From the NCBI GenBank assembly GCA_963675665.1, contig OY776510.1, forward strand, positions 3,968,001 through 4,032,000: a stretch of DNA of 64,000 nucleotides, in the 5' to 3' direction. Numbering within the stretch: the stretch's first letter is position 1; every line of letters begins with the position of its first letter. This DNA is from Spirochaetia bacterium (lineage in GTDB: Bacteria > Spirochaetota > Spirochaetia > UBA9216). Position numbers and translations under genes: made by a program. The notes under the pieces were generated by a model. That model saw only the letters and a program-made list of their open reading frames with translations, did not search any database and was not told where the DNA came from. Shown in pieces: positions 1-64,000 of this stretch.

Positions 1-485
1 AGCGTACCAATCATTCCGAATGCCGGTGCTAGCGTTCCCCAGTCCTCAAATACCTTTATACCGTCTGCATGCCGTTCCTGCTGCTGGTTCAAATCGCTGT
101 AGAGCATTGTGCTGATTATTTCAGGATCAGTTCCGTCTACTACGAATTGTATTCCCTTTTTCATAAAATCATCTTCAACCTCTTCCAGATCATCTTCAAG
201 GGCCAAAAGACCGTCTCTTCTTGCCTTTTCAGAAAAACGAACGAGCGTTGTTATAATTTTCTCAACTTCGAAATTATTAACATTGATTACTAACTTGAAG
301 AAGTTTCCTATCTTCATGATACGTGACAACGGGTTGGAGATCATTACCGCGGCAAGCGAGCCTCCGAGAACCATCGCAAGAGATCCGATGTCGATATAGT
401 TCGACATAGATACTCCTGTATTAAGTACCGAGTAAATAATCATTCCCATTCCGAGGCCTAAGCCCGCTAATGTGGCAAGATCCAT
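1..485 (-). CDS. motA: Flagellar stator protein MotA (3' part runs off the window)
   Basis: Not in the ORF track. Manual translation from ATG at 485 gives MDLATLAGLGLGMGMIIYS...SEKARRDGLLALE...KKGIQFVVDG...APAFGMIGT, which are MotA motifs; follows flbD. Confidence 0.93.
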   Translation of the reverse strand, partial: MDLATLAGLGLGMGMIIYSVLNTGVSMSNYIDIGSLAMVLGGSLAAVMISNPLSRIMKIGNFFKLVINVNNFEVEKIITTLVRFSEKARRDGLLALEDDLEEVEDDFMKKGIQFVVDGTDPEIISTMLYSDLNQQQERHADGIKVFEDWGTLAPAFGMIGT

Positions 486-491
486 CTAATA

Positions 492-689
492 CTACTCCTC
501 GTTCTTAAAAGCCCCTATCAGGCTTCTATACTCTACAATTCGGTTAAATACCGACTGGTAGTCTTCACGGACTACCAGTCTTTTACCTGAAAGCATCACA
601 AGCGTTACATCAGCCTGAGCTGTTATATACTCAATCTGGTGCGGATTAACATAAAAAATATCGCCGTTCAGCTTTGTTACTTCAATCAT
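492..689 (-). CDS. flbD: Flagellar protein FlbD (SwrD family)
   Basis: MIEVTKLNG...VNPHQIE motif; position between flgE and motA. Confidence 0.88.
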   Translation of the reverse strand: MIEVTKLNGDIFYVNPHQIEYITAQADVTLVMLSGKRLVVREDYQSVFNRIVEYRSLIGAFKNEE

Positions 690-692
690 TTA

Positions 693-2081
693 TTACCTTT
701 TAAGGTTTAACAATTCCTGCAACATCGTATCTGAAGTTGTAATCGTCTTTGAGTTGGCCTGAAAGCCGCGCTGCGTTACTATCATGTCGGTAAACTGCTC
801 AGCCAGGTCAACATTACTCATTTCCAGTGCGCCTGCAATAATTTTTCCTTTTCCGGCTACACCGGTAGGTCCTATATTGGGTTCTCCGGAGTTATTGGTA
901 ACAACGAATGTTGTTTCACCGGCTTTTTCAAGACCGCTCTGGTTGGTGAAAGTGGCCAGCGCAAGCTGCCCGAGAGTACGGTTCGTACCGTTCGAATACA
1001 CACCGGTGATAACGCCGCTCTGATCGATCTTGAAGTTTTCAAGATAACCCATTCCATAACCGTTCTGTCTGAACGCCTTGGTGGAACTGGTTTCGGCAAA
1101 CTGCGTTATGGTATTAACAACACTTCCGGCTTCACCCATATTCAGGTTGAAGGTCTGCCTTACCGGTGTTCCGTCTTCGTTCGGGGTAGCCTGAAGAACA
1201 TCAAAAGCAACCTGCACCTGAAGGTCTCCGACATCAAGTATGTCTCCCTGCGCGTCCGTTACTGACTGAAGGGTTCCCAGATTGTTAAAGTTTACAATAA
1301 AAGTATTGTCGCCGTTGTTTTCAGCTCCGACCTCGGCAATAGTATTGGTGCCGATTTCATCTTCAGGATCAACAGTGATGTTGGCCGACCAGCTGTTCTG
1401 TGTTCCGTCAAGCTTTGTAAAACTGAGGCGCATTTTATGTATGTTGCCGAAATTATCGTAAACATCCTTGTCTATAGTCCAGGTATTTTCCCTTATGGTC
1501 CCTTCGCCTGCGCCTTCAGGAATGACTTCCAGCCGCTTGTCAAGGTTGCATGCAAGATCAACCTGGGTTGTTGCCGCGGCAGGATCTTTTCCACCCACCG
1601 GTATTACAAGGTCTCCGGCGTCGGAAGCTGTATTGATGAATGCCTCGCCGTTTATGGTTTCTGCCGTCCAGCCCTGGACTCTCATACCGTTTGACGGGTT
1701 AACGAGCGTTCCGGCTTCATCTATGCCGAAAGCTCCCGCCCTTGTGTAATACTGCTTGGCACCGCCGGCCATAACAAAAAAGCCGTTTCCCTGTATAGCA
1801 AGGTCGGTTGTTACACCGGTCGACTGCATTGAACCCTGGGTATGAATTGTGTCAATTGACGCTATGGTCATACCGAGTCCGACCTGTTTGGGGTTTACTC
1901 CGCCGAGTTCATCGGTTGGACGGGAGGCGCCGGACATCGACTGAGAAAGCATGTCCTGAAAATTAACGCGGCCTTTTTTAAAACCGGTAGTGTTAATATT
2001 TGAAATATTATTGCCTATTACATCCATTCTTACCTGATGATTCTGTAGTCCGGATACTCCGGCGTATAGTGATCGCATCAT
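693..2081 (-). CDS. flgE: Flagellar hook protein FlgE
   Basis: N-terminal [28 protein letters not shown], and C-terminal [27 protein letters not shown]. Confidence 0.97.
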
Positions 2082-2096
2082 ATAGCAGCTTCCCCC

Positions 2097-2528
2097 TTAC
2101 CTTACACTCTGTATATCGTTAAAATCATAAAATTTTCCATTAACCAGAACCTGAGGATTCTCGGTCCCCGTCACTTCTTCAACCATTCCGTTAACAACAT
2201 TTTCACCAGCGGCAATAGTTACATTCTTGCCTATCATTCCGATTGCACTGTTCAGGTTAAGTGTTCCCGAAAGCTTGGCGAATTCGCTGCTCATGTTTGT
2301 CATCTGTTCAAGGCTGGAGAATTGCGCCATCTGCGCTATAAATTCCTTATCTTCCATCGGCGCAGTAGGATCCTGATACGACAACTGTGTAATCAGAATT
2401 TTGAGAAAATCATCCTGCCCGAGTGCATTCTGTTTAACACCGTCCGATTTCAGAACTGCATTAAGACTGTTTACCTGTGCCTGCGTTACAGCCTTATCCT
2501 GAACCGACATTGTAGCTGAAAAATCCAT
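2097..2528 (-). CDS. flgD: Flagellar hook-capping protein FlgD
   Basis: FLKILITQLSYQDPTAPM...FIAQMAQFSSLEQM motif. Confidence 0.95.
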   Translation of the reverse strand: MDFSATMSVQDKAVTQAQVNSLNAVLKSDGVKQNALGQDDFLKILITQLSYQDPTAPMEDKEFIAQMAQFSSLEQMTNMSSEFAKLSGTLNLNSAIGMIGKNVTIAAGENVVNGMVEEVTGTENPQVLVNGKFYDFNDIQSVR

Positions 2529-2547
2529 TCGTTCTCCTTATATTCCC

Positions 2548-3846
2548 TTAAACAACCATATTAACAGTATTGTTTCGCCATTCAGTCTCAACAACCTCAG
2601 GTACTGCATCTTCGATAATCTTTGCAGCCCTTGCCGTTATTCCATGACCGTTTTTTCGTCCGCGTCCGTCAGAATTTCCGCCCTGGCCCTGAACACTTAC
2701 TTCAAGACCGCCGTTCTCAAATCCTTCGGAACCGAACGCCTTGTAAAGATTTTCCAGATTACTCTCAAAAATCTCTCTTACTATATTATTTTCGACAATT
2801 ATTCGGCCGGCTATATGATTATCGTTCAACGAAAGATGTATTCTTACATTTCCGAGGCTTTCAGGTTTCATAACCAGCCTGATTTCTCCCGTTCCGTTTC
2901 CTTTGACGACAATCCCGGCCTGTTTTACAATCTGGCTGTTAATTGTATCCTTCAGCTGTGAATGTACAGCAGACTGCATATTCTTTATCTCAGCCCTGAC
3001 GCTTTCGGTTTTCCGGAGTTCCGACAGGCTCTCACCGTGCGATGTCAATTGCTGAAACCTGGAAGCAGGATCCGAATCCGTCTTCTGCGAAAGATTATCC
3101 TGCACTGCAGAAACCTTCAGACCCTTATCCGCCGAAACGGAAGCATTCCTTCGGTAATCTGAAACAGTAAGTTTGGTTTTTTTACTTTCCTTACCCTTTA
3201 CTGCTGGATCCGTTTTCTTTTCTCCCGAAGCAGCCGCCACAAACCGAATCTGCGGTTTATTCTGTACAGCTGTACCCCGGGCAATCGCCGGAATCCGGTT
3301 CTTCTGTTTAAGCCTCTCTACAGCTGTACTCAAACCGGAGGCAAGTCTTTTATTTTTACCTTCCGGCTCATCCTTTTCCACAGGTTCAATTTTAATCAGG
3401 ATTTTTTGAACCGCAGGCTGAATTAAAGCCGCGACTAAACCCGCTTCTGCAGTTTTTTCCGGATCTTTATCAGCATCAATGGGAGTTTTCCTGCCGGAAA
3501 CCAGTTTCAGTTTTTCAAACCGTTCGTCTTTTTTCTTTTCGCCGGATTTCCTGACGGTTTCTTTCGGATCTGTTTCCGCAGCTGCTTCAGCAACAGCCTC
3601 TTTCAGTTTTTTGGCTGCAGCTTCGATCTTGTCAGCTTTTGATAGCTTACCGGATTTTTCTTTTTCCGGTTCCTTGCCTTTTTTATCAACGGCTTCTTTT
3701 ACGCTATCGCTTTTAATACTGGACTCAAGGACCTCTTTGAAACTCCTGCCCTTAACTTCAGAAGTTTCTTTGGTCGGAGTTTTATGTGCGTTAGCATTGC
3801 CGCCTTCAATCGGCAGTAATTGTACAGGTGCTGAATTCAACATCAC
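2548..3846 (-). CDS. fliK: Flagellar hook-length control protein FliK
   Basis: Low-complexity charged N-terminus; C-terminal IRLVMKPESLGNV T3S4 domain; directly upstream of flgD. Confidence 0.88.
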   Translation of the reverse strand: MMLNSAPVQLLPIEGGNANAHKTPTKETSEVKGRSFKEVLESSIKSDSVKEAVDKKGKEPEKEKSGKLSKADKIEAAAKKLKEAVAEAAAETDPKETVRKSGEKKKDERFEKLKLVSGRKTPIDADKDPEKTAEAGLVAALIQPAVQKILIKIEPVEKDEPEGKNKRLASGLSTAVERLKQKNRIPAIARGTAVQNKPQIRFVAAASGEKKTDPAVKGKESKKTKLTVSDYRRNASVSADKGLKVSAVQDNLSQKTDSDPASRFQQLTSHGESLSELRKTESVRAEIKNMQSAVHSQLKDTINSQIVKQAGIVVKGNGTGEIRLVMKPESLGNVRIHLSLNDNHIAGRIIVENNIVREIFESNLENLYKAFGSEGFENGGLEVSVQGQGGNSDGRGRKNGHGITARAAKIIEDAVPEVVETEWRNNTVNMVV

Positions 3847-3860
3847 CCTCCAATAGATTA

Positions 3861-4502
3861 TTAACTCTCCGGTTTCTTTAACATTTTCCGATTGAGAGTC
3901 GCGGACCTTTCCGACGGCATCAGGGACAGCCAGTATGAAACCATTGATGCAACCCCTGCTTCATCGCTTAACTGCTGATGGGCCCTCATGATGTCTATAA
4001 CATCCTGATCTTCCATCTCGATAAACATATTCACAGCGGCCTGAGGCGGCATACCGACAAAATACTCAGCTGCCTGTCTTAGGTTCGTATTTCTATTGTC
4101 GTACGCTTTTAATCGATCGTTAAATGATTTTTCTTGTTCTTCGAAAGCAGCTTCCCTTTCAGCAAGAGAATCGAGCATCTGGCTTATCTCCGCTTCTTTG
4201 GATTCAATCTCGGTTTCCCGCATATCCAGCTCGGATTCTCTCATGTCCAGAGCCTCTTCATGCTTGGCCAGCCTCTCTTTTTCAAGCAGATTCAAATCTT
4301 CAACATTCTCAATCGGTTCGGGCAGACCGAAATCTATACCGAGGCGGCTTGCTACAGGCGTAACTACTGGAGAGATCATCTCTTTTACGTTTATCAGGCC
4401 CAGATAATCAAACCAGACAAACCCTCCCAGAATAAGAATCAAGATAATAAGTATTAAAGCTGCAACCCGCGCTCCGGATCTAACTGCTGAAATCTTCGCC
4501 AT
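3861..4502 (-). CDS. flbB: Periplasmic flagellar collar protein FlbB
   Basis: Single N-terminal TM (WFDYLG), coiled coil, GMPPQAAV and SMVSYWLSLMP motifs; between fliJ and fliK. Start refined to ATG 4502, 8 nt after GGAGG. Confidence 0.8.
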   Translation of the reverse strand: MAKISAVRSGARVAALILIILILILGGFVWFDYLGLINVKEMISPVVTPVASRLGIDFGLPEPIENVEDLNLLEKERLAKHEEALDMRESELDMRETEIESKEAEISQMLDSLAEREAAFEEQEKSFNDRLKAYDNRNTNLRQAAEYFVGMPPQAAVNMFIEMEDQDVIDIMRAHQQLSDEAGVASMVSYWLSLMPSERSATLNRKMLKKPES

Positions 4503-4572
4503 TTCCATCTCCTCCAAATATCCGCCGCATAACAAAATAAATACAAGGCATTATTTTTTTGTTACCCCCGGA

Positions 4573-5016
4573 CTATACAACCGTCCTGCCTGCCGCGGCC
4601 CGTCCGTTATTTATTTCATCAATCAGGTTATGCTCAATCTTGAGCTGTTCCCTGTAAAATTCCTGTTCCCTTTTTTCCCTGAGCTTTGCAAGCACCTTTC
4701 TTTTTTTTGATGCCTCAAGAAAATCTTTACGCACCTGGTCCCGTTCTTTTTCTGCATCTTTCAGTTTTTTCTCAAGCTCAAGCACCTCGGAATTCATTCG
4801 CCTTTTGTATAACTCCATCGCAAGAAAATCATTTTCCCGGTTCTCTATTCGTCCCCGGGTATCCAGAACCCTGTCGATTTCTTTGAACCTGTGAGCTATC
4901 TCGTTTTCTATACGAACACATTCAGTCACGGCGCGTCCAAGTTTGATTTCCCATTCCTGTTCTTCGTGCTCGCGAAGCCTGAGCAGCCTCTGCAGGTTAA
5001 AAGCGAATTTCCTCAT
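4573..5016 (-). CDS. fliJ: Flagellar export protein FliJ
   Basis: MRKFAFNLQRLLRLRE N-terminus, coiled coil, overlaps the fliI stop codon. Confidence 0.9.
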   Translation of the reverse strand: MRKFAFNLQRLLRLREHEEQEWEIKLGRAVTECVRIENEIAHRFKEIDRVLDTRGRIENRENDFLAMELYKRRMNSEVLELEKKLKDAEKERDQVRKDFLEASKKRKVLAKLREKREQEFYREQLKIEHNLIDEINNGRAAAGRTVV

Positions 5017-6359
5017 TTAACTTCAGCTCCCGCAACCGGTGCGGAAATAGGCATTCCGATTATTTTCGAAGCCTGCAGAAGAGTCTGGTCCAGCGGGGCA
5101 GGATCATCTATTTCCTGCCTCAGAAAACCGTTTATTGCTTCTATCTTGCTTATTGCTTCGTCAATTACTTTATTACTTCCCGCTGCGTATGCCCCGACAT
5201 TGATTAAATCTTCTGCTTCAGTATATTCAGCCAGTAACCGCCGGAACTTTCCGGCAGCTTTCTGCTCATCACGTTCTGTAACGACTGTTGCTAATCTGGA
5301 CAGTGAATTCAAAACATCGATTGAAGGATAGTGATAACGCTGGGCAAGTCTTCTTTCAAGCACCAGGTGCCCATCCAGAATTCCCCGAACGTTGTCCGAA
5401 ATCGGTTCGTCCATATCATCGCCTTCTACAAGGATTGTATAGAACCCGGTAATCGTTCCTTTTTCATTTGTGCCGCAGCGCTCCAGAAGCTTTGGCAGCT
5501 TTTCAAACACCGACGGCGGATAACCACGGTTAGCCGGGGGTTCGCCTGAAGCAAGACCGATCTCACGCTGAGCGCGCGCGAAACGGGTAATTGAATCGAA
5601 CAGCAGCATTACGTCTTTTCCCTGATCCCTGAAATATTCAGCTATAGCCGTAGCCACATATGCACCGCGCAGACGGGCAAGAGGCGGTGTATCGGATGTT
5701 GAAACAACTACAACCGATTTTTTCATTCCTTCGGGACCAAGGTCCCGTTCTATAAATTCCCTGACCTCGCGCCCTCTTTCCCCGATAAGCGCAATTACAT
5801 TCACGTCCGCATCCGTATTACGGGCTATCATTCCCAGAAGGGTTGATTTTCCTACGCCGCTGCCTGAAAAAATTCCCATTCTCTGGCCTTTTCCGACGGT
5901 ATTTAAAAAATCTATCGCCCTTACGCCTGTTGTGACCCGTTCACTGATAACCTCGCGCTTTAAAGCATCAGGAGATGCCGCCGACGCCGGGTACCATGCA
6001 TCAGCGCCGTATGAACCCAGTTCATCATACGGACAGCCAAGGCTGTCTATGACACGTCCGAGCATTTTTTGGGAAACGGGAATTTCAAGGATCTTACCGG
6101 AGGCCACTACAACGCACCCCGGCTCTATACCGTCGATCTCTCCATACGGCATCAGTTGAACCGTATTGTCGCGAAAACCGACGACTTCAGCCTTTACAGG
6201 CGACTCATTTCCGGGAATCATTATCTGACAGACTTCACCAAGTACTACCTGCGGCCCGCTGCTTTCAATTAGCAATCCCATTACGCGCGTTACCACACCG
6301 GTATATTTAATAGGATCTGTCCGGCTGAGAATCATATTATACTTTTCAAACATTTTCAC
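5013..6359 (-). CDS. fliI: Flagellar export ATPase FliI
   Basis: Walker A GSGVGKST, LIGERGREV, DSITRFARAQREIGL, GILDGH. Confidence 0.97.
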   Translation of the reverse strand: MKMFEKYNMILSRTDPIKYTGVVTRVMGLLIESSGPQVVLGEVCQIMIPGNESPVKAEVVGFRDNTVQLMPYGEIDGIEPGCVVVASGKILEIPVSQKMLGRVIDSLGCPYDELGSYGADAWYPASAASPDALKREVISERVTTGVRAIDFLNTVGKGQRMGIFSGSGVGKSTLLGMIARNTDADVNVIALIGERGREVREFIERDLGPEGMKKSVVVVSTSDTPPLARLRGAYVATAIAEYFRDQGKDVMLLFDSITRFARAQREIGLASGEPPANRGYPPSVFEKLPKLLERCGTNEKGTITGFYTILVEGDDMDEPISDNVRGILDGHLVLERRLAQRYHYPSIDVLNSLSRLATVVTERDEQKAAGKFRRLLAEYTEAEDLINVGAYAAGSNKVIDEAISKIEAINGFLRQEIDDPAPLDQTLLQASKIIGMPISAPVAGAEVK

Positions 6360-6429
6360 TTTCTTCCCCTCCCGTCAGAAAATGATTACAGGCTGTGTGC
6401 GTCACACCCCGTGTTTACTATGTCGCCGT

Positions 6430-6467
6430 GGATGTTCTATTTTTTTCTATGAAAAAAATAGAACTCC
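6430..6467. repeat. Perfect 14-bp inverted repeat with GGAT...TCC foot in the fliH-fliI spacer
   Basis: GGAT-GTTCTATTTTTTTC-TAT-GAAAAAAATAGAAC-TCC read directly. Confidence 0.75.
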
Positions 6468-6496
6468 CGGAGGTGAAGAATAAAAAGTCTTACTTT

Positions 6497-7405
6497 TTAT
6501 TCTTCACCTCCAGCTTTAATAGGAACAAGTTCAAGTATTTTTTCTTCTATCTCCTTGAACTGTGATGAAATACGAGCATCGATTCTTCCGAAATCGGTTT
6601 CTATTATGCATCCTCCGCGGTCGACCGACGAATCTTCCATTACTGTTATCGATCGGACATTCTCGACCATTCTCATAAAGTCCTTCACATGATCGCTTGT
6701 AAGCTTTACATCTTCAAGATTGACCCGGATTACTACATCACCGCGGCTTTTAAGCTTTCTGAGCGCCTGTATGACATTATTTATTACAACATTTTTCTGG
6801 TTTTCAGAAATTACCTTGATTATTTTCTGACTGATCAGCAGTACAAGATCGATAATCTGCGTTTCGGACTGATCAATAATCTGGTTCCTTTTTTCAATGG
6901 CCTTGGAAATAATGGTGCGAAGATGCTGTATAAGGCGTTCGACCTCAGCCTTGCCTTCCTCATAACCTTCATCGCGTCCTGATGCAATTCCTTCTTTTTT
7001 TGCAGCATCAAGAATCTCATCTACGGTACTGCGGGCTTCGTCGATCATTTCCTGTGCCTGTTTTTCTGCATTCTGAAGCAGGTCGGCAGCTTCATTTTCA
7101 GCATCCTGTTTGATATGCTGAGCTTCATCATTTTTTTCCTTGACCTGATTGAACGCTGTCTGTTCAGCTTCTTTTATAATTCTGTCGGCTTCAGCATGTG
7201 CCTGAGATATCATCATCTCTTTCTCGGCTTCCCAGCTCACTTTGAACGCTTCCGCTTCACGACGCAAATCATCCGCAGTAGGCCCTTTATACTCTTCAGC
7301 CGGTATTATTATTTCTGGCTCTTTCTCCTTCTCAAAAGGAGTTTTAAGTTCCACCTGTTTTGTCAGAGCGACAATTTCAGCAGGTTTAAAAACATTTTTA
7401 GCCAA
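6497..7405 (-). CDS. fliH: Flagellar assembly protein FliH
   Basis: AxxxG repeats (GRDEGYEEG) and C-terminal RGGCIIETDFGRIDARI. Confidence 0.93.
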   Translation of the reverse strand: MAKNVFKPAEIVALTKQVELKTPFEKEKEPEIIIPAEEYKGPTADDLRREAEAFKVSWEAEKEMMISQAHAEADRIIKEAEQTAFNQVKEKNDEAQHIKQDAENEAADLLQNAEKQAQEMIDEARSTVDEILDAAKKEGIASGRDEGYEEGKAEVERLIQHLRTIISKAIEKRNQIIDQSETQIIDLVLLISQKIIKVISENQKNVVINNVIQALRKLKSRGDVVIRVNLEDVKLTSDHVKDFMRMVENVRSITVMEDSSVDRGGCIIETDFGRIDARISSQFKEIEEKILELVPIKAGGEE

Positions 7406-7418
7406 ACCTCAACCTCCG

Positions 7419-8465
7419 TTATACAACCATCTCGTCTTCGCCGGAACGTGCGACAACAATTTCACCCTGATCTTCAAGTTTTCTGATAATCGATACAATC
7501 TTCTGCTGTGTTTCTTCTACGTCTTTCAACCTTACAGGGCCCATATAATCCATTTCTTCTTTTAAAAGCTGAGACGCACGTTTTGACATGTTACGGAATA
7601 TTTTATCCTGAACCTCAGCCTCTACGCCCCTGAGGGCTTTTCCGAGCTCGGAAGTATCAACTTCACGCAAAACCTTCTGTATGGCCCTGTCGTCAAGCAG
7701 CACGATATCCTCGAATACGAACATACGCTTTTTAATCTCTTCGGCAAGTTCCGGATCATCCTCTTCAAGAGCTTCTATAATAATTTTTTCCGTTGAACGG
7801 TCAACAAGGTTCAGTATTTCAACAATATTTTCAACACCGCCGGCTGCAGTATAGTCTTCGGAAGACAGCGTAGAAAGTTTCTTCTCAAGAACCCTTTCAA
7901 CCTCGCGAAGGACTTCCGGCGAGGTTCTGTCCATTGTGGCAATTCGTCTGGCAACGTCCGACTGTACCTCGTGCTGAAGTGCTCCCAGTATTACCGACGC
8001 TTTCTGCGGTTCAAGATAGGCAAGAATAAGCGCAATTGTCTGTGGATGTTCCTGCTGTATAAAGTTTAAAAGGTGCGCCGGGTCTGTTCGCCTGATAAAG
8101 TCGAACGGACGGACCTGCAGCGAACTTGTCAGACGGTTTATTATATCGACAGCTTTCTGCGATCCCAGCGATTTTTCAAGCAGTTCGCGGGCGTACTCAA
8201 TACCTCCCGACGTGATGAAATCCTGGGCCATCATAAGCTCCTTGAATTCCATCAGTACCTTATCGCGCTCTTCGGGTTCGACACTGTCCAGCCGCGCTAT
8301 TTCAAATGTCAGGGCCTCGATTTCATCATCACGCAGATGTTTGAATATCTCCGATGAAATTTCCGACCCGAGAGTTACCAGAAATATGGCGGCCTTCTGT
8401 CGTCCCGTCAGATCTTTTTTTATTTTTGTTTTTCCGCCAGCGGCGGGGGTCTGTGCTTTAGCCAT
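7419..8465 (-). CDS. fliG: Flagellar motor switch protein FliG
   Basis: QKAAIFL, EHPQTIALIL, MFVFEDI, NMSKRA, GPVRLKDVE motifs; start refined to ATG 8465. Confidence 0.97.
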   Translation of the reverse strand: MAKAQTPAAGGKTKIKKDLTGRQKAAIFLVTLGSEISSEIFKHLRDDEIEALTFEIARLDSVEPEERDKVLMEFKELMMAQDFITSGGIEYARELLEKSLGSQKAVDIINRLTSSLQVRPFDFIRRTDPAHLLNFIQQEHPQTIALILAYLEPQKASVILGALQHEVQSDVARRIATMDRTSPEVLREVERVLEKKLSTLSSEDYTAAGGVENIVEILNLVDRSTEKIIIEALEEDDPELAEEIKKRMFVFEDIVLLDDRAIQKVLREVDTSELGKALRGVEAEVQDKIFRNMSKRASQLLKEEMDYMGPVRLKDVEETQQKIVSIIRKLEDQGEIVVARSGEDEMVV

Positions 8466-8469
8466 ATCT

Positions 8470-10179
8470 CTACTCCTCAACCAGCCATGTTCTGATTAGC
8501 TGCGCAACATCTTCAGGATGTTCACGGGCCATATTCATGGCATGCTCCTGCATCTCCATTCTGGCCCGCTCCTCAACCGACATTTCAACATCCATACTTT
8601 CCTCTTCGGCCGAACGCAACGCAGCTTCACGCATTGCCTGATGCTGCCGTGCAAGTTCTTCTTCACGCAATCTTCTTCTGCGTTCAAGTTCCCTGGAGAT
8701 AAATCTGAATATTATAAATGCCGCAATTATTAAACCGATTCCGATAACCGAGTAAATAATTGCCTGCTGAAGTCTTTTCTGGTTTCTGTATTTCTGATCT
8801 TCACGTTCAAACTGGGCTGTTCTGTCGAACGCAAGGTGCTGAACCGTGACCGAATCGCCTCTGATCTGATCATATCCTATCGAGTGTTCAATAAGAGTAC
8901 GCGCTTTTACCAGGTCGGTATCATCCACTTCGCGGTATTCCCTTTCGATGGTACCCTCAGGAGTTATTGAAAGAAGGCCCTTATCGTTATAAATCCTTGT
9001 CCAGATACCGTCTATCGCCACACCGACGGTTATACGCTGTATTTCCCAGGGATTTTTCTCCTCGTAAATCTTACGCTCGTTGACCTCGTAGTTTATCGTA
9101 TTAGAATTGTTTTCATACTCTCCTACAAGCCCCTCAAGGTCTTTGTAAGCCGGCGGAGTCTGCCCTTCCTGTCCGGGAGGGCCTTCGGGATTGAACCCTG
9201 TGCCGCGGTAACTTTCGTCTATAAGCTGTTCCGACCTTGGAACATTCTTGATAACTTCAGTCTCATCGAACGGAGTGCTCGGGTTGTCAGATTTGATTGT
9301 TATGGGAAAGAATTCATCCGTTTCGACAGTTTTCTTGCTCATGTCAAGATCAACATCTACTCTTAATATTCTTACCCTGTCGGCTCCGAAAATTGCACGA
9401 AGTTCGTTCAGTATTTCACTCTTGTACTTTGCTTCAAGCTTCGATTTCTGATCCATCTGGCGTTTAGTCAGCTCAAGACGGTCGAATTCAGCCATATCCT
9501 CAAAATCATTCAGTATAGTCCCGCGGTAATCTGTTATTACAATATTTTCCGTGGCAAGCCCCTGGACAGCAAAAAGTACCAGCTTTTCTATACCTTCAAT
9601 CTTGTTTCTGCTTGTAATAATATCGCTTCCGGGTTTGGGAGTTATTATAACCGATGCAGTTACCGGATCCTGATCCTCTGCGAAGAGTTCAGTTTCAGGC
9701 ATAACAAGGGTTACCTGAGCGCTGTCCACATCCTCCAGGGCTTCAATATGCTGTTCAAGGCTTTCCGTAACTGCCCGCTGCAGATTCACTTCGCGCTCAA
9801 AATCGGTTACAGTCCAGCGGTCCATCTTGAAAGCATCCCAAACAGAGATCTCGGACGGAACCAGGTCTTCGCGCATCAACACCGATATCATCCGTTGAGC
9901 AGTAGCTTTATCGTCAACATATATCAAACCGCCTTCAGTAGTCCGGTGATTAATGTTTTCTTCATCGAGACGTATGGATATTTTATATAGAGTTTCCTGA
10001 TCCGTAATCGGAGAAGTAAAAAGAGCCACCTGGTTAGGCGTGGAACTTACCATTGATACAATGATTATTCCCGCCACTACGGCTGCGATTATTCCTATGA
10101 AAATAATTTTCTGCAGAAGCGACCATTTACCCCATGCTGATCGTATCTGCTCAATTACCTTTTTAAACCATTCGTTCAT
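8470..10179 (-). CDS. fliF: Flagellar M-ring protein FliF
   Basis: Two TM segments; TDFERE..LQRA, ASVIITP and C-terminal VAQLIRTWL; start refined to ATG 10179 after GGAGG. Confidence 0.95.
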   Translation of the reverse strand: MNEWFKKVIEQIRSAWGKWSLLQKIIFIGIIAAVVAGIIIVSMVSSTPNQVALFTSPITDQETLYKISIRLDEENINHRTTEGGLIYVDDKATAQRMISVLMREDLVPSEISVWDAFKMDRWTVTDFEREVNLQRAVTESLEQHIEALEDVDSAQVTLVMPETELFAEDQDPVTASVIITPKPGSDIITSRNKIEGIEKLVLFAVQGLATENIVITDYRGTILNDFEDMAEFDRLELTKRQMDQKSKLEAKYKSEILNELRAIFGADRVRILRVDVDLDMSKKTVETDEFFPITIKSDNPSTPFDETEVIKNVPRSEQLIDESYRGTGFNPEGPPGQEGQTPPAYKDLEGLVGEYENNSNTINYEVNERKIYEEKNPWEIQRITVGVAIDGIWTRIYNDKGLLSITPEGTIEREYREVDDTDLVKARTLIEHSIGYDQIRGDSVTVQHLAFDRTAQFEREDQKYRNQKRLQQAIIYSVIGIGLIIAAFIIFRFISRELERRRRLREEELARQHQAMREAALRSAEEESMDVEMSVEERARMEMQEHAMNMAREHPEDVAQLIRTWLVEE

Positions 10180-10234
10180 TTCCCCTCCCATTGAAAAAAG
10201 AACCTGGATTTACAGTAAAACTAAGCTGTTTCTT

Positions 10235-10567
10235 TTATCTTATATTAATAATATTGTTATACGCTTTCAGCGCTCCGTCAACCACTGCTTTGGTTATTTC
10301 GATGGACATATTTGCCTTACTCATGGCAATAGTCACATCATGTGCATCAACACTCTCTGGATCCGTCAGATAAGCCTGCGTGATATCGCTCAGATCCTGC
10401 TGCATTTTATTCGTTTCACCCAGCGCGTTCTTCAGCGCTGCGGCAAATTCCTCCGAAGGAGTTTCCTGGCCTTTCGCAGGACCCTGAAAACCAAAATGGT
10501 TTTTATGAGTTGCCGCCAGCATAACCTGATCCCCGGTTGCTTCCGCCGGACCTAATAATCCGCTCAT
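10235..10567 (-). CDS. fliE: Flagellar hook-basal body protein FliE
   Basis: DAHDVTIAMSKA...AYNNIINIR C-terminus; between flgC and fliF. Confidence 0.92.
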   Translation of the reverse strand: MSGLLGPAEATGDQVMLAATHKNHFGFQGPAKGQETPSEEFAAALKNALGETNKMQQDLSDITQAYLTDPESVDAHDVTIAMSKANMSIEITKAVVDGALKAYNNIINIR

Positions 10568-10570
10568 CTA

Positions 10571-11032
10571 CTATCTCCTCCCTATTTCAAGAGCCTTCAG
10601 AAACATTGATTTTGAACCGTCGACAACCGCCACGTTAGCTTCATAGGAACGCGACGCAGAAATCATATCAACCATTTCATCAACAATGTTGACATTAGGC
10701 ATTTCTACATAGCCGGCCTTGGGGCCGACCTTTATTGCATCAGGATGCGTAGGATCATACTGGTACCGCATCTCGCTGTCCATATCCTTTTCAACCTTGG
10801 AAACCTCAACGCCTTTGCCAACCCGGTTCTGCAGTTTTTCAGGCAAAAAAGGACTGCGCCAGTACGGCTGCGACACTTCAGGCTTGAAAATCACTCGGCT
10901 ACGGCGGAAAGCCCCGCCTTCAGGAGTTCTGGTTGTTTCGGCATTTGCAATATTGTCCGATATTACATCCAGCCGCATCCGCTGGGCGCTCATTCCCGAT
11001 GCTGCCGTATTAATACTTGTAAAAAGTCCCAT
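10571..11032 (-). CDS. flgC: Flagellar basal-body rod protein FlgC
   Basis: ASGMSAQRMRLDVISDNIANA, YDPTHPDA, MPNVNIVDEMVDMISASRSYEAN. Confidence 0.97.
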   Translation of the reverse strand: MGLFTSINTAASGMSAQRMRLDVISDNIANAETTRTPEGGAFRRSRVIFKPEVSQPYWRSPFLPEKLQNRVGKGVEVSKVEKDMDSEMRYQYDPTHPDAIKVGPKAGYVEMPNVNIVDEMVDMISASRSYEANVAVVDGSKSMFLKALEIGRR

Positions 11033-11042
11033 CTACGCCCTC

Positions 11043-11459
11043 CTAACTCGTTACTTTTGTTATCTGGTAAAACTGGTTTGAAATCGATGTCGTCAGAAGA
11101 TTGTACTGAAGCTGATTCTGCAGGGCAAGCATTAATTCCTCTTCGGCATCAACATTATTTCCGTTATTGTCCGACTGTGTCAGGTAATCAAGCACCTTTC
11201 GGGGTTTGACTTCTTTCCAGTCCTGAACCTTGTTAAAGGATATATGCTTTGAATTGGTTATTGAAGCTTCCATACCCGTCTGCTTTTCGGAATCAAGCGC
11301 TCTTTTAAGTTCTGATTCGAAATTAACGACTGAGCGTTTAAAATTAGGCGTATCTGCATTTGCTATATTGTCGGAAATTACCGAACGCCTGTACAGACTG
11401 ACATCCATGGATCTGTGCAGAAGCTCCAAATCCTTTCCGAAACTGTTGTTCAAAAACAT
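11043..11459 (-). CDS. flgB: Flagellar basal-body rod protein FlgB
   Basis: SDNIANADTPNFK and NGNNVD motifs; start refined to ATG 11459. Confidence 0.95.
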   Translation of the reverse strand: MFLNNSFGKDLELLHRSMDVSLYRRSVISDNIANADTPNFKRSVVNFESELKRALDSEKQTGMEASITNSKHISFNKVQDWKEVKPRKVLDYLTQSDNNGNNVDAEEELMLALQNQLQYNLLTTSISNQFYQITKVTS

Positions 11460-11464
11460 AAACC

Positions 11465-11596
11465 CTCCCAATCAACGCCACGGATGGCGTTAAATAATTC
11501 GAAGTTTGACTTTCAAACTTCAGAATCAAATCGGACACGGATGTCCGGTTTGATTATCTCCCAATCAACGCCACGGATGGCGTTAAATAATTCGAA
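11465..11596. repeat. Two exact 39-bp direct repeats (11465-11503, 11558-11596) with interleaved hairpins
   Basis: CTCCCAATCAACGCCACGGATGGCGTTAAATAATTCGAA occurs twice. Each copy contains the hairpin AACGCCA-CGGA-TGGCGTT, and two more hairpins lie between the copies. Confidence 0.9.
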
Positions 11597-11633
11597 AGGC
11601 GGTTCATTTTAATAAAACCGGCCTTCATCTTGA

Positions 11634-11660
11634 TTCTCGGCATTATATTTCGCCTTCTTA
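11634..11660 (-). promoter_or_regulatory. Sigma-28 (FliA)-type promoter upstream of flgB
   Basis: Minus strand reads TAAG-N15-GCCGAGAA versus consensus TAAA-N15-GCCGATAA; lies in the hslU-flgB spacer. Confidence 0.7.
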
Positions 11661-11677
11661 GCGAAATCTGCCGGTCA

Positions 11678-13195
11678 TTAAAGTATATACCTGGACAAAT
11701 CCTGATCTTCCTGTACGTTTTTCAGCCTTTCATCAACATACTCAGGCGTAATCCTGATTGTCTGGCCCTGAAGATCCGGTGCATTAAACGAAACATCTTC
11801 AAGCAGCAGCTCAAGAATGGTGTGCAGCCTTCTTGCACCTATATTCTCCGTCTGTGAATTTACAGCGCCGGCAATTTCAGACATGCTTATAATCGACTCA
11901 GGTGTAAATTCAAGCCTGACATCTTCCGTTTCAAGAAGCGCAGTATACTGCTTTATAAGCGCGTTCCTGGGCTGCGTCAGTATGCGCTCAAAATCTTTCG
12001 CAGTAAGATCGTCAAGTTCAACCCGAAGCGGGAATCGTCCCTGCAGTTCGGGTATAAGGTCCGACGGCTTGCTCATATGAAACGCGCCGGCTGCGATAAA
12101 CAGGATGTGGGAGGTGTCCACCATACCGTACTTGGTATTTACCTTTGAGCCCTCGACTATCGGCAGAATATCTCTCTGAACGCCTTCCCTGCTCACTTCA
12201 GCACTGCCGCCGCGTCCTTCCTTTGCAGCAATTTTATCAATTTCATCAATGAAAATTATTCCCATCTGCTGCGTGCGGTCACGGGCAATTTCATTAACCC
12301 TTTCCTGATCAATAAGCTTGTCAAGTTCTTCCGCCATAAGAATGTCGCGCGCCCTGCTGACGGTAACCTTTCTTTTTTTCTTCTTGCCGCCGAACATCGG
12401 TATCGCCGCAATATTGATGCCCATATCTTCGAGGTTCATTCCTGAAAACATATCCATTGCTCCGGTCGGCGTGCCGGTTACAAGCACTTCAACTTCCTTG
12501 TCTTCAAGCTTGCCGTCCCGAAGCATCTTTCTGAATTTCTCGCGGGTTGTCGCACCGGCCCCGCTGTCAGCCTTCTCCGAAGAAGCCCGGCATTCATTGT
12601 CTTTCAAAGGTTCGCCGGGTCCGGGAAGATTTATCACTTTCGGAGTTTCCCCGGATGCTGCAGATCCGCCGGCTGAACCGGATCCGCCGGTTAGACTACT
12701 GAAAATACTGCCCAGGTTTATTCCGCCTCCCTGATCATTTTCCGATCCGGTCCTCTTTTTCCTGCCGACTCCCGGCAGAAGCAGATCGAGAATTGCCTCT
12801 TCGGTGCGGATTTCAGCTTCAGCCCGGACATCTTCTTCCATTTCCTTTTTAACCATGCCGACGGCCACGCTCATCAGATCACGTATCATTGACTCAACAT
12901 CACGTCCGACATATCCGACTTCAGTATATTTTGTAGCTTCAACCTTTACAAACGGAGCTTTTACAAGTTTAGAAAGCCGCCTTGCTATTTCTGTTTTGCC
13001 GACACCTGTAGGTCCAATCATTATTATGTTTTTCGGGGCAATCTCCTCCCTCATTTCCTGGGGAAGCATCTGCCGTCTCATCCGGTTCCGCAGCGCAATA
13101 GCCACCGATTTCTTGGCTTTATCCTGCCCGATTATATATTTATCGAGTTCTTCGACTATCTGTTTCGGCGTAAGTTTTTCAATACCTTCAATCAT
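11678..13195 (-). CDS. hslU: ATP-dependent protease ATPase subunit HslU
   Basis: [50 protein letters not shown]; start refined to ATG 13195, overlapping the hslV stop. Confidence 0.97.
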
Positions 13196-13731
13196 TGAAC
13201 TTCCTCCACATTGAAGCTGCTGTTGGTGTAGATACATATTCTGGAAGCTATCTCCATTGATTTTAACGCTATTTCCCTTGCCGACAAAACTGATCCGGAG
13301 GACATATAAGCCAGGGCGGCCGCATACGCATAGTTTCCGCCGGAGCCTATTGCAAGAACACCTTCTTCAGGTTCAATAACATCGCCGTTTCCGGAAATCA
13401 GCAGAATTTTATCTTTGTCCGCGACAAGCAGCATTGCTTCAAGCTTGCTGAGCATACGATCCGTCCGCCATTGTTTTGCCAGCTCTACTGCCGCCCGGGT
13501 AATATCTCCGTTATACTCATTTACTTTTCCTTCAAATCTTTCAAAAAGAGTGAATGCATCAGCAGTCGCGCCTGCAAAACCCGTAAGAATTTTACCTCCG
13601 TAGATTGTTTTAACCTTTCGGGCGTTTCCCTTCATCACTGTCTCGCCAAGTGTAACCTGGCCGTCTCCGGCCATTGCAACCTTATTATCTTTTTTTACTG
13701 CTATTATGGTAGTTGATCTAACCTTCATCAT
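13192..13731 (-). CDS. hslV: ATP-dependent protease subunit HslV
   Basis: STTII N-terminal Thr, [22 protein letters not shown]. Confidence 0.97.
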
Positions 13732-14633
13732 TTTACTCCGTTGTGCCTCACCTCAGCATGAGGATGCGCCTTTTTATAAACATCGCGCAATTTTTCAATA
13801 CCCATATGGGTATAAATCTGGGTAGTGGATAAACTTTCATGTCCCAGCATTTCCTGTACTATCCTGATGTCCGCTCCATGGTCAATAAGATGCGTTGCGA
13901 AACTGTGTCTGAATGTATGCGGACTGATTCTTTTTGCTATTCCCGATTTACGTACATATTTTTCGATAATCAGCGCTATTCCACGCTGGGTAATCCGGTT
14001 GCCGCGAAGATTTATCAGAAGGGCATTGACCGAATCTGAATCGCCTTTGTCTGCACGTATATTCTTCAGTGGAAGATATTCCTTAAGACAGTCGACGGAG
14101 CTTCGTCCGAGGTAAACAATCCGTTCCTTGCCGCCCTTTCCTGAAACCCTGATACATCTTTCACGAAGATCAATATCTGAAATATTAATTGAAGCGGCTT
14201 CCGATACGCGGCATCCGGTTGAATACAGAAGTTCAAGAATCAATCTGTCGCGCAAACCGGCAAAACCTTTTCCGGTAAGATTAAGAAGCAGCTCAATTTC
14301 ATTCTCAAACATGTAATCAGGAAGCCGTCGGCCCTGTTTCAGGCTTTTAATATTTTCAAACGGATTCAATTCAACTTCTCCGCCGGCAAGCAGCCAGGTG
14401 TAATATCCTTTCATGGATGATAATATTCTGTTTACAGAGGTTTTTGCCATTCCCTGCTCCGACAGGCCCGCAATAAATCTCCTTGCGCAACTGTAATCGA
14501 GAGTGAATTCATCCAGATTTTCCGAGTCGAGATATTTTTCCAGTTTTCCGAGATCTTCAGCATAAGCGCGGGCTGTTTCAGATGAGTAGTTTTTTACAGT
14601 TCTCAGATACAGGAGATACTCTTCAGACTTCAT
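13728..14633 (-). CDS. xerC: Tyrosine recombinase, XerC/CodV-like
   Basis: [38 protein letters not shown]; sits in the topA-xerC-hslVU order. Confidence 0.85.
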
Positions 14634-16744
14634 TCGGCTAATTCCGCCTCCTTCTCCAACAGCTCACTGTCATGAGTATGAAGAAAATCACAATCCGGAT
14701 TAATACAGGCTTTTACAGTGCCGGTTTTCTTGTCGTTCTTCTCTACAAGAAAATATCCGCATTTTGGGCATTTTGAACTCGTCGGTTTAAAATGTGATAT
14801 AAAATCGCATTCGGGATAATTGGTACAACCGTAAAATTCCTTTCCCTTTCCGCCTGCTTTTTTCCTGGCCACTATTTTCCCGTCGCAACCTTCACGCGGG
14901 CAGTCGGCAAGAGGCACCGCCTTTGTATTGCGGCATTCAGGAAAACCTGAACATGCAAGAAAGAACCCGAACCGTCCGAGTTTTTTAACCATCGGTTTGC
15001 CGCATTTTTCACAAACTTCATCGGTAGGCTCGTCAAGAACACCCTTTATTGATTCAAGCGTTTCATTTACATGTTCAACCTGCTTAATAAACGGGTTATA
15101 AAAACGTCCTATCATTTTATGCCATTCAAGCCCTTCAATTTCCACACGGTCCAGATTTCGTTCCATTTCGGCTGTAAATTCCTGGTTAACAACATCCGGA
15201 AACTGGGTCGACAACATCTCGGAAATAATTTTTCCGAGCGTGGTCGGCTGAAGCTGCTTATTCCTCCGGACTACATAGTACCTGTCCAGAAGGACCGATA
15301 TTATCGGTGCATAGGTTGACGGCCTTCCGATACCGTTTTCTTCCAGCATTTTAACAATACTTGCGTCGGTGAATCGCGACGGTCCGGTCGTAAAATGCTG
15401 ATTTGCATTAAAATCCAGAACCTCAAGTTTTTCGCCTTCTTTTAAAACAGGAACTTTGGCTGTTTTTTCCTTTGATTTCAACAGCTTGATGACCTTCTGA
15501 AATCCCTTTACAACCGATTTTGTAGAGCTTACCCTGAATACGGCATCCTTCACTGTTATTTCATATGATGTTGTAAGTGTTTTTGCATTAACCATCTGGC
15601 AGGCGACAAACCTTTCCCAGATAATCGAGTACAGTTTAAGCTGATCTCTTGTCAGGTGACCTTTTATATCATCGGGCGTATATATCACGTAAGTTGGACG
15701 AATTGCTTCATGGGCATCCTGGGCGTTTTTCTTTACCAGATATGATGCCGGTTTTTCAGGAAGATCTTCCGGATGGTTCTTTTCAATCCATTCCCTGACC
15801 TCGGTTATAGCCTGGTCTGAAATTCTTGTTGAATCCGTTCTCATGTATGTTATAAGACCGACACGGCTTGAGTCGATATTAATACCTTCATACAGCTGCT
15901 GCGCTATCTGCATGGTTTTGCGTGAAGTAAAACCAAGCCTGTTGGCTGCGGTCTGCTGTAATGTCGAGGTTGTAAAGGGGGCCTTCGGTTTAAGCTGTTT
16001 TTCAGTTCCTTTCACCAGTGTTACGCTGGCTTCAGCATTTTTCAGTTCGCTTATTATGCGTTCAACTTCAGCCTCGTCCTTAATATCAACTTTGTCTCCT
16101 TTATACTGCACCATCTGGGCTTCAAAAGAACTCTTCCCCTTTGCAAATCCACCGTCAAGCGACCAGTACTCTTCAGGTATAAAACTCTCGACAAGCTTCT
16201 CCCTGTCGCAAATAAGTTTCAGCGCAACCGACTGAACACGCCCCGCCGACAATCCGTTCTTTACTTTAGACCATAAAAGAGGAGACAGATTGTAGCCGAC
16301 CAGCCGATCCAGAACCCTTCTGGCTTTTTGAGCATTTACCTTGGGTTCGTTAATCTCCATCGGATGTCCAACCGCTTCTTTGATGGCCGCAGGTGTAATC
16401 TCGTTAAAGACTATTCTTTCAATTTTGAGATTTTCATTCTTTTTAATAAGAGAATTACGTAAATGATAAGCGATAGCCTCACCCTCGCGGTCATTATCAG
16501 ATGCAAGCAGCACATGTCCCGCTTTATTTGCTTTTTTCTGAAGTTCCTTTAAGATTTTGGCCTTTCCACGCACCGTAATATATTCCGGCTCAAAATTGTT
16601 TTTTTCATCTATCGCAATCCTCGACTTGGGCAAATCAATAAGATGCCCCATCGAAGCCAGCACCATATAGCCGGGTCCTAGATATCTCTCAATGGTAGAA
16701 GCTTTTGCCGGTGACTCAACTATTAATAGAGTATGTACTTTCAT
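14630..16744 (-). CDS. topA: DNA topoisomerase I
   Basis: VESPAKA, DNDREGEAI, SAGRVQS, ITYMRTDS (catalytic Tyr), C-terminal zinc ribbons. Confidence 0.97.
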   Translation of the reverse strand: MKVHTLLIVESPAKASTIERYLGPGYMVLASMGHLIDLPKSRIAIDEKNNFEPEYITVRGKAKILKELQKKANKAGHVLLASDNDREGEAIAYHLRNSLIKKNENLKIERIVFNEITPAAIKEAVGHPMEINEPKVNAQKARRVLDRLVGYNLSPLLWSKVKNGLSAGRVQSVALKLICDREKLVESFIPEEYWSLDGGFAKGKSSFEAQMVQYKGDKVDIKDEAEVERIISELKNAEASVTLVKGTEKQLKPKAPFTTSTLQQTAANRLGFTSRKTMQIAQQLYEGINIDSSRVGLITYMRTDSTRISDQAITEVREWIEKNHPEDLPEKPASYLVKKNAQDAHEAIRPTYVIYTPDDIKGHLTRDQLKLYSIIWERFVACQMVNAKTLTTSYEITVKDAVFRVSSTKSVVKGFQKVIKLLKSKEKTAKVPVLKEGEKLEVLDFNANQHFTTGPSRFTDASIVKMLEENGIGRPSTYAPIISVLLDRYYVVRRNKQLQPTTLGKIISEMLSTQFPDVVNQEFTAEMERNLDRVEIEGLEWHKMIGRFYNPFIKQVEHVNETLESIKGVLDEPTDEVCEKCGKPMVKKLGRFGFFLACSGFPECRNTKAVPLADCPREGCDGKIVARKKAGGKGKEFYGCTNYPECDFISHFKPTSSKCPKCGYFLVEKNDKKTGTVKACINPDCDFLHTHDSELLEKEAELAE

Positions 16745-17769
16745 AGCATGGCTCTCCTGAAATTATTTCCGTTAAACATAATATTGCAACCTTCAAGTTC
16801 CTTCCGTAATCTGTCGGCCATTAAACTGCCGGCCTCGGCGGAAGTCATCTTTATTTCATTTTCCAACTTTCTGTCTCTTATTACCTCTTCGGTGATTCCC
16901 CACTCGGCAAGAATTTCACCTATATTGCCGATCACAGGAGCGCCTTCAAAGATCATCCTTTCGAATTTTCCGTTACGTCCTGTACCGGTCATGGATTTTA
17001 CCCCTATTTCATGCATAAAAAGATCTCTGCCCTGTTCAAGTGCAAAATCAGCAGTTATTAATGCACCGGAGCGTCCGGGGGCTTCGACTACAACTACCGC
17101 CCTCGATAATCCGCTGATAATCCTGTTCCGTTCAGGAAAGTGATGTTTCTGCGGCAATTCGCCCGGAAGGTATTCACTTAGAACAGCTCCGCCGTGTTCA
17201 AGGATCGAAGCGGCTATCCTGCGGTTTACCGCCGGATATATTCTGTCGGGTCCGCTTCCCAGAACGGCTACGGTACAGCCCCCGCCGGCAACCGCCCCCG
17301 AATGAGCTGCGCTGTCGATACCCATGGCAAGACCCGAAACAACAGGAATCCCGCAGCCTGCAAACTCAAAACCGAGTTTGAACGCCGCATCGAGTCCTGC
17401 GCCGGAAGCCAGCCTTGTACCTACCACCGCCGCAGAAGGTTTGTTCCATTGGGGAAGATTACCTCTGTAATAAAGCATGAACGGAGGGTTATAAATTTCA
17501 CCAAGCTGGGGCGGATAATTCTGCTGCTCAAAAAATAAACATTTTATATTGCCTGAGGCAAGTATCTTTTGCGCTTTCTCGGCCTCATTAAGCGCTTTTT
17601 TTAATGAATATTCCTTAATTTTATGACATCTGCCGGTTATCGATTCGATATCGTGAATATTCATGTTTTCCAGAACATCAATACTTCCGGCGATATCCCT
17701 GAGAAGGATTTTTTCAGCTGTTGTAAGAAAACGCATCCGGCTTACAAGAATGCTAAGCAAATCAGCCAT
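16741..17769 (-). CDS. dprA: DNA-processing protein DprA (Smf)
   Basis: VVGTR, VSGLAMGIDSAAH, FPERNRIISGLS, SGALITA..ALEQGR; start probably ATG 17769. Confidence 0.93.
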   Translation of the reverse strand: MADLLSILVSRMRFLTTAEKILLRDIAGSIDVLENMNIHDIESITGRCHKIKEYSLKKALNEAEKAQKILASGNIKCLFFEQQNYPPQLGEIYNPPFMLYYRGNLPQWNKPSAAVVGTRLASGAGLDAAFKLGFEFAGCGIPVVSGLAMGIDSAAHSGAVAGGGCTVAVLGSGPDRIYPAVNRRIAASILEHGGAVLSEYLPGELPQKHHFPERNRIISGLSRAVVVVEAPGRSGALITADFALEQGRDLFMHEIGVKSMTGTGRNGKFERMIFEGAPVIGNIGEILAEWGITEEVIRDRKLENEIKMTSAEAGSLMADRLRKELEGCNIMFNGNNFRRAML

Positions 17770-18487
17770 TGGTGTATCCTCCGACAACCTTCATCCTGTT
17801 CTCTTTTGCTTTTGCCCTGACAGCATCGTCTTTCGCATTTTCTTCAATACTTGAATAAAGCTCAATTGCCTTGTCGGTTTCGCCTTTAAGAATCCTGACC
17901 CGTGCCAGCATGAACATTGCGTCATAGTTGGTTCTGCTTCGGGCTATTAACCGCTCAAGAAAAGGCTCGGCTGCAAACGGTTTATTCATTTCAAATATAT
18001 AGAGAACCGAAATACCGTAAAGCGCTTCGTTATAGACAGGATCAAGAGCTATTGCACGAAGATAATACTGTTCAGCCGTCTCAAGGTATTCTGATGCTCT
18101 TTCATTATCAAAAACTGCTTTTGACATCTGGGCGGATGAAACCGCACCATAATAAAACAGCATGGGGCTTGTTGGAAAATATTCAACCGCTTTCTCAATA
18201 TTCTTCAGAGCCTCGTTATACATTTCAAGACTCATATACTCAAGCGCCAGCATCCGGTAATATATGCCTGTCTGTTTTGAAGATTTAATAGTCCGTTCAA
18301 CATCCCGGGAATAAAAAGAAACCCCTTTCTTGAGGTTTTCAATCCGTTCTTCGGGAATATTGCCGGATACGAATTCTTTTTTCTCGGCGGCAGAAAGGTT
18401 CTCAACCCAGGCCTTTTTGTCGCCGCTGCACGAACCGACAAGAACAAATGTGACAAGCAGAAAAACCAATAAAAAACTTGTTTTCAT
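17762..18487 (-). CDS. TPR-repeat lipoprotein
   Basis: Signal peptide with LVGSC lipobox; helical TPR-like repeats (YLRAIALDPVYNEALYG); start probably ATG 18487 after GAGGT. Confidence 0.75.
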   Translation of the reverse strand: MKTSFLLVFLLVTFVLVGSCSGDKKAWVENLSAAEKKEFVSGNIPEERIENLKKGVSFYSRDVERTIKSSKQTGIYYRMLALEYMSLEMYNEALKNIEKAVEYFPTSPMLFYYGAVSSAQMSKAVFDNERASEYLETAEQYYLRAIALDPVYNEALYGISVLYIFEMNKPFAAEPFLERLIARSRTNYDAMFMLARVRILKGETDKAIELYSSIEENAKDDAVRAKAKENRMKVVGGYTNG

Positions 18488-18502
18488 ATCATACCTCATC
18501 AT

Positions 18503-19411
18503 TCAGCCCCTTGGATGGTATTGCGCATGACTGTTCTTAAGGTCGTCCCTGCTCAGATGAGTATAAATCTGTGTTGTCGAAATATCCGTGTGCCCCAGCA
18601 GTTCCTGTACCGATCTTAGATCCGCTCCCCCCTGAAGCAGATGGGTCGCAAAAGAGTGCCTCAGGGTGTGTATCTTGGCCCTGACCCCGGCCTTTACGGC
18701 TATGGCCTGAAAGCGCTTCCACATTCCTTTTCTGCTGAGCGGTTGCCCCCGGTAATTAAGAAAAAGCATACTGCGCGAGTCCGCCGTCTGTTTCAGCATG
18801 GCCGGTCTGCCGTCCTCTATATACTTTCTCAGCCAGTAGGTCACCTCTCCTCCAAGCGGAATAAATCTGTCCTTGTCGCCCTTGCCCCGCACCCTGATTA
18901 ATCCTTCTTCAAGAAAAAGGTTTCCGAATGACAGGGTAACCGCTTCGGACACCCTCAGCCCGCAGGAATATATCAGTTCAAACAATGCCCGATCACGCAG
19001 CCCCGCCGGCTGGTCAATATCGATTACTGCAAGAAATTTATCAATATCCTCAATGCTCAATACTTCCGGAAGTTTTTTATTTAATTTCGGCATATCGACA
19101 TTTTTCGCAGGATTATCATCCCTAATCTTCTCGGAAACCAGGTAATTAAAAAAAGATCTCAATGAACTCAGGATTCTAGAAACAGTCCGGCTGCTCACCG
19201 CATTGCCCTGCTTTTCAGATATCTGCCTGAAGATCAGATAATCGGTTACATCCGAAGAGTTAATTGAAGCAAGCGACTCTGCCCGTCCATTGATATATTT
19301 GAGAAAACCGCCGCAGCCTCTTTTATAGGCATCAACCGTATTGCTGCTTAATCCGAGATCAATTTTTAAATAATCCACATAATCCGAAAGGATTCTGTCT
19401 ACATCCATCAT
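18503..19411 (-). CDS. xerD: Tyrosine recombinase, XerD-like
   Basis: [58 protein letters not shown]; start refined to lie below the ftsZ stop. Confidence 0.87.
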   Translation of the reverse strand: MMDVDRILSDYVDYLKIDLGLSSNTVDAYKRGCGGFLKYINGRAESLASINSSDVTDYLIFRQISEKQGNAVSSRTVSRILSSLRSFFNYLVSEKIRDDNPAKNVDMPKLNKKLPEVLSIEDIDKFLAVIDIDQPAGLRDRALFELIYSCGLRVSEAVTLSFGNLFLEEGLIRVRGKGDKDRFIPLGGEVTYWLRKYIEDGRPAMLKQTADSRSMLFLNYRGQPLSRKGMWKRFQAIAVKAGVRAKIHTLRHSFATHLLQGGADLRSVQELLGHTDISTTQIYTHLSRDDLKNSHAQYHPRG

Positions 19412-19424
19412 AAAACCGAAAGTA

Positions 19425-20600
19425 TCAGCTCTCGGTACCGAATTCAGATCTGAATACTGTAGGAATTCCGAGATCTTCGTCAAGACCGGAATTTCTTCTC
19501 GTTAAAGAAACAGTATTCCCTACTTTCGATAAACCCGACTGCATTTCCATCCATTGTTTATAATCAACAACTTCCTGGCTTTCAGATTCTGTTTCAAAAA
19601 CATCTGCAGAAGCTATTTCTTCATTTTCTTCACCGGCGCCTGTGGCAATTACCGTAACTTTGACCTCATCTTCAAGAGAAGGATCGGTTGCAGTTCCGGA
19701 AATAATCATGGCGTCTTCATCTGCATTGGTAGTAATAATATTCAGAATCTCTTCATATTCAGTAAGAGAAAAATTCTCACCGCCGGTAACACTGACCAGG
19801 ATTCCCTTTGCGCCTTCTATCCGTGCGTCTTCAAGAAGAGGATTATTAATTGCATTTGTCGCTGCGTCGACCGCCCTGTTGTCGCCGGAGCCTGTACCGA
19901 TACCCATCAGCGCATCGCCCTGCCCCTTCATTACTGTTCTGACGTCTGCAAAATCGATATTTATTTCACCGGCTTCTGTAATCAAATCGGATATACCCTG
20001 AACGCCCTGACGCAATACATCGTCAGCAATTCTGAACGCCTCTTTTATCGGAGTCTTGCGTTCAACAATTTTCAGAAGATACTGGTTCGGAATTATAATG
20101 AGCGTATCTACGGCCTGTCGGAGTTTTTCGATTCCCTGCTCGGCGAGTTTCATCTTCTTGGCGCCTTCAAAGGCAAACGGTTTTGTTACAACCGCCACGG
20201 TCAGCGCTTCAAGTTCTCTTGCAATCTGAGCAACAACAGCCGCTGCTCCGGTTCCGGTACCGCCGCCCATACCTGCTGTAATAAAAACCATATCAGCTCC
20301 GCGTAAAATATTACGCAGTTCCTCGGTACTTTCTATTGCGGCATTTTGTCCGATTTCCGGATTTCCGCCGGCACCGAGTCCTCCGGTAAGTTTTGTTCCA
20401 ATGGGCATTTTCATTTTGGCGCTTGACAGTTTAAGTGCCTGCAAATCGGTGTTTACAGCGATAAACTCTACATTTTTTAATCCGCTTGTGATCATTCGGT
20501 TAACTGCGTTGTTGCCTCCGCCGCCGACCCCGATGACCTTGATTACGGTGGGATTACCTGCATCGCCACCGAATTTGTCTTCGACCAGCTCAATATTCAT
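19425..20600 (-). CDS. ftsZ: Cell division protein FtsZ
   Basis: [19 protein letters not shown] tubulin signature, INIDFADV. Confidence 0.98.
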
Positions 20601-20678
20601 TAGCCGCCCCCTCCCAGAAGCTTTTAAATATAATATAACGGTCCTTATAGTTTTTACCAGTAGAAAAACAGACCTTTT

Positions 20679-21914
20679 TTAAAAAAATTCCTTCATCCAG
20701 TTCCTGAAACGGTTTCCGATGCTTTTTCCGGACCTTTTTGCAGCAGACTGGATATCATTTCCATGCGATGAAATTTCATTTCCGTATATCACAAGCCCTA
20801 CCGCCGTTGCATACATGGGATTCCTGTATTCGGGAACAAGTCCGCCCAGCTCAAACGGGTACCCGATTCTGGCCGGAACTCCGAAGATTTCCTTTGCCAG
20901 TTCTGCTGCGCCTGGCATCATCGAACCGCCGCCGGTAAGAACGACGCCTCCGCGAAGGTGATTCAGGTATCCTTTTTTCATCATCTTTTCACGTATCAGC
21001 GCAAAGGTTTCAGCCATTCGTGGCTGAATAATCTTGCTGAGTTCGGTCCGCGGTATTGAAGCTGTAGGCCATCCGCCGACTCCCGGCAGAAGAATCTCTT
21101 CGGACGGATCAACAAGAGGCATGTAACAGCATCCGGATTGTATTTTCAGTTTTTCCGCAAATTCAACCGGTGTTTTCAGCACAATCGAAATATCGCTGGT
21201 AACCTGCTGCCCGCCGACCGCCACAACATCCGTATAATGAGGAGACCCCCCTACAAACAGAAGAGCATCCGTCGTGCCGCCGCCGAGATCAATCATCAGC
21301 ACGCCGAGTTCCTTTTCCTCATTCGACAGAACAGCTCTTGACGACGCTATTGACTCGAGGACTATATCTTCAACCCTGAATCCGGCACGGTTAACGCATT
21401 TAAGGAGATTCTGGGCGGAGGTTACGGACCCCGTGATTATATGAACCTCGGCTTCAAGCCGGATACCGATCATGTCAAGCGGATTTTTTATTCCGCCCTG
21501 GTCGTCAACTATGAATTCCTGGGGAACTACATGAAGAACTTCGCGGTCCATCGGAATAACCACAGCCCTGGCTGCATCAATTACCCTCCGGATATCTTCT
21601 TCGTTGATCTCGCGGTCGCGACCGGAAACGGCAACGACACCCCTTGAGTTGATTCCTTCAACATGTGCGCCGGCAATTCCCGTTATTACGGACCCCACCT
21701 CGCGACCCGACATCATCTCGGCGGCCTCGATTGCTTTGGTAACAGCCTTAAGGGTTGATTCAATATTGATAACAACGCCTTTGCGCAACCCATCGGACGC
21801 AGCTGTACCGATACCGACAATTTCAATTCTGCCGGTCTCATTCAGCTCACCTATAACGGCGCACACTTTGGTAGTGCCTATATCCAATCCGACAATCAAA
21901 TCATCTACCGGCAA
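20679..21914 (-). CDS. ftsA: Cell division protein FtsA
   Basis: GLDIGTTKV, DLGGGTTD, VLTGGG, YATAVGL and amphipathic C-terminus WMKEFF. Confidence 0.97.
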   Translation of the reverse strand: MPVDDLIVGLDIGTTKVCAVIGELNETGRIEIVGIGTAASDGLRKGVVINIESTLKAVTKAIEAAEMMSGREVGSVITGIAGAHVEGINSRGVVAVSGRDREINEEDIRRVIDAARAVVIPMDREVLHVVPQEFIVDDQGGIKNPLDMIGIRLEAEVHIITGSVTSAQNLLKCVNRAGFRVEDIVLESIASSRAVLSNEEKELGVLMIDLGGGTTDALLFVGGSPHYTDVVAVGGQQVTSDISIVLKTPVEFAEKLKIQSGCCYMPLVDPSEEILLPGVGGWPTASIPRTELSKIIQPRMAETFALIREKMMKKGYLNHLRGGVVLTGGGSMMPGAAELAKEIFGVPARIGYPFELGGLVPEYRNPMYATAVGLVIYGNEISSHGNDIQSAAKRSGKSIGNRFRNWMKEFF

Positions 21915-21916
21915 GA

Positions 21917-22819
21917 TTATTCCTCCCTGATCCTGTATACAACTTCATCTGTTCTGAAATCAAGTTCTTCAAGATAACCGGATATTCCCTGCTGTTTTAC
22001 GACATCCAGAACAAGCATTATGTAACTTAAGGTTTCACTGTCTATTCTGCTGCCTATCCTTACAGGAATATTATAATTCTGAGGATACAGCAAAACTTCA
22101 AAATCGTCACTGGTTTTTCTGATAATTCTGAATTCCGATAAGCTGTTAAAAAAGGCCGGGGATTCTTTCCGCAGCGATTCAAGACTTTTCAGAAAACCTG
22201 TCACAGGCGACGGCATAACCGAGCCGAGCCGTGCGTCATCAATTCTCACTCCCGACATTACCGGCAGATTCAGTTCGTTAACGGATTTGCCGAGCTGGAA
22301 TATAACCCCTTTTGAGTCGACTGCAACAGGTATTAACCTGTCGCCGCTTTCAACAAGGCACACCGCCAGCGGGCGTCTTCCTTCGATATGAATATTCAAT
22401 GTGTCGGGAAATTTCTTTTCAACGGAGGCGGAAGCAATCTGCGGAAACCGCTCAAGCCTAAGCTCGACCTGGGCAGTATCAAGCGCAAAAAACGACACCC
22501 CTTTCCCGATACCGGCCATTTCAAGCAGTTTATCATCCTGGATTGATAAACCTGCGCCGGATTCTATAACGATTTTTTCAATATTAATATTTCGTGCAAA
22601 GTAAAGGTGATAAAGCACCTGAACAAAAATAACAAAAAGAAGCACGGCTATAATTATTTTGAATGCTTTTACTGTTTTTACCCTGCGGTCCTGAGCAAGA
22701 GTGTCCTTTTCCAGCCTGTCAGCCTTTGTGAAGATAGTATTTTCAGAGTTGTTATAATCATAAAAAGCGGTTTCGGGGTAATCATATTCCCTGCTGCTGA
22801 ACTGATGAACCTGACTCAT
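21917..22819 (-). CDS. ftsQ: Cell division protein FtsQ/DivIB
   Basis: One TM, POTRA-like segment ending KKFPDTLNIHIEGR, C-terminal LDFR; between ftsW and ftsA. Confidence 0.88.
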   Translation of the reverse strand: MSQVHQFSSREYDYPETAFYDYNNSENTIFTKADRLEKDTLAQDRRVKTVKAFKIIIAVLLFVIFVQVLYHLYFARNINIEKIVIESGAGLSIQDDKLLEMAGIGKGVSFFALDTAQVELRLERFPQIASASVEKKFPDTLNIHIEGRRPLAVCLVESGDRLIPVAVDSKGVIFQLGKSVNELNLPVMSGVRIDDARLGSVMPSPVTGFLKSLESLRKESPAFFNSLSEFRIIRKTSDDFEVLLYPQNYNIPVRIGSRIDSETLSYIMLVLDVVKQQGISGYLEELDFRTDEVVYRIREE

Positions 22820-22821
22820 TA

Positions 22822-23952
22822 TTATATTATCTCCTCATTCTGTCTTCTGGTTACACCCAGAAGGAATCCGCACATTATAAAAGATACCATCAGTGAAGAA
22901 CCGCCTGATGAAAAAAACGGCAAAGGAATCCCGGTGGCCGGAACCAGCCCGGACACAACAGCCAGATTAAACAAAGCCTGGTACAGTATGCAGCTTGTCA
23001 AACCGAAACTTAACAGGAAATCATACCGGGTTCCGCTTCTGTATCCCCTGAGAAACCCCCTTGCCCCGAAACCGAGGAAAAGCGCAATTATACAAATCAC
23101 GCCGATAAACCCGATTTCTTCCGCTGTTGATGCAAATATAAAATCGGAATGAACTTCGGGGAGGCCGCCAAGCTTTTTAAGACCGTTACCAAGTCCCTGC
23201 CCCCATAATCCGCCGTTTTTCAGGGCCGATTGCGCTGCAATAACCTGATAGCCGGAACCTACAGGGTCAGTTTCAGGATTAATAAAGGCAATAAGCCTTT
23301 CAACCCTGTGCGGTTTGGTAAAAAGCATAATCAGCGAGATTGGAACTGCCGCCATCAGCAGGTAAACAAAATGCAGAACGGGAACTCCAGCCATAAAGAA
23401 AACCGAGAGGCCGATGATCAGTATGAATACGGCTGATGAAAAATCGTTTTGGAGCATTACAAGGCCTATAACAATACCAAGGATAATAAGCGGGGGTACC
23501 ACCGCATTACCCAGCTCATGCATCCGATCCTGTTTTTTATCGAATATATTGGCCAGATACAGGACAATTGCCAGTTTCGCCAGTTCGGAAGGCTGAAATG
23601 AATAACCGAACAGAAATATCCATCTCCGTGCACCAAGGATTTCCTTGCTTAACCCGGGCATGAAAGTGAGCAGGATCAGTGCAATACTTCCAAGAAGAAA
23701 CAAGGGCGTATATCGTCTTATAAAATCTACAGGAATCTTGTATGCCGCAAACCCCAGCAAAACACCTACAGCGCCGAGAATAACCTGTTTTCTTATAAAG
23801 AGGAAACTGTCGTTAAAATACTTCCCGGCATAATGATATGATGCGGAAAAAAGAGCAGAGAACCCGCAGCCGGCGAGAAGTACTATTATCATGAGAAGTA
23901 TAAAATCGCTTTGTGCTCCCGGAGCTTTTTCCAGTTGGAATCTGCCGTTCAT
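22822..23952 (-). CDS. ftsW: SEDS peptidoglycan glycosyltransferase FtsW
   Basis: GARRW, FQPSELAK, LPEVHSDFIF, TGIPLPFFSSGGSS. Confidence 0.95.
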   Translation of the reverse strand: MNGRFQLEKAPGAQSDFILLMIIVLLAGCGFSALFSASYHYAGKYFNDSFLFIRKQVILGAVGVLLGFAAYKIPVDFIRRYTPLFLLGSIALILLTFMPGLSKEILGARRWIFLFGYSFQPSELAKLAIVLYLANIFDKKQDRMHELGNAVVPPLIILGIVIGLVMLQNDFSSAVFILIIGLSVFFMAGVPVLHFVYLLMAAVPISLIMLFTKPHRVERLIAFINPETDPVGSGYQVIAAQSALKNGGLWGQGLGNGLKKLGGLPEVHSDFIFASTAEEIGFIGVICIIALFLGFGARGFLRGYRSGTRYDFLLSFGLTSCILYQALFNLAVVSGLVPATGIPLPFFSSGGSSLMVSFIMCGFLLGVTRRQNEEII

Positions 23953-23968
23953 ACCGTCCTTTCCGAAA

Positions 23969-25048
23969 CTACTGAATCTTTAATGTCGAAAGAGCAAGAA
24001 TCGCAAACATCCCGCCCATAATCCAGAATCTTATTACAACCTTTGTCTCAGCCCAGCCTTTCAGCTCAAAATGGTGATGCAAAGGCGCCATTTTAAAAAC
24101 CCTTCTCCCTGTAATCTTGAACGATAAAACCTGGATAACAACCGACAGGGCTTCAAGAACAAAAACACCGCCGATAATCACAAGAAGAATTTCTTTTTTT
24201 ATCATTAATGAAACAACACCCAGCACGCCTCCCAGCGCAAGCGAACCGGTATCTCCCATAAACACTTCGGCCGGGTGAGAATTAAACCATAAAAAACCAA
24301 CTGCTGCGCCCACGAGAGCAAAGCAAAAAACGGGCAGCTCGCTGCTTTCAGGCAGATACGGTATCTGAAGGTATTCTGCATAATCTGCGCGGCCTGTAAT
24401 ATAGGTCAATATGGCAAATGCAATTCCGGCCATTATCACCAGCCCTATTGCAAGTCCGTCAAGACCGTCGGTCAGGTTAACAGCATTTGTCCATGAAACA
24501 AGGACAAATACCCCGAAGGGTATATAAAGCACCCCCAAATCAAGCACAGGGTTCTTGAAAAATGGAAGATACAGCAAAGTTGTATGCTCATTGCCGTTAA
24601 AATAAATAAACAGTACAATTATAAGCGATATTGTAATCTGACCTATTATTTTAAACCTCGCATGAAGCCCTTCCGTGCTTTTCCGGGTTATCTTCAGATA
24701 ATCGTCTAGAAACCCGACAATTCCAAACCCGAGAAGAGAAACAACTCCTATCCATACGTACGGATTGCTGAAATCCTGCCAGAGAAGACAGGAAACAAGA
24801 ACTGCAAGAATCATTATAATTCCGCCCATCGTCGGGGTCCCGGTTTTATACATATGACTCTGCGGCCCGTCGCTTCTGACCATCTGCCCCAGTTTAAATT
24901 TCTTCAGCGCCTTAATGATTTTCGGGCCCAGAAGAAAAGATATAAATAAAGCTGTAACCGCTGCATAAGCTGCACGAAAAGTAATATACTGAAATATGTT
25001 AAAAGCGGAAAAATATTCCACCAGCGGATATAGCAGTTCTTTTAGCAT
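23969..25048 (-). CDS. mraY: Phospho-N-acetylmuramoyl-pentapeptide transferase
   Basis: KTGTPTMGG, NAVNLTDGLDGL, FMGDTGS, MAPLHHHFE. Confidence 0.97.
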   Translation of the reverse strand: MLKELLYPLVEYFSAFNIFQYITFRAAYAAVTALFISFLLGPKIIKALKKFKLGQMVRSDGPQSHMYKTGTPTMGGIIMILAVLVSCLLWQDFSNPYVWIGVVSLLGFGIVGFLDDYLKITRKSTEGLHARFKIIGQITISLIIVLFIYFNGNEHTTLLYLPFFKNPVLDLGVLYIPFGVFVLVSWTNAVNLTDGLDGLAIGLVIMAGIAFAILTYITGRADYAEYLQIPYLPESSELPVFCFALVGAAVGFLWFNSHPAEVFMGDTGSLALGGVLGVVSLMIKKEILLVIIGGVFVLEALSVVIQVLSFKITGRRVFKMAPLHHHFELKGWAETKVVIRFWIMGGMFAILALSTLKIQ

Positions 25049-26469
25049 TTCTCCTCCACAAATATATTGGCTACAGGCTCAAGCAAACGCTCCAGGTTCA
25101 TTGACCTTGAACCTTTAATTAAAAGCAAATCACCCCTTTGCAGCCCGGAAAGAACATTTTTTTCAAGTTCAGAATATTCAGACGTATAATACAGCTCCGG
25201 ACCTGCATTCTTTACAAGCGATGCAGCTTCCCGGTATGCTTCGGCAGAATCTTCACCGAAAAAGAAAACCTTATCAGCTGAGCTTGCTGCTGCAGTGCGT
25301 CCGGCTTCAGTATGTATATCCCTGCTGTTTTCTCCAAGCTCTTTCATGTCACCCAGGACATAGATTTTTGAGCCGTCCCATTCAAGACTGTCGGCAAATT
25401 TTACTGATTGATTCAGAGAATCGGCATTTGCGTTATAACAATCCTGGATAATCGTAACCGGCCCGTTTATAATCTGGCTTCTGCCGGACAGCGGAACAGC
25501 CTTTTCAAGGCCTGCTTTCAGCTGCTCACTGGATAAACCGGCATAACGCCCGACAGCACACGCTCCGAAAGCATTTTTAAGATTATGGATACCGATTAGA
25601 GGAAATTTTATTTCCACATCATCAAAACTGATAACCCATCCTTCCAGTCCGCAGTCTTTACATTGAAGATTTTCTGATTCGGACTTAAAACTCTTAAACC
25701 CGTAGCTGATTGTAGTGCCGCTATGGCCTTCACCTAGAAACGAACCGAAAGATTCTTCCTCATCTACAAACAAAACTCCCTGTTTTGCAAACAGGGAAAC
25801 CGAACGGCGTTTTTCATAGGCCGTTTTTTCGATATTTTTAAAGATACCGATATGGGCGGTCCCGATATTGGTAATGACAACCATATCGGGACGGAGTATT
25901 TCAGCGAGTACATCCATTTCACCCACACGGTTAATACCCATTTCAATCACCGCATATTCATGCGTGTTTTTTATGTTAAAAACCGTTAACGGAAGTCCTA
26001 TTTCCGAATTATAATTCCCACCGGTTTTTACAACATTATACTTTTCGCCCAGTACGGCAGCGATAAGTTCTTTGGTCGTCGTCTTGCCGCTGCTTCCGGT
26101 GACGCCGATTCTGACCGGACCGGTTATTCTTTTCATATACCCGGAAGCTATCTGCTGCAAGGCAGAAAGCGGATCTTCTGCTGCAATAATAAACCTTTCC
26201 GCCGGAACAGGTTTCACCTCCGCCTTATGCAAAGAGTACCATTCTGCAGAAACAGCAGCTCCGCAGGCTCCGTTATCAAATGCCGCCTGCAGAAAATCAT
26301 GTCCATCTACATTTTCTCCTTTCAGAGCAATAAACAGGCTGCCTTCAGTACATTTTCTCGAATCCACCTCAACTGAAAACACCCGGATTTCAGGATTACC
26401 AAGAATTTCGCCCCCGGACCATCCGATCGCATCATTTGCTGTAAAAAGAACAGCCGAATTAACCATCAT
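25042..26469 (-). CDS. murF: UDP-MurNAc-tripeptide--D-Ala-D-Ala ligase
   Basis: DGHDF, GVTGSSGKTTTKE, NSEIGLPLT, DCYNAN, LGDMKELG, KGSR. Confidence 0.95.
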   Translation of the reverse strand: MMVNSAVLFTANDAIGWSGGEILGNPEIRVFSVEVDSRKCTEGSLFIALKGENVDGHDFLQAAFDNGACGAAVSAEWYSLHKAEVKPVPAERFIIAAEDPLSALQQIASGYMKRITGPVRIGVTGSSGKTTTKELIAAVLGEKYNVVKTGGNYNSEIGLPLTVFNIKNTHEYAVIEMGINRVGEMDVLAEILRPDMVVITNIGTAHIGIFKNIEKTAYEKRRSVSLFAKQGVLFVDEEESFGSFLGEGHSGTTISYGFKSFKSESENLQCKDCGLEGWVISFDDVEIKFPLIGIHNLKNAFGACAVGRYAGLSSEQLKAGLEKAVPLSGRSQIINGPVTIIQDCYNANADSLNQSVKFADSLEWDGSKIYVLGDMKELGENSRDIHTEAGRTAAASSADKVFFFGEDSAEAYREAASLVKNAGPELYYTSEYSELEKNVLSGLQRGDLLLIKGSRSMNLERLLEPVANIFVEEKC

Positions 26470-26749
26470 TTCTGCCCTTTCCCGTTTTCAGTTCAATTCT
26501 CAGAATACTGTCGGGATCTATCTTCTTTAATCCGAGATCTTCTTCGGCAATTTTGTTTATTCTGAAAGGAGATTTTAAAAACTCAATCCCCATGACAATC
26601 TTCTTGTTTTTTTCGAATACATCTTTCTGGATCTGCTCAAGTTCGGAAACCTCCCTGCTCAGCATATCGTAACGGTATGACTGAAATACGGATAAAAAAA
26701 GGAGAACAGGAATAGATATAACAAGTAATGCAGCAAGCTTCTTTTTCAA
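26459..26749 (-). CDS. ftsL: Cell division protein FtsL (septum formation initiator)
   Basis: Short TM plus coiled coil ending LKSPFRINKIAEEDLGL; directly after rsmH. Confidence 0.78.
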   Translation of the reverse strand: MKKKLAALLVISIPVLLFLSVFQSYRYDMLSREVSELEQIQKDVFEKNKKIVMGIEFLKSPFRINKIAEEDLGLKKIDPDSILRIELKTGKGRNDG

Positions 26750-26752
26750 AAC

Positions 26753-27700
26753 TTAAAATTCCTCATCTGAAATCTTTTTAACGACCCTCAGCTTTGAACT
26801 CCGGGAAGGAGGATTGTCCTTCACCTCCAGCTCCGCAGGCACAACAGGCTTTTTGGTTATAATCTCAACTATTTTCCTGCCGTTACAATTACATATCGGC
26901 TGTTCAGGAGGGCAGATACAGGCCTTATTCATATCCCTGAAGAAGTGCTTTACTTTTCGGTCCTCGAGGGAATGGAATGTAATAACTCCCATTCTTCCGC
27001 CGGGCTTAAGAACCCGGAGAGCATTGGCAAGTACCGAGTCAAGCCTTGCAAGTTCGCCGTTAACTGCTATGCGAAGGGCCTGAAAGGTTCTTGTAGCCGG
27101 ATGTATCCTGCCGTGACGGTAGTCTGCAGGCGAAGACTTGAAAATCACTTCAGCAAGCTGCACTGTAGTCTCAATTCGCCCGTTTTTTCGTTCGGCAACA
27201 ACGGCTCTCGCAAAACGTCTTGAAAGCCGCTCTTCGCCGAACTGGTAGATAAGGTCTGCAATTTCATTCTCCGGATATTCATTTATAATATCCGCTGCAG
27301 ATATTTCCAGTTCCGGCGAAAGCCTCATATCGAGCGGTTCGTCTCTGAGAAAAGAGAATCCCCTGCCCGATTTCTCGTAATGAAAAATTGAAATCCCGAG
27401 ATCAAAAAGGATGAGGTCGGGTCGTTCATCTCCCAGAGGATACTGCTTAAAAAACTGGTTGAACCACTGATTAAAAAACCTGACCCTTCCCCCAAAGGGT
27501 TCAAGCCGCTGTTTCGCAACAGCCATTATGTTTTCATCAGCATCCAGACCCGCCACATTAATCCAGGGGCATCTTGAAAGAAAGAGCTCCGAGTGTCCCC
27601 CTTCGCCCTGGGTACAGTCTATAAGAAGCTTTTCATCTTTCTTCGGCTCCAGATAACTGTACACCTCTTCTTTCAGCACTGAATAATGTGCAATATCCAT
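26753..27700 (-). CDS. rsmH: 16S rRNA m4C1402 methyltransferase RsmH (MraW)
   Basis: HYSVL, DLGIS, RGFSF, PLDMR, HPATRTFQALRIAVN, ITFHSLEDR. Confidence 0.97.
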   Translation of the reverse strand: MDIAHYSVLKEEVYSYLEPKKDEKLLIDCTQGEGGHSELFLSRCPWINVAGLDADENIMAVAKQRLEPFGGRVRFFNQWFNQFFKQYPLGDERPDLILFDLGISIFHYEKSGRGFSFLRDEPLDMRLSPELEISAADIINEYPENEIADLIYQFGEERLSRRFARAVVAERKNGRIETTVQLAEVIFKSSPADYRHGRIHPATRTFQALRIAVNGELARLDSVLANALRVLKPGGRMGVITFHSLEDRKVKHFFRDMNKACICPPEQPICNCNGRKIVEIITKKPVVPAELEVKDNPPSRSSKLRVVKKISDEEF

Positions 27701-27724
27701 GAACGACCCTTTTCCCGGCTATGC

Positions 27725-28165
27725 TCAGATATTCAGAAGATCACCGAGATCTTCTGCTGCAGCCAGAAAATCCTCCTCACTTTCATTAAGATACTTGTCA
27801 TATTCCGACTCGTCCCAGATCTCCATATACTTCTCCATGGCAAGAAGAACTACTTCCTTGCTCAGGCCGGCAGACTCTCTTAAAGTCGGAGGTATATTTA
27901 TCCGTCCGGATTTGTCGATCTCGCATTCCTGCGCCGGCGCAATTATGCGTCTCTGCAGCAGCCTTGTTTTTGATTTAAACACGGAAGAGGAATCAAGTAT
28001 AAGTGAAGCTATTCTCTTCCATTCATCAGGAGTGTACACCCACAGGCATTTATCAATCCCGCGGGTCAGTACAAGCTGATTTCCCGGGATTAAATTTCTC
28101 ACACGTGAGGGGACTAACATGCGGCCTTTTTCATCCAGATTGTTCCTGTATTCGCCGGTAATCAT
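27725..28165 (-). CDS. mraZ: Transcriptional regulator MraZ
   Basis: Two DxxGR motifs (LDEKGR, IDKSGR) and EIWD. Confidence 0.96.
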   Translation of the reverse strand: MITGEYRNNLDEKGRMLVPSRVRNLIPGNQLVLTRGIDKCLWVYTPDEWKRIASLILDSSSVFKSKTRLLQRRIIAPAQECEIDKSGRINIPPTLRESAGLSKEVVLLAMEKYMEIWDESEYDKYLNESEEDFLAAAEDLGDLLNI

Positions 28166-28170
28166 ATTAA

Positions 28171-28210
28171 TCCCACTTACTCCTAATTTCTCCCACTTTT
28201 TACCACCTAT
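28171..28210 (-). promoter_or_regulatory. MraZ-binding direct repeats
   Basis: Minus strand has GTGGTA / GTGGGA / TTAGGA / GTGGGA at exact 10-bp spacing immediately before the mraZ ATG. Confidence 0.8.
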
Positions 28211-28345
28211 TTGATATCTTAAACCATGAAATTCCTTTTATAAACCTTTATTTAAATAAATTAAAGAAAAACTGAAAATATTCCGATAATACAACTTAAC
28301 TTTTGTTTAGTAGCTTTTTTCATGTTAAAGCGGTAAATATACTGT

Positions 28346-28639
28346 ATGTCTATCTATCGAGTACATTTCAAATGGAAGGATAAAGAACTCCAGCTTAAGG
28401 CAGCCAGCCTGGACCTGACTCATCCTTACTTTGTTTCCATAAAAGACCTGATTTTGGGAAAAGAATCAAAACTGATTATCGATCCCTCTGAAGACGAGGT
28501 CAGAAGATTGTTCGGCAAGGCGGAACATCTTATGATTCCGTTTCAGACAGTATCTTTAATAGAAGAGTTTAAGGATAATGCTTTTGACAATCCCCGCGTA
28601 ATGGATTTTAAACTTTTCGAAGAAGAAAAAAATCAGTGA
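28346..28639 (+). CDS. DUF1820-like protein
   Basis: IYRVHF N-terminus and IIDPSEDEVRRLF...IP motif resembling DUF1820. Confidence 0.6.
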   Translation: MSIYRVHFKWKDKELQLKAASLDLTHPYFVSIKDLILGKESKLIIDPSEDEVRRLFGKAEHLMIPFQTVSLIEEFKDNAFDNPRVMDFKLFEEEKNQ

Positions 28640-28875
28640 CATGGGACACACGCGTTATCGTATACCCTGAGGGAGACTGTATCGAAATCAGGCGCGATTT
28701 AAAAATAAATGAACTGGTCGATTTAAACGGGAACCCTGTAAGGCTTCCACTCCCGACCCACAGAATGATTGTTTACAGGGTTTACCGGAAGACGACATCC
28801 GACACCAACAACGGCCCGGTAATAAAATATCACCTTGAACAGCTGCCCGCGTCCGAAACAATAAATCTTGTCTGA
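28636..28875 (+). CDS. Small hypothetical protein
   Basis: 79-aa ORF coupled to the upstream gene by a GTGA overlap; protein-like composition. Confidence 0.6.
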   Translation: MTWDTRVIVYPEGDCIEIRRDLKINELVDLNGNPVRLPLPTHRMIVYRVYRKTTSDTNNGPVIKYHLEQLPASETINLV

Positions 28876-28908
28876 GTTTTTTTCCGAATCCGGCGTTAAT
28901 GCAGCCTG

Positions 28909-30507
28909 TTATTCCGCAGCACTATGTTCGCCGAATATCCGGTAATCAAGATCCGGGAATATTTTATTTTCCTTCTCAATCCTGGTCAGCCATTCCGTAT
29001 TTACCGTATTCCGGCAAAGATTATCGTAAATCTTGTTAAAATTATGCAGATGCCTTTTTACCCGCATCTTTGCATAATCAGCATTCAGACATGTTTTCAT
29101 AATAAACGGCCAGTCGGACGCCTGTGACAACAGGACTTCGCGTGCAGCCTGATCAAGCACGCGCTTTTTTAATCCCGATTCATCCGGAAAACGGGTAACA
29201 AGTTCCTGCATCCGTTCGGATGCCTTGTGAAGATGTCTGTAGATCCAGTCATTTGCTCCTCCAAGCCATACCGAAGCATATCCTTTATTACCCCAGCTGG
29301 AAAATATCGGTTCAACCTTTTCATTGTCTTTATATTCATCAACATACTCGGAAGGACTGATCATCTCGACGTCTTCCGATTCAGCCGCCATCCTGATAAC
29401 ATGCTCAAACCAGACAATTCCTTCGTACCACCATTTACCGAATATCTCGGTATCATAGGGACAGATAATAATAGGCGGACGATCCATCAGTTTATTCAGT
29501 TTGGCAACCTGGTTAACCCGCTGATAGATAAAATTTTCGGCATGCTCAACGGCTTTGGCCCTGGCTTTTTCAGGGTTGTAAAGCTGGCCCTTTTCGCCGC
29601 TGCTCAGCCTGTAGTATTTATATCCTGTTGTAATCCTTATCTTTTCATCGAAAATATGCGGGCCGATATACTCAAAAGGCTGGTTAAAACCTATGTCCTG
29701 GGTCCCGTCGCGATAAAGTCTGTCCCCGGGATACCCGTCCTCATTAGACCATACGGACCGTGATGCCGGGATATCACGTGAAAAAGCAAGGATTCCGGCG
29801 TCTGTTTCAACAGGAGCATAAACCCCGTATCTGGACTTTTTACCTGCAAAGAGCTGGCCGTGAGCAGTTATAAAACTGTAATCAATTCCATGCTGCTTCA
29901 TATATTTTCCGAGACCGGGGAAATAACCCAGTTCAGGAATCCACATTCCCCTCGGCGCCTGTCCGAATACACGGCCGTATGAAATTACTGCGGTATGGAT
30001 TTGTGCTTCTATTACCTGCGGTAATTCCTGGTAAAGAGGCAGGAAGGCATGTGTTGCTGCCGTAGTGATTATCTCGATACACCCGGCTTTTTCAAGATGC
30101 TTAAACCCTTTTATCAGGTTTCGTTTATATAATTCTTCAAAATCGGCAAGGCATTTTTCATAATGACTCTTATAAAGTTTCGACAACTTGAGAATATCGG
30201 AGTTTTTACGGTTTCGTTCGATCTCCTTTTCACCGAGAACAATCTTGTCTTTCAGAAAAAGAACAAATCTTTCCTGAAGAAGATCATCAAGAAGCATGGT
30301 AGTAAGTGTGGGAGATAATGAAACCGTTATCCTGTAGGGTACTTTTTCTTCATAAAGTCTGGTCAGTACATCCAGAAGAGGCATATAAGTTTCTGCAAGC
30401 GCATCGAAAAACCAGTTTTCTTCAAGGCATTTCTCTTTTTCGGGATGATGAACATAGGGAAGATGAGAGTGAAGCACAAAACCAAGATATCCTTTATTGA
30501 TGCTCAT
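28909..30507 (-). CDS. GH57 1,4-alpha-glucan branching enzyme (DUF1957 C-terminus)
   Basis: HSHLPYV, ETYMPL, ATHAFLPL, WIPE (nucleophile), PYDTEIFGKWWYEG (acid/base), QASDWPF. Confidence 0.88.
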   Translation of the reverse strand: MSINKGYLGFVLHSHLPYVHHPEKEKCLEENWFFDALAETYMPLLDVLTRLYEEKVPYRITVSLSPTLTTMLLDDLLQERFVLFLKDKIVLGEKEIERNRKNSDILKLSKLYKSHYEKCLADFEELYKRNLIKGFKHLEKAGCIEIITTAATHAFLPLYQELPQVIEAQIHTAVISYGRVFGQAPRGMWIPELGYFPGLGKYMKQHGIDYSFITAHGQLFAGKKSRYGVYAPVETDAGILAFSRDIPASRSVWSNEDGYPGDRLYRDGTQDIGFNQPFEYIGPHIFDEKIRITTGYKYYRLSSGEKGQLYNPEKARAKAVEHAENFIYQRVNQVAKLNKLMDRPPIIICPYDTEIFGKWWYEGIVWFEHVIRMAAESEDVEMISPSEYVDEYKDNEKVEPIFSSWGNKGYASVWLGGANDWIYRHLHKASERMQELVTRFPDESGLKKRVLDQAAREVLLSQASDWPFIMKTCLNADYAKMRVKRHLHNFNKIYDNLCRNTVNTEWLTRIEKENKIFPDLDYRIFGEHSAAE

Positions 30508-30513
30508 AAATCT

Positions 30514-31242
30514 TTACTCCAGAAAATCACTGTCTATCATTGAAATTATACGCTGCGGGATTTTCCCGGCAGCTTCATATTCGCTCAGATCATATACTCC
30601 TGCAACAATCAGCAGATCATTACCTGTGCCCTTAAGTTCTTTCAGATTTTTAAGTTCATCGACTTCCCAGAGAGGACTCTCAACTATATTTGATCTGCAG
30701 AGTATCTTAACCGAAGACTGGCTTTTCAGAATCAGCTCGGCGCAATAAAATATTCCGGTTCGGGGCAGATTGATATACCAGCTGCTGTCGTCTACAGTTA
30801 CAGGGATATCGGAAAAATCAAGAATATTCTTCTTTTCAAATACGGAGGTTTTTAATTCGTAAACCCTCAGGAACAGCTTCCCGTTCAAAGCCCCGTATTT
30901 AAGTGCCGAGATATCGGATTCTTTAATATCCCAGTAAGTATAGGCCCACGCGGGGTCTCTTAAAAGCATAACAATCTTTGTTTCATTGTACCTTTCAGGC
31001 AGCGGATACATATCTTCATCAAAATCGAACTGTTCGTTCAGTGTGATATCGAATTTCCGCTCTTTAATCTGCATGGCAGGATTGTTTGCCAGGGCATTCT
31101 CTGCACGGTCTTCTTCAATTGCATCAAGAATCAGATCGATCAAATCCTGCTTGTCTATGGAATCATTGAAACTTATACCCTCTTTTACTGCAAGATTCCG
31201 TAAAAATTCTTCAGGTAATAACTGCAGCCGTTCCTCTGTCAT
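30514..31242 (-). CDS. DUF4912 domain protein
   Basis: LPERYNETKIVMLLRDPAWAYTYWDI and WYIN...RSN motifs; usual upstream partner of GH57 branching enzymes. Confidence 0.8.
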   Translation of the reverse strand: MTEERLQLLPEEFLRNLAVKEGISFNDSIDKQDLIDLILDAIEEDRAENALANNPAMQIKERKFDITLNEQFDFDEDMYPLPERYNETKIVMLLRDPAWAYTYWDIKESDISALKYGALNGKLFLRVYELKTSVFEKKNILDFSDIPVTVDDSSWYINLPRTGIFYCAELILKSQSSVKILCRSNIVESPLWEVDELKNLKELKGTGNDLLIVAGVYDLSEYEAAGKIPQRIISMIDSDFLE

Positions 31243-31298
31243 CGTACCCCCCGGTGTATCAACTAATCCTAGATAAATGAATATGTTGTGTCAATAGT

Positions 31299-32156
31299 TT
31301 ATGGCTTTAACATGCCCATTATACACACAACATCTCCAATGCCAAGCCGTTTTGCAAGCTTATCTGCGGCCTTTTTTACAGGCAGCGGGGCCGTTCCGGC
31401 GGCAAGGCCTCCCCAGGTTGCCGTTTTCAATATCCGGAATCCGTACATACTTATAAGCTTTCGCAATGTCCTGCCTGAAAAAAGGTACATGTGATCAGCA
31501 ATTGCAGATCTCCACCTTTCTCCGAACAGTTTAGCCTGAAAACCGCTGATATCCGGGGTTACAACAATAAAAAGGCCTCCCGGCTTCAACAATCTGGCTG
31601 TTTCTGAAATAAAAGAACACGGATCAATAAGGTGTTCAATAAGATGAGAGCTGTGCACAACATCAAATGATTTATCCGGCAGGCCGGCTGTTTCGATTGT
31701 TCCGGGATATATATCAAGCTGATATTTATTTATGCCGTACATTGCTGCAGGCCGACAGACTTCTATACCTTTTACATTCCAGCCCCGGCCCCGCATATAC
31801 TGCAGCAGACGTCCTGTTGCACAGCCGACATCCAGAAACGACGGCTTTTCATTGTCGCTCCTGATAAAAAAATCGGTCTCAATTTTAAAGAAACCGACGT
31901 CCTTAAGTCCAAGCTTCATCAGCCTGAAAAAAACATCGCTGTTTTCCATTTCATAATCAAAATATTCATTATCATAACGTTTGAGAAGTTCATCTTCAAC
32001 CGGCTGTGGATTCTGAAAAACAAGACCGCATTTACTGCATTTTACAAAAGGAACAGTACTGTTTTTCCAGACAGTACTGGATTTACCGGCTTTGCATAAA
32101 GCACATTCCACGTTTTTGAATTCTTGTTCAGACGGTGTTTTTGAAAAAGTCTTCAT
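31299..32156 (-). CDS. Class I SAM-dependent methyltransferase with N-terminal Cys pairs
   Basis: CALC and CSKC; LDVGCATG; FDVV...HLIEH; LKPGG. Confidence 0.85.
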   Translation of the reverse strand: MKTFSKTPSEQEFKNVECALCKAGKSSTVWKNSTVPFVKCSKCGLVFQNPQPVEDELLKRYDNEYFDYEMENSDVFFRLMKLGLKDVGFFKIETDFFIRSDNEKPSFLDVGCATGRLLQYMRGRGWNVKGIEVCRPAAMYGINKYQLDIYPGTIETAGLPDKSFDVVHSSHLIEHLIDPCSFISETARLLKPGGLFIVVTPDISGFQAKLFGERWRSAIADHMYLFSGRTLRKLISMYGFRILKTATWGGLAAGTAPLPVKKAADKLAKRLGIGDVVCIMGMLKP

Positions 32157-32161
32157 GGACT

Positions 32162-33040
32162 CTACTCAATAACTGTCAACTGGAAAGTCCGGCCCGTCTC
32201 ATTTCCCGAATAATCGCTGACCAGCAGTTCGAATCTTGAATCGCCCGGCACCAGCGTAGTCTCTCCAAAAGAAATGAAGCCGTTATCCGAATAAAAATCT
32301 GAATGACGAAGCTCTGTTTCAGTCTGAACTATAGAATCACCTTCTTCGGACCTGAGCGATTCGAAGTTGACATAAAAAATTTCTTCGCCGTTAAGAAAAA
32401 GATGAATCTTGAACGGCGCCATTCTGCTGTAGTATTTATCAGACATGCACGGATCATACACATCGGCAAGAATTGTTGCTTTTCCTGCCTGGATAATCGC
32501 CTTCCCGTCAACCTGAGTATAACCGGATTCGTTTTCAACTCCGATTTCCTTAATTACAGGAGCCTTGTTGTCCACAATAGAATTTAAAAGCAGAAGAGGA
32601 TTAACAAATTGCTCGAATTCACTGTCTATAACGGAAAAGTACAAATTCGGAGAACCGGGTTCCTCATCGCTTCCGGCCGTACCGAGCACATCAGCGGTTG
32701 TTACAGTTTTCAGGCGGCTTATACCATCAGAAAGGGCCAGCCCTGAATAAAGAGTTCTAATCTTTCGGGTGTGTTCAATTACCGCGAACGGACCGAGTCC
32801 GCCTGGAAGTTCTGAATACCGGCTTCCGCTGTCGTAGAAAATGACTTCTCCGTCTTCTGAAGGCCTTACCTCAACACCTTCTCCGAGAATTTCGATTCCG
32901 CTTCCGAAAGTGTCCCATTTATTCTGGCCGAATGTAGAGGCAACTACCGGTTCGGTAACCGGCCAGTTAAAAGCCTGAACCAATAGAGCCGACAGGGAAA
33001 AAAACAATAATGAAAAGACTATCGACAACCTGTATTTCAA
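32162..33040 (-). CDS. Secreted M23-peptidase-like protein with degenerate active site
   Basis: Signal peptide, WPV...STFG, DGEVIF, VIEH, NPLLLL layout of M23, but no HxxxD or HxH; start probably TTG 33040. Confidence 0.6.
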   Translation of the reverse strand: MKYRLSIVFSLLFFSLSALLVQAFNWPVTEPVVASTFGQNKWDTFGSGIEILGEGVEVRPSEDGEVIFYDSGSRYSELPGGLGPFAVIEHTRKIRTLYSGLALSDGISRLKTVTTADVLGTAGSDEEPGSPNLYFSVIDSEFEQFVNPLLLLNSIVDNKAPVIKEIGVENESGYTQVDGKAIIQAGKATILADVYDPCMSDKYYSRMAPFKIHLFLNGEEIFYVNFESLRSEEGDSIVQTETELRHSDFYSDNGFISFGETTLVPGDSRFELLVSDYSGNETGRTFQLTVIE

Positions 33041-33044
33041 TCTT

Positions 33045-34091
33045 TTACCCCTCAATCAAATCATACCTGACGATAATGTTGCCGGAACCTGCAAAAAAAC
33101 ATTTATCGCATGGATAAAAATATAATTCTCCGGGAGGAAAAGGAAAGTCGGCAATCCTGCCTATATCAGATCTGTATACTTTCAGCAGTCCCTGCTCTTC
33201 TCCTTCCGAGACAAGATAGGATATTTTTTTAACACTCGGAAATACAGCTTTTCTGACCGTGCCTGCAATCTGAACTTCTTTTCTGAGGAAAGTGGCTGTA
33301 CTGTATAAATCAATTCCATCAGGATTTTCAACATAAAGAAGTTTTCCGTCATTGCTGTAATCCAGCAGAAGATTTCTTCTGTATTCATTCTTCATGTTCA
33401 TTCTGAAAACAGGTATATACACTTCATTCCGCAACTCAAAACATACAAGCTGTTGGGGATACAATCCGGTAACCGCAGCTACCCTGTTTCCATCCTCAGT
33501 TACAGCACATGCGTACGCCACAGTATACCGGCTGTCGGTTGAGTAATATGTAAAGACCGGTTCCGGCGCACTGTCATACACCGATATACTGCCGTTGAGA
33601 AGACCCAGAACTATCACTCCTTCTCCGGCATCCATTGATGTTATCATCGAACCTGGTGAAAGCGTTAAGAGTAAATCTCCTTCGCTACTGTATTCCTTCA
33701 CAATCAGCCTGTCCGGAGAAATCACAAAAAATCTGTCATCAATAAAAAACGGAAGGCCCTCAGTTTCAATGCTCCCGACAATTCTGCCTGCAACATCCTG
33801 AATTACCAGTTTATCTGAAACACTGGAATAGTTCAGAAAGATATCGTCGGAAACCGCAGCACCATAGAAAATATTCTCCGAATAAAGGATTCTTCCGTTT
33901 CCGGAAAAATAACCGATTCGGGAATCAAGCATAAAAGGAAAAGCTTCTTCGGAATAAACTGCTTCGCTGTTTTCTATCGATGAAACCCAGGACGGAAGAA
34001 ATAAAATCTCCTTGGTTAATTGCTCAGGGAAGAAAATCATATACCCGGTCAAGAGGATAAAAAACAGGATTAAAAAAAATCTTTTTTTCAT
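33045..34091 (-). CDS. Membrane-anchored putative beta-propeller protein
   Basis: N-terminal TM and beta-strand-rich repeats (GLLNGSISVYD, VTEDGNRVAAV, YSNDGKLLYV). Confidence 0.55.
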   Translation of the reverse strand: MKKRFFLILFFILLTGYMIFFPEQLTKEILFLPSWVSSIENSEAVYSEEAFPFMLDSRIGYFSGNGRILYSENIFYGAAVSDDIFLNYSSVSDKLVIQDVAGRIVGSIETEGLPFFIDDRFFVISPDRLIVKEYSSEGDLLLTLSPGSMITSMDAGEGVIVLGLLNGSISVYDSAPEPVFTYYSTDSRYTVAYACAVTEDGNRVAAVTGLYPQQLVCFELRNEVYIPVFRMNMKNEYRRNLLLDYSNDGKLLYVENPDGIDLYSTATFLRKEVQIAGTVRKAVFPSVKKISYLVSEGEEQGLLKVYRSDIGRIADFPFPPGELYFYPCDKCFFAGSGNIIVRYDLIEG

Positions 34092-34163
34092 AGCACTCCA
34101 GTCAATTGCATCCTATACTATTACATATGATGCTGTCAAACGGGGCAATATAAGGAGCAAAAA

Positions 34164-34598
34164 ATGAGTAATGATAGATTTGATGCTGAACAATTATTAA
34201 AAGAAGCGGCAAAAGCTTCTGAAATGTCATATTCTCCTTATTCCAATTTCACGGTCGGAGCAGCGCTTCTCTGTACCGACGGCGATATTATTACAGCCGC
34301 CAATGTAGAAAACCGCTCATACGGTCTGACTATCTGCGCTGAACGCAGCGCTATCGTAAAGGCTGTATCACTGGGAAAGACCGGGTTCGCGGCCCTGGCT
34401 GTTTACTGCGGTAAAGCAGACTACCCGGTTTCACCATGCGGCGCCTGCAGACAGGTTATAACAGAATTTTCGGCTCCGGACATGCCGGTTTACTTCAGCG
34501 GCAAAGATACAGGCAACAGAGTTGAAACCACCGCGGGAGAACTTCTCCCTTTTGACGCCCTTAAGGAAATGAAAGAGGGAAAGTATAGCAAAACCTGA
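34164..34598 (+). CDS. cdd: Cytidine deaminase (tetrameric Cys type)
   Basis: YSPYSNFTVGAAL, NVEN.SYGLTICAERSA, SPCGACRQ. Confidence 0.95.
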   Translation: MSNDRFDAEQLLKEAAKASEMSYSPYSNFTVGAALLCTDGDIITAANVENRSYGLTICAERSAIVKAVSLGKTGFAALAVYCGKADYPVSPCGACRQVITEFSAPDMPVYFSGKDTGNRVETTAGELLPFDALKEMKEGKYSKT

Positions 34599-34618
34599 CG
34601 CTTTGATTTAAATTTTAT

Positions 34619-35422
34619 TTAAGAAGAAGATTCTTTCTTTTTTGAATCCTGATCCATCTTGGATTTCCAGATATCGATTTTCTTTTTCAGCTCATTGGCT
34701 TCTTCAGGTTCGCCTACGAGCGCATTGAGTCTTCTAAGACTTCCAAGAAAATTAATCGCAAGTTTAAAATCATCTATCCTTAGGGTCGACAGCTCATATT
34801 TTTCCCTGTAGCCGTCGGCAGAAGTCTGAAGAAGCCTCTTTACAAGCTTCAGATGTGCAAACCTCTCCTGGTAGAATTCCGCACGCGGATCAAGTCCGGC
34901 CATCAAAGTTTTCAGATTCAGCAGATTTTTTGCCACTACAGCAAACCGGCCTTCTATCTCTACAAAAGACCATTTCCACTTGGTATTTTCTCCGAATGCG
35001 TCCTTTATCGACTGGATAGAGAATCCGAGCTTCCTGATTAAAGCCCATCTTTTCGCTTCGTTGACAGCAGCTATCTTTTCAAGATGATCTTCGTATTCTG
35101 AAAACGGTACATCAATTAAATTTGAAACAGTATTTTCAAGATTGATAATTGCTTTGTAACAGGTTTTTCTGGCTTCGTTAAGATATGCATCATTCTTTAT
35201 CCCCAGCAATGCAACAGAAAGATTATTCATAAAAACCAGATATGAAACAATATTGAGATTTACATCAGATGCCTGAAGGTGTAACAGACCTGCTTTTTCC
35301 CTGTCGGATCTTGCTTTTGCTGCCAGACCTGCTTCCTTTTTACGCAGCTGCTCAAGTTCATCTTTGTATTCCTTTAATTTCCCAGTGTACTGTTCTTTAG
35401 CCTGCGCACTTATCTTTCCCAA
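34619..35422 (-). CDS. Hypothetical alpha-helical protein
   Basis: 267-aa ORF starting 8 bp below the recN stop; no recognisable motif. Confidence 0.7.
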   Translation of the reverse strand: MGKISAQAKEQYTGKLKEYKDELEQLRKKEAGLAAKARSDREKAGLLHLQASDVNLNIVSYLVFMNNLSVALLGIKNDAYLNEARKTCYKAIINLENTVSNLIDVPFSEYEDHLEKIAAVNEAKRWALIRKLGFSIQSIKDAFGENTKWKWSFVEIEGRFAVVAKNLLNLKTLMAGLDPRAEFYQERFAHLKLVKRLLQTSADGYREKYELSTLRIDDFKLAINFLGSLRRLNALVGEPEEANELKKKIDIWKSKMDQDSKKKESSS

Positions 35423-35429
35423 ATTCCAG

Positions 35430-37127
35430 TCAACCTCCTGCCGATTGAGCCGCTTTGGTCAGAAGCTCCTCGGCATGTTTCAACGACACATCCGCATTCG
35501 TGTCGCCGGATAACATTCTAGCAATTTCTTTAGTCCTTTCTTCGCCGGAGATACTCCGTATTTCAGTAAACGTTCTTCCTTCTTCGGAAATTTTACTTAC
35601 TCTTATATGATTATCGGCACGTACAGCTATTGACGCAAGATGTGTTATACAGAGAATTTGCTTATAACGCGACAATTTATACATATGTTCACCGACTGAT
35701 ACCGCAATCTCGCCTCCGATACCCGAGTCAATTTCATCAAACACCATACAATCAACGGTATCATTTCCTGCAAGCACCGATTTGATTGCGAGCATAACCC
35801 TGGAAATCTCCCCGCCCGATGCAATGTTGCGCAACTTTTTGGGTGGTTCGCCCTGGTTTGGAGAAATCAGAAATTCAACGAAATCAAAACCGTTAGGCCC
35901 GCATGACGGCTTGCCGTTATCGCCGATTTTATTTTCAACAATTATCCTGAATTCCGCTTTGGGCATTCCAAGGGTTTTCAGCTGTCCCTGAATAGCCTTC
36001 TGGAGCCCATCCGCTGCAGCACGACGATTTTTGGACAATTCCGAAGCCTGCTGTAATACCAATCTTTCAAGGTTGCCGATTTTTTCTGTATATCCCGCTT
36101 TTATTTCTTCCTGGTTTTCAACACTACTTACTTTATTCCGGCTGTCTTCAAGAAAACTGAAAATTTCTTCTACTGTATCTCCATACTTCTTTCTTAGTCT
36201 CAGGAGTTCAGAAAGACGTTCTTCACAGGCTGAAAGCTTTTCCGGGCTGAAACTGAAATCGTTCTTGTATTTTTCAATGCCGTCCAGTATGTCTTCAGTT
36301 TCGTAAAATGCATTTTCAAGTCTTCCGTAAGCCTCCTCAAAAGACTGATCGATACTGCTTAACCCTTTCAGAAAACCCAATCCTTTTCGAAGACCGTTTA
36401 AAGCTCCGCCTGTAGATTCGTTCAGACTTGTGTGTACCTGTTCAAAAAGGATGAAAAGTTTTTCTGCCTGTGAAAGCAGCCTGTGCTCATTTTCCAGCTG
36501 TTCAATTTCACCGGGCTTCAGTTCGGCAGCCTCTATCTCTTTCACGGCAAACGCCGCAATATCGGCTTCTCTTAACAGATTACGTTCATCCGAAACAAGT
36601 TTCTGATATTCCTTCTTTAAAATATTAAGGTCAATAAAGTCTGTTTTGAGTTTCTCGGCCGCATTTTTTAAACCGGCAAAACTGTCGAGAAGTTTACGAT
36701 GATTCTCAACAGAAAGCAGAGACTGGTGTTCATGCTGACCGTGAATATCAAACATCAGCGAAGTAAATTCTGCAATATCGTTTTTCGTTGAAGGTATTGA
36801 TTGAATAAATATATTTCCGCGTCCTGATGTTTTAAGGATCCTTCTCAGTATAACCCGGCCTTCATCAGTAACGATTTCATGCTCATCAAGCCATTTAAGC
36901 GCATCCTGATTGCCGGAAACATTTATTACTGCAGACACTTCGGTTTCATCTGCACCGGTCCGGATGACCGAAACATCACCCTTCTCGCCTAAAACAAGAT
37001 TTAACGCACCGATTATTACCGATTTTCCGGCACCGGTTTCCCCGGACAGGATATTGAAACCGCTTCCGAATTCTACAGTCAGCTTATCAGCAAGCGCATA
37101 ATTTTTTATATACAGAACTTCAATCAT
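35430..37127 (-). CDS. recN: DNA repair protein RecN
   Basis: GETGAGKS, DIHGQHEHQ, IASGGEISR, FDEIDSGIGG, CITHL, EIARMLSG. Confidence 0.97.
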   Translation of the reverse strand: MIEVLYIKNYALADKLTVEFGSGFNILSGETGAGKSVIIGALNLVLGEKGDVSVIRTGADETEVSAVINVSGNQDALKWLDEHEIVTDEGRVILRRILKTSGRGNIFIQSIPSTKNDIAEFTSLMFDIHGQHEHQSLLSVENHRKLLDSFAGLKNAAEKLKTDFIDLNILKKEYQKLVSDERNLLREADIAAFAVKEIEAAELKPGEIEQLENEHRLLSQAEKLFILFEQVHTSLNESTGGALNGLRKGLGFLKGLSSIDQSFEEAYGRLENAFYETEDILDGIEKYKNDFSFSPEKLSACEERLSELLRLRKKYGDTVEEIFSFLEDSRNKVSSVENQEEIKAGYTEKIGNLERLVLQQASELSKNRRAAADGLQKAIQGQLKTLGMPKAEFRIIVENKIGDNGKPSCGPNGFDFVEFLISPNQGEPPKKLRNIASGGEISRVMLAIKSVLAGNDTVDCMVFDEIDSGIGGEIAVSVGEHMYKLSRYKQILCITHLASIAVRADNHIRVSKISEEGRTFTEIRSISGEERTKEIARMLSGDTNADVSLKHAEELLTKAAQSAGG

Positions 37128-37974
37128 CCGGACCTCCGGACCACTTGAGTTTTTTTCTTAATATCTCGTAAAAATTACGTTTGTCCGAGCTGATGATTAA
37201 TGCTTTTTCGGCTGCCTGCTCGAAACAGACGACATCATTCGGCTTGAGGGGAAAAACGGTTTGCCCGTCAACAGTCAGGATAACCTCGGCCCTTTGCTCA
37301 GACTCAATCGAGACCTGAATTTTCTTGTCGGAATGAACAACAATCGGCCGGTTTGAAAGCGTAAACGGGCATATGGGGTTTAAAAGTACAGCATCCATTT
37401 CAGGCTCCAGAAGCGGTCCCCCGGCAGCAGCTGAATACGCGGTGGAACCCGTAGGTGTGGACACTATTATTCCGTCGGCCCGATACCTTCCGAGCAGGGT
37501 GGCATTCAGCTTGACTTCAAGCCGAATCATCTTGGATATTCCGTATGCTGAAATAACCGAATCGTTAAGACAATGGTATTCAGCAACCTCTTTGCCGCCA
37601 CGAATAACCGAAGCCTTAAGCATAAGTCTGCGGCTTAAAGACAGCTTGCCGTCTAGATATTCCTCAAAGGTTTCACGCCATTCGTCCTTGGACACCTCGG
37701 TTATAAAACCAAAATTACCCATATTTACGGCAAGTACCGGGACTTCAAGCTTTGCCAGAGTTCTGGCGGAGAAAAGGACTGTTCCGTCTCCACCGAGAGC
37801 AAAAGCTATATCCGCATCATGTACCTCGGGCTCTATCGGCTCTCCACTGTAACTGAAAACAGTATAGATTATCCCCCTCGAATCGAGATAATCAGTGATT
37901 TCCCCGACAAGTTGCTCTGCTTCAGGTTTGAGCAGATTCACAATTATTACAGCCTTTTTTATATTTATTCCCAT
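37120..37974 (-). CDS. nadK: NAD(+) kinase
   Basis: GGDGT, LND, DGIIVSTPTGSTAYS.AAGGP, PICP. Confidence 0.95.
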   Translation of the reverse strand: MGINIKKAVIIVNLLKPEAEQLVGEITDYLDSRGIIYTVFSYSGEPIEPEVHDADIAFALGGDGTVLFSARTLAKLEVPVLAVNMGNFGFITEVSKDEWRETFEEYLDGKLSLSRRLMLKASVIRGGKEVAEYHCLNDSVISAYGISKMIRLEVKLNATLLGRYRADGIIVSTPTGSTAYSAAAGGPLLEPEMDAVLLNPICPFTLSNRPIVVHSDKKIQVSIESEQRAEVILTVDGQTVFPLKPNDVVCFEQAAEKALIISSDKRNFYEILRKKLKWSGGPDD

Positions 37975-38007
37975 AATTTCAAAACCAAGCTTAACTCATT
38001 ATTCAGC

Positions 38008-39030
38008 TCAAGGCAATGACGACAATACCCTGGAAATAACAGAAATATTACTTTTACCGAGCATAGGGTATAACGGAAAGTTGACACAGCGCAACAGCAG
38101 GGTCTTGGCATTAGGGCACTGTGTTTGCACTTCATCAGAATATGCCGCGATTGAACCGGAGAAAGCCGGCTCCGTTATGACATTTTTTTTCCTCGCGTAA
38201 GCGGCCACCTCATGTATGCCTGTTTCAAGAACAACCGGGAAACTGTAGTTTACATTTTCAGCGTCACCCTTTTGTATCAGTTTTTTATGTCGCGTTCTCA
38301 TTAATGATTTTGAGAAGATATCGGCTATCTCGCTGCGTCCATCAAGATATTCCTCAAGACTTTTAAGCTGAACAATCCCAAGTGAGGCATTCATATCAGG
38401 AAGAAATACAGTCTGATGCAGATCATCAGTCATTTGAGTCAGTTGCGCAACGTCCTTTCTTGAGGATGCAAGAACAGCGGCGCCGCCGCCTGTTGTAATA
38501 AGGCCGTCCTCATCAAGGTTCAGAACCGTAAATCTGCCGAAAGTACCGGCCTTCTTGCCGTCTGTTTCAGCGCCCAGAGCCATGGAAATATCTTCAATTA
38601 TCAGGAGCCCTGTTTCCATAATTCTCTCCATATCAGGAACAAAGCCCATTTCATAGTTAACGATTATCGCCTTCGCATCTTCCGCCGCCGATTCAACAAG
38701 TTCGATATCTATAAGCGACGTGTCGGGATCGACATCTGCAATCAGGGGTTCAAGACCTGCTTCTTCAAGAACCATGGAGTACAGATTAGGCGCCAGTGCA
38801 GAAACTATAACGGAATCACCCTTTTCCAGCTCAAGCCCGTCAACAGCTGCTTTCACCGCTCTGTAATACTCCTTGAATGCGATACCGCCTTTCAGTCCCA
38901 GATATTCCGAGACATCCTTGATAAATTGTGCTGCGGCTTTTCCGAAGCCTATTCGATCCGAGACCATACAGTTTAATACTGCATCCATCTCTTTCCGTTT
39001 AATTGAGGGTTTAAATACAGATATGTTCAT
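38008..39030 (-). CDS. DegT/DnrJ/EryC1/StrS aminotransferase-like protein (catalytic Lys apparently absent)
   Basis: Family layout GDSVIV, DVDPDT..ID, IIED...ALGA, ITTGGG, FPLYP. Confidence 0.75.
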   Translation of the reverse strand: MNISVFKPSIKRKEMDAVLNCMVSDRIGFGKAAAQFIKDVSEYLGLKGGIAFKEYYRAVKAAVDGLELEKGDSVIVSALAPNLYSMVLEEAGLEPLIADVDPDTSLIDIELVESAAEDAKAIIVNYEMGFVPDMERIMETGLLIIEDISMALGAETDGKKAGTFGRFTVLNLDEDGLITTGGGAAVLASSRKDVAQLTQMTDDLHQTVFLPDMNASLGIVQLKSLEEYLDGRSEIADIFSKSLMRTRHKKLIQKGDAENVNYSFPVVLETGIHEVAAYARKKNVITEPAFSGSIAAYSDEVQTQCPNAKTLLLRCVNFPLYPMLGKSNISVISRVLSSLP

Positions 39031-39049
39031 TTATTTAGTATCCTGATGA

Positions 39050-39526
39050 TTAATTGAAATCTCCGAGAGCCTGTAACTCTTTTGGATCAAAAAGCCTGCT
39101 TATATCAAGAATAATCAGGTATCCGTCGTTTTCTTTAACTACACCCTGAATATACTCCGTGCCGATACCCGATATCATCTGCGGCGGAGGCTGGATTTCA
39201 GATTGCTCTATAGTCATTACCCTGGAAACTTTATCGATGTAGACACCGATAAACCTGTCATTAATTTTGATAATCATAAAACCGCTGAGCATCTGATCTT
39301 CTTCGCTCAAATCAGCCTTGCGCAGATGAAACCGCTTATGCAGGCTGATAATAGGGATTATATTCCCTCTGAGATTGAAAATACCCTCGACGTATGCAGG
39401 AGCGTTCGGGATTGTTCTGATTTCCCTGACCTTCTGAATCTCCTTAACATTCATTATATCTATACCGTACAGCTCTTCACCCAGTTGAAATGTAACCAGT
39501 TGAAGTTGTTCATCATGGTCTGCCAT
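39050..39526 (-). CDS. cheW: Chemotaxis coupling protein CheW
   Basis: QLVTFQLGEELYGIDI..VKEI, IPNAPAYVEGIFNLRGNIIPII; start refined to ATG 39526. Confidence 0.95.
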   Translation of the reverse strand: MADHDEQLQLVTFQLGEELYGIDIMNVKEIQKVREIRTIPNAPAYVEGIFNLRGNIIPIISLHKRFHLRKADLSEEDQMLSGFMIIKINDRFIGVYIDKVSRVMTIEQSEIQPPPQMISGIGTEYIQGVVKENDGYLIILDISRLFDPKELQALGDFN

Positions 39527-39661
39527 GCCGCCTCCTGTCTGATAAATAACTCTATTATAATACAATATTATCGAAAAACATCAATGATATAATTCTACTA
39601 ATCTTGCTTCTCGATTGCAACTGAAAAAGCTGATTACCGCCTTGGTAAACGTGGATAAACG

Positions 39662-41800
39662 TTATCTATCTCTTGACGGGCTGTCTTCAACCCATTCCAT
39701 CAGAGTTTTCATTTCTTCAGTATCAGCGGCACGGGCAGCCTCATTTCGGGTCATGTCAAGATAATCAAATTTCCCGGCCAATTCAGGATTGATTTCCCTG
39801 AGTTTGCTGTAATTTTTATTAACAAAACCATAATTCTCAAGTTCATGGTGCGTGCGCGCCAAGCCGAGAAGAACAGCCGGGCTGGAAGGGTTCAGGGCTT
39901 CCGCTTTCCCGTAATAGGATAGAGCGTCTGCCGGTCGCTTTTTTACCAGCATAATATTTCCTGCATTTATAAGAGCGGGAAGATATTCCGAATCAAAAGA
40001 TAAAATTTTCAAAAAATTATATTCTGCCTTATCAGTTAATCCGTAACGCGCATAAAGAGTTCCCAGACTATTAAGCAGCCTTGAGGACTCACCTTCCGAT
40101 GCAATTCTTTCTTCTATTTTATTCACTTTGGGATAAATTTCACTTTCAACAACAGTCTGAAATTCTTTTCCATATGCTTCTTTAACAATTTCGTCATCAG
40201 GTACTGTTATCTGGCCGGCCTGCCCGGGAATTCCAACCGGTTCAAAAACCCGCCATGCTTCATGAGTCGGATAAAGCCTGGCCTCGCCTTCGAACTCAGC
40301 TTCACGCCACTGCCTGCCCCCTTTCTTCCATGCGGAATAAAAACCTCCGGCAAGTTCGGTAATCTCATAAGGAACCCATACAGTGCCGTTGCTGACTATA
40401 AAATCATCACGGCTGCTAAAAACAGCTTCCGCTTCATCCGGGCTTACCCCTGCTTCAAAGGCGATGTAGATATGTCCGGGAACTGTGATAAACGCGGTTT
40501 CGATACCCACTGATTCAAAAAGAGCACAATTCAGAATTGACAGATCATCACAGTCGCCTGCCCGGTATTGCAGAGTCTGCCGGGGGAATTGCAGAAAATC
40601 CAGAACCATTGCGTCTTCAAATGACGGGTTTTGAGTTTCCGGATCTGTGACATAACTTATTCCGTACAATCTCATTATCTCGTTAAGAGCTATTGCGGTT
40701 CTTATGTTCTGACTGATAACTCCGCTGCCGTTCTCACGGGCTATTCCTGCAGCGGTCTTTGCCATGGTCAGAACAACCGGTTCTTTGGAAGTGACAAAAG
40801 CGGCAACCTTTCGATCATCATCCCAGATCGTTGCATTTCTGTTATATATCCTTACCGTTTCGATATACGTTTCCTGATACTCCAGACCGTCGAAATCATA
40901 GTTAAGTACAAGCTCTGCAGAAACCTTTGTCCCCTCGGTGATCTCCAGGATATTATCAGTAAACAGGGCAAAGAGCTCGACCGGTTCTTCTCCCCCCGGT
41001 TCAAGTAATTTAAGCGTGCTGCAGGTCTTGGGATTATCCATATATTTTTTAATAAACAGATTCAGACTGATATTTTCAATCGGTATATCAGTATTATTCG
41101 TCATAATTCCGGATCCGATTGAATGGTCGTCATAATAAGTATAAAATACCGGGAAAATATCAGTAATATTAAAATCATTCAGTACGAGTCTGTTTGATTC
41201 CGCCGCCTGCTGAAGCGGCACAGGTTCGCAGATCACAGGCCCTGATGATTTATCCGTACCTTTTATTTTGATTATTCCAGCCAGAGAAACTGCCGCGCCC
41301 TGATATAAGCCCATATAATTTTTATAACTTCCTTCCAGTCCCAGACTGAACCCGGAGTTAAAAGAAAATATCGTCCCAACGACAGGTTTTATAAACGGGT
41401 TTCCTCCGCCCGGTCCTGTACCGTTATTCAGCATACTGTAAAAATATCCTCCGCAGACTCCGAGATATACCGACAGCCATGAAGCCGGGTCAAGCAGAAT
41501 ACCTGCTTCAGGACCGACAGAAATGGCCGAAACCGCAGTATTCAGCTCAACCGGCAGATAATCATATCCCGCACGAAAACCCGAATAAAGCATCGGAACC
41601 GATCGGAATTTATATTTCATGACCACATCGCATCCAGCCCCTGCTGAAAAGAAATCCGTGTTGTCTTTCCCCAGGGGAAAACCGTATCCCGGGAAAATAC
41701 CGATAGACAGTGACGGTTCAATACTGTCGTCCGCCGGGACTTCTGACAAAACAATGCTGAACATTAAAAGAATAAGCGGCAAGATTTTTTTGATATTCAT
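39662..41800 (-). CDS. Exported beta-barrel-like / transglutaminase-like (GDCDD) / TPR protein, paralog 1
   Basis: Signal peptide; about 150 aa of Gly/aromatic amphipathic strands; FPRQTLQYRAGDCDDL, PGHIY, WVPYEIT; C-terminal TPRs. Confidence 0.75.
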   Translation of the reverse strand: MNIKKILPLILLMFSIVLSEVPADDSIEPSLSIGIFPGYGFPLGKDNTDFFSAGAGCDVVMKYKFRSVPMLYSGFRAGYDYLPVELNTAVSAISVGPEAGILLDPASWLSVYLGVCGGYFYSMLNNGTGPGGGNPFIKPVVGTIFSFNSGFSLGLEGSYKNYMGLYQGAAVSLAGIIKIKGTDKSSGPVICEPVPLQQAAESNRLVLNDFNITDIFPVFYTYYDDHSIGSGIMTNNTDIPIENISLNLFIKKYMDNPKTCSTLKLLEPGGEEPVELFALFTDNILEITEGTKVSAELVLNYDFDGLEYQETYIETVRIYNRNATIWDDDRKVAAFVTSKEPVVLTMAKTAAGIARENGSGVISQNIRTAIALNEIMRLYGISYVTDPETQNPSFEDAMVLDFLQFPRQTLQYRAGDCDDLSILNCALFESVGIETAFITVPGHIYIAFEAGVSPDEAEAVFSSRDDFIVSNGTVWVPYEITELAGGFYSAWKKGGRQWREAEFEGEARLYPTHEAWRVFEPVGIPGQAGQITVPDDEIVKEAYGKEFQTVVESEIYPKVNKIEERIASEGESSRLLNSLGTLYARYGLTDKAEYNFLKILSFDSEYLPALINAGNIMLVKKRPADALSYYGKAEALNPSSPAVLLGLARTHHELENYGFVNKNYSKLREINPELAGKFDYLDMTRNEAARAADTEEMKTLMEWVEDSPSRDR

Positions 41801-41824
41801 CTTTATTTATAACCCCTTAGTTGT

Positions 41825-43465
41825 TCAATTGTCTTTCTCACAGGCGCCCATAGACCATCCTCCGGCATTATCATTTGCCGGATCGTTGTCCGGACCGGCT
41901 GCAAGATTGGTCCGTGTTAAACCGTCGAAATCAGTTTCGAATCCCCAGCCGGAAAGTGAGCCGTCCAAACCTCCCTGCCTGACCTCTGCCGGTGAATCGG
42001 CCTTCAGATGCCAGTCGTTATCATTCATGGTTGAAAAATCATTGTCTGTCCCGTCAGGGTCAATGAGCAGAGGATCAGCATCCCAGTTCCCGCCGGCATA
42101 CCCCAGCAAATCTATATCGCCAAGTGTATCGATATCAGCTTCCCCGAAGGTATGGTAAAATATTGTATTACCTTCGATATCATGGAAATCATTATTATGA
42201 ATTGACTGGGCATTACCGTTGTTTGAGGTTGATTCGTATATACAGTATCCGCCTGAAACAGCAACTGAAAAAAGAATATTATTTTCGATAATCGGAGTAG
42301 ATTCATTCTGCAATGAAATTGCGGCACTCCAGTCACTTTCGCCTCCGGCTATAGTATTATTATAGACAGCTGCTGCACCTGAATTACAGATAATTCCAAA
42401 AGAGTCTCCTGATCCTGAAGCCTTGCCGCCAAAAATTATATTATTATATATTTTTGTTCCGTTTTCCGTATCGCTGATAATTCCCGTTGCGGCTCCATCA
42501 ACTGTACGACCGCCGTCAATAACGTTATTCTTTATTTCATTATAAAATCCCTGGTTCTTAACCGCGCAGGCTTCAGATTCTGCAGAACCTCCGAAAATGT
42601 AATTTCCTTCTACAGTCATCCGGGAATCTGTTCCACAGACTACAGCGAACGTCTTTGTCCCGACACCCCCGTCAATATTGTTATCGGTTATTGTTACATT
42701 GGAGCCCTCCTGAACAAGAACTCCGTTATTGCTGCTTCCTGATGTCCCTCCGGTAATAATATTTTCCTGAATTACGGGTAAAGAGTCTCTTGAAATAAAA
42801 ATACCTATATTAATAACAGTAGAAGAACCGCCGTAAATCTCATTTCTCCCTATTAAAGGTCTTGCTGCATCCACGGAAGAAACTGCTGCTGCAATTCCGC
42901 CGGCACTACCTGCATAGATAAAATTATTGGTAACAGTCGGAGATGAAGAAACTATATACAATGCCGTTGAAAGATCTCCGCTTCCGCCCTTTATAACAAA
43001 TCCGTCAAGGATTGTATTTTCAGTAACTCCTGACGGAACTGTAACGGCCTGATTTGTATCGCCTGCAATACCTCCGGAATCGCTCAGATCAATAATTACA
43101 GTAGAATTATTGACAGTATCCCTTGTAATAAAATCCGAAGAATACCCACCGTATAGTGAAACGCCTTCTTTTACAACAATATTATGCCCTTCCCTGTAAT
43201 TAACCTCATAAAGCCCAACAGCAACATAGACTTCCACCGTTTCGGCCAACCCGTCAGCAATATAGCCATAAGCTTTATCTATCCCGGCCTGTATGGTTTT
43301 AAGAGGTTCAGTTTTAACGCCCCGGTTCAAATCATTACCGGAATCAATGCTTACGTAGATAATATTTTCGAAACCCGTCATTCTTTCGATGTATGTCCGC
43401 AGGGCTATATCGCTGCATGAAAACAAAAGACATATAAAAAATAATACTGAAAACTTTCTCAACAT
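41825..43465 (-). CDS. Surface lipoprotein with right-handed beta-helix (pectin-lyase-like) repeats
   Basis: LLFSC lipobox; IYVS..GND...G....PLKTIQ (DUF1565-like); many NxIxGG repeats; DWHL..DSP...DFDG..R...MGA.E choice-of-anchor-Q-like end. Confidence 0.78.
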   Translation of the reverse strand: MLRKFSVLFFICLLFSCSDIALRTYIERMTGFENIIYVSIDSGNDLNRGVKTEPLKTIQAGIDKAYGYIADGLAETVEVYVAVGLYEVNYREGHNIVVKEGVSLYGGYSSDFITRDTVNNSTVIIDLSDSGGIAGDTNQAVTVPSGVTENTILDGFVIKGGSGDLSTALYIVSSSPTVTNNFIYAGSAGGIAAAVSSVDAARPLIGRNEIYGGSSTVINIGIFISRDSLPVIQENIITGGTSGSSNNGVLVQEGSNVTITDNNIDGGVGTKTFAVVCGTDSRMTVEGNYIFGGSAESEACAVKNQGFYNEIKNNVIDGGRTVDGAATGIISDTENGTKIYNNIIFGGKASGSGDSFGIICNSGAAAVYNNTIAGGESDWSAAISLQNESTPIIENNILFSVAVSGGYCIYESTSNNGNAQSIHNNDFHDIEGNTIFYHTFGEADIDTLGDIDLLGYAGGNWDADPLLIDPDGTDNDFSTMNDNDWHLKADSPAEVRQGGLDGSLSGWGFETDFDGLTRTNLAAGPDNDPANDNAGGWSMGACEKDN

Positions 43466-43664
43466 TTTAAATTTCCTGAAACCCGTTACAATAAAAACTG
43501 CTGGCTTACACGAATGTCTGACGGTAGAAAATCACGGATTTTTAATACTTTATTTAACGATAATACATTATGATGCTACATGAATCGTTTGGCAAGTATT
43601 ATATCTTTATCTGATAAGCACTAACGGGAAAAATATTTTCATGCCGGTATTATCCTGTCAAAAA

Positions 43665-44315
43665 TCAACCGTATAAAGCCATTTTTTCAGCAACATGTTT
43701 CCTGAGTACGGGGTCAACTTCATAATCAGAAAGATCTTTAAGATAGCCTTTTCGTACAGGGTCTCCGCTTCGGCTGCATATCATTTTCAGAATCTTTACG
43801 CAATCCTTGCGGTCAACAACGCTTGTATCAAGAACTATATCAAACAAATCCACATGATTCGGGGTAAAATAAAAGTTACTCTCAATGAATTTCTTTCTCA
43901 GGCGATCATCTTTCTTAATTATGGTCCCGGCTTCTTCCCGGCTGATTCCCAGCCTTCCGGCTTCGTTTGCTGCGCGAATATTAAACGGAGACTGGATTTT
44001 AACATGAATTACATTATTGAACTCATGCAAAATTCCATAACTTCCCCTTCCGGCGATAACGACATTATCATGCTGTGCTACTGCTATAATGATTTCTGTA
44101 AGAAATTTAACCGTTGTATGATGATATTCGTCCATTCTGTCCCAGAAATGAGAAACAGAATTATAGATATCGTCAAGTTTAATGATACCGTAATCCTTTA
44201 TAATATCCGCAATTCTGTCTTTGTCTATGTACTGGAATCCCGTTTCTTCGGCAAGACTGCGACCGATATATTCGCCGCCGCTGCCGAGCGACCTTGAAAT
44301 AGTTACTACACTCAT
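43665..44315 (-). CDS. Cytidylate kinase-like family protein
   Basis: VVTISRSLGSGG, VIAGRGS, DD..R..F, FDIVLDT. Confidence 0.82.
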   Translation of the reverse strand: MSVVTISRSLGSGGEYIGRSLAEETGFQYIDKDRIADIIKDYGIIKLDDIYNSVSHFWDRMDEYHHTTVKFLTEIIIAVAQHDNVVIAGRGSYGILHEFNNVIHVKIQSPFNIRAANEAGRLGISREEAGTIIKKDDRLRKKFIESNFYFTPNHVDLFDIVLDTSVVDRKDCVKILKMICSRSGDPVRKGYLKDLSDYEVDPVLRKHVAEKMALYG

Positions 44316-44711
44316 GCTGTCCTCCTCAAAATAAAATTAATTCGGGAGACATAATTGTGCCTATGTAAAATATAATTACAGACAGATCTTAAATCAAATA
44401 ATTTAGATACACGTTTTAATTCCCTCTGTTGCCGGAAAGACTATTCTCCACAAGACGCTTAACATAGGTTTCCAGTTTTATATTAATTAAATTATCCTCC
44501 AGAAAAAATAGTTCATAAACAAGTGCCATGGATCTTACTCTGCCCTGGCCTAAGCCATGAAAAATACTTATCAGTTGTTTTACAAAAAATCGGGCTGAAG
44601 CATGTTCACATCACCTTTATTGATATCGCCAGAAAATCAATTGGTATTGCTGCTTTATCTTTAACCATCATAAATACCAGCCGGAATATTATTCCGCGTT
44701 AAGTTCTGCAT

Positions 44712-46463
44712 TCAACTTGTTCGTCTGTCAAGAACCAGGTTGCTTCCCTTTGTTTTTTTTGCATATTTCTTGAGCTCTCCGCATCGCCCGGAAACTTCAA
44801 GAAAATGGGACATATGAACTTTCCCGGTTATAACGCCGGCCATGCTGAACGCCATAATCGGGAATTTCATAATTTGTCCTTCCCTGTTTTTTTCTTCAAT
44901 ATATCCGTCATCCAGATGAATCTTACTGTAAAAGTTCCTGATTCCGTTATCAAAAAGACGGCAAATTTCATCGGCTGCGTTATGTACTGCCTCAGAAGGC
45001 ACTATAAAAATAAAATCATCGCCGCCTATATGCCCGCAGAAAGTGTTTTTTGACGGATAATGCGTCACAACTTTCTTAAGAATTCCGGCGGTAAAATGGA
45101 TAACCTCATCTCCTTTGGAAAAACCGTAAGTATCGTTATATGCTTTAAAGTTATCCAGATCGCCGTATACTATGGCTGTTCCTGCGTTCTCATTCAGGAC
45201 TTCCTGGATCTTTTTATTTATAACCCTGTTTCCCGGCAGTTTTGTCAACGGGTTTGCATCGAGGGCCCTGATCCTGAGGTTGTTTATCCATAAAATAAGA
45301 TATAAAAAGACTGAAAAATTGATAAAGAGAATGAAAAATATTAAAACGAGCGAATTTATATATGGAGCAAATGCCCTGGTATCATTTATCTCCATAATAT
45401 ATCCGAAATCCAGTTCTTCAATCCAGAACCCGGCCCCGATTACTCTTGAATTCAGATAGTTTCTGTACGTTTTTCCAAAGCCTGTAAGTCCGTCCGGCTT
45501 TTCTGATATCAAAGTATTTATTATCATGATATTTGATTGCTCCGGAAACCCTTCAATTTTTGTATATTTTAAAGGATTGATTACAGGAATTGTCTGGTAA
45601 TTTCCCGACCATCCTGCCGCTCTGAGCTTTTCAGAATATTCACTGCCGGAGGATAGCTCTGTTACAGGTTTACCCTCTTTATCTATCAGATAGCGATGTA
45701 CATTCTTAAACAATGAATAGATATCATCATTTGCATTAACCGAACGATCAGGTCCCGAAACCATTCCGCTTTCCGTCAGATTTCCGGTAATCATACCCAG
45801 CCGCGCTTCAGTAGCTATATACCCGCAGTTTTCTCCTGCGTCATCCCTTATCTCAATAAAAAAGTAGATAACCGGCTCCATAAAAGAAACTGTTTCGCTC
45901 AGCCGCATGTTTTCCAGCACAAAAAATAATCCGAAGCCTTTTTGATCAATTACCGTTTCCTTCAGTTTCTCAAAACTGGAAAATTCCCTGTAAAGTTTCT
46001 CCGGAATGGTTCCGGCTATAAGTATTCCATCGTTTGAAATAAACTGGACCGGCATGTTATTAACTCCCGGAGGAAGAGCTCCAGGTATTTCTGAATCTCC
46101 TGCGAACGGCTTTTCAGGAGGCTCATTTAAAGGTCTGTTTATATCGGAAGGAAAAATCCCGGTATTTTTATAACTTTCATAATATTCAAGATATTCGGAA
46201 AACTGGTTATAAAATCCGGGCAGTTCAGTCAGGGTTACCATATGGTCTCTGTAGCTGCTGTTTATATTGTCCAGCGCATTGCAGATATTTAAATATTCCT
46301 GTTGGTAATAGTGATAAAGATTTTTATCACTGGTTCTTTTCAGAAAAATAAACGAAAGAATAATAAAAAACAGGAAAAGGATCGATGCACTGAGAATAAA
46401 ACGCAAAACGAGCTTTCCAGGCCTGACGTCCTTATCATTAATAAACAGGCTTTCCAGTAGCAT
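44712..46463 (-). CDS. Membrane-bound diguanylate cyclase (2 TM, periplasmic sensor, GGDEF)
   Basis: DANPLTKLPGN, DLDNFKAYNDTYGF..GD and GHIGGDDF; two TMs flank a large Cache-like region. Confidence 0.88.
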   Translation of the reverse strand: MLLESLFINDKDVRPGKLVLRFILSASILFLFFIILSFIFLKRTSDKNLYHYYQQEYLNICNALDNINSSYRDHMVTLTELPGFYNQFSEYLEYYESYKNTGIFPSDINRPLNEPPEKPFAGDSEIPGALPPGVNNMPVQFISNDGILIAGTIPEKLYREFSSFEKLKETVIDQKGFGLFFVLENMRLSETVSFMEPVIYFFIEIRDDAGENCGYIATEARLGMITGNLTESGMVSGPDRSVNANDDIYSLFKNVHRYLIDKEGKPVTELSSGSEYSEKLRAAGWSGNYQTIPVINPLKYTKIEGFPEQSNIMIINTLISEKPDGLTGFGKTYRNYLNSRVIGAGFWIEELDFGYIMEINDTRAFAPYINSLVLIFFILFINFSVFLYLILWINNLRIRALDANPLTKLPGNRVINKKIQEVLNENAGTAIVYGDLDNFKAYNDTYGFSKGDEVIHFTAGILKKVVTHYPSKNTFCGHIGGDDFIFIVPSEAVHNAADEICRLFDNGIRNFYSKIHLDDGYIEEKNREGQIMKFPIMAFSMAGVITGKVHMSHFLEVSGRCGELKKYAKKTKGSNLVLDRRTS

Positions 46464-46602
46464 AACCAAATGTTAATATATCCATCCCTTGTTTTCAAAT
46501 TCAGATGCCTGAATTTATAAATTAAAATAGAACAATTCCCCTTCCTGCCCAATTTTCCTGTAAAACCGTGACATTAATCAAATATAGGTATATTCTCATA
46601 AC

Positions 46603-48786
46603 ATGAGCAGCCCGTTTCTCTCTTCAGAAGAAAAAATCAGGGGAATAAAACATCAGTTTCGGCATCAAACTCTGAATGGAATGGGTTTCAACTTTCTCGG
46701 CGACACTCCGGTATCATTACTTGCAATTTACTTCGGTGCAACCAATACCGAAATAGGATATCTGAGCGCCGTTCTTTACATTTCAGGCCTGTTGCTTTCT
46801 TTCACACCAAAACTTCTGGCAGGTAAAAATATAGTCCGGGTACAATATCTTGCATGGCTGATAAGAGGGTTCGTTTGTATTCCGTATATAGCCCTTTTTT
46901 TTATCGACGGAAGACCCGCGGTACTTCTGATAATAGTAACTTATACGCTTTTCTGCTGTACAAGAATTGTAGGAGCATCCTTATATCAGCCGATTATCAG
47001 AATGATTTCCACAAACAGAACCAGAGGTGAGGTTCTTGCAGCATCATCTTTACGATTCCAGATTGCCACCACATTCTCAAAAGCAATAAGTTTTCTTGTT
47101 ACCTCGCTTAAGCAGCTGACAGGGATTACGGGAATACTCATCCTGGGCATGGCGGGAATAGTCATGAACACTCTTTCTGCTTTTGAAATCAGAAAAATTC
47201 CGTGTAAAGAAAAAATACATTATAAAAAAGGCCGGAATGTTTTTGCAATTTTTAAAGAATCTTTCAAAATCAGAAATTTACGCTATCTTCTTTTGCTTTC
47301 TTTTCTGAATGCCGCGTTAATAGTGCTTTTCGGGTTTATTATTCCTCTGCTTAGCCGCGATGCAGGGTTTTCCACATCGGAGATTTTCCTTGCTTCAATT
47401 ACAGCGGCTCTTGCGACCATTCTATCCGCCTATTTCTCCAGGAATTTCGCGGACAGAATAGGCAGCAGACCGCTTATTGTCGGGGTGCTTATTCTGCTTT
47501 CTTTCTCTTCGCTGATTTGGGCGTTGTCGGGCTTTATCACATATAAACCCGTTTATTATATAATCATGTTTTTGTCGACATTTTTCCTTAGAGCAAATGA
47601 TTTATTGATCGGCAGGCTGATTGTCGGCAGCCTCCCTGAAAAAGATTCTGTCGGTTTTTCAAGCATGATAAATTTTTTCATTGCATTTGTCGCCCTGTTT
47701 GCAGGAATAACCGGCGGAAAACTTGCAGACCTTTCGAGGGCATCAGTTATAATTGATTACCAGAGCAATTACATATATACGTTTTTATTTGCATTTATTC
47801 TTTGTATTATCTCACTTTTCTTTACAATTAAAATCAGGGAACAGGGAAGCCTGTCCCCTGCGGAAGCAGCATCAATTATCTTTTCTCCATCCAAACTGTC
47901 TACCTACATCAATATTGGTAAACTATATTCTGTAGAAGACCCGTTGCAGCGTAAAACACTTCTGATGAATATTGGAATGGATAACTCCAAGCTTGCCACA
48001 GATGAAATCCGCTCCATATTGTTCAGCCCGTTATCAAATGATAAGGGCCTGATGATAACTTCTCTCTTTTCAAATCCCAGACCCGTACTTCTACCGGAAC
48101 TCCTGAATGAAGCATCTGAACCGAATTCATATCATCAGCTGAAGGCGATCTTTGCTCTCGGAGCATACCCCTGCAAACAAACTGAAGAAGTCCTGTTGAA
48201 ACTCCTTGACAACCATGATTCTGCCGTCGCTTCAAACGCCGCAAAATCGTTAGGAAGAATAGGACATAAAGAGCAGCTTGAAAAAGTGAGAAAAATGGCT
48301 TCCGAAGCCGTAGGAATCTGGAATAACCTGAACCTGATTATTGCCCTGAAAAATATGGACGATACAGGCAGATACCTTTCAGGGGTATTCAATAAGGATA
48401 AAGTCTTGTCCGGAAGCATGTTTAACCAGACAATATACAGCCTGTATGCAAATATCCTTGAATTCGAACCGCCTCTTGCAGATATATACCAGAGCAGAAA
48501 CATGAAAAAAGGACAGGGGTTGCAGGACTTCCTCGACGAATCAAGGGAAGAAGAAGCCTTTTTTAAATATCATCAGGATTTTCTTTTATGGTTCAACAAT
48601 GACAACTATAACGGTATATGGTCCAAATCAAAAGAAATTGTGAACTCAATAAATACAGACCCATATTTCGAACATCTTAAGGAAAGCATCTTAACCTTCC
48701 CCCCTGAAAGAAGCGAATATGACGATGCCTTGGCCGCGGTTTATTTTACTTACCAGCTTTTGAAAATGTCGTCGGAAGGATTGTAA
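46603..48786 (+). CDS. MFS transporter fused to a C-terminal HEAT-repeat domain
   Basis: About 12 hydrophobic segments with ADRIGSRP (MFS motif A); soluble tail with AIFALG and VASNAAKSLGRIG HEAT motifs. Confidence 0.8.
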   Translation: MSSPFLSSEEKIRGIKHQFRHQTLNGMGFNFLGDTPVSLLAIYFGATNTEIGYLSAVLYISGLLLSFTPKLLAGKNIVRVQYLAWLIRGFVCIPYIALFFIDGRPAVLLIIVTYTLFCCTRIVGASLYQPIIRMISTNRTRGEVLAASSLRFQIATTFSKAISFLVTSLKQLTGITGILILGMAGIVMNTLSAFEIRKIPCKEKIHYKKGRNVFAIFKESFKIRNLRYLLLLSFLNAALIVLFGFIIPLLSRDAGFSTSEIFLASITAALATILSAYFSRNFADRIGSRPLIVGVLILLSFSSLIWALSGFITYKPVYYIIMFLSTFFLRANDLLIGRLIVGSLPEKDSVGFSSMINFFIAFVALFAGITGGKLADLSRASVIIDYQSNYIYTFLFAFILCIISLFFTIKIREQGSLSPAEAASIIFSPSKLSTYINIGKLYSVEDPLQRKTLLMNIGMDNSKLATDEIRSILFSPLSNDKGLMITSLFSNPRPVLLPELLNEASEPNSYHQLKAIFALGAYPCKQTEEVLLKLLDNHDSAVASNAAKSLGRIGHKEQLEKVRKMASEAVGIWNNLNLIIALKNMDDTGRYLSGVFNKDKVLSGSMFNQTIYSLYANILEFEPPLADIYQSRNMKKGQGLQDFLDESREEEAFFKYHQDFLLWFNNDNYNGIWSKSKEIVNSINTDPYFEHLKESILTFPPERSEYDDALAAVYFTYQLLKMSSEGL

Positions 48787-48789
48787 TTC

Positions 48790-50061
48790 CTATGACTGCA
48801 ATACGAATTTTTCCAGATTCAAATCCGCCGCAAGAATAAAAGCTTCACCTCTGCAGAAAAACTTCACTGAAACAGTAAGGCAAAGATGATTTGAAGCTGA
48901 TGATACATATATGCCTGAAATATATGAATTTTCGCCGTCGATAATATGTCTGCAGTAAGATCGTGTACTTCGGTCTGCGCCCTTTCCGCTGTTATCAATC
49001 ATATTAATAAAATCAGGGTGTACAACATTATTATCAATTTGCTGCCCCCTGCCGTTCATTACATACAGCAGTTCTATAAAATTATATTTATTAAAACAAT
49101 TTTTCAGATAATCATTAAAATTAATCCTGCAATCTGAAAGATCCTTTGCTATTTCTTCTACGGATTTAACAGCTTCATCATGCCAGTCAAGCCTAACCTC
49201 ACCCATATTTTCCAGAATATCCTTTACAACATTGTGTAATTGCTCAGACTGTTGATGTACCTGCCCTATCTGAAATGCGGATTTTTCAGCGCCTTCCAGT
49301 ATCATTTCAGCCGATCTTTCCTGAAGTTCGTTTCTTTTAACCAGAGATTCAACAAGCACGCTTATTTCATCAGATTCATTTTTTATATTTTCATTATGCG
49401 ACTCAATATCAGAAAAAACTTCATATATATAACCGGCCTCGTTTTTGCTTTTCTTTAACGACTCCGATGAATCAACAAATAATTTCTGAACGTCTTCTGA
49501 AGCCGACGTGAAATTGTTAACAATTTTTTCTACTTTTTTTGCCTAAAGCTCCGTTTCCTGCGCAAGAGCTTTCATTTCCCTTGCAATCACTCCGAAACCG
49601 GCCCCGTAAGCCCCCTGCCTTGCGGCTTCAATTGCACCGTTAATTGACAGAACATCCAGTCTTCCGGACAGATCTTTAATAATATTGGTCATTTTATTTA
49701 TTTCTTCCGATTTATTTTTAAATTCGCTGATAAATAATCTTCCCTTTTCAATCGATTCGGAAAGTCCGTTTATTTCACCCAGATAAGTTTTCTGTCTTTC
49801 AATTCCGGCCTTTGACGCATTATCCGCCTGATTTGAAGTCTGTTTCAGTCCTGTTGCTTTCTCAAGTATTTTATTTACCTCTGAAAGAGCATCGCTGTTT
49901 TCTTTCTGGACTTTTGAGGTCTGACCAGTCTGACTGTTAATATTTGTATTCAGAATTTCAACATTTTCACTTAAGGTAAATGCGCTTTCTGAGACTTTTA
50001 CCATTTGCCTGATTATATTCTTAAAAATATTGTTCTTTTTATCAACCGTTTCCATTTTCAA
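48790..50061 (-). pseudogene. Soluble methyl-accepting chemotaxis protein with C-terminal PDC/Cache-like domain, interrupted by one in-frame TAG
   Basis: LSINGAIEAARQGAYGAGFGVIAREMKALA hairpin. After the TAG at 49543-49545 the same frame stays open for 61 codons and joins ORF 48790-49359 (DRSTRSY, YISGIYVSSAS, LAADL). Confidence 0.8.
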
Positions 50062-50256
50062 TAACCCCGATTCAGTAAATATTTTTTCAGAACACTCCGG
50101 AATCCCCAGTTTTTACACCGCAGCTGAAACGTTCATGGAACTTTTTGTATTTTAATTTTATTGACCTTTAAGAAACATTCAAGGCTTTTCAGGAAATATT
50201 TTTATACAATATCTCTTTTAATCATGATAATATAATTCATCATAAAGAAATAATAT

Positions 50257-51494
50257 ATGAATGTGATTTCAGTTTTGACCATTTCCGCTGCCATTCTGTA
50301 CCTGTACTTTACCATCATGGTTATCCGGACAACAATATTTTCGGTGTCCAAATGGCTGCTTGCGGCATGTTCGTTCTGCCTTATGTACTGGGCATTTCTG
50401 GCATATTTCACCTACAATGCCTCGGATTTAAAACATATCCGTCTTCTTTTTCAGATTTCTTCAAGCGGTTTAATACTGTTCTTACCCCTGCAGAACCTGT
50501 TTTTAAAATCCCTCCACGGCAGGATAACCATTCCCCATATCCTGACTGTAAGCCTGCCGGCGCTGATATTCATCATAAGAAACACCTGCTGGGACGTAAC
50601 CTTCTCGGATTTCTATCTTGAAAACGGGCAATGGCTATTCGTAAAAGCCGAAGGCGTATGGAACCTCTTATGGAGCTTTTATATGCCGGCGATGGTTGCG
50701 GCGGGAAATATGTTCCTTCTGCTCTGGTACAGGAAAACCACTCTTAACCGGGAAAAGAAGCAGATAAGACTGCTTATAATATCCTCGACTATAACACTGA
50801 TACTTTCAGTAGCGGAATACTTGTTTCATCCGTTCTTTTCCGATCTATGGACAGTATCCATCTCGCCTGTCCTTTTCGTCCCCTGGGTTTACGGATTTGT
50901 ATTGGCGATTAAAAGATACCAGCTTTTTAACATAGTTATTGAGGATGTCACCCGGCGTATACTTGAATCCATCGATGAGCTTGTAGTTCTGGTGGGCTCT
51001 GATGGAAAACCGGTTTATTTCAACAGGAAAGCAGACGAATTTTTTCGTGAAACAGACAACAACATAAGAAAAGGCAATTTCAGTATTCTTATACCAAAAA
51101 CCGTTGGATCCAAAACCATAACACAGGTAGAAATCAATAAACTTCCCTTAAAAAAAATCTTGTGCTGTCGCCTGTAAAACCGGACAGGAGCATCCAATCT
51201 CTTAACGTTGAAATAACGTCCGTGAAGGATAAATTTGAAGACCCGCTCGGCTATCTTATTATCGGCGCTGAAGCCGAACCGTCCGGAAGCATGTACCGTA
51301 AGTTCAAACTCTCACAGCGGGAAGCCGATGTTGCAAGCGGACTTTTAAATGGTCTCAGAACACAGGCCATCGCCGAATCGTTGGGAATATCTGAACGTAC
51401 CGTAAAAGCCCATATAAGCAATATCTTTAAAAAAACGGGCGTATCAAGCAGGGTTGAGTTTATTTCAATGTTCTTTGAGGAGAAAAGACAGTAA
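50257..51494 (+). pseudogene. 7TM sensor - PAS - LuxR HTH one-component regulator, split by a -1 frameshift in an A8 tract
   Basis: ORF 50257-51177 has 7 TMs and a PAS start (ILESIDELVVLV...YFNRKA). ORF 51162-51494 has the PAS end and LSQREADVA...IAESLGISERTVKAHISNIFKK. One extra A at 51150-51157 fuses them into 412 aa. Confidence 0.78.
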
Positions 51495-51568
51495 CCGGGC
51501 AGGCGTTCCAGGCTTACCTTAAACTCCAACCGAGCAAACCATAAAAAAAATTAAAAAAAATCTTTTTC

Positions 51569-51612
51569 TAGTACCTTCGTACGATGTTGAATTTCTCCGG
51601 CGGGGATATAAT
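51569..51612 (+). promoter_or_regulatory. Candidate activator box and -10 element upstream of the 51643 gene
   Basis: Imperfect palindrome TAGTAC-CTTC-GTACGA (51569-51584) and a perfect TATAAT (51607-51612), with no consensus -35 at 17-bp spacing. Confidence 0.45.
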
Positions 51613-51642
51613 TTTCACAATAAGTGTATCCGGAGGAATGAT

Positions 51643-53709
51643 ATGTTCAAAAAGTTGATAATAACCATACTTATCTTATACCTGCTGATCACAGCATCTA
51701 TAAGTTCCGATCCTGAGAATCAGCTTGGTATAAGTATTACACCGCACGGAGCAATTCCCGTCGGCTCGAGCATTGAACTGTTCGGGTTCGGATACGGCGC
51801 CGACGCGTCTGTCTCATTCATTCCCGGATTTTTACAGTATATCGGAGCACAGGCGGGATTTACCTATACAAACCAGCCGCTTTCTTCAGCTAATTCCATA
51901 AACGTTATCCAGGGATGGGCAGGTCCCGTGGCGCGATACCCCTTCACCGAACGCCTGTCGGTATATGCCGCAGGCAAAGCAGGCTATTACTACTGGGCCC
52001 CGCTTGCCTGGGATGCCGAAGGCGTCAACGGAGGAGGTTTTACCGCAGGAGGCGGCGCCGGCGCGCTGTTTCGAATTACCGGACCGCTTACCCTTGGAGC
52101 AAATGTATCCTATGAATACCTTAACAAACTGTATAACGGTATAAGCGTCAACCTTGCAGTTAATTTCGATTTTCCGGGACTTAAAAGTGAAAGTATCGAT
52201 GTCGAGATAGATGATATCAGGATAATTCCGTTGTTCCCGGTCCTCTACGGTTACTATTCAAACCATCCCATAGGCACTGTAAAGGTCAGGAACACCGGAA
52301 ACCGTGCAGAGAAAGATATCAACATCCAGTTTTACCTGGAACGGTACATGGACAACCCGATGAAGGTCGGGTCGAACTTTGATCTTGCCCCGGGCGAAGA
52401 AAAAGATATTGATTTATTTGCGCTGTTCACCGAAGACCTGATGCAGATAACCGAGGGGACCAAAGCTTCGGCCCTGATCTCAGCTACAAAAACCGTCGGC
52501 GAAAAGGAGATAACGAAGGACTTTACCGGCGTAATCGACTTCTATAACAGAAATGCCCTGTCATGGACCGACAACCGCCGTATCGCATCCTTCATGACGG
52601 CGAAAGATCCGGAAATCATGAATTTTTCGAAGAATGTTATGACCTGGGTAAAGTCTTCACAGAACCCGGCAATCGACGAGAACCTTCAGAAAGCCATGGC
52701 GATGTTTGAGGCGCTGAAAAACCGCGGGGTAAGCTACGAGGTGGACCCGGCTACCCCTTTCCGTGAGTTTTCCGAAGAATCTGCGTCAATCGACTTTCTG
52801 CAGTTTCCCCGGCAGACGCTTCAGTACACAAACGGCGACTGTGACGACCTTACCACCCTGTATTGTACCCTGCTTGAGTCGGTCGGCGTTGAAACAGCCT
52901 TTATAACGGTCCCCGGTCACATCTACGCAGCTTTTACACTGAAGATGGGCCCTGATGAAGCGCAAAAAACTTTTCTGAATCCGGATGAACTTATACTAAC
53001 CGAAAGCAGGGCGTGGGTACCTGTCGAAATCACCATGTTTCAGGAAAGCTTCGAGCGGGCATGGGCCTACGGAGCGAAAGAATGGCGTCAGTACGATGCC
53101 GAAGAACTATCGGTACTGTATCCGGTCCGTGAAGCATGGCAAACCTTTCAGGCAGTCGGGTTCCGCGACTCATCAACCGTTGAACTGCCCGACAGACCCG
53201 AAGTGACAACGGCATTCATGAACAGCATTAACCGTCATGTCGATCGCGAAATCCACCCGCAGATTGAGCAGATCCGGAAGAAGATTGACGAGGGCGGCAG
53301 AGCAAAAACCCGATGGCAGAACAAACTCGGCGTAGTCTACGCGCGTTACGGTCTCTACGATAAAGCGTCTGAAGCCTTTGAAACGGTTCTGCAGGACGAA
53401 GAATACATTCCCGCGCTGAACAACCTCGGCGGTATATACTTTCTTAAGGAAAAATACGAAAAAGCACTCGAATACTACGACCGCGCGCTGCAGCAGGACG
53501 ACAGCAGCAAAGCAGCGCTGCTGGGCACAGCCCGCTGCAGCCATGAGCTTGAGAACTACTACCTTGTAAAGAAAACATACGCCAGATTAGCCGAACTCGA
53601 TTCTCAGCTGGCGGAACAGTATGCATACCTTGACATGAAGGGAGCCGAAGCCACCCGCGCCGCAGCCGCCGAAGAAATGAAATACCGAATCCTTTGGGAG
53701 GATGAATAA
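51643..53709 (+). CDS. Exported beta-barrel-like / transglutaminase-like (GDCDD) / TPR protein, paralog 2
   Basis: GGAGG RBS; signal peptide; OMP-like strands; FPRQTLQYTNGDCDDL, PGHIY, WVPVEIT; TPRs; colinear with 39662-41800. Confidence 0.78.
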   Translation: MFKKLIITILILYLLITASISSDPENQLGISITPHGAIPVGSSIELFGFGYGADASVSFIPGFLQYIGAQAGFTYTNQPLSSANSINVIQGWAGPVARYPFTERLSVYAAGKAGYYYWAPLAWDAEGVNGGGFTAGGGAGALFRITGPLTLGANVSYEYLNKLYNGISVNLAVNFDFPGLKSESIDVEIDDIRIIPLFPVLYGYYSNHPIGTVKVRNTGNRAEKDINIQFYLERYMDNPMKVGSNFDLAPGEEKDIDLFALFTEDLMQITEGTKASALISATKTVGEKEITKDFTGVIDFYNRNALSWTDNRRIASFMTAKDPEIMNFSKNVMTWVKSSQNPAIDENLQKAMAMFEALKNRGVSYEVDPATPFREFSEESASIDFLQFPRQTLQYTNGDCDDLTTLYCTLLESVGVETAFITVPGHIYAAFTLKMGPDEAQKTFLNPDELILTESRAWVPVEITMFQESFERAWAYGAKEWRQYDAEELSVLYPVREAWQTFQAVGFRDSSTVELPDRPEVTTAFMNSINRHVDREIHPQIEQIRKKIDEGGRAKTRWQNKLGVVYARYGLYDKASEAFETVLQDEEYIPALNNLGGIYFLKEKYEKALEYYDRALQQDDSSKAALLGTARCSHELENYYLVKKTYARLAELDSQLAEQYAYLDMKGAEATRAAAAEEMKYRILWEDE

Positions 53710-53731
53710 AATGCGCTTCGCACTTTTTATT

Positions 53732-53766
53732 GTGAAGTATGAAAAGCAGAGCTTTTCATACTTCAC
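53732..53766. repeat. Perfect 16-bp inverted repeat (GAAG...CTTC family)
   Basis: GTGAAGTATGAAAAGC-AGA-GCTTTTCATACTTCAC. Confidence 0.8.
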
Positions 53767-54189
53767 CGCATTATAACGCCGCCAAAACGTAAAACGGAGG
53801 AGATATGAAAATCAGTAAAAAAACAACAGCAGTTATTTTGATTATTATAGCCGCGCTGGCGGCAACAGCCTGTACGATTGAGTCGGAGTATGTAACGGCC
53901 TTAAAAGAGAAAATTGAAAATGATCTGAATCCGCCTGATACATCTGTTAAATTTCAGCTTACAATTATCGCCGGCTCCGGCGGCAAAATACTTTCCCCCA
54001 ATATTTCCCCTTTGGAGGTTAAAAAAGACGATCCGACTTCCATAGAAGCACAAGCCGATTCGGGATATCTTTTTGGATATTGGGCAATAACTTCTGGTGA
54101 AGCAGTTATTGATGATTATCTAAAGGCAAATACTTCAGTTATTCTCAGCATTGGAGATGCAACAATTCAGGCTATATTCACGGATATTA

Positions 54190-55010
54190 ATGCACCTGAG
54201 CCGCCGGTTGTCAGCGGTGAGAATAAAACAAACGACACAACCCCTACCTGGACATGGATCAGTTCCGATGAAGATGGAATCGGGGTTTTCAGATATAAGC
54301 TTGATGACAGTATTATGACTACAGGAGCAACGGAAACTACAGAAACTGCCTTTACACCTTCTTCTTTTTTAGTTGAAGGAAACCATACATTATTTGTTCA
54401 GGAGAAAGACGGTTTCGATAACTGGTCCAATATCGGCAGCCATACGATAGAGATTGATATTACTCCTCCGGAGAGCCCGGTATTCCATGTATCAAATTAT
54501 TCAAAAACTTCATCGCAACAACCCTCATGGACCTGGACCAATGGAAACGGAGACGGTATCAGGATCTATAGATTTAAACTGGACAACAGTGATCTCAGTG
54601 ATATTCCTGAAATAGATGAAACAACAGCTACAAGTTATACACCGGTAGAAAATCTCCCCGAAGGGGATCATACACTCTATGTGCAGGAGAAAGATAGTGT
54701 CGATAACTGGTCTGAATCAGCTTCCCATTCTATTGAAGTCGACATTACCGGTCCTTCGGCTCCCACGGTAACATCAGCATCTTCAAGTTGGGACATGACT
54801 CCTTCATGGAGCTGGACCAGTACTGCTTTAGACGGAAGCGGTACATACAGGTACAGGCTTGATAATAGTAACCTTGAAGATCAGGTTGGGGAGGCATCAA
54901 CATCATATACCAGCAGTGCACTCGGTAATGGAACACACCGTCTTTATGTTCAGGAAAAGGATGATGTAGGCAACTGGGGTACAATAGGCGATTACGCAGT
55001 TTCTGTCAGC
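54190..55010 (+). repeat. Three tandem ~90-95-aa Ig-like protein repeats (approximate limits)
   Basis: Each unit carries PxWxW, Y(R/K)xxLD and GxHxL(F/Y)VQEKDxxxNW. Confidence 0.75.
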
Positions 55011-55184
55011 TGGAGTCCCCCGTCGTTGGTAACCCCTGCGAATGCCGGAGATTCTTATTGTGTTGAAGTCGACCTTGACTGGAATAATGTAACCAATGCA
55101 TCAGGTTATTACATACAGGTGGATAATGATCCTGACTTTAATAGTCCGTATAACTGGACAACTACGTAAGCGGTAATTCTTCCC

Positions 55185-56717
55185 CTATGACTTTATCTGT
55201 TCAGCGGTCAGGTTGAACGGTAGCAGTTTTTCATAATCTGCGGGTTCTTCACAGTACGGTAACTTGCGAAAAACATAGTAGAAGTAATCATAGACCGATA
55301 GCTTCTGCAATTTAGCAGATTCAACAAGACTGTAGAGTACCGCCGAAGATTCGGCTCCATGTTCGGTGTCGGAAAACAACCAGTTCTTCCGTCCGATTAC
55401 AAACGGCCGGATTGCATTTTCAGCAATGTTGTTCGACGGAGTAAGCAGCGGATCTTCCAGGTATAACTTTAACTGAACCCAGTTATCAAGCGTGTATGAT
55501 ATCGCCTTCCCGAAAGCCATTGTAGGCGGAGTCCCTGCTGCATGTTTAGTAAGCTGTTTGAATAAAGAATCAAGGATAGATCCGGCCTGGTTGGCTCGAT
55601 GCTTCTGAAAGCCTTTTTTGGAATATTGCTCGCGCAGGGCTTCAAGCTCGAACAGGTCTTTAATCAATTCAAGTATATGTTTTACTTCCGGAGATTTAGA
55701 CATCTCCCAGTATTTATAAAAATACCTTCTGGCATGCGCCCAACATAAAACATGACGAGGTCCATCATGTCCATCTTTTCGCAGCCTTTTCAAAGCAGTG
55801 TGATAGGCCTCATAATCATCAGTCTGCAACCAACCGGTATAACCTTGCAGAAAATCATACGGTATTTCATGAGAACGGCCTGTTTCATACTGAAACACTA
55901 CCGATTTTTTATCAGGTTTTCCGCCAAGAAAGACCCACATCCAGGATTTATCCTGTGCTTTGCGACCTTTTTCTTTCAAAACCTGTACCCGGGTTTCATC
56001 GGCATTTATTATCGGCCCGTTTTTAATATTATCTTTAAGCAACTCATAAATCGGTCTGCATTTATCAGCGCACTTTATTGCCAATGTGCTCAGTGTTGCC
56101 CTTGGAATATCTGCACCAATTGTATTCAGTCTCTTGCTCTGACGGTAGAACGGGAGAGCATATTCAAACTTCTCATTTATGATCCACGCGAGAAGGCTTT
56201 CATCGGCAATGCTCCCGGCGATCAGATGTTTAATCCCTTCAGCAGTCTGCACCCCCGAAGTTTCATCGGTGGTTCCTTCACAATTTCTGCAAACATATTT
56301 TTTCTTTATCTCACGCCTGACTACTACTTTCGCAGGAACTATGCATAGCCGTTCGGAGACATCTTCACCAATACAAATCTTCTCAGTTCCGCAAGCGCAT
56401 GTTTTATCTTCCTCATCAATATCGTATTCAATAATTTCTCGGGGAAGATCTTCTGACAGAGCTTTTCTACCGACACCCTTACGAACAGTTTTCGTGTGAG
56501 CTTTTACTTCACGGGTCTCAGTTTCTATTTCTTCGTTCTGCTCAAATGCCGTATCCTCTGCCTCGTTGAAAAGTGACGCCTGTTTTTTATCTTCATTCGT
56601 GAGCTTCTCTGATTTTGTTCCGAAATGAAGAGATTGCAAAAGCTGGACCTGCTCTTCTAATCGGGCAATTTTTATTTTTAATTTCTCATTCTCTTCAAGC
56701 AAAGCCTGGCTGTTCAT
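55185..56717 (-). CDS. tnpC: IS66 DDE transposase TnpC
   Basis: Leucine zipper and FGTKSE, zinc finger, LPFYRQ, ADET, LQTD.Y..Y, CWAHARR, SNNIAENAIR...GRKNWLF. Confidence 0.95.
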   Translation of the reverse strand: MNSQALLEENEKLKIKIARLEEQVQLLQSLHFGTKSEKLTNEDKKQASLFNEAEDTAFEQNEEIETETREVKAHTKTVRKGVGRKALSEDLPREIIEYDIDEEDKTCACGTEKICIGEDVSERLCIVPAKVVVRREIKKKYVCRNCEGTTDETSGVQTAEGIKHLIAGSIADESLLAWIINEKFEYALPFYRQSKRLNTIGADIPRATLSTLAIKCADKCRPIYELLKDNIKNGPIINADETRVQVLKEKGRKAQDKSWMWVFLGGKPDKKSVVFQYETGRSHEIPYDFLQGYTGWLQTDDYEAYHTALKRLRKDGHDGPRHVLCWAHARRYFYKYWEMSKSPEVKHILELIKDLFELEALREQYSKKGFQKHRANQAGSILDSLFKQLTKHAAGTPPTMAFGKAISYTLDNWVQLKLYLEDPLLTPSNNIAENAIRPFVIGRKNWLFSDTEHGAESSAVLYSLVESAKLQKLSVYDYFYYVFRKLPYCEEPADYEKLLPFNLTAEQIKS

Positions 56718-56755
56718 AAATAAATTTTAACATGATTAAATTCCGGTGTGAAGCA

Positions 56756-57100
56756 TTAAACGCGGGAATATGATAATTCTTTATGCGCGTTGAAGAAATC
56801 TATCCCGTCCAGCAGCATCTTAAGTTCCTCGAATCTGATTTCTCTGGCCTCTTCTTCTGTTTCAGGCCAGGGAAACTTGTTCTTCTCCAACCGTTTCTGC
56901 CATAGGCAGAATCCGTTTCGATCCCAGTAGACAATTTTCAAAAGTTTTTGTTGGCCGTTACAGAACAGAAACAAACTTTTCGAAAACGGGTCATTATGCA
57001 TTACGTTCTGAATCTGAAGGCTCAATCCGTTTACCCCTTTTCTTAAATCCGTTTTGCCGGGCCGTATAAAATATCGGTAATCTGTATAATCGAAAATCAT
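56756..57100 (-). CDS. tnpB: IS66 accessory protein TnpB
   Basis: TDLRKGVNGL, LKIVYWDRNGFCLWQKRLE..FPWP, LLDG. Confidence 0.93.
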   Translation of the reverse strand: MIFDYTDYRYFIRPGKTDLRKGVNGLSLQIQNVMHNDPFSKSLFLFCNGQQKLLKIVYWDRNGFCLWQKRLEKNKFPWPETEEEAREIRFEELKMLLDGIDFFNAHKELSYSRV

Positions 57101-57393
57101 TCAAGTTCTCCGATTATTCTCAGAACTGATTTCAGCTCGGCTTCATCAAACCCGGCAGTTATTGATATTAAAAACTTTTTGGACTTCAATACAATTGGTG
57201 CAGCTGCTACAGATTGAACGGGTTTTATTTCTATTATCTCTGAGCTCTTTGACAGGTTCATACCGAACCGTTTTCTGTGCTTATAGAAAGTATTTGGATG
57301 AATTTCAATCTCTTTGCAAAACTCCGGAATTGATTTTCCGCTCATCTGTTGTTGTTCAAATATTTCTTCCCAGTTTTTGATTATCTTCTTCAT
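57097..57393 (-). CDS. tnpA: IS66 accessory protein TnpA (HTH)
   Basis: W......SGKSIPEFC...I...TFY.HRKR; ATGA overlap with tnpB; start probably ATG 57393. Confidence 0.8.
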   Translation of the reverse strand: MKKIIKNWEEIFEQQQMSGKSIPEFCKEIEIHPNTFYKHRKRFGMNLSKSSEIIEIKPVQSVAAAPIVLKSKKFLISITAGFDEAELKSVLRIIGELE

Positions 57394-58294
57394 TTCATTC
57401 CTCCGTGATTCTTTTCCCGGAGGATAGTACATTTTCAGATTTTCGCAAGAAGGAAAGAATTACCGCTTACACAACTACAGCATCAGAATATGAATCCAGT
57501 ACAAGGCTGACCCCGGATGAAACATACTACTGGCACGTCCGCGCAAGGAATCCTGAAGGAGATTACAGCGCGTACAGCAGCCGCTGGAGTTTTTATGTAG
57601 ATCACAAAGATGACTGGTTGTTTTCTACAGGCCCTAGCGGCGGTGTTGTTATTTACGATGATGAAAATATAACGGAGATGCAGGACTTTTATATAAATTA
57701 TTTGGGTATGACCTCTGTTGATTTCAAAACTTTGCCGGGAGATTACCGCTACATAGAAATAGCTCCGGCTGATGCGTCATCAGATGCCATATTCAACAGT
57801 ATATATAGACCAACTTTTAATCAAACAACATCTACAGATATTGGAACAGGTCAGGCAAACTGCGATTCATTATGGGTAACGGACGGGGCTATCAATATAG
57901 CGGAGTCATTTTCCTGCTCCTACGATGGAAAGACTTATAGTGACTGGTTTCTGCCGTCATTGGATACTATGGAACTGGCCTGCTACTTATTGAATTCATT
58001 TCCGGTGGATAATATCGATGAATCTGTTTATTGGACATCCTCCTACGAAGCTTTACCTGTAGTGGGCGCTTATACAATAGCGTTTAAAGCTATTTCCGTC
58101 TCCGGCTATTCTTACTCGTTAGGTGACATCCTTCTGGCTCCTGAAACAGGCCCTCCGTCCGGAGAACCGAATATTGCAGTTCTGACGGGTCGCATGTTTT
58201 AACAGTTCCGCAGCCTTTCCATACCTGCAAAACTATCTTGTTCCGGAAGAATCTGCTGCGTCTCTGCAGTTTGACGTAGGTAAACATCCAAATG

Positions 58295-58544
58295 TTTTAT
58301 TTTGCGGGGCTGAAGCCCCCTAAAATAAAAAAAGCCTGGCGAAGATGCTGTCGCATCTTAAACGACCGGAAAGAGCTATTATTTAACTCTAACTCTGTCA
58401 TTTCCAGACTTCTCGATTTAATTTGAAACTTTCATTTCAATTAAATTGCTCTTTCTGAAGTTTCGTATCCGAAACTTCCAAGATCTTTCTTAGACTGGTA
58501 TTTTATTTTAAAAGACACTTTCAGTGCCTTTTAAAATAAAAAAA

Positions 58545-58553
<9 letters not shown>
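58295..58553. repeat. Hairpin array bounded by a 22-bp duplication that includes the 5S rRNA 3' end
   Basis: TAAAATAAAAAAAGCCTGGCGA at 58321-58342 and 58532-58553, with at least five inverted repeats between or adjacent. Confidence 0.8.
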
Positions 58554-58654
<101 letters not shown>

Positions 58655-58778
58655 TAATTATTCATAATTATATCTAACAGGGATAGAAACCGAACTCGAC
58701 AGGTTGCATTTTCAAGGAGTTTTCTTAAACTCACGCAGCCTATTGGTTCAATTCCTTGAGAATTGATTAAGGGGAAAT

Positions 58779-61774
<2,996 letters not shown>

Positions 61775-62144
61775 ATTACCTCTTAACCCTTCCCTGTACT
61801 TTTCATCTCCCTGTTATGGACGAAAAGTAATTAAAACTACCTTCTACAGCAGTTCCTTTCTATTTTAAAGAACAGTGAAGTTCAACGTTGTTGAACTTCC
61901 GAAGCTTTTTAAAAGCTTCACAAGTCATCGCTTCGCTCTGACTTTCAGGAGTTTTGCTTTCAGCAAAACATCCGCTTAATTTAACCGTTTAAGGTTTAGT
62001 TTTTTTAAGCAAATTTTTAAAATTTGCAGAAAAAAAAGAGCCATCAGCACAACTGCCAACAACCTTATTAACACACCTCATCGTTCGGTGCGGTGAAGTT
62101 TTCTTTGAAAACTTCAAAATTAAAAGGCGTAGCCTTTTAATAAA

Positions 62145-62219
<75 letters not shown>

Positions 62220-62476
62220 TAAAGCATCCTTCGGATGCTTTTCGGAGTTTTGCTTCACTTCGTTCCGCAAAACATCCATAACTGCAATCCGTTAGTGCTT
62301 TTAGCATCCTTAAACCAGGATACTAAATATAAAAAGGAAGAAGAGAGAGCGGAGAAACGGCAATCCGTTTCTCTGAAGTTTGACTTCGCCAAACTTCACC
62401 ATGTTTGTCATACCCATACGGGTACTTAATCCGGAAATTAGCAGCTGTGCTGACCACTTTCCGTTCCTTTCTCACA

Positions 62477-64000
<1,524 letters not shown>

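Follow-up and report, generated by a model that had tools for sequence, protein, structure and literature searches.

We analyzed a 64,000-nucleotide stretch of the genome of a Spirochaetia bacterium (contig OY776510.1, positions 3,968,001 to 4,032,000), hereafter the window, whose own numbering is used throughout. Two modules were found, each pairing a multidomain enzyme with a lipoprotein. Enzyme A (P0001, 712 aa) is encoded at 39662..41800 on the minus strand and enzyme B (P0002, 688 aa) at 51643..53709 on the plus strand; a first-pass annotation had given the same coordinates and was also correct about the gaps to the co-oriented lipoprotein genes, 24 bp in module A and 95 bp in module B. 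Gene order differs between the modules, the lipoprotein A gene standing upstream of enzyme A and enzyme B preceding its lipoprotein. Both enzymes comprise a signal peptide, an 8-stranded barrel, an Ig domain, a transglutaminase-fold core, and tetratricopeptide repeats (TPRs), the domain order of enzyme A being carried over from the structure model of its paralog P0002 (pLDDT 91). A scan for promoters and terminators remained at chance level (17 versus 12.0 ± 3.5; 6 versus 7.8).

P0001 and P0002 are colinear paralogs (256/687 identities, 37%; E 3e-138), and the nine motifs that the annotation had listed are all present in their pairwise alignment. The locus had also been described as a duplicated module; the paralogy holds, but a local duplication does not, as the genome contains seven paralogs, P0001 and P0002 included, and these two lie apart in the tree. 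In the core, P0002 shares 59% identity with a paralog elsewhere in the genome but only 41% with P0001. A recent local duplication as the origin of the pair is thus ruled out by the core identities and tree positions. Next to cheW, module A is missing from the corresponding site in four of five congeners (one of them on a short contig), and in the fifth an enzyme fragment lies about 6 kb away, at the end of a contig.

We then looked at the architecture of enzyme B. After the signal peptide, eight amphipathic antiparallel strands with alternating hydropathy, as in OmpA-type barrels, make up a predicted outer membrane barrel of the OmpA/NspA type (aa 27 to 177; 51721..52173, plus strand). The model superimposes on NspA (1p4t; Z 17.4, rmsd 3.0, 149 aligned residues), and some enzyme homologues match PF13505, which agrees with the N-terminal membrane barrel suggested by the first-pass annotation. 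Inward-facing positions, picked by alternation, are ∼31% Gly and ∼19% Ser, and conserved residues group in the predicted extracellular loops (P39, G41, F47, P79, Y157, and L163). Two to four tandem barrels occur in 8/266 homologues. The barrel is followed, on the same strand, by an Ig-like beta-sandwich (aa 187 to 300; 52201..52542), the core (aa 305 to 500; 52555..53142), and a TPR domain (aa 518 to 677) with a conserved tail, in which Arg672 and Trp685 are invariant (53194..53709). With the barrel as predicted, established barrel rules would place the Ig, core, and TPR domains in the periplasm.

The core of enzyme B carries Cys400 (codon 52840-52842, plus strand), flanked by Asp399 and Asp401, together with His426 (52918-52920) and Glu462 (53026-53028); by alignment, the corresponding residues of enzyme A are Cys417, His443, and Glu479. 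Neither set of aligned homologues shows any variation in the Cys, His, or Glu (125/125 and 97/97), and the acidic flank is nearly invariant (Asp399 in 123/125, Asp401 in 121/125, and Asp402 in 124/125). PF01841 was matched by 60 of 61 cores at E ≤ 0.05 (best 3e-6), and the modeled core resembles BDI_1141 (Z 10.6), PNGase (8.9), TG2 (8.8), and LapG (4fgo; Z 8.8, rmsd 3.5, 143 aligned). When profiles were compared with solved structures, the core alone gave three weak transglutaminase-like matches (E 0.07 to 0.15; LapG 4u65, E 0.15), and the full-length profile had only TPR proteins among the 60 matches listed. Alignment and model together place the core in the transglutaminase-like superfamily (PF01841 clan), with a putative Cys-His-acid triad. 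The LapG-like catalytic center proposed earlier is consistent with the fold match, the motif spacing, and the invariant triad.

Lipoprotein A (P0003, 546 aa; 41825..43465, minus strand) has its lipobox cysteine at position 17, an amphipathic helix directly behind it (aa 17 to 33 with the cysteine; 43367..43417, minus strand), and a right-handed beta-helix that matches PF13229; the first-pass annotation had also named a beta-helix. The 5' part of lipoprotein B (P0004; 53805..55165, plus strand) likewise has a lipobox cysteine (Cys23) and a helix (aa 23 to 42 with the cysteine; 53871..53930, plus strand), followed by an InlB B-repeat (PF18998) and Big_13 repeats. Its 3' part (57479..58202, plus strand), an fn3/Ig-like stretch and a C-terminus that weakly matches the Lcl adhesin (NF046116, E 0.012), is in frame with the 5' part, the two giving 694 codons and a stop when counted by hand. 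Between the parts lies an IS66 element (tnpA, tnpB, and tnpC; 55166..57470, minus strand), absent from the first-pass annotation, with its 8-bp target duplication at 55158-55165 and 57471-57478. The genome holds six copies at ≥99.8% identity; the insertion is recent, and lipoprotein B is currently broken. No joint across IS66 was present among the contigs of four sequencing runs.

The two lipoproteins had been regarded as unrelated, which is true of their passenger domains (no BLASTP match, best E 8.6) but not of their N-termini. An N-capped amphipathic helix directly behind the lipid cysteine is common to otherwise unrelated partner lipoproteins. This helix tag had been overlooked in the first reading. 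Scored with a profile of tags from other genomes, the partners of this genome ranked 1, 2, 3, 4, 5, 7, 8, and 10 among its 251 lipoproteins, with lipoprotein B second and lipoprotein A tenth. Tags have a median hydrophobic moment of 0.50 versus 0.32 and carry Asn or Asp at +3 in 38/67 cases, versus 29/251 other lipoproteins; Gln is not enriched in the tag region (31/67 versus 117/251). The cysteine-to-helix distance ranges between about 3 and 11 residues. Elsewhere in the genome, three partners arranged in tandem carry tags that are nearly identical, with synonymous changes in their codons, and their signal peptides and passengers are unrelated. Similarly, the P0002 clade has eight members whose partner is visible, and all of these share one tag subtype over passengers that differ. 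At the level of sequence, the tag therefore follows the enzyme clade while passenger domains are swapped. Where beta-helix homologues occur outside the cassette, Gly/Ser-rich tethers take the place of the helix. Tag-bearing orphans with no paralog nearby also exist in this genome (ranks 6, 12, 16, 19, and 28 of 251).

The first-pass annotation had proposed that an unchanging enzyme is paired with lipoproteins that vary and had suggested a check for lipoprotein enrichment beside homologues. When this check was run, 80/102 barrel-type homologues had an adjacent co-oriented lipoprotein and 22/102 had none under the filter used, compared with 2/12 barrel-less forms and a background of 8 to 15% (345/4264 genes of the same genome and 22/151 secreted-looking genes of similar size); neighboring homologues are kin, and these counts overstate independence. 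An earlier count, made on fewer loci and under a stricter lipobox filter, had given 48/70 and 6/25, but its "no barrel" class contained divergent barrels, and the later values are used instead. In the reverse test, 3/5 genomes with a lipoprotein A homologue have the enzyme directly upstream. The partner start usually overlaps the last codons of the enzyme (44 cases with gaps of −13, −16, and −4), and the partner lies upstream of the enzyme in 13 cases. Among 49 partners scanned, we found Ig, InlB-B, propeller, FGE-sulfatase, Lcl_C, beta-helix, and LamG domains, seven partners being without a match. Adjacency and domain diversity thus bear out the proposal. A FecR-like label given to the ∼300-aa neighbors of one clade was dropped, since the two that were tested matched Pfam TPR or nothing.

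This two-gene cassette is carried by many free-living spirochaetes. Its spread is patchy (36/301 Spirochaetota), with up to 10 matches per genome, and the family comprises 1245 clusters at 50% identity (E ≤ 1e-30), annotated in databases only as "TPR protein" or hypothetical. The openly accessible literature searched contained no description of this architecture, and the cassette seems to be unstudied. In the barrel-less forms, the enzyme part is fused to WD40, LamG, or TPR domains; those that also lack a partner retain 123/125 conserved Ig-core-TPR positions.

We propose that each cassette would encode a dedicated enzyme-partner pair, and we consider it very probable that the two are physically and functionally linked via the tag. 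The enzyme would be held in the outer membrane by its predicted barrel with the remaining domains facing the periplasm, and the partner would present the observed helix behind its lipid cysteine and, beyond it, the exchangeable stalk and binding domains that we found. Binding of the tag by the enzyme may then lead to proteolysis, in which the Cys-His-Glu center, probably calcium assisted by analogy with LapG, would cut the partner near its anchor and thereby govern how an adhesin-like protein is released, turned over, or quality controlled. We give this LapG-like, tag-directed proteolysis a probability of roughly 45%. Recognition of the tag is weakly suggested by modeling: the predicted enzyme-tag complex scored 0.44 (best control, 0.00; partner pLDDT 70 to 71), and contacts agreed to at least 95% between runs. 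The mark used is reached by 116/157 solved complexes and 2/215 mismatches, but scores at or below 0.60 account for only 18 of those 157 complexes and for both mismatches, and support from the complex is therefore weak. Neither did the prediction yield an interface, and hence it favors neither docking nor cleavage.

Several observations fit poorly with cleavage. No conserved cut site was found, the LapG-type motif [T/A/P]AAG occurring in just 3/89 partner N-termini. The passenger domains are of kinds typical for surface proteins and begin right behind the helix, leaving no linker to span the membrane; if the partner is exposed at the surface, an enzyme in the periplasm could thus reach it only before export. 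Moreover, since the periplasmic part is kept almost unchanged in forms with no partner, it shows no visible partner specificity, and the lipoprotein may dock on the enzyme protein instead of serving as its substrate. The helix of a surface lipoprotein would then dock on the outer barrel loops, its variable domains sensing or binding outside, and the enzyme would act on a shared substrate, be it itself, peptidoglycan, or another envelope protein. The clustering of conserved residues in the extracellular loops fits this idea, as do the loss of the barrel along with the partner, the barrel-less fusions, which resemble partner and enzyme in a single chain, the tandem barrels, odd for a passive anchor, and the Ig-core unit at the N-terminus of the anti-phage protein ProA (see below). 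Tag divergence also correlated slightly more with that of the barrel extracellular loops (partial r 0.146; 3/300 permutations) than with that of the catalytic core (0.112; 12/300), but the test disregards shared ancestry, and loops and tag both evolve fast. Multi-barrel forms showed no excess of partners in the loci examined, and a signal route through an 8-stranded barrel would be hypothetical. We regard docking as unlikely, though a serious contender.

Covalent anchoring is improbable in our judgment. The partner would form an acyl intermediate with the enzyme, resolved on an amine of peptidoglycan, lipid, or protein, with a chemistry like that of transglutaminases or sortases. Animal transglutaminases, including TG2 and TG3, align with the combined Ig and core domains, and the Asn/Asp preference at +3 could be read in this sense but equally fits a helix N-cap; the lack of Gln enrichment, a partner that is already lipid anchored, and a protease as the nearest characterized bacterial relative by motif argue against it. 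Slightly less credible still is linkage without interaction, according to which the enzyme has a general envelope function and is carried alongside surface-protein genes in accessory cassettes, while the helix serves only as a membrane-proximal spacer or as a sorting signal for general machinery. Tag-bearing orphans and the kinship that inflates the counts are compatible with it, yet the tag subtype tracks the enzyme clade as passengers and signal peptides change, the link persists through inversion of the gene order, and homologues outside the cassette lack the helix. Least probable is an export machine, in which the barrel protein, singly or as an oligomer, would move or flip its neighbor to the surface. 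The genetic linkage resembles that of Slam, the inward barrel face is rich in Gly and Ser, and pairs of dead and active paralogs, as in Treponema-like genomes, hint at dimers; however, the barrel is modeled with high confidence as 8-stranded and OmpA/NspA-like rather than as a 14-stranded, Slam-type channel, and export is therefore unlikely. An invariant catalytic triad would moreover be superfluous for export, and LptD has been reported, in the accounts cited below, as the route for such lipoproteins.

We tentatively, and rather against the odds, envisage a trans-outer-membrane module in which swappable surface lipoproteins plug into the 8-stranded barrel via a coevolving helix address tag and control, or are processed by, the barrel-fused periplasmic transglutaminase-fold enzyme, possibly as a dead/active heterodimer in some lineages. 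If so, the tag would be the first partner-specific signal to be defined for spirochaetal lipoproteins, and the family, with its more than one thousand distinct enzyme clusters, would be a modular platform for display or sensing. With a structured tag of ∼15 to 20 residues, its cognate membrane partner, and the catalytic Cys all defined here, binding, cleavage, and localization are directly testable by point mutants; if portable, the tag could be used to display or release lipoproteins.

Among known systems, LapG/LapA and DvhG/DvhA (PF06035; 4fgo and 4u65) share with the cassette a periplasmic-side transglutaminase-fold cysteine enzyme and, for LapG, an identical spacing of the Asp...Pro...Gly-Asp-Cys-x-Asp motif. 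LapG and DvhG are described as recognizing a hydrophobic targeting helix, comparable to that near the N-terminal anchor of our partners, and as needing acidic residues flanking the Cys, D316/E318 of DvhG being the comparison for Asp399/Asp401 (PMC13090378). This flank is the calcium-binding feature of bacterial transglutaminase-like cysteine proteases, which suggests that calcium may be bound here too. Unlike LapG, whose third triad residue is Asp, the enzyme has Glu (125/125) and is fused to an outer membrane barrel, an Ig domain, and TPRs, and the partner is a lipoprotein rather than a type I-secreted adhesin. PF06035 matched neither P0001, P0002, nor any of the 61 cores and, genome-wide, only an unrelated small open reading frame below the cutoff; the flanking genes scanned in the window included no LapD or type I secretion genes.

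The first-pass annotation had also invoked Slam (type XI secretion, DUF560), which resembles the cassette in that a TPR-bearing barrel protein is encoded beside a dedicated lipoprotein. As outlined in the source, Slam begins with a TPR domain, ends with a 14-stranded barrel, and lacks an enzyme domain, its cargo has a common 8-stranded barrel domain, and ∼52% of Slams adjoin lipoproteins (PMC5449769). The order here is reversed, the 8-stranded barrel coming first and the TPRs last, and the partners have only the N-terminal helix in common, none of the 49 matching a TbpB-like family at E ≤ 1e-5; the analogy, and export with it, is not supported. OmpA, NspA, and OmpX (PF13505) share the barrel fold (Z 16 to 17) and, for OmpA, an N-terminal barrel followed by a periplasmic domain, which in the cassette is an Ig-transglutaminase-TPR enzyme instead of a peptidoglycan-binding domain. 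ProA (NCBIfam NF058533), of the anti-phage system Prometheus, matches the Ig and core with its first ∼300 profile positions (E 1e-12), but at 46 bits versus a cutoff of 1500, the other ∼1600 positions being missing here; PADLOC gave no match, so a defense role rests solely on this partial match. PorP/SprF proteins of type IX secretion exist as many paralogs, with one barrel per cargo. Type B cargo is reported to bind its own PorP/SprF barrel for surface anchorage, much as we propose for the tag, but the signal there sits at the C-terminus of a cargo that is not a lipoprotein, and the barrel is noncatalytic (PMC9143113). Finally, surface lipoproteins of spirochaetes and Bacteroidota have been reported to use LptD (10.1101/2022.12.21.521298; 10.64898/2026.10.03.756453), and the known sorting signals of spirochaetal lipoproteins are described as disordered tethers read by general machinery (10.1101/2022.12.21.521298).

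The window holds two modules pairing an enzyme gene with a large lipoprotein gene; both ORFs, every motif listed for them and both intergenic gaps lie where the first-pass annotation had placed them. In module A, lipoprotein A (41825-43465, minus strand, 546 aa) is upstream of enzyme A (P0001; 39662-41800, minus strand, 712 aa), whereas in module B the lipoprotein (5' part, 53805-55165; 3' part, 57479-58202; plus strand) is downstream of enzyme B (P0002; 51643-53709, plus strand, 688 aa). The two enzymes are indeed paralogs (37% identity over 687 columns), but the idea of a locally duplicated pair did not hold: they are two of seven paralogs in this genome and not mutual nearest relatives, the core of P0002 being 59% identical to a paralog elsewhere versus 41% to P0001, in agreement with the tree. 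The lipoproteins, described as unrelated, show no BLASTP similarity to each other but have an N-terminal tag in common, an amphipathic helix right after the lipid Cys.

An IS66 element (55166-57470, by Pfam) interrupts lipoprotein B, and a 2305-base contig aligns exactly to the span of the element. The insertion is bordered by an 8-bp duplication, and the two lipoprotein parts share one reading frame (694 codons by manual count). Because six IS66 copies in the genome are at least 99.8% identical (six others are more distant, about 78%), we consider the insertion recent; the family looks active and recently broke lipoprotein B. Module B sits directly behind an rRNA operon (16S, a tRNA, 23S, and 5S; ∼58550-64000, minus strand; recognized by eye). 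Directly upstream of enzyme B, a membrane-protein ORF overlaps a short LuxR-type ORF (50257-51494, plus strand); together the two may represent a single sensor-regulator with a frameshift. At 48790-50061 (minus strand), two consecutive ORFs, the first with an MCP-signal domain (172 aa) and the second dCache-like (189 aa), look like the pieces of a single broken chemoreceptor-like gene. The site upstream of cheW (39050-39565; loci L175-L179) differs in gene content in each congener examined and is apparently an insertion hot spot.

Six of the seven paralogs in this genome directly adjoin a large co-oriented lipoprotein gene, and the seventh has a tagged partner upstream, past a transposase-like ORF identified by eye. 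Other genomes provided 79 loci from a scan of relatives and 80 regions chosen from whole-genome searches, long contigs being preferred; merging at 90% identity left 157 homologues. The barrel-type class (n = 128) was defined by N-terminal length or barrel score and includes two low-complexity N termini. With 17 partial genes excluded, 102/128 had enough flanking sequence on either side; 80 of the 102 have an adjacent co-oriented lipoprotein gene, versus 345/4264 genes in our own-genome background (22/151 for secreted-looking genes of 500 to 900 aa); this bears out the enrichment expected by the first-pass annotation, the counted loci being kin, skewed to relatives of P0002, so that we claim no p value. 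The lipoprotein is downstream in 72 cases and upstream in 13, and homologues with another N terminus have one in 2/12. Conversely, the enzyme gene is directly upstream in 3/5 genomes with a lipoprotein A homologue, the other two being a gene at a contig edge and a fragment. The family occurs in 36/301 Spirochaetota genomes and 22/41 relatives, its core matches 1245 clusters (50% identity, E ≤ 1e-30), and its members are labeled TPR or hypothetical protein in databases.

At enzyme 3' ends (e.g., own genome, 2498943-2498958), codons for a conserved terminal Trp and acidic residues overlap the partner start (gaps of -13 and -16), which suggests translational coupling; the Trp is retained also where no partner follows. 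One enzyme clade (L083, L085/L135, L142, and L154) faces a convergent operon that encodes, besides a lipoprotein with a tag subtype of its own, a large secreted protein of the vWA or PKD type. In divergent clades (L108, L121, L122, and L124-L128), the enzyme gene has beside it a gene for a secreted protein of ∼300 aa, a tagged lipoprotein being present in some cases and absent in others; two such proteins gave TPR or nothing in Pfam.

As anticipated for a constant enzyme with variable cargo, partner bodies vary freely: InlB B-repeats, Big_2/5/12/13, FG-GAP, RCC1, LVIVD, FGE-sulfatase, Lcl_C, LamG, fn3, beta-helix, and BNR and lactonase propellers were found (49 partners scanned, 7 without a match; own-genome partners scanned separately). 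Common to them is an N-cap after the lipid Cys and then the helix, whose hydrophobic stripe (i, i+1, i+4, i+8, often Ala at i+11) fits 75/89; the median hydrophobic moment is 0.50 versus 0.32. With a tag profile built exclusively on other genomes, close relatives among them, the partners in this genome rank 1, 2, 3, 4, 5, 7, 8, and 10 among 251 predicted lipoproteins, one further partner being missed by the lipobox filter. Three tandem partners elsewhere in the genome are almost identical over the 20 residues that follow the Cys but have unrelated signal peptides and passengers (the rest of the partner); the synonymous changes in these near-identical tags point to selection on the peptide. In the tree, the eight P0002-clade members whose partner is visible all have a single tag subtype on different passengers, a pattern to which shared ancestry contributes. 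In most beta-helix homologues lying outside the cassette, a Gly/Ser-rich tether takes the place of the helix. Five tag-like lipoproteins lack a nearby enzyme gene (own genome, 4564480, 4568935, 1096708, 3020524, and 191431) and are possibly served in trans.

We modeled P0002 with AlphaFold2 (97-sequence alignment, mean pLDDT of 91). The model comprises a signal helix, eight strands (aa 27 to 177), an Ig sandwich (187 to 300), an alpha/beta core (305 to 500), and TPRs (518 to 677). The membrane barrel postulated for the N terminus is predicted to be eight stranded and matches NspA (Z, 17.4; rmsd, 3.0; 149 aligned), OmpA, OmpW, and OprF; hydropathy alternates along its strands. In the three divergent own-genome paralogs, profile comparison alone indicates a related barrel (probability, 78%; E, 2e-5). 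When a barrel has an even number of strands and comes after a cleaved signal peptide, the domains behind it are periplasmic, as would be the Ig, core, and TPR domains here. The core modeled in isolation (pLDDT of 95) matches, with middling Z scores, the transglutaminase-fold proteins BDI_1141 (10.6), PNGase (8.9), TG2 (8.8), and LapG (8.8); PF01841 is weakly matched by 60/61 cores and PF06035 by 0/61. Cys400, His426, and Glu462 are invariant (125/125 and 97/97 aligned homologues), the Asp residues flanking the Cys are nearly so, and the core profile aligns to LapG (4u65; E, 0.15) with identical motif spacing. The family belongs to the transglutaminase-like superfamily and to the 8-stranded barrels. 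The Ig-plus-core unit (P0002, aa 183 to 515) resembles the N terminus of anti-phage ProA and unnamed Atlas clusters from other phyla (taxa from few members).

Seven paralogs from three genomes, forming one clade, wholly lack the triad, with an active copy immediately downstream of each (7/7; L090-L094, L101, and L102), which suggests that such pairs form dimers. A TPR match is absent from three of the active copies but present in their dead twins, which hints at a heterodimer whose subunits divide the functions. In 8/266 homologues, the barrel is present in two to four tandem copies (two or three in L026:7184-10198, L053:7959-10688, and L072:355-3090), and in L040 a papain (Peptidase_C1) and a lectin-like domain precede the barrel. 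WD40, LamG, or TPR replaces the barrel in L030, L048, L105-L107, L111, L169, and L172. Barrel-less forms, most of which fall within the barrel forms in the tree, have an intact triad and no partner; that they retain 123/125 conserved Ig-core-TPR positions argues against the partner as the enzyme's sole substrate.

The analysis demonstrates the invariant triad, the gene linkage, the tag, and, at the level of prediction, the architecture; we infer the periplasmic topology, tag binding, and any catalysis. The co-folded complex of enzyme B and its tag received a score of 0.44 (best control, 0.00), with at least 95% contact agreement between runs, a partner pLDDT of 70 to 71, and no interface given; the mark used is attained by 116/157 solved complexes and 2/215 mismatches, and at 0.60 or under by only 18/157 solved complexes plus both mismatches, so the model weakly supports binding. 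We favor, at a probability of about 0.45, that the enzyme would cleave its partner near the anchor, directed by the tag, because LapG/DvhG, the closest relative to have been characterized, has this motif with acidic residues on its flanks and makes use of a hydrophobic helix for targeting (PMC13090378). Against cleavage, no cut motif is conserved (the LapG-type motif occurs in only 3/89 partner N termini), and topology is a problem, since passengers look extracellular and no spanning linker separates them from the helix.

The tag might instead dock on the outer loops of the barrel, a tentative alternative that we think rather improbable. In favor of docking, these loops are conserved, the barrel-less fusions fit, and over 64 pairs, uncorrected for ancestry, the tag co-varies slightly more with them (partial r, 0.146; 3/300 permutations) than with the core (0.112; 12/300), the value for the TPRs being -0.09. 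Less likely than cleavage or docking are cross-linking of the partner by the enzyme, which is doubtful, and linkage of the genes without direct interaction, slightly more so. Least likely is export of the partner by the barrel protein: the Slam-like exporter of the first-pass annotation is disfavored by the predicted eight-stranded barrel, by the differing definition of Slam (PMC5449769), and by reports of LptD exporting surface lipoproteins (10.1101/2022.12.21.521298; 10.64898/2026.10.03.756453).

The cassette, whose lipoproteins carry a defined tag for putative recognition by the enzyme, is real and widespread, and it is apparently undescribed: a literature search, judged mostly from listings, returned nothing on it, nor did passages of a review (PMC7857515) contain anything specific to it. 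On membership tests, the cassette falls outside BTLCP/Lap and Slam, and the enzyme falls outside ProA. By analogy, the cassette may operate in the manner of LapG/LapA or of PorP/SprF and its type B cargo (PMC9143113).
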